A DNA stretch of 64,000 nt from Euglena gracilis (Eukaryota), in contig CP154954.1 in assembly GCA_039621445.1 (NCBI GenBank), forward strand, positions 8,620,634 to 8,684,633, written 5' to 3'. The notes under the pieces are model-generated. The model had not been told where the DNA came from and ran no database searches. It saw only the letters and a program-made list of their open reading frames with translations. The position numbers were made by a program, and so were the translations under genes. Below are positions 1-64,000 of the stretch, one piece after another. The stretch's first letter is position 1. Each line of letters starts with the position of its first letter.

Positions 1-924
1 CCTGAGGGGCATAATGTTGCTTCCACGCTTCCGGTATTGTTTTGGAATTCTCACAGAGAACCTGCTTTCGGTTCCAAAAACCCCATTTTGGGTAGAATCT
101 GGTCCGCAAGCAGTTTTTAGATTTGGCTCTTCATTCTGGGCCGAAAATTAGTCATTTTGGCCCTACACCCTGTTAGAGACATCCCTTGCCCGCGAGTCAG
201 GTCCAGGGATTCAGGGCCCAGGTTATTTTTTTTTTAAAGGTTGGACCCCCAGGGGTGGAGGGGAAGTTAGGGCGGGTGGTCCCCCCTCACCCGGGACACC
301 CATCCTCCCACCCCCAAGGCCCCCTGCCGGACACGGGGGTTTGGCCATTTTGGCCTTTTCGGCGCGAAGCGCCAGAAGCTGTCTTTGACCCAATTTGATC
401 CCCAAACAGTGGTCCCCCGGCCCCCCCCCCCCAGAGGGGGAGGGGATACTCCCTCTGTCCCTGGGTGGATGGGTCTACCTCCCCACCTTGCCTTTGACGC
501 CGCTTGTCCATGTCACACCCCCCCCCCGTGTCAACCACACTTTTCCTGTGCCCAAAGTGGTTCTTTTTGTGTCACAACGTGTCACAACGGTGACACGTTG
601 TGACCCCCCCCCCCGCAACTGCCTTTTTCCTGTATTTTGGCGTGTTAAGGAGAAGGGGGAGGGAAGGAAAAAGAAACCCTGGTGGGGTCCACTGACCCAT
701 TTTCTCTCACCTGGCGACAAGCGATGCCTGATGCGCTGGACCAAAAAATTGGTTCCTCCAAGTTTGAAGAATTCGCTCTTTGGCCTTTCAGCCAACTTCG
801 AACGTACGCCTCTTTGGCATAACTCCCATGGAAGCCTGCGATGCTCAGGAAGAGCTCGACAGACGACCAGGACCATTATTATTTGCCCATTCTCGCCTTC
901 CCTGCTGCAGCAGACCCAAGACCC

Positions 925-3900
925 ATGCCAAGCATCGACCTCCCCACCCTGTGCCAGAGAGCGCTCCTCCAGCCACTGAAGGGCGCGCTCAACCCTCACC
1001 TCCTACTGCGCCACCTGCTCCAGGGTTGGCCAGGGGGCCGCCGGGGGTCTGGGGGGTGAGATGTGTGTTACGGCGGGGGGGGGGATAGGCACACACGTGG
1101 CTTTCTGTTTTCATTTCCCCCGGTTTCCCTTGATTATTCGCTTACTGTGCGTCCTCGGTTTTTTTCTCCATTTTTGTTGTTTTTTGTCCCCCCTGGCGGA
1201 TGTGTTCTCCCACCAGTTTTCAACGTTGCATTTGCCCCTCGGGGACTTCCAGCTTCACTGCCCGCTGCACACCGGCAGCTCCCCAGCATGATCACGCACG
1301 TGTTCATGCCCCTCAGCGTCGTCTCTGCGCTGGGCTGGCCTCGGCAAAGCACTTGTGCGGAAAACACCCCTCACCACCCGGTGATGTATGTTATTATATT
1401 ATTATTATTGTATAATTATATGACATATTATTATATAATCATTATGCATGGTGTTCCAAAAAGGTTTTTGTATATATTATATATTATATATATATTATAA
1501 TATATATAATATATATAATGATATATAATATATATATATACAACCCTATATATTATATATAATAAAACCCTTCCACCCCCCCCCCTTTTTTTTTGTTCTC
1601 TCCTCTCTCCTCTCTCTCCTTCTCCTAATCTCTCTCTCTGTCTCTGTTCTACTTCTCTCTCTCTGCTTGTTCCTCTCGCCCCCCCTCTCTCTTCATCCTC
1701 TCTCCTTCATCTCTCTCTCTCTCCTGTCTTCTCTGTCTCCTCTCTGTCTGTCTCTTTTTCTCTCTCTATCTCCTCCGTCCCCCTCCCCCCTCTCTCTCTC
1801 CTCTATCCTCTCTCTACTACTCTCTCTCTCTCTCTCTCTCGCTGCGGTGATAGTGTGTGCACATTAGCACGACCTGCCCCACACCCCAGCCAGCTGTGCC
1901 ACAAGGCTGTGTGCAAATCTGAGGCCAGTTGTGTGAGAGCAAAATTGTTTAATTTGCGACCTTTTTTTTGTCTGCCACTCAAATCAGAGCCCAGGCAAGG
2001 GGGCGAGGTGGTCAACACTGGGGTGGGTGGCGTATGGTTCCAACTTTGGACAACACATGATTGCAACCCCTGTCAGTGCTGCCCTGTGGAGGTGGTGCCT
2101 TGGTCAAGGTCACCCCATCGGGTGATTTTAGGCCATTTTAGGCCATTTTAGGCCATTTTGGGCCATTTTAGGCAATTTTCGGCCGGATTCGGTCACCCTC
2201 GCACAGTATTCTATTCTGCATTTTATTTAACGTTATGCTATATTTTGTTATGGGTTGCCCACCAATGTTTCGCAGTTCGAACGGCGTGCGGTGGTCGCCT
2301 CGCCCCGCGCCGGCGGCCCCGGCCCCAAGGCCAGGCGCCGCTGTGGCGGTTCCAGCGGCGGCTGATCTTCGCCCCCCCGCCGCGGGCGTGCCCCTTCAGC
2401 CTGTTCAATATGCAGCTGCTGCGCCTCCCCCACCGGTTTGCTTAACCCCCGCGTGACCCCAACCCGGGGCGGGGGGGGAGAGTGGATGGGTGGGTGGGAT
2501 GGGGCAGCTCGACCCCCGCCCCCCTGGGGGTGCGCTATGGGTCAGTCCAGCCCGGGAAACGGCCAGGCGGGGATTTTTTTTTCTCTCACAGTTTTCACCG
2601 ATTTCGGGTGGGTCTTGAGTGGATGGGTGGATGGGTTGACGCCCCCCCCCCCTGGGGGAGTCGTGGAATTACACCCGAGTTGCTCCCCCGGCTCCCCCGG
2701 CCAGGCGGAGCAACAAAAGAGCACTGGTGTTTGGGGCCCCTGGCCACTCACCACACAGCAAACTGGGCCGGAAGCGAAGTTGGCGCCGGCCGTTATCAGA
2801 CAAGCAACTCAGGGGGGGGGGTGTCGAAAAAAGAGCGTGGGTGGGTGGGCCTGGGCCTGGGGAAAACCCCCCTAAGCGAATCCGTGGCCGCAACACGGAT
2901 GACCCCTCAGCCGGTCCCGCCATGGCGCTCTACGCCCCTGCCCGGTCCCCCTCTGCGCCGCCCAGCAGGCCTCTGGGCAACGGCCGTTGCGCGACCCCAA
3001 CTCCAAAAAGAAGCCGAGGTCGTGGTTTCCGAGCACGTCGCCGGGCGATGAAAAATGACGACTCTGTTTTCTGGGGTTTTCAACGAAAAGCCACTTGCGA
3101 TGGTGCGAAGAGCTGAACGATTTTTTTTTGCTTTTGTCAGGGAAATGACGTTTCTTAAGTGATCACCCTTTCCGGGACAGTTTTCCGCCAAAGGTATTGC
3201 CACCAGTGGATATGGAACCTTCAATGCGAGGAACCGTTCTTCAGTTGCTTTGGCAGCAAGTTTTGTCATTCTGAACGAGAGAGAGAGAGAAGAAAAGCGG
3301 CCTAGGAGGATCACTCCGAGCCGAAGTTCTGTGAAGGTGAGAGAATTGTACAGTGGAAAGGTGAGCCTACAAAGGGGATGTCCAGCAAATGTACACATGG
3401 TATACAGACGGCTCTGGATACTCAAGTCAGGGTTTCTGGGAAGTTTAGAGCGTACGTATGTGTTGTTCGGCAAGGAGGGGCAAATCTTAACGAGATGTGT
3501 GTTTGCGTGTCTGGAAGAACATGGTCTTCTTACCCCTGTTGCTCAAAGGAAAAACCCACAGAGGTCCCGGATGGAAGTGCGCCGGATGAATGCTGGCCCA
3601 TTTTTCAAAAAGGAGCATGAAATTAGAAAAGTGTAGCTGGAGTTTGCCGAAAGGCATACACAGAACAGACCGCGCTGTTTGGATTTCAGAGTCAAGCAAC
3701 ACCACCAGCACCCGCTGACTTGCCACACTGCGAGGGCTTGCAATCACTGACTTGCTTGCACAAAAAAACAAGCCTTGATATGCCATATTAAAGCCATGAT
3801 ATGCCTTCGGGATAACCCAGGTGCCTGGCCATCCTGGCAAGCCCCCTGAAACCTGCCAGAAACATTGGCCCACAAACACAAGAATACGAAATGTGGGGCG

Positions 3901-6900
3901 TCCATGTGTGTGTGTGTGTGTGTGTGTGTGTGGAGGTGTCCACACCCTGCCCCACCGTCCGTGGCCCCCTGGCCCCCGACCGTCGTGTACTTCCACGGCG
4001 ACGGCGAACAGCTGGGCTGGACCCCGGTGCACATCGCAGAGCATTTTGTGCGGCGGGCAGGCTGTCCCTTCCCCTGCCCGGGCGGAAAATTGCGGAACTG
4101 TCCAAAGGTGTAATGAATTTTACGGAAACCCGCCGGAATTGGTGATTTTTTTCCCGAAGAGTTGCGGGGGATGGCCACATTCAACTGCGTCAAAGCTGAA
4201 TATTTTCCTTAAAAGCTATTTTTGGGCAGTTTTTATTTTTGGACAAGCTTTATTTTTTTGTGTGTGTGTATTGTTAGGTCCTGATTAGGAATGCCCACCC
4301 CAATTAGGAATGGAGGTAGGGGGGGGGGCAGGCCCACGGTGGCCACTGCCAGGGTGATTACTGCGTCACGGGTGCCGGCCCCTGCAGCTCGGGTTTGCTG
4401 TTACCGACACTTCACATGCCACAGTCTTCACATGTGGAAGACTGTCTCTGCCGTGTTGGAGCGCGGGCAAAATGAACGTAATTTTTGCTTTTTTTAAATG
4501 TTTTTCGATTTTTGGCGAAATTTGAGTTTGTTTGTGTGTGTTTTTTTGTTTTATGTTTATTTGCCTCTCTATTTTCAGAGGGTCATGCATCGCAAACCCC
4601 TGGGGGGGTATTGCAGACCCCCCCAGGGTGGGGGGCTGCACCAGCCAGCCCCAATTTGGGCCAGCCCAGCCGCAGCAGCCCCCTCCCGGGGATGCTGCTA
4701 GCTGTTGACCAGCCCCTTTTCTTCTGGGTGCAGCCGAAAATTTTGAAAGCAGTGTTCAAAAAAGGCCAAAAAAGGTGATTTTGGGGTGTTTTGGGCGTTG
4801 TTTTTTTTTTTTGAAAGATGGGGTTGTCAGTGCCTTGCAGGACATTTTTTAGGCAATTGTCCGAATTTGGCCTCGCCCGGCTCAGCTCAGTTCCAGCTGG
4901 GGTCCACCTCCCCTGCCCCCCCCCCCCCCCCCCCCCAGCCCAAATTTCTAACCAGCCCAAATTTCCAGCCCCAGCCCAGCAATCCCACCGGGTCCTTAAA
5001 GAGATGTACTGATGTATGCTGAAGGTCCATGCTTGAGCTCCCCCCTGCAACTATTCCAACTATTCAGGGCCCCGCGCAAAAGTAGCGCCCGCCCCCTGTG
5101 CGGAAGTATCCTGATGGGGTTTCCACGAGGTTTCCAGGGACGCCTGGCGGCGCGGCTGCGGATTCCTGGCGGTGGAGTTCCCCGGCTACGGATTGCCCAG
5201 GCTTGCACGCTTTGTCAGGGTGGGGGGGATTGCTTACCTGGGCAGGCACCCAGATCCGATGCCTGGGGGACACTTGGCCAACAGTGCCTTCGAACTTGGC
5301 GACCAAGACACAGAAAGCTCAGAAAAAGCCAAATTTGGACGGTTTTGGCCCGCGACCAGGCAGGCAGCGACCTCTGAAGTGCCTGCCTGCCTCGGCACTC
5401 CAGGGTCCCGCAACCCAACGCGCTTGGCTAGCTTTTGGACAAGTTAAACTGTGGATTTTGGAAGAGTGGAAAGTCGGGTCCAGCCCGGCCGGAGGCCGGG
5501 CCAGCCAACTGGGCTGCCCAGCTCACCTATCCCTGCATTTTCTCCCCTCATCAAAGCTTCCTCCATCACAGCCCCAGCCTTGATCTAGCTCCATCCATCA
5601 AAATGTCGAAAATGGCAAAAACGTTTTTTTTCAAAATGGAAATAGAAAATTTTGTTTTTCATCGACCCAGCCCAGCCCAGCCCCCTCCAGCCCCAGACCT
5701 CCCCCCCCTCCTATCCCCCCGGGGGGTCCAGCCAGCAGCTCATTTCCAGCCAGCAGCCTTTTTGCCAGCCGGAGGCTGGACCCCCCCCCCCCAGGGAGGG
5801 GTCTTTAAGAACCCTCCGGTGGGAGAGCACTTCAAACTGGCACAGCGGGCCTGCCCCCGGCCAAGGAGGGCACCCCGTCGGAGGCGAACTGCTACCGCGT
5901 CGCGCGCGCGGCGCTGGGCCACCTCGTCGCGCCGCAGCCGTACGGCCTCGGGGTGCCGAAGCACACCGTCATCCTGGTGGGCCACTCCCTCGGGTGCGGC
6001 GTGGCGCTGGAGATGTCCCTGCAGGGCTTCGGCGGCCGCATGGTGTCGTTCCCCCTCCAGTTCTGCCCATTTGGAAAGGGACCCTCGGAGAAGACGGTTG
6101 CGTTGCCTCAAATCTTGGGAGACAATATCTCACATATTTTTTCAAATTTTAGCCGGCAGTTTGTTTCTGTGTCTTCATTATTGTCATTTGCCGTCATTGC
6201 TGTTACTACAACACACATACACGCGCCCCCCCCCCCCCGCCCGCCGCCCACCCACCCCTGCACCCACACACACACCCACACCCGTGCACACACAGACAAC
6301 ACACAACTCCCACTCCCCCACACCCGGGTGGCAACGCGCCGCCTCATCTGCAGGTGCTGATCTCGCCATTCACGTCCGTGCTGGACATGCTGCGCCTCAA
6401 GCTATGGCCCCTCTCCCTCCTCCTCCCCCTGTCCATGCTCTGCACCGACAAGTTCGACAACCTGCACAAGGCCAGCCGCCCAGGAGCCACACAAACATGA
6501 CAGACGTCCTTGTCGCCCAGCACAAAGGCGGGGGACTCTTATCGGGTTCTTCATGTTGGCTTTCGTGCATGTGGCAGTCGCGTGTGGTTGTTTGAACCAC
6601 CAACCAGTGTTTGAAGTGGCGGATGCCATGTGCATGCACCCTGCAGTGGAATCTTTAATCCAAAGGCTGCATTATGGTTTCACTTCCTGGCACGTTATTT
6701 GATTTTTGTCGCTGATGCCACAGCCTTCGATTTATCATTTTAATGTATTGTCCATCTGAGTCTGTGTGTATTGTCCATATGTGTCTATTTTCAATTTTTC
6801 ATGTTGTATATTATTGATTTGTGGCGCTTTATTTGCCCCTAGATGGACCCATCAAATGAAATCCAATAATGATTTTGGATAACATTAAAAGAATATAAAT

Positions 6901-9677
6901 ACATACTTGTGTAAGTAATATGCTCATATAAATGTATAACCGCATACAGCACATTTTGGAGTATCAAGACTTTAAAAGTGCCCACTACCGGCCTAATCTG
7001 AACTCGTCAGCTGGAGAGACTGATGTGCCCCTGCCCCTGGGTCACCATCCCGACTTGTGTCATCCACAGCAAGTCGGACGTTCAGGTGCCTGTCACCCGG
7101 AGCCTCGGTTGCCGATGCCATTCGTCTGGATGAGGAGCGGCCAAGGACCAGGTGTCAGAAATATCCATCCAAATTTTGATGGTAATTTTTGTTGCCTCCA
7201 TCCCAACACACCGACACACGCCGACATTTACCGTGGATCCTGACACAGCCGGCAGTGAGCTTTTGTTTCCTTCACCTCCGCGAACCCACTCAACCTTTTT
7301 TTTTATCACCGCGGTGGTCAATTTCTATCACCCCCCCCCCCCCGGAACCTGCCGCTGTTTAAAGGCGTTGACAGTTCAAAACGCCAGCTTCTGAAAAATG
7401 AATTCAACTTCCTACTAAAAATACATACGTAAGAATAAAATTGCACATTAATCATTGCTGTGCGCGTGCACAGCTATTTATTTGTTCATGCATTATATCT
7501 TGCATCGGCATATGGACGCAAAATCAGACCCAAGTATATGTTCACACCCCTTCCCCGTTTGAGTTTGGAAACGACCAGATTGGCGGGAGAGTCCAACTCA
7601 TTAGCAGGCCAACCAAAGGTCCTGGGACAGAGAGAACACACCAACCTTTTTGCTCGCGCAGAGAGATTTCGGCAAAGAGCACAAAAAAAATCCGGTGCCA
7701 GATGGACACTGTCGGCGATTCCCCCCACAGGGAGGGGGTTCCGGAGCCAAAACCCAGTCAGTCACTCCAACAAAACCTATCAGGCACCCGGGGGGGGGGG
7801 GTAGGTTCGGGGGGGGGGGAATGATGGGAATGATAGGAATGGGTGACAGGTTTTTGAAAAGTGACAGATTTTCTGAATTTTTTTTCTGAAAGTGAAACTT
7901 TTTGAAAGTGTAAGCGATCCCCTCCTTCCCCCCGTCGGGGGGGGGTCGGTAAGCAATGGGACGGTCTGGACCCTATCCCCACCTGACAGACCTCCCACCC
8001 CCACCTCCATCCACCCCCACGCGTGACACCCATGACAGCCACCGTCGGGTGCTGTCATGGTCAGGGCGGTATGGGAATCCCCGAGATCCTAGGGAGGGGG
8101 GGTCCGACCCCCCTCCAGGCCTTCCTGTACAGCGCCGGTGATGGTTGCCGCCCGATGTCGCTCGGGAGGCCATCCCCCCCTCCCGCCTGTGCCGCGGCGC
8201 CGCCCACGACATGGGCCTGCGGGTAGCCCAAGCCATCCCCAACGCCCAGACGTGCGTGCTGGACGGCTGCGGGGGTGACATCTTCGCCCATCCGCGGCCA
8301 GCGTGGGCCACCTCGGCGTTCTGGGTGCCGTGTCATGGGTGGAGGGGCGGGGTGAGCACGGGTTGCTCTTTCGACACCTTGATTCAAAGGGGAAAACCAC
8401 ATTTGTGTAAATAAATAATGATCCAGAGAAAATTAAAACTTGAAATGAAAGAAATATTTGATAGCTTTCCTGTGATTACTCTATTTCTTGTTTCATTCAA
8501 GACAATTCAAGCAATGTACTGGACGTCTTCTGCTCCCTATTTTGATATATATTTAGACTGGATCAGGGTGTGCTTAAGGAAGTTTACCCCATCCCTGGGG
8601 GGTTCAGCCAGTTATTTCTTGTTTCATTCAAGACAATTCAAGCAATGTACTGGACGTCTTCTGCTCCCTATTTTGATATATATTTAGACTGGATCAGGGT
8701 GTGCTTAAGGAAGTTTACCCCATCCCTGGGGGGTTCAGCCAGCTTGCAGCCTTTTGCCAGCCTCGGACCCCCACCCCCCGCATCAACAAGCTTTATTTAT
8801 TTTGGGTAACGGAATTTTGGCTTTCAGGGTGCAAAAGTAGGCCAAAATCTGAAGAAAATCTGAGAAAATGGGTGTAAAGGGCTAGTGTGAGCAAATTTTT
8901 GTCGGAAAAAAAAAGATTTTTACACAATTGGCCGTTTTTTTGCAGCATTTGCAGTTTCCAGACCTTGGTATCCGGTTCGACCTCCAGTCGGGGTCTAGTT
9001 CCAGCCGGGGAACCCCAATGGGGAGGGGGGGGTCAGCCAGCAACATTTTTCCTGCCAGCCCAGTTTTTCCAGTGGTCGGTAAGCCAGGCCCTTTGACTGA
9101 ACGATTCGGTGAAAGTGTCTGGTGTCATTTGGGGCATTCAAACAACGGATTTCGTGAGCGGCTGAGTGGCCATTAACCTCCTTGAGTGACGAACAGAAAC
9201 TGCCTGCTGCCATCGTCGGCACCTTGCGACAGTTTGGCCTTGTTGCGGATCCTGACAACTTTCAGTGAGGGAAGGTCGGAAACGTTGGTTGGAGGTGTAG
9301 TCAAACGGCCAGTGTCCCTCCTCTCCCGAGGATACAGCGGGGGGGGGGGGAATGTGCGGAGCGCATACTTTGTGGATATTTCGCACATTTAAGGCAAAAA
9401 TTAGCACATATTTTGTTTTGCGTGCATACCCCCCCCGGAGGATGAAAGTATGTTGAAATGGCCATCTGGTGGGGGTGCCAGGGATGCTGTCAGTGTCGCC
9501 AGGTCTGGCGAACCTGTCAGGGTCCCTGGGGGAGTGGGCAGTCGCCCCTGCTGCCCTCGGCTTGCCCACCTGGTGGACCTCGTGCTGACCTTCGCGCACG
9601 GGGCCAGCGACAGCGTGCAGGAGCCGGGGAACCCCCTCGTCCTGCAGTGGACCGCCGCCCCCAGCGCGCGGGTGTAA
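925..9677 (+). CDS. ABHD13/BEM46/ABHD17-like alpha/beta hydrolase, multi-exon
   Basis: Firm exons 3978-4054, 5152-5194, 5859-6042, 6354-6477, 7039-7094, 8208-8295, 9559-9677 (TAA) join in frame: PTVVYFHGDGE...FLAVEFPGYGLAKEGTPSE...ILVGHSLGCGVA...VLISPFTS...DKFDN...VIHSKSDVQVPVDMG. Upstream exons (925-1017, 1267-1338, 2281-~2430 with LWRFQRRLIFAP, ~2889-2959) are less certain. One GT-AG intron (6043-6353); the others are non-GT-AG. Confidence 0.85.
1480..1840. repeat. (TA)n followed by (CT)n low-complexity tract
   Basis: Direct inspection. Confidence 0.9.
2665..2810 (+). repeat. Dispersed ~150-175 bp repeat family of unknown class
   Basis: Core ACAGCAAACTGGGCC.GAAGCGAAGTTGGCGCCGGCC recurs at ~19710-20085 (split by an insert), ~20690-20760, ~39780-39840 and inverted at ~48385-48557. 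Confidence 0.8.
8482..8742. repeat. Tandem duplication of a 130-bp unit
   Basis: 8482-8611 matches 8613-8742; the unit spans flank plus the left end of a MITE (CAGGGTGTGCTTAAGG). Confidence 0.9.
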
Positions 9678-10245
9678 GCCGATGGAATTACGGTGTGCGG
9701 CTACCCCTCCCCCAAACGTACGAGTTTTGAGCACTACCGCCAGTGGGATTTTTTCCCCAGACAAACAGCTTCAGGTCGTTGTGGCGGCGTCTACACCAGC
9801 GTGGGGGGTTGGGTTTCGTTGCAGGTGGGGTGGTCGCACCAATATTACCCACGGGTCCAAATACTTAGGCGGCCAAACTCGCACTTAAGATTTTGATTTT
9901 TAGCTTGCGCTTTGGCGCAAATTTCCAAACTTTTGAAACCCAGCGGTGAAACCCACCCTTTTGACCGTCTGGTTCTGCGGAGACCCTCCACGGTGGCGTG
10001 TGCATCATTTTCCTATGTTGGGACCTGGGGAACAGGCCCAATTTTGGTGTTTTTCAGCCTGTGCACCATTTTGAAAAAGGTTCAAAACCCTGGGTTTAAA
10101 CACCGGGACACGTGAATTTTCCCAAAAATGGGCCAAAAAACCCCCGTTGCGAGTCCCTCGTTTTTGAAGCCTTGACTGTGTTCCCCAAATGGTGCTACAC
10201 AGGTGGGTGAAACTTGGCTTTTTGTTGCTTTTTTTTGGGCTCTGC

Positions 10246-13200
10246 GATGTCCGTGAAGGGTTGCCTGCTGAGGCATCCAGAGGGTGGAGTCTACATGCAC
10301 GTTGTGAAAAGTTTGAAAAAAAACGGCATGGCACACAGTTGTGATCCCCGGGTGCTTGAAGTGCGAAGAGCGGTACAGCTGGAGCCACCCAGGTGGGGGG
10401 GGTTGGGGGGATTGAGGGCAAGCCCAGGGACCTGTCCCAACGTGAGCAACGCCAGGCCCCACACTGCCGGGTACAGAAGGCAATGTTTATGGACATTGGG
10501 CTTAAGCACAATAGTTTTACCTTGCGGTTGAGCGCAAGTTAAAACATTTGCATTTAAGCGCAATGTATAACAGAAGCCCCAGAGCTTATGGGAGTCCCTC
10601 TGATGTGTTACGGTGCGTTGGGGGCCCACTCTGAACGGCCAGTTTGCAGGCTTGGTGAGGAAATACATTGCGTAAATCAGTTTCACGCTGCCCACGTACG
10701 CAATTGAATTTTGACCTCCGGTCGCTCCCCGACGATAGAAATGACTCAAGCCAGTGCTTTCTTAGACGGCCGGGAATGCACTTTTCACTTTCGGTGGTTT
10801 TTTGCGCACCTGCGCATTCTTTTGTGACCAAGTGTGTCGCCTTCACTTGACGGGGCGGCCGACCCGTCAGCTGAAACCCCTGGTACCAAAACTGGTACCA
10901 CTACCTTCGATCCCCGGGTTTTTTTCTGGGCAAACCGACTTTTTCCGTTTTGAAAAGGACGGTTTGGCACCTCCGCCGACCGAGGGAAAACCCCCGTCTG
11001 CCGAAGTGGGTGCGACACGAAACGCTGTTTAAGGCTTTATGTATTCTACCTTGCATTTCGGCGGAGTTTGGCGCAGTTTGACGGATTGGTTTGTGCAGGG
11101 GGGGGGGGAATGCAACTTGCATAATTTGCATTTTTTTTGCATAAAAATATTTTCCCCGGAAAAATTTTTGTAGTTGGTTGCCATATGTTTTGAATTTTTT
11201 TTGCATGTTTTTGCATTTTCTACATAAAATATTTTGCCCCGGAAAAAAATTTTGTTGTTGGTTGCCATGTTTATGGATTTTTTTTGCATTTTTTTTTTGC
11301 ATTTTGTAACTTTGTGACCTCTTTATTCTCCCGACAACTCTCTCTCTCTCTCCGCCAGACGCGCTATTCCCTTCCGTTATAACCGCGGCGAGGCTGGAGT
11401 TCCCTGACAACCACCACATCCACCCCCTCCATCCGGGGCCAGGGCGTCGCCTGAGCATCGGCGGCTTCATCCTGCCGCCAGAGCACCAAAAGCACGCCGT
11501 TCCTTTGGGGCCGAATTTACCGAATTGAATTAAATCAAATTAAAGGATTACATATCAAGGACATTATGCCCCGACATCGTTTGAGACGACGAGTCTCTTC
11601 AGAGTTCGTTGTTTTCATTCAGGGTTTCACTCGGCAAATGCTGAAAACCACGGGAAACGAAATTGCCAGCCGCCCGGAACGTTAAAACGCTAAAGCCAAA
11701 TGAAGACGCGGGCCAGCTTTCAAAAAAGAAAGATGAGGTGTCGCAGGTGAATGGCTGACCGGGGAGCTCCCACCCAGATTCAAACCGGAGAACAGCAAAC
11801 CCCCGCCAGTGGCCTTTCCGCCAGCCCAGCTTCTGGAGTGGGTCCTCGTCAGCGGCGCCCTGGCTGGGGCAGCAGGCAGCGCAGGCGACCCCCCCCCCTC
11901 GACACGGAGTCCCTGAGACGGGGCTCCCCCACCCTCCCCCACTGCAACTCTGGCCCCGCCGTTGCTGAGCGCGCTGAGGTCGTAAGGTTGCGCCGGGGAG
12001 GGGCTGCAGAGTTTTGACCCCTCCGATTAGTCTCCCCCCCGGTCCACACAACCTCCCCCCTACCATTTTTCTTTTAAAGGTCATCTTCTCGGAGAGCCTT
12101 TTGTGTGTGTATGTGTGTGCTTTCGTGATATGTGTCGAAAATTCAGACAACGTAGGAGCCAGGCTTCTTTTTAAGTCAGCAGACCCCCCCTGGGGGGGAG
12201 GGGGGTGGGTGGGTGGGTCCGGGCCGGACCCCCCCCCCCCCCCCCGGGGGTCCCACGCCGGAGGCGCTGGGTATACCTTTTCGGCGCGAAGCGCCGAATT
12301 TTTTTGAAATTTGCCTTTAACGGGCCCGATTTAGGGGGGTCCCCCCGGGGGGGTCCCGCGCCACCCTGGGTGGGTGCTGGGGACCCTCCCTCCCCCCCTC
12401 CCCCCGGGGGTCTTAAACAGAAGCCTGGTAGGAGCTTTTGAGCCTGATTTGGTGAGAGGTTGCTGTTTTTTTTTTTTCATGTGTATGCCTACAAGTTTGA
12501 CAGTGGACCCCCAGTATTAGATTGATATCAGATATCAATATCATCCTGGCGTTCACCTCTTTTTTTTCCCACCCCCAGCTGCAACCCGCTATTTTCTTCT
12601 GGGAACGGACACATAGGCTCTGGGTTGGTCTGCCGAAGGGTGCGAAGGGGGATTCTAAGTGGGGGAATGGTTGGTGGCTACTTTGCAACTTGAGACACAG
12701 CACTGTCATAGTGCCTGCTACCCCGCTCTGGCTCATTGGTGCTATTTCTTGGCATTACTACAATTGGTATGACCACTACTTCACGTTTGGTAATTAAGAA
12801 TGGTGTCCCCCCCCGGGGGGGGTTCTGCCCGCGCTCCACTTCGTGGGGACCTCAGCGATGGGGGTGTGGCGGACCCCTCGCTGTTCCCCCCGCCCTAGGT
12901 CGGGCCTACACCTCTCCGTCCTGGTCCCCCGAACAACAGGCGGTGACACGTCCTGGCGGTGGGCTTCCCAACGCCACATCTGTTGGTTAGCCCTGAGGCT
13001 GGGGGGGCGAATGGAAACCCTTCCTGTGAGTCCAGGATTGGTGGTTGCCACCCGTGCAAACCAGAGCAGTCCAAGGGGGGTGTTTGCCTTTTCTTTTCAG
13101 CGAAGACCACCTGTTATGGACTGCCCCAGGCCTGTGGACTCAGGCACGCAATCCAATTCCCCCCAAAAAGGCAAAAAAAATGAAACAAATGTCGAAACAA

Positions 13201-16200
13201 TGGCATTTTGTTTGGTGCTGAGGATCAGGGCGTTGCATAAAAAATTTGACCCCCCCCCCGGTCAGCAGCCAGTCAGCAGCATTTTTCCAGCCCCGGACCC
13301 CTCCCCCCCAACGAGTTTTATTTACTTCCAGCAGGCTGAACAGTAATGTATTTTGATTTTGGGGATGTGCAAAAATGGCCAAAAACGGGTCAAAACTGGG
13401 TCGGAAAAAGGCTGGCCAGGGCAAATTTTGTGCCAAAGGATCAAATTTTTTTTTGCATAATTAGTAGTTTTTTTTGGCATTTTTGTGATTTCATTTTTTG
13501 GCACTCCGTTCGACCCGGGTTGGGCCAGCTCCAGCCCGAGACCCCTCTATGGGGAGGGAGGGGGGTCAGCCAGCAGCCTTTTTCCAGCCAGCCCAAATTT
13601 TCCAGCCTCTGAGCTGGACCCCGGGGGGTTCCTTAACCAACGCCCTGCTGAGGATGCATGCACACATGTGCGCATCTGGAAACTCTAATTGCATATGTGT
13701 CTGGGTTGTCAGGCACACACCACAACAAACCAATCCCCAAACCCCCCCACCACACCCCACACCCACACCCCACCCAAACACCCCCCCCCCCCCCCCCCCC
13801 CCCACCCCCCCCCCACCCCAAACCCCGCAAGCAAGGTATGGTGCGGCCAGGAAACATCAGCCATGCTGCCATAATGCCCACATCGGTGCTTAATATGTAT
13901 CAGAAGCCTGCATTTTGTGAGCGTTGAGAACTTTGTTTTGCAGCAGGGAGTGACCCCGACCTTTCTGGGGGGTCGCGGTTTTGTTATATTTTTTTGTTTT
14001 TAATTTCGGCAAAATTGGTTTTGTGGTTTCTTTTTGTGTATTTTTGTGTTTCTGAAACCAAACGTTGTGTCAAGTTTTTTCATTTTGGATGTTTTGGCCA
14101 ACAAAATTCTTTTCAGAATCATTATGTTCCCAAAAGTGAATCAAATGCATATCAATATGATGTTGCCTGACGAAAAAATCCCCCATGAGATGCAAAATTT
14201 CCAAGTTCAAAAATGGCATTTTCGATGATGGTCGGTCTCAAAAAATTGCCAAAAAATCCGTTTTTGGGTGGTTTGCGGCCGAAAAAAGTCCCCGGCGATT
14301 TTCATTTTTCTTCCCCAGGGGGGGGGGTTATAGGTCCCGGTTTGGTTGGTCAGCCAGAGGGGGGGGGTCATATGTGGGGGGGTTTATGGGTGGGGGGGTT
14401 TACATCCTCGGGGAACTCCTAAAAAAGTTTGCATGCAACTTTTTTTGATTTAATTGAGTTTTTTTTTACATTTTTCTGCATTTTTCTGCATAGACTTTTC
14501 GAGAGTCCGTGTTGTATGTTGTAGTCGCCCCTGCCTTCCTTAGAATGTTCACTGTTGGATATAATGAGCTCCTTGCCCTGCCCAAACCTCTATCCACATC
14601 CACCTTCTTATTCCCATGCCCACTCAATCATTTCCTGGGTACAATGTTTTTCAGCAATTTTAAAACAGTCACCGAAAAAAACTATACTCCAAGCCCATTG
14701 CTGGTGTCGCCACCTATCAGCATCACCTACAACCCCCCCCCTTCCGGCCAGAATGGGAATGTCAGAAGGATCACCCCGACCCACTGGCACCAACTCGGCA
14801 ATTCACCAAGCAAGAAGGTTGGACTGGTGTTGTGGTGTTTCATGGACTTCGGAGTCTTGGGCTGGGGGAAACGATTTGCGTGTAGAGAAATAGGCCGACA
14901 GATCGCTAGGTAGGTCGATAGATTGGTCGATAGATTGGACAGATAGGAAGGTGGCAGGCTAGCGAATAATGAACCTGGCATAAGGATGGATTCTGTGTTT
15001 TGGATGGAATAGGGTACCCCCCCCCCCCCGGAAACTGTCATGCCCGAGAACCTGTCAGGCTCCCGCCCGGGAAACTGTCAGGGTCCCCGGTACCGGCCAA
15101 CCTGTCAGGGTCATTTTTTCATTGACTTTCCCTTGAAATGCCCCACCCGGGAAATTGTCAGGGTCCCCGGTACTGGCCAACCTGTCAGGTGACAGTTTCC
15201 CGGGGGGGGGGTAGATGGGGCTTTATTGATGGAATGGGGCTGAAACCTTAGGCCTAATTTTACGGCCAATGTGTCCGGCTAATATGGAGGGTTATGGCTG
15301 TTTGCCTCCCGCCAGCTTGGCTGGCGCCCACTTCCGGGGCAGTGTTTTTGCCAATTCTGTCAGGCTATGTTGCCGGTGCTCGAGAGCGCCGGGTCCCGGA
15401 TCGCTTTGCAAGCGTCAGCCGCAACAATGTCCCCAAACCCCACTCCCCTCGCTCCGGTTCCCATTCTGCCCCCCCCCCCCCCCCCAGCCCCCGGCCCAAC
15501 CAGCCCCCCCCCCCCACCCCTCCGGCCCCATCCGGCCTCCCCAGCCACACTTCCCTCCGGGGGAAGGTCTCCGGTGCGGCGTGCCGGGCGATCCGTCAGC
15601 GCCCACCGCCCCACGGCCCTGCCCGGGCCTCCACGGCGACGGCCCCCTCCCCCCCCCCCCACCCGCCGTGGCCCCGGCTGTCGCACGTCCATGCAAACCC
15701 TCTGTCACTACTGCCTGACCCCCCCGGGGGCCTGATTTTGTTTTTCCCCCCAGAGTGAATGACTGGTTTTTGGAAGTGTGGAAGTGACCCCCCGGGTTGG
15801 TAAGAACTTGTGCGCTCACATCTCAACAGCCTTATCCCGCGTCCATCTGCCGTTGATCCCACGCTGGGCCATACCCGCAAAAGATCACCCGACATCCACT
15901 CCGAGATCCAGGACAGCATTTTCATCTGCATCGACAGGATACCCAGACATCATCATCGTCATTGTCATCATCTATTGGATTGCTTATCTTGTTTCTCCCA
16001 TTCATCATCTCACCCAATTCTCTGGCGTTGGTTTTTTTTTCTGGAAAAACACACGTGAACTCATTAAACAGGGCTATTCCTTGTTCGGAGCGTTCCTCAG
16101 CCTGGGTCACACGTCCACCACGTGTTGAACACGTCCCTGGTTGGTGGGAAAGACCCTTTCCATGCGGCCTTTGGTAGCCCCTGGCCACTCCTTTTGTGTT

Positions 16201-19200
16201 GGTGCAAGAGAAACATTTGTTATTCAAGTTTTTCGGGTGGGGGTAAATGAAACCTGTTTGTTGTTTATATTGCTGGTTGTGTTCAAAAAATTTCAAATTA
16301 TTGGGCTGGCTTCATCCAAGTTAGTTGTCTATCCACAACCAAAATTGTCAGTACACAGTTTCAAAGCTGCTGATATGACCAGACTGAATGACAGATGTTT
16401 ATGCCGACCGCATGTAGTTTTCCTTTTTGTTTCCCAATTTTTTTTTCATCAATTTGTCCAACCTTGTTCAGTCTTTCTCCTTTTTTTGCTTCCACCTTTT
16501 TGTGGTTGGATGAAATATTACGAAAGAAAGAAAGCAGTTGGGTCGTATTTGGCAGGTAAAAAACTTTCGCTGGAGGAGGTATGGTGACCATCATAGTGAC
16601 TGCATTAGAGCAGTTCTTTAACGGCGCCTGGGTGAATGCACAAAGGGTGTGATGCCACTGCTGGTGGGAATGGTTTTGGTCCTTTTATGTACATGCGTGC
16701 TCTCATATGCATACACGGGCATGGCACCTTTCACTTTGTGTGTGTGCATGCACGCGTGTGCATGCGTGCGTGTGTGCATGTGTGTCTGGGTGCGTGTGGG
16801 TGTGTGTATGCGTGTCTGCGTGCGTGCGGGTGTGTGCATGTGCATGTGTGTGTGCGTGTACGTGTGCGCGCGTGTGCGTGTGCGTGTGTGTGTGCGTGCG
16901 CGCGCGTGTGTGTGCGTGTGCGTGTGCGTGTGTGCGTGCATGTGCGCTTGTGTGTGCGCGCGCGTGTGTGTGGTGTGCACGTCGTGTGTGTATGTACGTG
17001 CATGTGTGAATGTGTGTGCATGTGTGTGTGTGTGCTTACGCACTTTAGGCCCACACAGCAGCTTCAAGATTTCTCACCATATTACCAGAGGCCGCAGCCC
17101 AGCCGCCGTTGTGCCATTAAATAGCCCCCTGACCCCCGGCTGGACCAAAGCCGAGCCAGAGGGGCCCCCCTCTCCCTTTTCATACTTCCCGGAGTGCCCC
17201 AGGGGTGCCCCCGCGCCGGTCTTGGCTTTCCCTCAGCCCGTCCCATTGCTCTGTGCCAGAACCAAATGGTGTTTTTTGGGGGGGGGGGGACCCCCCCCCC
17301 CCCCCCCGCACCACCCTCGTTGATTTTGAGGTCAGAAATTCCTTGGGTGTTTCCATTGTGGATGGGGGTTTCATCAGCCCCACCAGTGTGGCCTTCTCAT
17401 CAACCCTGCTTGTGTGTGTGTGTGTCTGACTCCAATGCCTAAATATGCTCCCCATCCGGGGGGGGGGGGGGGGGGGGGAGGGGCTGGAGCCAAAAAACCA
17501 ATCAGTCATTCGCGAAAATGCAACCAGGCATGGCTCGCCAATAGTCGGAAATGAAAGACGCTGGCGTCTGAGTGGTCTGAGTGGTTGGGACTTCCCCCAA
17601 AAGAGTTTGAAGTGAGTGACTGGTGCGAGAAGTGACTGACTTTGCTTTGGAAGTGGGGAAACGACCAGTCAGCAACGGTGCGCCTCAGCCCCTGCTGACC
17701 CCGCCTTCTCCCGGACTGACCTGCTTCCTCATTGTTGATGCCTATTCGATGGCTACGTGACGACGGTCGGCGTTCGTTCCGACTATGCAAAGGGTACAGC
17801 GCGGCCGCTATTATTTGAACCGAAAATTCTGAACAATTGTTTCCTGAGTTTTGGAGTAGTTTCGGGATTCTGCAGGGCGGATGTGGGCTGCCGAAATGGT
17901 CAAGTGCCGGTTCATGGGGTTGCAAAAATAAAACGTTGTTTTTTGAATTTGCCTGCTTACTTTTGCCACCTCCCACGTCGTTTGCCTGTTCCAGATTGGT
18001 CCCCCAGGTTAGAAAGGGTGGATTGCTGGTCGTTGGGTTTTTTGGAACCTGGTTCATACAAGGGGTGTGGCTGGCTCCTGAAATCCTACCGGGAATATGT
18101 TTTTCGCCACTCAACCTACAAATTGTTTCTTTTCCCTGGTCCATTGACCCTACTGAAGTGATTATCATCTGCGTCGTGCATTGCAACAATTTCCCAGGAT
18201 TGGAATATTTCTCTTTCTGTGTGTATGTCAATGAAACAGAGGGTTCTCGGATTGCACCGGTTGCCAAGTTTCCAACGCCCTCCCAGCGTGCCATCTTTGG
18301 TTATTGCTGACCTTATTGTTAACCTTTTTTATCCTCTGCCTCTGCATTGATGGGTGTGCCTTGTTTTGCTCGTTGACATATTTTGTAAGATGAGTTATTT
18401 ATCTTTTGTTTATTTCATATTTCAATTCATAATTTTTGATTTCTTTGTTTTAAGATTACTAAATATCAAATCAGCAAATGAAAAATAAACTTTCAAACTG
18501 CTGAAGTATATGAGTTTGATTTTGGGTGTCCCATTTTTTTGGCACTTTTGTGCTCCCATCTCATTTCCTTCAGATTGCGCCCAGGCTGAATTTTAAGCCC
18601 CACTCTGAGGGTTGGCACCCTCCGGGGGGTACATGGCAGGCCTCCCTCCATGGGCCATCGTTTCAAGCCCCCCTTCCCCCCAGCCAGCCTCCTCCTCTCA
18701 CCCCACCCCGACCAGCACCCCCATCGCACCGTTGTGGGCGGCTTTCTGACCTCGCCTCGATGCCAGCTGTCTTCCCTTCTGACCCCCTTTTCTGCCCCGC
18801 CCCACTGTTACCCTCGGGTGGTTTTTCCCTTACAAGCAGCATGCTTTGGGACAGAAGCCGTTCAAAGTTCGTGCTCCATCCTGCCCCAGCATCCCTTGAA
18901 CGCACATTCAGAATTAAATGTGGAAATTTTGGTTTTGTTCAGATTCCAACTTGCTTTTTTTAAAAATAGCAACGTGTCGGCTGATGAGTCTACAAATCAT
19001 TAAAAAAAAAAAGGGTTAAAATAGGCGAAAATTTGTCCCAGAAGCTTAAATTTTTGGTGGAAGGACATTTTTTTTGCATCACAGGCAGTTTCCCCCCCAG
19101 GGTTTTCGCAGTTTGTTACTTTTTTTCCATATAGTTCGACCCCTTGGTCGGGCCTAGTTTCAGCTGTGGACCCCCACAGAAGGGACAGTGGGATTCAGCC

Positions 19201-22200
19201 CACCCAGTCACTCACTCAGCTGCCTTTTCCCAGCCCCTGAGCTGGACCTCCCTGCGTCGCTAAACAGCACCCTTTTTTGTGTCCGGATTTTCCCGCTAAT
19301 TTTGCCGTCTTTTTTTTTCATTGGTTGGACAAGTCCAGCATTCCCTGCTCCCCCATTTGAGACCCCCCCCCCGGACTTGCCCCCTCCTTACATGTAAACT
19401 TGGTCCCCCTAAAGTTGGCCTCCAGCCTTCACTCGCGATCTTGATCCCCATTTTAAGGTTCCTGGCTTGTTTTGCTCACGGCCCTCCAAGTACGCATGCC
19501 AAGAATTTTTTATTTATCTTCATTTCATATTTTATAATTTTTATTTTATCTTTATTTAATCTTACCATGCACACACACTTGGCCCCCTAAAGTTGGCCCC
19601 CCGGCCTTTCAGTCATGCCAATCGTTACCTTCAGCCCCCGTGTCCAGCGCTGGGGGGGGGGGGAGGCAAGGGTGTAGACCCACCCACGGGAACCACACCA
19701 ACCACGCAAGGTGAGTGCATGTCCCCACAGCGCTGGAATTCCACCTGAGTTGCTCCCCCGGCCAGGGGGAGCAACACAAGAGCACTGGTGTAAGGGGCCC
19801 CTGGCCACTCGCCGTTTTTTGGGCCGTTTTTGGGTCAAAAAATCAGTTTTTCCAAAATGTCTTGACAATGAAGCAAAATCAAAGAAAATGTCCGGAAAGC
19901 AAAAATGAAGCCCTTGGAATGCCCTATCCAACCATGGTTTTCTTTTCCCCCAACTCTTTGTTTAGCCCGAGTTACGGCCATGTTTCGGCCAACTTGTGCC
20001 CATTTCAGGGCACACCGCAAACTGGGCCGAAAGCCAAGTTGGCGCCGGCCATGAACGGACAAGAAGCCCCAGTGCAACAAGGGGGGGGGGTGCGGAAGGT
20101 ACCTGGTGACCAGGGAATTTCTTAAGCCGGAGGGTACCCTACCCCCCCGGGGGGGGTCCAGCCAGCCAGCAGCTCAAATCCAGCCAGCAGCCCAAATTCG
20201 GGCTGGGAGCCCCCCCCCCCCGGGGGGTCCTTAAGAAATTCCCTGACCTGGTCTGCCTGCCCCCTCCCCCCAACCCACCCGGGTCCCCACCGCCGCCCCT
20301 GCTGGGCCAGCCGACTGGGACGTCGACAGCGCTGCCGCAGGGTAGCGCCCCTCGCGTACACCCCGGCCCGTACATAGCAACGGCGGGGCCGACCGGGGCT
20401 GACCGGGCGGCGGCCAACCCGGATGGCGCTGGCGGACCTGTCACGTCGGAGTCTGTGTCTGTGTCTGTGTCGCACCGACACAGACACGGTGCGACCGGTG
20501 TCTGTGTCGCACCGCGCACAGACAGCGGGTGCGGGGCTGTCTGACACCTTCCACCTTCCCATCCTGTTCCCCCATTTCTTTTTACCTAAAATCAAAATTG
20601 TCCTTTGGCGCCTGCACCCCCGTCAGGGCACCCCCCAGACCACAATTGAAGGTGGCCCGGGGGGGAGGGGGCAATTGAACGGACCACACGACACAGCAAA
20701 CTGGGCCAGAAGCGAATTTAGTGCCAGCCATAAACAGACAAGAAGCGTGAGTGCAACTGAGGGGGCAATTGAAGGGAGGGGGGAACTCCTGGGGCGGGGG
20801 GGGGCTCAGCCAAGGCCACCGCCAGCACAAAATCGTTTGAAAAATTTTCGGGGCTTTGAACTCGTGAATTCGACGGCTATTTTTGAAGGGCTCGGGGGGA
20901 AAAAGTCCATATGTCCTGCAGCACGAAGTGCCAGGGAGGAAAATTTTGGTCCCCCCCCGTACAACCTTGCCGCCCTTCCCTTGCCAGGGTTCGATATAAG
21001 GAGGGCGTACATGGTTTAGGTGGGGGAGTGTCCCCCCCCCTGGCCCACAGGGGGGGTCCGGACCACCCCCCCCCCTCCTCTCCTTATATCGAACCCTGTC
21101 CCTTGCCCAGCTTGGCACGCAGCCACTTTTCTGCTCACAAGGGTCCCCCCCATCCACCTTGTGGGGCGTCGACAATCCCCCTCCCCCGGCGTTCCCGTTC
21201 AGCCCTGGGGCCGTGTGTGACGGCGGACTGCGCGATGGCCGCGGGGGGAAATGGCCCCGTGTGCCTTTGCGTGGGCCGGGCGGTGGCTCCTTTGCCAGCA
21301 GGAGCGCACACCACAAGCACGGGCCTTTTCTTCCCTTTCGTTTTGCTGTTTGTTCGTGGAACCCACCAGCTGGAAACCAGACAAGGTAGCCAAGCTGTAG
21401 CCATAAGGGGAAAGATCTGACCGAATTCCCGATTGGCAGGGTTGACCAAACCTGGAAGAGAGTCCACCGGAAAGTCAGCAGTGATTCCAACCGGCATTCC
21501 TTGAAAGGGTTCTACACAAGAAACGAAATGCAAAAGAATGAACGCAGGTGCCGGAAGGAGGTGCAAAAGGAGCTCAAGTTTTGAAGAAACAGTTGCACCG
21601 AAAGAAGTGTGGGAAGCAAGGAGGAGAAATGTTTGATGGGATTTTGTGCAAAAAAAAGGTACAAAGACTTGATTCTTTCAGCTGAATGGGCAGAATACCA
21701 ACGCGAAGCGAGGCAAAGAATAATGGTATGGAAAGTGGCCATTTGTGTTAATCTTGTTTGCTTCATATCATGGAGTTCTTACCTCCCCCTTTGTCCAAGA
21801 GCCACCCCCGGTCCTTACACATCTTTTTTAAAGGTGGCTCAGGTTGGAATTATCTTATGTGTGTTTTGAATTTTTGATATTTTGGAAACTTCCGAAGCCT
21901 GATTTGGTGACAAATGGTTGACTTTTCCATCCCAATGCCTGTCAGCTCAATAGTGGACGTGGTAATGGCCTGCCTCTCCCCTCTGTCCAAATGGGCTGCC
22001 GGCACACCGGCCGCGACACCATCGCCTGTATATACCTATGTACACACCGTCAAGCCAATGTCCTGTGGCATCTCAACCGTTTTGCGGATTGTTTCCAGGC
22101 ATTCACCCGCTATGGTTTGTTTTAAAGTGACTCGTGAGAATGCGTTGGGGGGGGCACCTTCCACCGATGTCCGCCGCCAACCGCCAACACCTGCCGCCAA

Positions 22201-25200
22201 CGTCACCACCACCACCACCAGCAGCACAGCAGCAGAAATTATGATGACATGGACGAATTAGCAGTGAATTATATGTTTCTCATAAGCACTGTTCTTCACA
22301 GTGTTGCTTGACCTTGTGCCCCAAGTCCCCCCCCCCCGGATGCCTGTCCCCAAGAAGCAGTTGTGGTCGCTTTTAGTCCCTCTCAGGTGGGCGGTGCGAC
22401 CTCTCAGCTGCATGGCTCGTTCTGCCGGGGGTGAGGTTGGGTTAGGAGGTTGCAGATATTTCTTTGTCTTTTTTTTGAGTCATGGTGTCCCCAAGTGGGT
22501 TAGGTGCCTTGTCAGCAGCCCGCTGCAGTGTCCAGAAGCTTCAGTTGTTTTTGTTGTTGTCTCAAGGATGGTAAATACAGGGAGACCAGGAAAGGGAAGG
22601 AATGAAAAGATCTGTTTTCAGCATGTTCCAACTACCTCGTTTTCTAGAAATTGGAAAATAGGAATACCGGCACATTTGTCTGAACGGCATTCGTCACCAC
22701 TTGCAGATTGGTCGCTTTCTTATTGTTCAAAATAATAGTTTCTCATCCTTGTTCTGCTACACCCAAAAAGCAGTTGCTTCTGACCTCCTGCTTCACCCAA
22801 AAGCAGTAGACTGGACGTGCGTTGGTTATTTTCATCGCGCCTTGAGACTTGCTGCTCCACACTCATTGTGGAAGGTCTTTCACGGGGGGGGGTGTCTTAT
22901 ATTTGAGGAAGTAGGTGCCAGCCCAGGGGTGTCTTATATTTGGGTGTCAGCCGGAAAATCCCCAAAGGGTGCCTTAACCGATTGGGAGTTGAAGGCCAGC
23001 AGAGCCAAGAGAGCCCAATTTTTCATGAGTTATGTGGCATTCTACCGCATTCACATTATTCGGTGGGGGAGAGAGCGTGCCAGCAAGCTTTTCTCGGGCC
23101 CCCGGGCCCCGGTGAGTGGCGTTCCGTATGGGCCGTGTGCACGTTGGCCGGCACCGGTCACCCGCCCAAGAGGCACGCCCGTTCCCTTTTCCACTTCGCC
23201 CTCCCGGCGCCAAACCACCTGACCCCTTCGCGGGAGCCCTATGCTTCCAGCAGCACGCTCCACTCTGGCGGCTTGCCGTGGGACCCTGGGCGAATGAGTG
23301 GCTGGCACGCTGGCTTGAGTGTGGTATGAACAGTTCTCAACAACTCGCAAACCTCGTCTGCCGCATGGATGATTTTCTTATTTGTAATGCTTCTGCTTTT
23401 GAGGTATTATCCCTTCCAGGTGCAGCTGAACCTGTCCCCTCCAACCAACATCTATATGCTGGGTCCCTACATCGGGTGAAAGAGATCAGAGGCAGATGGC
23501 ATTGCGAATGCCACATTACTCCTTGCGCTGCAGCTGAATGTTGGGGGGTGTTGGAGTGGACAAACACTTTGCATGGTGTGTTTTCAGAATTTTTTTTTGT
23601 TAAGAAGGCAAACTCTGATGTGCCCCAGATTGTCTGGTGGTGCCCCAACTTCCTTTCGGGGGGGGGGGGCATTGTTGTTGCCATCGGCACATGCTACAGA
23701 CAGTGTTTCCCAGTCACACTGCAATGTCACCAGGACCGGGCATTGCATTTGTCAATCGAACGGCCCTGCTGCTGTGGTCCCATTCAGCAACACCTTGGAA
23801 CCTTTTATGGGGGCTGCCCAGGGCACCATTGTGTGCCAACTTGGCCTCCAGAGAACGAAGAAATTGATCCAAATGTTTCCGTCAATTTTTTTGTGCCGCC
23901 TTCTTTCCGCTTTTTGTGAAATTATTCATTTTTTTTCGAAACTTAGCATGTATCCCCCTCCGAGAGGCGGTTTATTATGGGTTGGAGGTCAACTCATGGC
24001 TCGGTGCCATTTATTTTTATTTTATGTTTTCGGAGGGTGGGGCGTTCAGGGGCACCGCCACCTCAGCCGATGACAGGGGCTGCGGAGCAAGCCAGGTGCA
24101 CACCGGCTGCAAGCCGCCTTCCCCAACCCCCCTGCCCGCAGGCATTGGTATCTACGCTGGCTTCCCCGGCCTCCCCTCCCCCCTCCCCTCCCCTGAGAGA
24201 CGGTGTCCCTGAGGCAGGCTTCTTTTTTTGGCCCCTGGACCCCGGATCGTATCGATTGTGTTGAGAAGCCGCCATCGGCATCAGACAAGGACGGCTGACT
24301 GCAAATGCAAGCAAGGAGCGGGGATTGGAAATAAAAAATGGAATAGGGCAAGGAAAAAAATACGGGGAAAAAAGCATCACCTCCCCTATCCCCTAGGCGA
24401 CACCCCCGAAGTCCAAAGTCAAAGGGCATACATTTGTGGTAGAACATAAAACAGGATCCTCATTTCATATTGCAATTTTTCTTTTGCATTTTTGGACTTC
24501 TTTCAGAGGATTGTTTCAGTTTTTTTTTTAAATCGGCCACTGCCGCTTTTAACAACCTCCTCCCCCCCATTGAAAAATTTTCTTCCTATCAGGGCGTTCT
24601 TTAACGACCCCCCCGGGGGGGGGTGTCGAGACGATGTTTTGCAGCCCAAGTATCACAAACAAACGTGTGGAAGGAAAACACGAAAATATGCCAATAGTCA
24701 GTTCCTGGGACTTTTTGGGGGGATGCTTGCAACCTCGGAGCGTGCCCAAAACCTTCCCCCATTTTTTATTTTTCAAACTGGCAAAAACTAGGGGTTTCAG
24801 AAAACCCCTTGGGGTTTCTGAAACAGCCTTTTTGCCTTCCCCCCACAAGAACCCTCAAACCAGTGGATGTGGACGAAAAGGCAAAATTGGTGGGCAACAA
24901 TTAAAAAAGTGCACATCCCTTGCTTTGAACCGAGGTTTGGGGCACATAAAGCAAAGACCTTTTTTTTATAAGCAAAGACCTTTTTTATTGTCCCAGGGAC
25001 CATGGAAGCAAAGAATGGAAACCTGACTTTTGCAATTTCGCAAGTGATTGACGTTTTAAATCGTTCTCAAAAAGCGGCCATTCTGGCAGTAAGGTGGATA
25101 CTGTGAACTTGTTCGACCAGTTCCCAGGTAGCAGAATGTGAGGCCCAGCATATCCGCAGACTGAAAGGCTGTCCAATGCTGCTTTCGCGATTTTTACTTA

Positions 25201-28200
25201 ATTTAGTTCTAAATTGGAACCTTCGAATTTAATAGTTGTGGATTTTTTTTGAAGATATGAGATAGCCCTCCTTAATAGGCCGGAGGCGGCTGCCCGCTGC
25301 AACCCGTGCTTCTATTGGGGGGGGGGTTACGTGTGTTCATCCAAAAACGGGACCCGAAAACACCCGAAACAGGTGATAAATCCGGAAATCTTTTGGATTG
25401 AGCGGTTGCGCAAGGCAATTCCACTCTTCTGAGCTGTGTTTGAAGGAGACTGCCTAAGTTGGAGGGGGACTCAGAACAGAGGAAGGGGCACAACAGAAGC
25501 CTGTCCGAAATCCCCAAACCCCAGAACCCCCTTTTTCAGATGCCCCGGCAGCGTAGCCGGGCCAATGGAGTACGAGGCGAAGTCTGAACGGTAACGGGTC
25601 GTTGGCGGTGCGCCCTGCACGGCCCAGGTGGCTTTGCCTCCAGCCTAGTGGTGGGTTGGTGCACGCCCCCCCCCACGGCCATTCCTCAAAGTGGCCGAAT
25701 TGCAAATTTGACATTTGACAGGTCGGCAGACTTCTTTGAAAGGAAGGTCTTTCCCCGGGTTGGAGATCGGCATGGTGTGTGGAAGACAATTTTGACTTGT
25801 CTCTGGCCGCAGGAATGTTGGGTTTAGCTGTGGGCAGCATACACTACATGCAGGTTGACCGTTTCAAAGGGAATTTCGCCTAGCCAAATGGGGGGGGTGA
25901 GGGTAAGACTTTTTATGAAGAATAATTGGGGTTCAATCATAGCTCCTGGTGTGGAAACAGGGATGGCGCCAAAGGCAATTTAAGCTTAAAAGCTTAAAAC
26001 AATTACTCAATGTCACAGGCTTCCCCACAGCCGGCTCAGGGTTCGTAATGAGGCCCGTCGTCGTGTTTTTAGCATTCACGGGTGAAATTTGGGCATTTAT
26101 GGGTGCACCATAGAATACCCGTGAACGCCCACATCTAATCACGCGTGCGCCATAATACACCGTGCATTGTATTAACAGGAGCACTCTGTATCACCAGCAT
26201 TGCGGAGAAAGAAAAATTGAGATTATGTCATTGAAATAGCAGCAATACATTTTTTTTCCCCAAAGGATTCAAATTCACCTTCACCAGCAAAACAGAAAAG
26301 ATTCAAGGCCACTGTTTTTGTCTTTTGTATGTGCACCCGTGTGAAGGAGAATATCAATATCAAAACTCGAAAAATTTTCTAAAACATTTTTGAAACGAAC
26401 CATATTATCAATTTTTCAAAGATACCCTCGCGGCATCCCCCCCCCCCCGCCCCCGGAGCTTGGACACACTCCTCCTCACATGCAAACTTGCCCCCCTATG
26501 CAGTTGTCTCTGGCCTTTACTTCCGACCCATTTTTCGGCCTTTCAGCACATTATGCTCATCGCTCGGCGGGATTCTTACCGTGCGAAATTGGCCCCAAGC
26601 TCCCTCCCCCTGGGCCGGGGGGGGGGGGGGAGCACTGCGGCGCCCACAAATACACGGGCCAACAACACTGTACCCGTCCAGCAGCAAGCTGCCTCCGTCT
26701 CCCCCAGGGTCGGCCTCTCCGTTTCCGGCGGGGGCGGCGGCACGGCAGCCCCGTCCCCTGTGCCGGCGGTCTGTGGGGCGGCGGCCCGGGAGACGGGTGG
26801 CTGGTGGCCGAGCACCAAACCCCGGGAGGTGACCACTTCTTTTACAAGAAGTTACCCCCCCCCCCAGAGAGGTTGGTGCCTTGGGTTTGGCATTATGAGG
26901 GGGGGGGGGCGGATTTTGGGCGGGTAGTATTACCCCCGGTGCCGAAGACGCCGGGGCCCGAAGATTTCCATTTTCAAGCGAATATTGGCCACCACTTTGG
27001 TCGGCAGGCAATGGGGCGCAAAACCGACCGGGGGGGGGGTGCCTGCTGTGGGAGGTACCCCATTGCACAAGACCCCCCCCGGAGTTGGTAAAAAGAAGCC
27101 TGGTGGGGACAGCAAAGGAAGATCCAAGGATTTTGGAAGTGAGGAATTTGGGGGGGGGCACCCAGATGTATCTCCAGGGTGCGAATCAGAGTGGAAGAAT
27201 TCATATGTGCCGTTTTGAAGCCTTGGCACACAGAAGCGGCTTTGCCTATATCGGATTTGCCCCCAGCAAACCTCCACTCCGAACCCACCACGGTAAAAAC
27301 AGGCCATGGTAACCAGGGTGCAAAAACAAATAATTTGTTTGCATATGAGTTTTCCATTTTGACCCATCAGAAACTGCTGCCCATTTAAAATGTGTATATT
27401 TGCCCTTGCAATCCGCAATAAAGAAAGCAGAAGAAATCAATCCCAGTCAATCCCAAACCAACATTCCATACCTCACAAAGATAAACTGATCACGTTTGAA
27501 GGTTCCATGAATGAAAAAAAAATTGTGCCACCTTCTTTTATATACATCCTCATTCCGTTATGTTTGGGGCTCGGGTGTGATATCGACCAGGGAGGCAGCC
27601 GATGTCAGCCGCTGTGGGTTCGAATTGAGGTGCCACCGAATCCCTCGGCCTTATTCTTCTGTGGGAATTGTGACTGCAGTTTGTGGCAGCAGGGGGGTTT
27701 GTCTTTCATTGCTTTCTGAAAGAGAAGTGGCCATGCTGAAAATTCCATATCTGGAGCACATGACTGATCAATGGTGCCTTCACCATGGATTATGAGCAAA
27801 GGTTTCCAACCTTTTTTTCAAAACAGTTTGAATTTCTATTTAATTGCCTTTGAGGAGGTCATTTTATAACTTGAACACTAAGCTATATTCCTAGCCCCCC
27901 CACCCCCCACCTTTCAGCCCTTTTTTTTCCCCAACACTGACATTTTTTTTAAGGACATAATTTTTGTGAAATTTCTGGCACTGTTGATGGCCGAGCATTT
28001 CAAAAGCTGGAGGTCCCCCATGGAGAGGTCGCTTTTTTCACTTGGGGTCGGTTCGGCGAAGCTGGACCAGAAAAAATTTTCGTGTTTGCATTATGCAACA
28101 TTGGTGTGGAGCCTCTATTATAAATTTTTTTTTGTATTTGGGAATTCACCGGTCAGCCAAATTCAAAAATGGAAAAAAAATGAAAAGTTTGGTCTCATTC

Positions 28201-29225
28201 GCCAGAAAAGAATTCTGATAGAGGAACACAAAAATGAGGCCAAACCCACTGCACACACAGCAAGATCGCCAAACCACCCATCAAAAAAATGCGTTTTTCG
28301 GCACTTCATTTTCAGGCTGGGCACAATTCATTTCCAAGCATGCCGATTTTTTTCGCTGAGAAACTTCCAGTTGGTCCCCATTTTCTGGTGGATTATCCAT
28401 TGAATGTGCTGGAACAACAGAGTCCCAGCACATGTTTTAATTCACTTAAGGGCCTTGATTGTGGTTGATGGTTGATGGTTGCAATCCGGATACCTGTGGC
28501 TGGTGGGTGGCTGGGGTCGACCATCCCCACCTCATCCTGGCAGGGGGTGTGTATGACCCCTTATGGGATGTAACCCCCCCCCCCCAATAAGTGCACGGGT
28601 GCACGCATTTTAAGGACGTAGTTTCGGACCCCAAGGGATGCGCACTTATTAGGGCAGTTTGCACTTTTTAGGGCAAAGCCAAAAATACTGATGTTACCCC
28701 CACTCTTTTTCAATTTCCCCCCCAATTTTGTGATTTCAAGCTATGGGTCAAGTGATTATGTGTCAAATGTGTCAAATTTGGGCTTGGACGATAGAAATAT
28801 TTGGTCTGAGAAGGACAGTTCTGAGAATTGTGTGTTTTCCGACCTGAGATATGACAGTGATTTTGGGGGGTGCGCACTTTTTAGGGAGGTAGTTTCGGAC
28901 CCTTGGGGGATGCTCACTTATTAGGGCACTGTGCACAATTAGGGCACTGCGCACTTATTAGGGGGGGGGTTATATGACCAGGGGTTGCAGGAACCTGGCT
29001 GGTGGGGGGGGCGTACTGGAAAATGACCACCTAAGGGTTCCGCCTTTGTGATGTCTGTCCCATCTCTGTCATGATTTCTGATTTGTCGGGTGGCGTTCGA
29101 GCCTGCCCTGCAGCCCTGCAGCGACACAGACAGAGGAGGGGCTGACCATCTCCCGCTCTGCCTCCCAGGGCCCTTCTTCGGAGGTGTGTTGTGATGGAAG
29201 GCAGCCACTGTTGACAAGTTTCGAC
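10246..29225 (+). CDS. Probable fragmented gene(s) for an unidentified low-complexity protein; exon structure unresolved
   Basis: GC-rich exon-like islands at about 10246-10300, 11360-11475, 11800-12003, 12833-12980, 15365-15640, 20280-20540, 21130-21320, 23070-23300, 24050-24170, 25540-25640, 26650-26830 and 29090-29220. A pyrimidine tract plus CAG before 11360 and a CAG/CTG junction 12004-12832 favour the + strand. No family motif recognised. Confidence 0.3.
12160..12427. mobile_element. hAT-like MITE, CAGGCTTC family
   Basis: TIR CAGGCTTCTTTTTAAG / CTTAAACAGAAGCCTG; perfect TSD GTAGGAGC; interior resembles 30100-30388 and 32159-32352. Confidence 0.92.
13226..13647. mobile_element. hAT-like MITE with CCAGC-rich subtermini
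   Basis: TIR CAGGGCGTTG / CAACGCCCTG; perfect TSD CTGAGGAT. Confidence 0.88.
15017..15211. mobile_element. TA-flanked MITE with ACCTGTCAGG repeats
   Basis: Inverted ends (C)nGGAAACTGTCA / TGACAGTTTCCC(G)n flanked by TA; related fragments near 9490-9530, 39360-39760 and 50900-51240. Confidence 0.6.
16738..17035. repeat. (GT/GC)n compound microsatellite
   Basis: Direct inspection. Confidence 0.95.
20111..20245. mobile_element. hAT-like MITE
   Basis: Perfect 16-bp TIR CAGGGAATTTCTTAAG; flanks ACCTGGTGAC / ACCTGGTC (TSD with a small indel). Confidence 0.75.
20985..21098. mobile_element. 114-bp hAT-like MITE, CAGGGTTCGATA family
   Basis: Perfect 19-bp TIR CAGGGTTCGATATAAGGAG; perfect TSD TCCCTTGC. 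Confidence 0.92.
28571..28972. mobile_element. Probable TA-type MITE
   Basis: Inverted ends TAA(C)nAATAAGTGCAC / GCGCACTTATTA(G)nTTA; internal direct repeat at about 28618-28655 and 28889-28928. Confidence 0.55.
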
Positions 29226-29544
29226 CAGGGCGGTCGTTAAGGGACAGGAAAGTTTTTTTTTATTTCCTTAAGGACCGCCCCTCCCCCTTTTCGGCCAAAG
29301 GGCCGGCTAAGGGTCAGACTGGGACTTAAACGGGGGCAAAAATTAAACAGTCGAAAAACACAGGTTTTGATGATTTGGGTGGATGGACGATGGTCCAAGG
29401 GTGCCAGGAATCAATTTTTTTTCCTGATGTCGACCTGTTCTCGCTGAAAAACGCCAAAATTTCTTGCCCATTTTCCAGTATATTTTTCACTGAGCGTGCT
29501 GGGACAGCGGAGTTTTTTTTTTTATTTCCTTAAGGACCGCCCTG
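29226..29544. mobile_element. hAT-like MITE
   Basis: TIR CAGGGCGGTCGTTAAGG / CCTTAAGGACCGCCCTG; perfect TSD GTTTCGAC; an extra internal copy of the right end near 29257-29281. Confidence 0.9.
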
Positions 29545-29959
29545 GTTTCGACCATTTTGTTTATTTGTTGATTTGTCTTTTGCAGACTTTTTTTTAAAAC
29601 CCTTTTAATAAACCATTTTATAACCTTTTTATAAACCATTTTATAAACCAGAAATTCACCCAAATATGAATCTGCCAAAGGTTTTTCTAATTTGAATTTT
29701 CTTACTTTCTTGCCCCGAATTTCCTGTGTCATTTCCCTTCTTTTTTTTGTTTTTTTGGTATTCTGTTACCTCCCCTCCCCATGCCCAATAAACGCCTTTG
29801 CCTAATGAACAGGGGGTTTTCGGACCATCCAGATTGGCACCACATACCTTATCCACACAGAAAGAGTACCCCCATGCCCAACGAATGCCGCCTGTTCGGA
29901 CCATCTAGATTGTCTCCTGAGTGTTCCTTGGAGGGGGTGGGAGGTACGTTTTCCGGATA

Positions 29960-52171
<22,212 letters not shown>

Positions 52172-55100
52172 AAGACCCGATCTCTTACGTGCCACCCTCC
52201 CCCCCCCCACCTGCCACAGAGCCGACCGACCTGTCAGCTCTGGCAGTTTTTCCCGGTGCCCGCAATTGCCTGGGAGGGCAGTAAGCACCAAAATGGTCTC
52301 TGGGAAGTATCATGCTGAAGTGCATTTGTTTAACCCCTCCACGTTTCCAAGCCTCTCGTGTACAAGAGTCATTAACCACAACCAAGGACGGTGTGTGAAC
52401 CTCCCCTTGGCGAAGGGAGCGATCCCTCAAAAGCCTGCTTTTGCAACTGTTTTGCGGCCAAGCGTTACAAAGACAGTGTTTTTTCTTTGGTGGCATTTCC
52501 AAGGGTCGGTTTGTGATTTCAAGTTTTTTTTGGGGCTGTGCATTCCCATCTTTCGGCTTACCAGTAAACCAGCGATCCAACTGATCCTGCGGGTGTATTT
52601 GTGTATAGGGGGCATCCCAACCAGAATGTGAACATGGCCAGAAGCCCTCAGGTATCCGCCTCGAGTGCAGTTGGCAGGCTTTTTTGGGCTTTTGTGGGCG
52701 TGAAAGAAGAAAAACTTAGAACTGGATCAGGCTTCTTTTTAAGGAAGTGGAGCCCCTGGACCCCGGGGGGAGGGGTGCTATGGGCAGGCAGGGGAGGGGG
52801 TAGGGCACTTTCGACCCCCCCAGGGTGGTTGGGTTTTGAGGTGGTAGTGGTATAGCAAACCCCCTGCCGAAGGCACTGGGGCCCGAAAATGGCCATTTTT
52901 CAAGGGAAATTTGCCTTGTTTGGCAGGCACCAGGGTCCAAAACCGACCCCACCCCCGGTGGGGTGGCTGCTATGAGCAGGCACCGCACAGCACAAGGCGC
53001 ACCCCCGGGGTTGGAAAAAAGAAGCCTGGGTTAGGTACAGGCACGTTGCAGTAGTGGAGGATATTCCTCAGTATACGTCATGACGAAACCAATCGTGGGG
53101 GGAGACTTGCCCGAGCTGCACGACAGGGACAACAGTGAATACCCACCTACATTGCCCATCGTCGTTCATCATTTTGGACACCATAGCCTCCACGTTGCCA
53201 GGAACCCTCTTTCTCCACACATTCTATTAACCACCATTCTGGTGGTTGATTTTATTTGGCTTGATTCCACTTCAAGCAGTCCACTTTCCAACCTGCAGCC
53301 CCGTTCTGTCTGCCGCAGGACGCTTTTCAGCTGTCCTCAGCGCCCTGTCCCCCCGTCCTACGTCCGCCCCCGTCCCCAGCGACCACTTGGATGGTGGCTC
53401 GCACCTGATGAATACCTGCCTGCAACCTTATTGCATCGAATTTGCCTCTCTTTGATTCTGAAGAATCAACCCAAAAATGAACTCAAAAGAACATGTCATT
53501 TTTTTGCTACAAATGTATTTCAAACAGAGTTGTCAGAGAATGGTCATTGTGATTGTCTTTCCATGATTTTCATGTTTTGCTGATGATGGAAGGATGTCTG
53601 CATGATATTTGTTGCTGTTGGTTTATTTGTTGTGTGCGTTATGTGGGTCTGTGTGTGTCCCTGTCTGTGGTGTGTGTTTTGTTACCCCCCCCACAATAAT
53701 ATTCCCCCCCCAGTTATTTGGTTCGCTGAAGTCGACCCTCAGGGGGGGGATATTATTGTGGGGGGGGAATATAGATTATTATATAAATTATTATATATTT
53801 TATATATTATGTGTATATAATGTTATTTGACAAATTTTTAATTAATTCTCTGGGCGTAAAAATTTGACTGCAAAATGCATTGTATCGATGTTGAATTTTG
53901 TTTTCAAAAAAGTGCAATTTGATGTTTTCCATTTGCACAAGATTATGGTTCCAGCTCCCAGGAAGACACAGTTTTTTTCTCGTGGTGGTCCGTGAAAAAA
54001 TGGGAGAGATATCATTTGGGTGCCCGAAGTCAGGTCTTGGGGAGAGAATATTATTTGGGAGGATATTATTTGGAGGGGTTTATATGTTGTGTGTGTGTGT
54101 GTGTGTGTTGTGTTGTAGGTGTGTGCACGCACAGAACCACATAAACACACCTACACCCACACGCACACACACACGCGCGCACACACAGAATATATTTTCA
54201 TGCGCGCACACCACAACATACACGAACACATTGTCACGCACTTGTTTACTTATATGTGTACACAGGTGAATGAAAGGAATGACCACTCGACACGCTTACA
54301 CACACCATGCATTCATCCCATTTTTGGGGAACCCCAAGAAACTCACTGCATGAGATCACAGACACACAGACACCCACACATATAGTCTCTCTCTCACACT
54401 CTCGCTCACTCAGTGACCCACCACCAAACCAAATTGACCATTCATTTTTTTTGAAATCCCATCAGATCGTGTTCATTTTCTTTATAAAAAGACGATTTTT
54501 GCATACACATCTGCTCCATGCAAATGCTCTTTTTGAAATTGACCAGCACAATCATGGGGTCTTTTTGGGGCCCCCTTTGAGGGGCCATTTCATTTCCATT
54601 TCACTCGTACAAAAAAAATGTGTTTAAAAAATGAAAATAAAATAAAAATCCCAGACCCGTAAGAAGAAATTGAAACAGAAAAAAATCATTGCATGCAAAA
54701 CAAAAGATTCTAGGAGGAAATGGCAGGGGAGGTCGAGCGTGGGGGGAAGGAATGAGGGAGGGATAGAAACAAGGAAAAAAGTAGAGAGGTAAGGAAGATG
54801 AAGGTAAGCATACGAAAATGAAGGAAAGTAGTAGTAGGGAAAGGCTGAGGGGATAAAGACCGAGGTTAAAGAGGGGTAAAAGAGGAAAAGAATGAAAAGA
54901 AGGGAAGAGAGAAAAAAATAACAAATCAGAAAAGGGGAAGGGGAAGACGAAGCAAAAAAAAACAGGGGGGGGGGTAAGGGGGGGGGGATGTACGGTCGGG
55001 GTCAGCGTTGCGGCGCGTATTCCTGTCATGCTTTTCCATGGCGCCTTTCGGTGCCAGGTGGACTTGTTAAAGAAATCTATGAAAATGCTGTGGTGGGTTG

Positions 55101-55271
55101 AGGGGGGGGGGCAGGAAGCTGTCAGGTCCTCAGTATTGGCCAACAATTTTGCAAGGTGCCTTTTTTGAAGAAAAAAAACTTTTTGGCTGGCTGCAATGTC
55201 CCATCACAGCCCAGGAAAATAAACTGTTGTTGCTTTTGTTGACCATTTAAACTTTTTGAAACTGCGGCGAC

Positions 55272-58200
55272 GTGGCCGCACCCCCACCGCCCCCCTGGCC
55301 CATCCCCCCGTACTACCCCACGGCCAGCCCCTTCCCCCTCCCGCGGCCCCGCGTCCTCAGCGAACCCCCTCCGTACTTCCTCTCGCCCCCCGTCTACTAC
55401 CCCGTCAACCCGTACTACACGTTTTACTGCCCAAGCGAACCGCCGCCCTGGTTCCACCCCATCTATGTCTGACCTCCCCATCACATCTGTCAATACAGCA
55501 ACCTGGTGTGTAGGCAAACACCCCTCAAAAAGGGTTTGATCTTGCTCTCAACAACCCTGATGAGAGCCAGGAGTGGGCAAATCACAGGTTGCACTGCCCA
55601 GACCAGTGCCGAATTTCGCTGACGTTGCGGGGAAAAAGTTGGTGTTCATCACCCAGAGATGGGTAGGCAGCTCCATTTTCTTTTTCCATTCATTTGTATT
55701 TTCCCCATTCTGTCCCCTTTCTGTTTCCTTGTTTCTTGCTTCGAACCCCTGCTTCGAATTTCCCACAACTTCGCCCCACCCCCCCATACACCAAGAAATG
55801 CCACCAGAGAAATCCCTGCGGCCCCTGCCATTGCTCCTTTCCTCTTTCCTCTTCCATCCTGGCTGCCTGCATCCCAGCCTCGATGCCACGTCATATGATC
55901 TCTCACCATTGGGGTCCTCTGCCTCAAACCTCTACCCGACTGTTCTTTGTCTGTGGCTCTGACGCGACACCCCTTCTCCTCTCATTTCCTGTCCAATGGC
56001 ACCTGATTGGTGGGTGGCCAGTAAACCCCATCGCCACAGGAGAAGTCAGCCAGAGTAAGCCTCCATAACACCCCCCCACACCGGGTGGGTAACATAAAAA
56101 AAACTTGCACCATAATTTTTTCCATTTTTCCGCCAGTTCCCCCGGGACTGGCTGAAAGTGGCCACCTGGCGCCGAAGGCGCCAACAAAATTTTGGCGGTT
56201 TGGCGAAAATCCATTGGCTTCGTCTTGGTCCGAGTGCCCCGAGTGTTATCAACTGACCATAAATTGAAGGTTACCATCCGACAACCCTGAACTGGTGGGG
56301 GGGAGGTCGTACGACCATGTGCCAAAAAGCAACCCAATTTTCAAAGCCATCTACAACCCCCGACCGGGGGGGTCGTACGCACCCCCTTCCCTGCAACCCC
56401 CAACTGGGGGGGTCTTTGGTTAGGCGTGGTCGGTGGACAAAGGGGGAGAGCTTCGACCCAAGGTCCGAATAGAAGCCTGTTGGTCGAAAACCGAGGGGTG
56501 CTTCTATTTGGGGTATGTTTTCCCCCTTCCCTTGTACACAGTGTGAAAAGGGGGGTGGAGTGTTTGGATTTGGACCAATGGTCAAAATCTGAGGGAGGGG
56601 CTTCTATTGGTGAGGTGCCACTATTCGGGTGGGGGTTTTCTATTCAGGGGGTTTCCCGTTGTGGGGTGGGGTGGGGTGGTGGGGTGGGGTGGTGAGTCGA
56701 CGCCCTCCTCTCTCCACCCGACAGGACCCTCATATGTATCGCCTCGGGCGACTCCTACTGGGCACCGCCCCCCCGCCCCACCTCGTCCCTGTGTTCTTCA
56801 CGAAGAAGCTCGTGCAGAAGCCGAAGGCGCCCCCGCCTGTCGCCATCCCACCGGAGGACTTGTGCCCGTCCCACTGCTCGGTTCCCAAGTCCTGCCACAC
56901 CAACCCCTTTCCCAGTAAAAAAAAACATACCAACTCATCCCACCCTCCGCATCTGTCCACACAAGCGCATTAATGTGCAACCTAACCCACACATACGACA
57001 CCCAAATGCACATGATATTTGTGCACAAACTCCCACTGCCAATACATTCACACATGCACTCCCTTCCAAAACTCTATCGCAAACGTCGTCCAAAATCCAG
57101 CGCGCAGGAACAATCCTTCATCTCTTGGGCGGTACGACGGCATTCTAAGCTGGCCGATCTGCTACAGTCGATAGTTTTGGCGGAACCTGTGCCGCAAACT
57201 GTACGCCTCACAGGATATTAATCCCGACCCGATTCCACCGGCCACGTCATTTCCTGGGGTTCCACTGTTCCACTTCGGGTTCGGTGCGGGGAGCATGGGG
57301 ACGGCCCGGTTTAGCCAACCTGCGGGACAACCCGGGGGCCAAGAAGAAGAAGCAGCGGCTGGGGCGGGGGATCAGCTCCAGTGTGTGCCCCGCTCTGCGG
57401 AGTGCCGTGCCGGGCGTGCGGGGGGTGGGGGGTGGAGGGGCTGGGGTGGGGGGGATGGGGTATGTCGAGGGTGCCAACGGGCTGGGGGGTCGGGGGTGGG
57501 GTGCTTGCTCCGCCTTGGAGGAGAATGGGGGGCCACCACGGGCTTTCCGGCAGGTTTTGGAAGGCCCTTGCCGGCCTGCCCCCCCCCCCCAAACGATAAC
57601 GTGTGACGAGGCATGGGGCAGTGGACTTGGGGGAGGGACCGAGACCCACACGCGAAATGGGAGTTTCCAAACCCGCCGACAAAACCATCCCAGGAAGGGG
57701 GAGGAGAAAATTTCACCCAACCGATTTTTGCTGCTTTTTTTTCAGCATCCTCTTGTTTACCTGGTTTTCCGGTCTTTGCCCCCCCACCCCAGGGGGTCAA
57801 GGCGCCAGAGAACAATTTCAGTTCCACTGCTTTGCTTTTGTGGCCATTACCTTGGACCCCAAAGGTTGGTTCCCTGGTGGGCGGCTTCCAAAAAAAGAGT
57901 GCTGGTTATTGGAAGAGTGGAATGGACAGGGGTTGGTACAGGGGTTGGTTGCAGGCTTGTGCTTAGTCGGGTGCCTACCCCACGGGGGGGGTGCTAGGGG
58001 CAGGCACCCCCCAAAATCCTACCCCCCCGGGGGGGGGTAGGGTTTTGGGGGTTGCGTGCCCCTAGCAGGCACCCCCCTCCGACCCCAACACCTTCGGCGC
58101 CGGGGGCCCGGAAAAGGCCATTTTCAATGAAATGAAATTTCTGGGTCCCCCCCCCCCGGACCCCAACCTCCCCCCCAGGGGGGTGTGCCTGCTGGGGGCA

Positions 58201-58894
58201 GGCACCCCATAGCACCCCCCACCCCCCTCCCCCCCCCAGTCGGTAAGCACAAGCATGGTTGGTTGTCCGGACCCTCCCCCCCCCCGCCTTCCCCCCCCCC
58301 TCATTTGGCATTCTCATTCTCATCCCCGCCAGGCCGCGGCCGGTCCTGCGGGCGGGGGCAGCGCCACGACACCAACCACCACCCGGGGCACCAGGGCGGC
58401 CAGATGCCCCTCCACCGCCAGCTGCCGAAGGTGTGAGAGGGCTCGGGGTGGGGGGAGGCTGAGAGGTCAGCTTGCCCGGTCTTGTGCCACTGGCGCTATT
58501 GGATGCCTGAGGTGGGAGGTGTCAATGGGTTTTTTTAAAATCAATTTTGCCCTTTTTGTTGTGTGGCGCATTTTTTTAGTTACCTGATTCTGGATGATGT
58601 GTGATGATCCCTCACGGTTCTCAATGCTGGGCGACCTCTCCGTATATTTTCTGCAGTCATTAAACCGTCCCCATTGTTCTCGAATATTACCCTCTTTGTG
58701 AGAATATCTGCAAAACCTTCGAAATCGCCCTGGGACTCAAAAATCCTCAACTTTTCTCGTGACCAACACGTGGGTGAAACAACATCGAGAACACATCAAA
58801 ATGGCTTCATGGCCACAAAATGACTCCATTGATGGTGCCGTTCCGTCGAAAGAATGTCGCTGACAGCCCCCCCCTCCCTGTGTCATTATCCCAG

Positions 58895-58940
<46 letters not shown>

Positions 58941-58984
58941 ACACACACCCCCCCCCCACACACACGCACGCACACACACACCCG

Positions 58985-59047
<63 letters not shown>

Positions 59048-59048
59048 G

Positions 59049-59114
<66 letters not shown>

Positions 59115-59116
59115 AA

Positions 59117-59160
<44 letters not shown>

Positions 59161-62100
59161 CACACACGCACGCACACGCCACACGCACCGCACCCGCCCG
59201 CCCCCCGCCGCCCCCCCCCCGCCCCCCGCCCCCCGCCCGCCCGCCCGCCCGCCCACCCACCCACCCCCCACCCACCCCACCCGCCCACCCACCACCCACC
59301 CACACCCCTCCACCCCACACACACACACACACACACACGCACGCCACACCCACCGCACCCACACCACACACACACACACACACACACACATACCCACACA
59401 CCCACACACAAACAGCACGCATCACACAGGTGGCAGCCACCATGGTCAGCTTTGAGGACCTCATGGTGTGCGTCACGCTGGGGGACCTCCAGGCGGCCAT
59501 CGACACCGGCCGCCTCAGCCCGCACGTCCCCATCACGCCCAAGGTGCTGGTGGACTGCAACATCATCCGTGAGCCCCGCTGGCCCGGCGTGCGGATCACC
59601 GGTGTGGAGTGGCTGCCGCGGTTTTTGCGACTTTTGAACCTCCACACGTGGGTGAGGCCAACCCATACCATGGCTTATGACCTCGCCCACCCCAGCAGTG
59701 GGGGGGATGACTGGTTTTTTGGCTCCAGCCGTGGTGGGGATGCTTCATTTTTGTTTGGATCGTTTGTGGCGACCCTCACCGTATTTGGGGCAGGCGTTCA
59801 CCCCTGCATTTCCCCCTTCTGCTGCTTCGTGTTGCTTCGTGCCGCAGCGGAGGGCTACGACTGGTTCTCCACCAAGGTCCACGTCGAGGCCAATTGGTGC
59901 GACCCGGACGCCTGCACCGTGATCGAGGCGCACGGCGGTACCGCTCGGTCGGTGTACCGGCCAGGCAGGACCCCAAGGGAGCCCCCCCTCCTGCCCCATG
60001 CACAGATAATGGGAATGTGGAATGAATGAAAAATATGAATACGACAATAAAAATGGGAAATACATGTCATTATTCTGCGTTGATCAGTGACCTGTCAAAC
60101 AAGGCGCAAAACACAGTTGTGTTTCGGTGTTTGTGCAGTTTTGTGATTTGGTGTATCTTTTGTGCCCCATGGGTGACACCGACAACGCAAAAATCGCAAC
60201 CCACTCAAGCAAATTTCTGTCCTTGTACTTTTCTCGCGATGTTTTCCCTCTTTTTATTTTGGTGAGCTGAAGGGTTACATTTTCATCTGCTGCCTTTTCG
60301 GTCTTGTCTGCATTCAGGATAAGGACTTTTACAACCAGGCACTGTGCAGCGAAGCATTTATCTGTGTTTTTTTTTGTGCTCTTCCTCGGCAAGACCAATC
60401 TGCCGCGAGATGTGATGCATTGAAGTTTTGTCCTTGTGGTGTGGTTTTGTGGGCAATGTTGGGCAAACCTTGTGGATGTTTCCAATGTGTGGTAAGGCTG
60501 CAGAATTGGTGTGTGGTGTTTTTGGTGTGACACATGTGACAAGTGCCATGGGCCCTGGCACAGACGCAGCACGTGTGGCATGTGTGGCACGTGTGACACA
60601 TGTGACACGTGACAACGTGTGGCACATGTGACACGTATGACACATGTGGCACGTGTGGCATATGCGACGTGTGTTCCCGGGCCGCAACCTGCCCAGCGCC
60701 TGGGGCCCCGACTACACGATGCGGCCGGAGCGGTTCGCGCCGGGCCTGGAGCCCAAGCCGCAGCTGCCACCGCCGCGGCTGTGGCACCGCTACGCCGAGG
60801 AGCGCATCCGGGGGTACCTCGTGGGCCAGGGGCAGCCCGTTGCCGAGCCGCCCACAGAGGACTGCCCCACCACTCAGGGGGGACCCCTACCCCCGGCAAG
60901 GGGAGGGGGTCTGGCAGACCATCTGCCCTAAAACCCCCCAAAAATACCCTCCCCCCAAAGTCAGACCCCCCCTGACGGTGCGAAGGGCTGGGGAGGGCAA
61001 AGAGTTTTCCGGAGAATTTACCAAAAACCCCAACCAGGCTCCTGCTTAAGGGATTGCAGCACCCCCGGTGGGGGGGGCTGGACTGCAGCTAGTCCAAATT
61101 TGGCTAGTGTGATTTCTAGCAGACCCCCCCCCCGGGGGGGTCTGCTAGCAGGGCTAGCTAGTGGAAAAAAATTTTCCAGTGACCGGCGCGAAGCACCGGA
61201 AATTTTTTTTGGGACCCCCCAAAATGGCCAAAAATGCTCGTTTTTGGCCATTTTTGGGAATTTTGGAACAAAATCAGCCAAAAACCTATTAAAAACCTCA
61301 TTTCCACCTGGGCGCGCAGCGCCGGAAGAAAATTTTTTTTCCAGTTGGGGGGACCCCCGGACCCCCCCCCCCCACCCCCGGGGGGAGGGGGGGTCTAGCG
61401 AGTCCATTTTTTTTCAAGTGTCTAGCTGATTTGCTAGCCAGTACCGCTTGGGGTCCTTAAGCAAAAGCCTGACCCCAATCTCGGGCAGGAAAGTGAAGAA
61501 ATTTCAAAAATAATTGGGGATTCTGAGTTCGAAAAAATAAATGCGAAAGTGTTCGAATTTCTCATGGCACGTGGTGCCGAAGGAGTTTTTGGGAACCTGG
61601 AAAACGATGCCTTTTTGGGCTGTAAGTCAAGAAAGTCCAAGAAATAAGTCCCACCCAAAATAATACGTCATCAGTAACGAACCCGAGAATAAGACCCGAG
61701 TATTATTTTAGAGGAGAGTTTACCCTTCCTTCCATCCCTCCAAAGTTTAAAAATTTGTGGCTGCAAGTCCATCGATTCAAGGACGGTTCACCAGCCACGT
61801 AAGTGGGCTTGCCTCCTCCCCCCGGTCTTAAGAAATGTCCCAGCTTCCAACCATCCAACCCACCCACGTACCAGCAGGAACACAGTTGGTGATATTTAAT
61901 TGTCACCATATTTACCCAGTTTTACCCACCCTTGAGTTTACAGCCAACAGCCTGAGAACTGGAAAATGGGGGGCACACATTTTGGGCAAATTTGGGGGAT
62001 TGTTAAAAAATCTGTTGACACGTGGACGAAAGAGTATCAAAATGATCACAATTCCTGGCAGAAGCACTGGACATATTCTGCCTCTTTGGATTTTTTTGTC

Positions 62101-63347
62101 CTTTTCTTTGCCTGCTCCTTTTTCCATTTTTTTTTCACCACTTGATTGCCTTTTTTTCATTTTTCTGGTTAAATTTCAGATAAAAATATCGGTAAAGATT
62201 TGCAATGTTTTCTCAGCTTTACTATGTTTGAACGCCTATCCGCAAAGGGATATTCTTTTGGTGACCTGACAAAGGCCTGGCCAAGAGGAGAAGTGGTATG
62301 AGTTGGTGGACCGGGTGACGTTCAAGTGGACACCTGTCCAGGCCGAACACTTTCCATGGTTCCCATGTCGTGTGTTTCTTGGCACTTGTTTGGAGAGGAC
62401 TCCCATTTGCTAATGAACCATTTGTATTTGAATCCTGTCCAGAAGTTTCCTATGAGAGGCGTTACGTGAAATTACAGCTTTCTGTGTTGCCCTTGAATAA
62501 ATCCTCCAGTTTTTCACATTTTTCCGCCCACGGCCACCAAATTGTTTCCAGTTTCGGCCAAAGCCACCAATGCTTTCCAGCTTCGTTCTCTCCTCCTGCC
62601 CACCAATTGCTAAACCTAAGGTTTCTTGTTTTCAAGTTTCGCCCATTCAACGGAGAGGTTGGCCTGCGTGCCGAGCTTCAGGCCCAGCGCGAAAAGCTCC
62701 TGGCGGAGGAGTTCGAGCGGCGGGAGGACGAGAAGCGCCAGCGCCGGCGCAAGGAGTGGGAGCGCCGCATGCTGGCCGAGATCCGGGCGATGAGCCCAGG
62801 GCCCGCCCCTCCCCCCCCATCTATCCCTTTGCGGCCAATGTCAGGGCGTCGCTTCAGCTGGAGTGGGCTCCCTGGAGAGTTAGGAGCGGTGACAGCCTTT
62901 GGCATGCCTCGACCAGGCTTGTGCTTAGTCGGGTGCCTACCCCACGGGGGGGGGGTGCTAGGGGCAGGCACCCCATAGCACCCGATCCGACCCCCCTCCC
63001 CAGGGGGGGGGTAGGGTTTTGGGGGGTGCCTGCCCCTAGCAGGCACCCCCCTCCGACCCCGGCGCAGAAGGCGCCGGGGGCCCAGAAAAGGCCATTTTCA
63101 ATGAAAATTTTCTGGGTCCCCCCCGGACCCCTATCCCCCCGGGGGGGGTGTGCCTGCTAGGGGCAGGCACCCTATAGCACCCACCCCCCCCTCCCCCCCG
63201 GTTGGTAAGCACAAGCATGGCCTCGACCCTCCCTCCTGCATCGATGGGTGTTGGAGGTGAAGGGTGGCCGGATTGTGACAGGTGTTTGCAAAACGACAGA
63301 AATGGGCCAATTGTGGCTCTGTAATATTAATATTAATATAATATTAA

Positions 63348-63407
<60 letters not shown>

Positions 63408-63922
63408 CATATACATATGGCGGGGGTGAACTTGTGGCCCCCCCCCTACACCCCCTTTATTTGAAGGAGTGCGCTTGCGCTAATTGGCTATGTTGCGCTA
63501 ACTGGCTATGTTGCGCAACCTGGCTACGTTGCGCAACGTAGCCAGGTAGCGCAAATTGGCATGTGCGCACCTAACCCTACTCCTTCAAATAAGGGGGGTG
63601 TAGGGGGGGGGCCCACAAGTTCACCCCCGCCATACATATATATATATATATGTATATACATACATACATATATATACATATATATATATAATATTAATAA
63701 TATTAATTTCGGGAACCCATAGGGGGGGGTCAGCCCACGGACGTTTTCCAGCCCGCCCAAAGTTTTCCAGTCCCTGAGCTGGAAGTCCCCCGAAGGATTT
63801 CTAAGCCTGCACGGCACTGCCCCCAAGCTGGCGTCGGCGGTGACGGCCCCTGCCCCCACCAGGCCTCGCAGCCGCTGGCGGGGGCCCCGGACGGGAAGGG
63901 GGAGGCCACTGCTGACGCCTGA
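55272..63922 (+). CDS. MRPL15: Mitochondrial ribosomal protein uL15m with N- and C-terminal extensions; 5' end unresolved
   Basis: uL15 motifs ANLRDNPGAKKKKQRLGRG, GRSCGRG, GHQGGQMPLHRQLPK, LGDLQAAIDTGRL...IT, IEAHGG, PERF...PPPRL..RY....RGYL. Exons ~55272-55466, 56725-~56862, ~57190-57280, ~57314-57380, 58333-58430, 59430-59601, 59848-~59958, ~60690-60829, 62285-62335, 62673-62793, 63825-63922 (TGA). GT-AG introns at 55467-56724, 57381-58332, 58431-59429, 59602-59847. Confidence 0.85.
57952..58257. mobile_element. 306-bp hAT-like MITE, copy 1
   Basis: TIR CAGGCTTGTGCTTA / TAAGCACAAGCATG; perfect TSD GTTGGTTG; closely similar to 62914-63219. Confidence 0.93.
58897..59410. repeat. (CA)n compound microsatellite
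   Basis: Direct inspection; lies in GT-AG intron 58431-59429. Confidence 0.95.
61035..61471. mobile_element. hAT-like MITE with GCTAG-rich subtermini
   Basis: CAGGCTCCTGCTTAAG / CTTAAGCAAAAGCCTG; TSD ACCCCAAC / ACCCCAAT. Confidence 0.82.
62914..63219. mobile_element. 306-bp hAT-like MITE, copy 2
   Basis: Same termini as 57952-58257; a different perfect TSD, GCCTCGAC. Confidence 0.93.
63419..63631. mobile_element. MITE with ~50-bp TIRs (GGC...GCC) embedded in a (TA)n tract
   Basis: GGCGGGGGTGAACTTGTGG...TTTGAAGGAGT is inverted at the right end; TA-rich flanks; a related half copy at ~38472-38620 also lies in (TA)n. Confidence 0.8.
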
Positions 63923-64000
63923 ACCCCGCTCCCCCGCTGCCCCGACCCGCGGCACTCCGCTCCCGGCGCCCCCCACCGTGACCCCGGGGGCCCGCGCTGC

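Follow-up and report, generated by a model that had tools for sequence, protein, structure and literature searches.

The transposon origin of the nonconventional (NC) introns of euglenids is an already published hypothesis, and these introns are reportedly also treated in Milanowski et al. 2014. Euglenid NC introns have no GT-AG borders; their ends are paired, with CAG at +4 to +6 and CTG at −8 to −6, and the exon starts with a purine, features that they share with the introns described here. Their splicing code has been given as 5'-N3-CDG...CH'G-N5-6|R (Nomura et al. 2025, PMC12501133), with cleavage 3 nt ahead of the stem and 5 nt beyond it, and in the knock-in assay described in that study every single CAG or CTG substitution abolished splicing. 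Excision follows a non-spliceosomal route and releases the introns as circular RNA, according to the part of a recent review that deals with them (PMC11282704). Their origin has been in question since the 1990s, and the 2025 genome-scale study, in its remarks on the subject, calls it unclear and suggests only MITE-like elements (PMC12501133). In contrast to such accounts, the DNA analyzed here, a 64-kb stretch of the Euglena gracilis nuclear genome (hereafter the window), contains transposon families with 8-bp duplications whose members include NC introns as well as non-genic copies. A likeness exists to intron 4 of gapC in Euglena agilis ACOI 323, a strain-specific, recently gained NC intron with eight-nucleotide direct repeats, longer than those in older introns (Milanowski et al. 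2016, PMC4770533). It differs in being a single case, for which the passages on this intron report no related copies and offer possible double-strand-break repair as the reading.

Two groups of mobile elements provide further comparisons. Maize Ds is a hAT element, and Giroux et al. 1994 reportedly described that it can be spliced out of pre-mRNA. The terminal inverted repeats of hAT elements are short and begin with YARNG. The hAT element Hermes generates an 8-bp duplication and prefers nTnnnnAn as its target (PMC10368747), and the elements of the window resemble hAT elements (Hermes, Ac/Ds) in their 8-bp duplication, nTnnnnAn target and short inverted ends starting with CAG. They differ in that no transposase was seen in the window and that removal in Euglena belongs to the NC system, which measures from the stem and does not use cryptic GT-AG sites. 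Introners of Micromonas, Aureococcus, dinoflagellates and Amoebophrya are likewise inverted-end DNA transposons with target duplications that create introns at new positions, but their duplications differ in length (3-5 nt in Amoebophrya), and it is the spliceosome that removes these introns, using splice sites that come partly from the duplication, whereas the introns here are non-GT-AG and stem-dependent (review, PMC11282704). Our literature searches, which covered papers available without subscription, found no paper assigning NC introns to hAT elements, and the descriptions of the NC code in two published accounts (PMC12501133, PMC4770533) draw no link between the spacer sum (3+5) and the length of a target duplication.

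Results

Genes and introns of the window

Exon maps were built from three EukProt E. gracilis transcript-derived proteins (P0004, P0005 and P0007), which placed three genes on the + strand with 38 introns, 32 of them NC. These 32 have no GT/GC-AG-compatible junction in the protein-based mapping, in which the reference for gene B is three residues off this allele. Gene A, an alpha/beta-hydrolase (925..9617; 11 exons; 10 introns, nine NC and one GT-AG compatible), matches EG_transcript_20395 (P0004, 316 aa) at 100% and has Pfam Abhydrolase_6 on its largest exon. Gene B (29112..53385; 20 mapped exons; 19 introns, 17 NC) encodes a protein with EF-hand and PIP5K domains, both detected by Pfam on the exons. 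Its reference is EG_transcript_7280 (P0005, 565 aa), of which the proline-rich last 39 aa were left unmapped, and its conceptual CDS differs from P0005 at 3 of 523 residues (R35K, V428I and L457V). Gene D (56734..63919; 10 exons; nine introns, six NC and three GT-AG compatible) encodes a ribosomal L15/L27A-like protein (PF00828) that differs from EG_transcript_16116 (P0007, 318 aa) at 1 of 318 residues. When each element was removed together with 8 nt, the CDS of genes A, B and D was in frame and stop-free, with 0, 3 and 1 residue differences, respectively. The NC introns are 193 to 3038 nt long, and six of the 32 hold an intact nested element. A search of the whole window with Rfam gave 0 matches.

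Miniature transposons with 8-bp target duplications

The window contains miniature transposons of 114-463 bp with CAGG...CCTG inverted ends, seven flanked by exact 8-bp duplications and four by flanks identical at 7/8 positions. Two of them are located in coding exons, where their positions correspond exactly to NC introns (30097-30393 and 45880-46228). Outside the mapped genes, the element at 12160..12427 (268 bp) has the duplication GTAGGAGC (8/8) and the ends CAGGCTTCT(T/G)TTTAAG. Exact duplications (8/8) also flank the elements at 13226..13647 (422 bp, CTGAGGAT) and 20985..21098 (114 bp, TCCCTTGC), the latter with a 14/14 inverted repeat, CAGGGTTCGATATA. Nested in NC introns and exactly duplicated (8/8) are 29226..29544 (319 bp, GTTTCGAC, in intron #11), 32159..32352 (194 bp, GTATAAAC, in intron #13, inverted repeat 14/14) and 47728..48190 (463 bp, GTGCTCAC, in intron #26), whose core consists of a 10-bp minisatellite unit repeated about 42 times. 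The nested elements at 40118..40281 (164 bp, in intron #18, in a C-rich context), 51417..51620 (204 bp, in intron #28) and 61035..61471 (437 bp, in intron #36) have 7/8 flanks, CCCCCCAC/CCCTCCAC, TTGCCAAC/TTGCCGAC and ACCCCAAC/ACCCCAAT, respectively.

Several of these elements are related to the element at 30100 that forms NC intron #12. Element 12160 is about 80% identical to it over 119 nt, element 32159 belongs to the family of 12160 (93-96% identity in aligned pieces), these three and element 40118 have internal sequence in common, and a 13-nt end of element 51417 is shared with 30100. At least four related copies of the intron #12 family thus occur within 64 kb, and apart from #12 itself they are found in introns or beyond the mapped genes, none in coding sequence. 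Further copies with T-rich ends were sought by a motif-pair scan, which added no new duplications and yielded 52728..53028; this element carries the 13-nt ends of 12160 and 32159, lies in the GT-AG compatible intron #29 and has flanks matching at only 3/8.

Among all CAG...CTG pairs 60-3500 nt apart with an inverted-repeat identity of at least 12/14, seven pairs had 8/8 flanks and two had 7/8 flanks, and the same scan with flanks shifted 11 nt outwards gave no 8/8 or 7/8 pair. In a scan free of any assumption on the termini, all seven exact 8-bp duplications (7/7) outside low-complexity or repeat-array sequence were those of elements starting with CAGG. Exons make up 5.5% of the window and contain two of the 11 elements, so that exonic insertions were not depleted (P(>=2)=0.12).

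The 8-bp target duplication typical of hAT elements is present in exact form in seven elements and at 7/8 in four. All 11 begin with CAG; five or six begin with CAGGG, which fits YARNG, and five with CAGGC, in which the fifth base is off. The targets fit GTnnnnAC: among eight non-exonic elements, a small sample, T occupies position 2 in 6/8 (p=0.004), A position 7 in 6/8 (p=0.003) and C position 8 in 7/8 (p=0.0009), which matches the preference described for Hermes (PMC10368747). Pfam identified no transposase in the 450 longest of the 1,076 six-frame ORFs of this window (at least 35 aa, low-complexity filtered), where the hits were Abhydrolase_6, EF-hand, PIP5K and Ribosomal_L27A plus weak matches below the cut-off; because of this, the superfamily assignment takes duplication length, termini and target as its sole grounds. 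The data support the view that the elements of the window are transposons with 8-bp duplications, hAT-like termini and a hAT-like target preference.

NC introns with duplicated flanks

We defined the flanks of an NC intron as the 8 nt adjoining its CAG...CTG ends. NC intron #12 of gene B (30097..30393, +; 297 nt) consists of element 30100-30388 plus 8 nt, has the duplication ACCACAAC on both sides (8/8) and splits an EF-hand loop (DHN|GDG). It fits the published code in full (N3-CAG...CTG-N5|A), its terminal stem appears in the MFE fold as well as in the centroid fold, and its ends and parts of its interior recur in other elements of the window. Also in gene B, NC intron #24 (45880..46228, +; 349 nt) consists of element 45883-46223 plus 8 nt, has the flanks ACCTCGAC/ACCTCGAT (7/8), shows its terminal stem in the fold and shares a 12-nt end, CAGGGTTCGATA, with element 20985-21098. 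Its right end is CAG, not CTG, which produces an A-A mismatch in the terminal triplet and places it outside the published code; this counts against its splicing because single CAG or CTG substitutions abolished splicing in the knock-in assay (PMC12501133). Only #12 and #24 share their ends with other elements. When each named intron was compared with the window by BLAST, related copies were found for #12 alone, and the rest matched only low-complexity or nested pieces.

Four further NC introns on the + strand retain similar flanks. NC intron #5 of gene A (4055..5151) has the flanks GCGGCGGG/GCGGCGCG (7/8) and the ends CAGGC(T)GTCCC and GGGACGCCTG, whose inverted repeat is interrupted by a 1-nt indel. 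NC intron #10, also of gene A (8296..9558; TCCGCGGC/CCCTCGGC, 6/8), holds an exact 131-bp tandem duplication, and both of its flank mismatches are synonymous, affecting third codon positions in the exonic copy. NC intron #36 of gene D (60830..62284; GCCAGGGG/GCCAAGAG, 6/8) contains the nested element 61035-61471. An additional 6/8 case, scored in the 3+5 register, is NC intron #23 (44245..45780; CCAGCACC/CCAGCGCA), which lacks CAG/CTG ends and whose junction carries CCCCAGC as a perfect 7-nt direct repeat. NC introns #6 (5195..5858, +) and #8 (6478..7038, +) have CAG...CTG ends in exact register with flanks of 2/8 and 3/8, respectively. For the seven introns that a sequence-only reading of this DNA had named, the borders and flank identities (8/8, 7/8, 7/8, 6/8, 6/8, 2/8 and 3/8) were reproduced.

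End pairing and the splicing code

The claim of that reading that end pairing persists was borne out, with a median duplex energy between the two intron ends of −19.9 kcal/mol compared with −15.1 for permuted partners (p=6e-6). The 26 low-identity NC introns alone also paired above permuted partners (p=3.5e-5), and the energies of high- and low-identity introns were not distinguished (p=0.75). Strict CAG...CTG ends with an intron length equal to the element length plus 8 were present in 14 of the 32 NC introns; sorted by the triplets of a stem in the 3+5 register, 13 of 32 had exact CAG/CTG and nine other perfectly paired triplets; the variants CTG/CAG, CGG/CCG and CGG/CTG also occur. The 3+5 cut is permitted at every junction that the protein constrains, and by our reading of the helix search the best terminal helix lies in the 3+5 register in 25/32. 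The published code is fitted by 18/32, including #12, #5, #10 and #36 and excluding #24 and #23, compared with the 61.2% reported for E. agilis (PMC12501133). The spacers are strongly biased toward C, which is the last intron base in 21/26 and base +3 in 19/26. The proposal that these introns are under selection only for the stem is thus too narrow, as it conflicts with this bias and with the published code (PMC12501133). In the 32 NC introns, stem positions 1 to 12 included 27 G:U and 25 A:C mispairs, giving no signal of selection on the RNA strand.

Flank identity compared with chance

As the sequence-only reading had proposed, we used a composition-matched null, in which the left flank of each NC intron was paired with the right flanks of all other NC introns (992 pairs). 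The null probability of at least 6/8 was 0.026, so that 0.84 of the 32 NC introns were expected at this level and six were observed (binomial p=1.6e-4). By chance, about 0.74 introns would show exactly 6/8, 0.1 would show 7/8 and about 0 would show 8/8; accordingly, chance may account for one of the three introns at 6/8. The concern that GC-rich chance matches inflate the 6-7/8 class is therefore justified perhaps for one 6/8 case and not for 7/8. The flank similarity of the four NC introns beyond #12 and #24 is, as a group, supported as above chance. A chance origin of the 8/8 and 7/8 cases was considered and is refuted.

The other 26 NC introns had a mean flank identity of 2.58, compared with 2.57 in the null. 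The 4-5/8 classes showed no excess, with six NC introns against 7.4 expected, and none window-wide either. Among the 32 NC introns, flank identity was not correlated with intron length (rho −0.03) or with stem score (rho 0.05). Window-wide, pairs that combined an inverted-repeat identity of 9-10/14 with flanks of at least 6/8 numbered 26 compared with 14.7 expected (p=0.004). The idea of a decay series from fresh transposon to ordinary NC intron is therefore shown at its young end only and is not supported for the rest, with 26 introns at the null and no enrichment at 4-5/8. Likewise, the statement that most introns are aged hAT insertions is supported for the two coding insertions and the four introns with similar flanks; for the other 26 the shared architecture is what speaks for it.

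Discussion

We propose, with a probability of roughly 0.7, that hAT-like miniature elements are or were recently active in E. gracilis, that their exonic copies become NC introns, and that the duplication then decays while the stem architecture stays. The source would be a non-autonomous hAT-like population of 114-463 bp with CAGG[G/C]...[C/G]CCTG ends of about 12-16 bp and GTnnnnAC-like targets. NC splicing, cutting 3 nt upstream and 5 nt downstream of the paired CAG/CTG stem, would remove the element and exactly 8 nt, the spacer sum (3+5) being equal to the length of the target duplication, and after an exonic insertion with an 8-bp duplication this would restore the original reading frame. 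Two such insertions appear to form NC introns of the EF-hand/PIP5K gene, and four more introns keep 6-7/8 duplicated bases. Later the duplication would decay, with the stem, the CAG/CTG-type triplets, the spacer lengths and the purine at the exon start being kept, and the introns would also lengthen via nested insertions. For the remaining 26 NC introns, putative descent from such elements is the most economical reading. Whether NC splicing as a whole is an RNA-level excision system matched to hAT insertions, removing the element and one 8-bp duplication, is a further step that we regard as quite possible and put forward tentatively.

Two populations of introns could also account for these data. 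Most NC introns would then have arisen by another route (reinsertion of excised circular introns at the RNA level, double-strand-break repair or conversion of conventional introns), and CAG/CTG-ended transposons would be a recent, minor contributor, tolerated because they happen to suit a splicing code already in place. Consistent with this, flank identity is bimodal (six introns at 6-8/8 and 26 like the null), the ends shared with other elements are confined to #12 and #24, and a steady-influx, pure-death decay model with c>=8, in which most introns have some duplicated positions left, is rejected (p<0.01). In addition, excision yields circular NC introns, and an origin by conversion of conventional introns has been put forward (PMC11282704, PMC3935182). 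However, the 3+5=8 geometry equals the duplication length, the five-base end CAGG[G/C] is common to the fresh elements and many old introns, and old introns show an excess of T at position 2 of the reconstructed target (10/26 compared with a background of 0.165, p=0.006). Old insertions are, moreover, expected to lose the 8-nt signal completely, and a weaker steady-state model (c=4-6) is compatible with the data, at the low power that 32 introns from a single 64-kb window provide. On balance we consider two populations unlikely. Double-strand-break repair as the source of the direct repeats, the reading offered for the E. agilis gapC intron in the account of that intron (PMC4770533), is very improbable here given the same ends, the 8-bp repeat length and related interiors at many non-exonic sites, and a defined target preference. 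Equally slight is the probability that the flank matches arose by chance in GC-rich coding sequence; one of three introns at exactly 6/8 could have done so, #23 has no CAG/CTG ends and element 40118 lies in a C-rich run, but the excess at 6/8 and above stands against it, as do the nine non-exonic elements that pair 7-8/8 flanks with long inverted repeats, for which the offset controls gave 0.

A different question is whether element 30100, and perhaps 45883, stays unspliced in an allele that is disabled or polymorphic, with the transcript coming from an element-free allele. P0005 may derive from another allele or copy, because three residues differ and one of them, R35K, is only five residues from the 30100 insertion, and we thus only infer the splicing of element 30100 from this allele; intron #24, in turn, breaks the experimentally defined CAG/CTG rule. 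On the other hand, intron #12 conforms to the published code in every respect, all 20 mapped exons are intact and in frame, and, judging by its 7/8 flanks and mutated end, intron #24 is of some age, yet the surrounding ORF has not decayed. A departure from the strict code is also found in 38.8% of E. agilis NC introns (PMC12501133). An unspliced insertion is therefore improbable, in our judgment.

Returning to the transposon origin, the window agrees with its predictions, since members of the same families, with 8-bp duplications, are found among ordinary repeats and also form exact introns within coding sequence. These results support the old idea of transposon-born Euglena introns, even though most introns here are without a trace of such an origin. 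What appears to be new is that concrete candidate hAT-like families with 8-bp duplications can be tied to NC introns by their sequence. The cut positions measured experimentally (3+5 nt) also add up to the length of the duplication. Together, these findings open the hypothesis to direct tests. A transposon origin would explain how exonic insertions can be harmless in the Euglena lineage. If NC splicing is matched to hAT insertions, a miniature element of hAT type that inserts into an exon at a ...Y|R... target would be a working intron from birth, which would explain the co-dominance of NC introns in Euglena; across the genome, most NC introns would then be expected to derive from hAT-like elements.

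Flank matches at nonconventional introns

Exon maps were built by k-mer chaining and a junction scan of transcript proteins against the window, and three exon translations each matched, with 100% identity, a protein labelled as a Euglena gracilis transcript in EukProt. All three genes lie on the + strand: P0004 (316 aa, alpha/beta-hydrolase; gene A, 925-9617) and P0007 (318 aa, ribosomal L15/L27A-like; gene D, 56734-63919) were mapped back from their transcript proteins, as was P0005 (565 aa, EF-hands and a PIP5K domain; gene B, 29112-53385) excluding its last 39 residues. Together they contain 38 introns: 32 nonconventional (NC) ones and 6 whose borders fit GT/GC-AG. A single gene, spanning at least 24 kb and containing at least 19 introns, accounts both for the EF-hand exons near 30 kb and for the PIP5K exons near 43-50 kb; its product, P0005, combines EF-hand and PIP5K in one protein, and the 39 unplaced end residues are proline-rich. 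The 95-aa database protein P0006 (60641-60925) is exon 7 of gene D read through into both flanking introns, and is thus genomic or unspliced sequence mis-called as protein.

Junctions were set by the stem and not by the flanks: among those that the protein allows, the one chosen had its donor 3 nt ahead of the best terminal helix and its acceptor 5 nt beyond that helix. The left and right 8-mers were then compared. The seven introns named in the sequence-only reading have the borders and lengths it claimed, and its flank identities hold: 8/8 for 30097-30393, 7/8 for 45880-46228 and 4055-5151, 6/8 for 8296-9558 and 60830-62284, 2/8 for 5195-5858 and 3/8 for 6478-7038. One additional intron, 44245-45780, has 6/8. 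The piece removed at 30097 interrupts an EF-hand loop, and joining its flanks restores a 13-residue stretch. Across the 32 NC introns, 0 to 8 matches were found in 1, 5, 7, 7, 3, 3, 3, 2 and 1 introns, respectively. In the null, each left flank was joined to the right flank of every other NC intron (992 pairs), so that the GC-rich coding context is preserved; this gave P(>=6/8)=0.026, or 0.84 introns expected against 6/32 observed (p=1.6e-4). The caution that chance matches in GC-rich DNA may inflate the 6-7/8 cases applies at 6/8, where 0.74 introns are expected and one of the three may therefore be spurious, but the matches at 7/8 and 8/8 are not spurious.

Miniature transposons in the window

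We scanned every CAG...CTG pair 60-3500 nt apart for inverted-repeat identity over the first 14 nt. Among pairs with at least 12/14 complementary ends, seven had flanks identical at 8/8 and two at 7/8; moving the flanks 11 nt outwards left no 7/8 or 8/8 match. A second scan, with unconstrained termini and with low-complexity and repeat-array sequence set aside, yielded seven exact 8-bp duplications, each bordering an element that begins CAGG. The 64 kb contain 11 elements of 114-463 bp, counting 45883-46223 and 40118-40281 (each 7/8): three outside the mapped genes, six nested in NC introns and two in coding exons. They have a common end plan of CAGG[G/C], 5-8 variable bases and a T-rich run often ending TTAAG. 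Internal sequence is common to 12160-12427, 32159-32352, 30100-30388 and 40118-40281, and end sequence is common to 30100-30388 and 51417-51620, and to 45883-46223 and 20985-21098.

Eight non-exonic duplications gave the target consensus GTnnnnAC (T2 6/8, A7 6/8, C8 7/8; p 0.0009-0.004). The hAT element Hermes makes an 8-bp duplication with an nTnnnnAn target preference (PMC10368747). The window elements resemble Hermes in both respects. Duplications of ~8 bp also occur in the superfamilies P, Merlin and some Mutator, any of which could be the source of these elements, since Pfam detected no transposase among the 450 longest of 1,076 six-frame ORFs of the window. In these ORFs Pfam added only the expected domains, and Rfam had no match in the whole window. 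The intergenic stretch from gene A to gene B (9700-29000, ~19 kb) holds three intact miniature transposons and had no Pfam match on either strand.

The window also has other repeats. The element 52728-53028 has intact 13-nt ends as in 12160-12427 and 32159-32352 with unrelated flanks (3/8); it could be a copy that was rearranged, or its two ends could stem from different insertions. In the transposon 47728-48190, a 10-bp unit (CCATTTTGGG) repeated ~42 times lies between the inverted ends. Most of NC intron #15 is an (ACAC)n microsatellite of 2.3 kb (34991-37272), which accounts for the strong GC and AT skew at 34-38 kb; further long arrays are (TACC)x89 at 31340-31694 and (AAC)x52 at 43657-43811. 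In NC intron #10, a 131-bp unit is duplicated in tandem with 100% identity (8482-8742). Dense direct and inverted copies of a ~43-bp unit (TCGAACCTCCTCGA-type) at 44857-45480, in NC intron #23, cause spurious inverted-repeat and flank matches in the scans. Within the (TA)n run of NC intron #38, a 213-bp palindromic element (63419-63631) has inverted arms of ~50 nt beginning GGCGGGGGTGAACT and is bordered at both sides by ATACATAT, a match that is ambiguous in the TA repeat; it lacks CAG ends and may belong to another type of foldback element.

A proposed decay series with a real young end

The sequence-only reading had arranged these introns as a decay series from fresh transposon to ordinary NC intron. 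Its young end (8, 7 and 6 of 8) is real, but the 26 NC introns left after excluding the six at >=6/8 lie at the null (mean flank identity 2.58 vs 2.57), and the 4-5/8 class is not enriched (6 observed vs 7.4 expected). Flank identity correlated neither with stem score (rho 0.05) nor with intron length (rho -0.03); the six high-identity introns measure 297, 349, 1097, 1263, 1455 and 1536 nt, and the median of the rest is 913 nt. Window-wide, pairs with inverted repeats of 9-10/14 and flanks >=6/8 were in excess (26 vs 14.7 expected, p=0.004), and such pairs with flanks of 4-5/8 were not. A constant-influx pure-death model in which most introns keep some duplicated bases was rejected (c>=8, p<0.01); at lower influx (c=4-6) the model is compatible with the data. 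Only introns #12 (30097-30393) and #24 (45880-46228) have ends in common with other elements, which is the direction predicted by the series, in two cases. As read from the sequence, synonymous third-position differences make up three of the four mismatches in 8296-9558 and 60830-62284 and the sole mismatch of #24, a pattern that drift of the exonic copy under coding constraint would produce. A hAT origin for most NC introns, as old insertions, is a plausible extrapolation from this young end, but the other 26 carry no flank signal above the null. One 64-kb window is too small a sample for copy numbers or ages.

Splicing geometry and constraint

Knock-in mutagenesis defined the Euglena NC splicing code as 5'-N3-CDG...CH'G-N5-6|R, with triplet sequence, spacer lengths and exon-start purine all mattering (PMC12501133). 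In the window, the full code is met by 18/32 NC introns, strict CAG...CTG with element length + 8 equal to intron length occurs in 14/32, and by our reading of the helix table the best terminal helix is in the 3+5 register in 25/32; the 3+5 cut is always among the allowed junctions wherever the protein restricts them. The spacer sum of 3+5 equals 8, the duplication length of the window elements, so with a perfect 8-bp duplication, splicing out an exonic insertion would regenerate the pre-insertion mRNA regardless of where the cut falls, and the reading frame would be kept even after the duplication decays. This link was not found stated in the literature searched, which comprised sources outside subscription journals.

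End pairing persists, as had been claimed: the median duplex energy is -19.9 kcal/mol, against -15.1 kcal/mol once partners are permuted (p=6e-6), and pairing is no weaker in low-identity introns. G:U and A:C mispairs in NC stems numbered 27 vs 25, with no G:U excess. Nine introns have non-CAG terminal triplets that are still perfectly paired (CAC/GTG twice, CTG/CAG, CAT/ATG, CGG/CCG, CGC/GCG, CGT/ACG, TGG/CCA and CCA/TGG). In one, NC intron #2 (1332-2339), the triplets are swapped to CTG...CAG, a variant spliceable in the published assay (PMC12501133); the other eight lie outside the published code. Selection for the stem only, the further proposal, conflicts with the sequence-specific triplets, fixed spacers and exon-start purine of that assay and with a C bias at spacer positions here. 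Of the 26 old introns, 21 end in C, 19 have C at base +3 and 23 are followed by an exon that starts with a purine. Constraint is therefore broader than the stem.

Relation to published work

The gene B transcript protein differs from the window allele at R35K, V428I and L457V, so the continuous transcript may derive from another allele, and the elements 30100-30388 and 45883-46223 would be spliced from the window allele by inference. The triplets of #24 are CAG...CAG, and an equivalent CAG/CTG change abolished splicing of a published test intron (PMC12501133). The proposal that NC introns have a MITE-like origin dates from 2014 (PMC3935182), and a review of 2024, which mentions TSD-like repeats, took it up again (PMC11282704). 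In 2016, eight-nucleotide direct repeats at a newly gained gapC intron were read as possible break repair (PMC4770533), and in 2025 the origin of NC introns was still called unclear (PMC12501133). The observation of the sequence-only reading is confirmed and its interpretation partly supported. The finding is a concrete instance of the already published hypothesis of a MITE-like origin. Three points in it appear to be new: the element families have been identified, they carry a hAT-like signature, and the spacer sum equals the duplication length.
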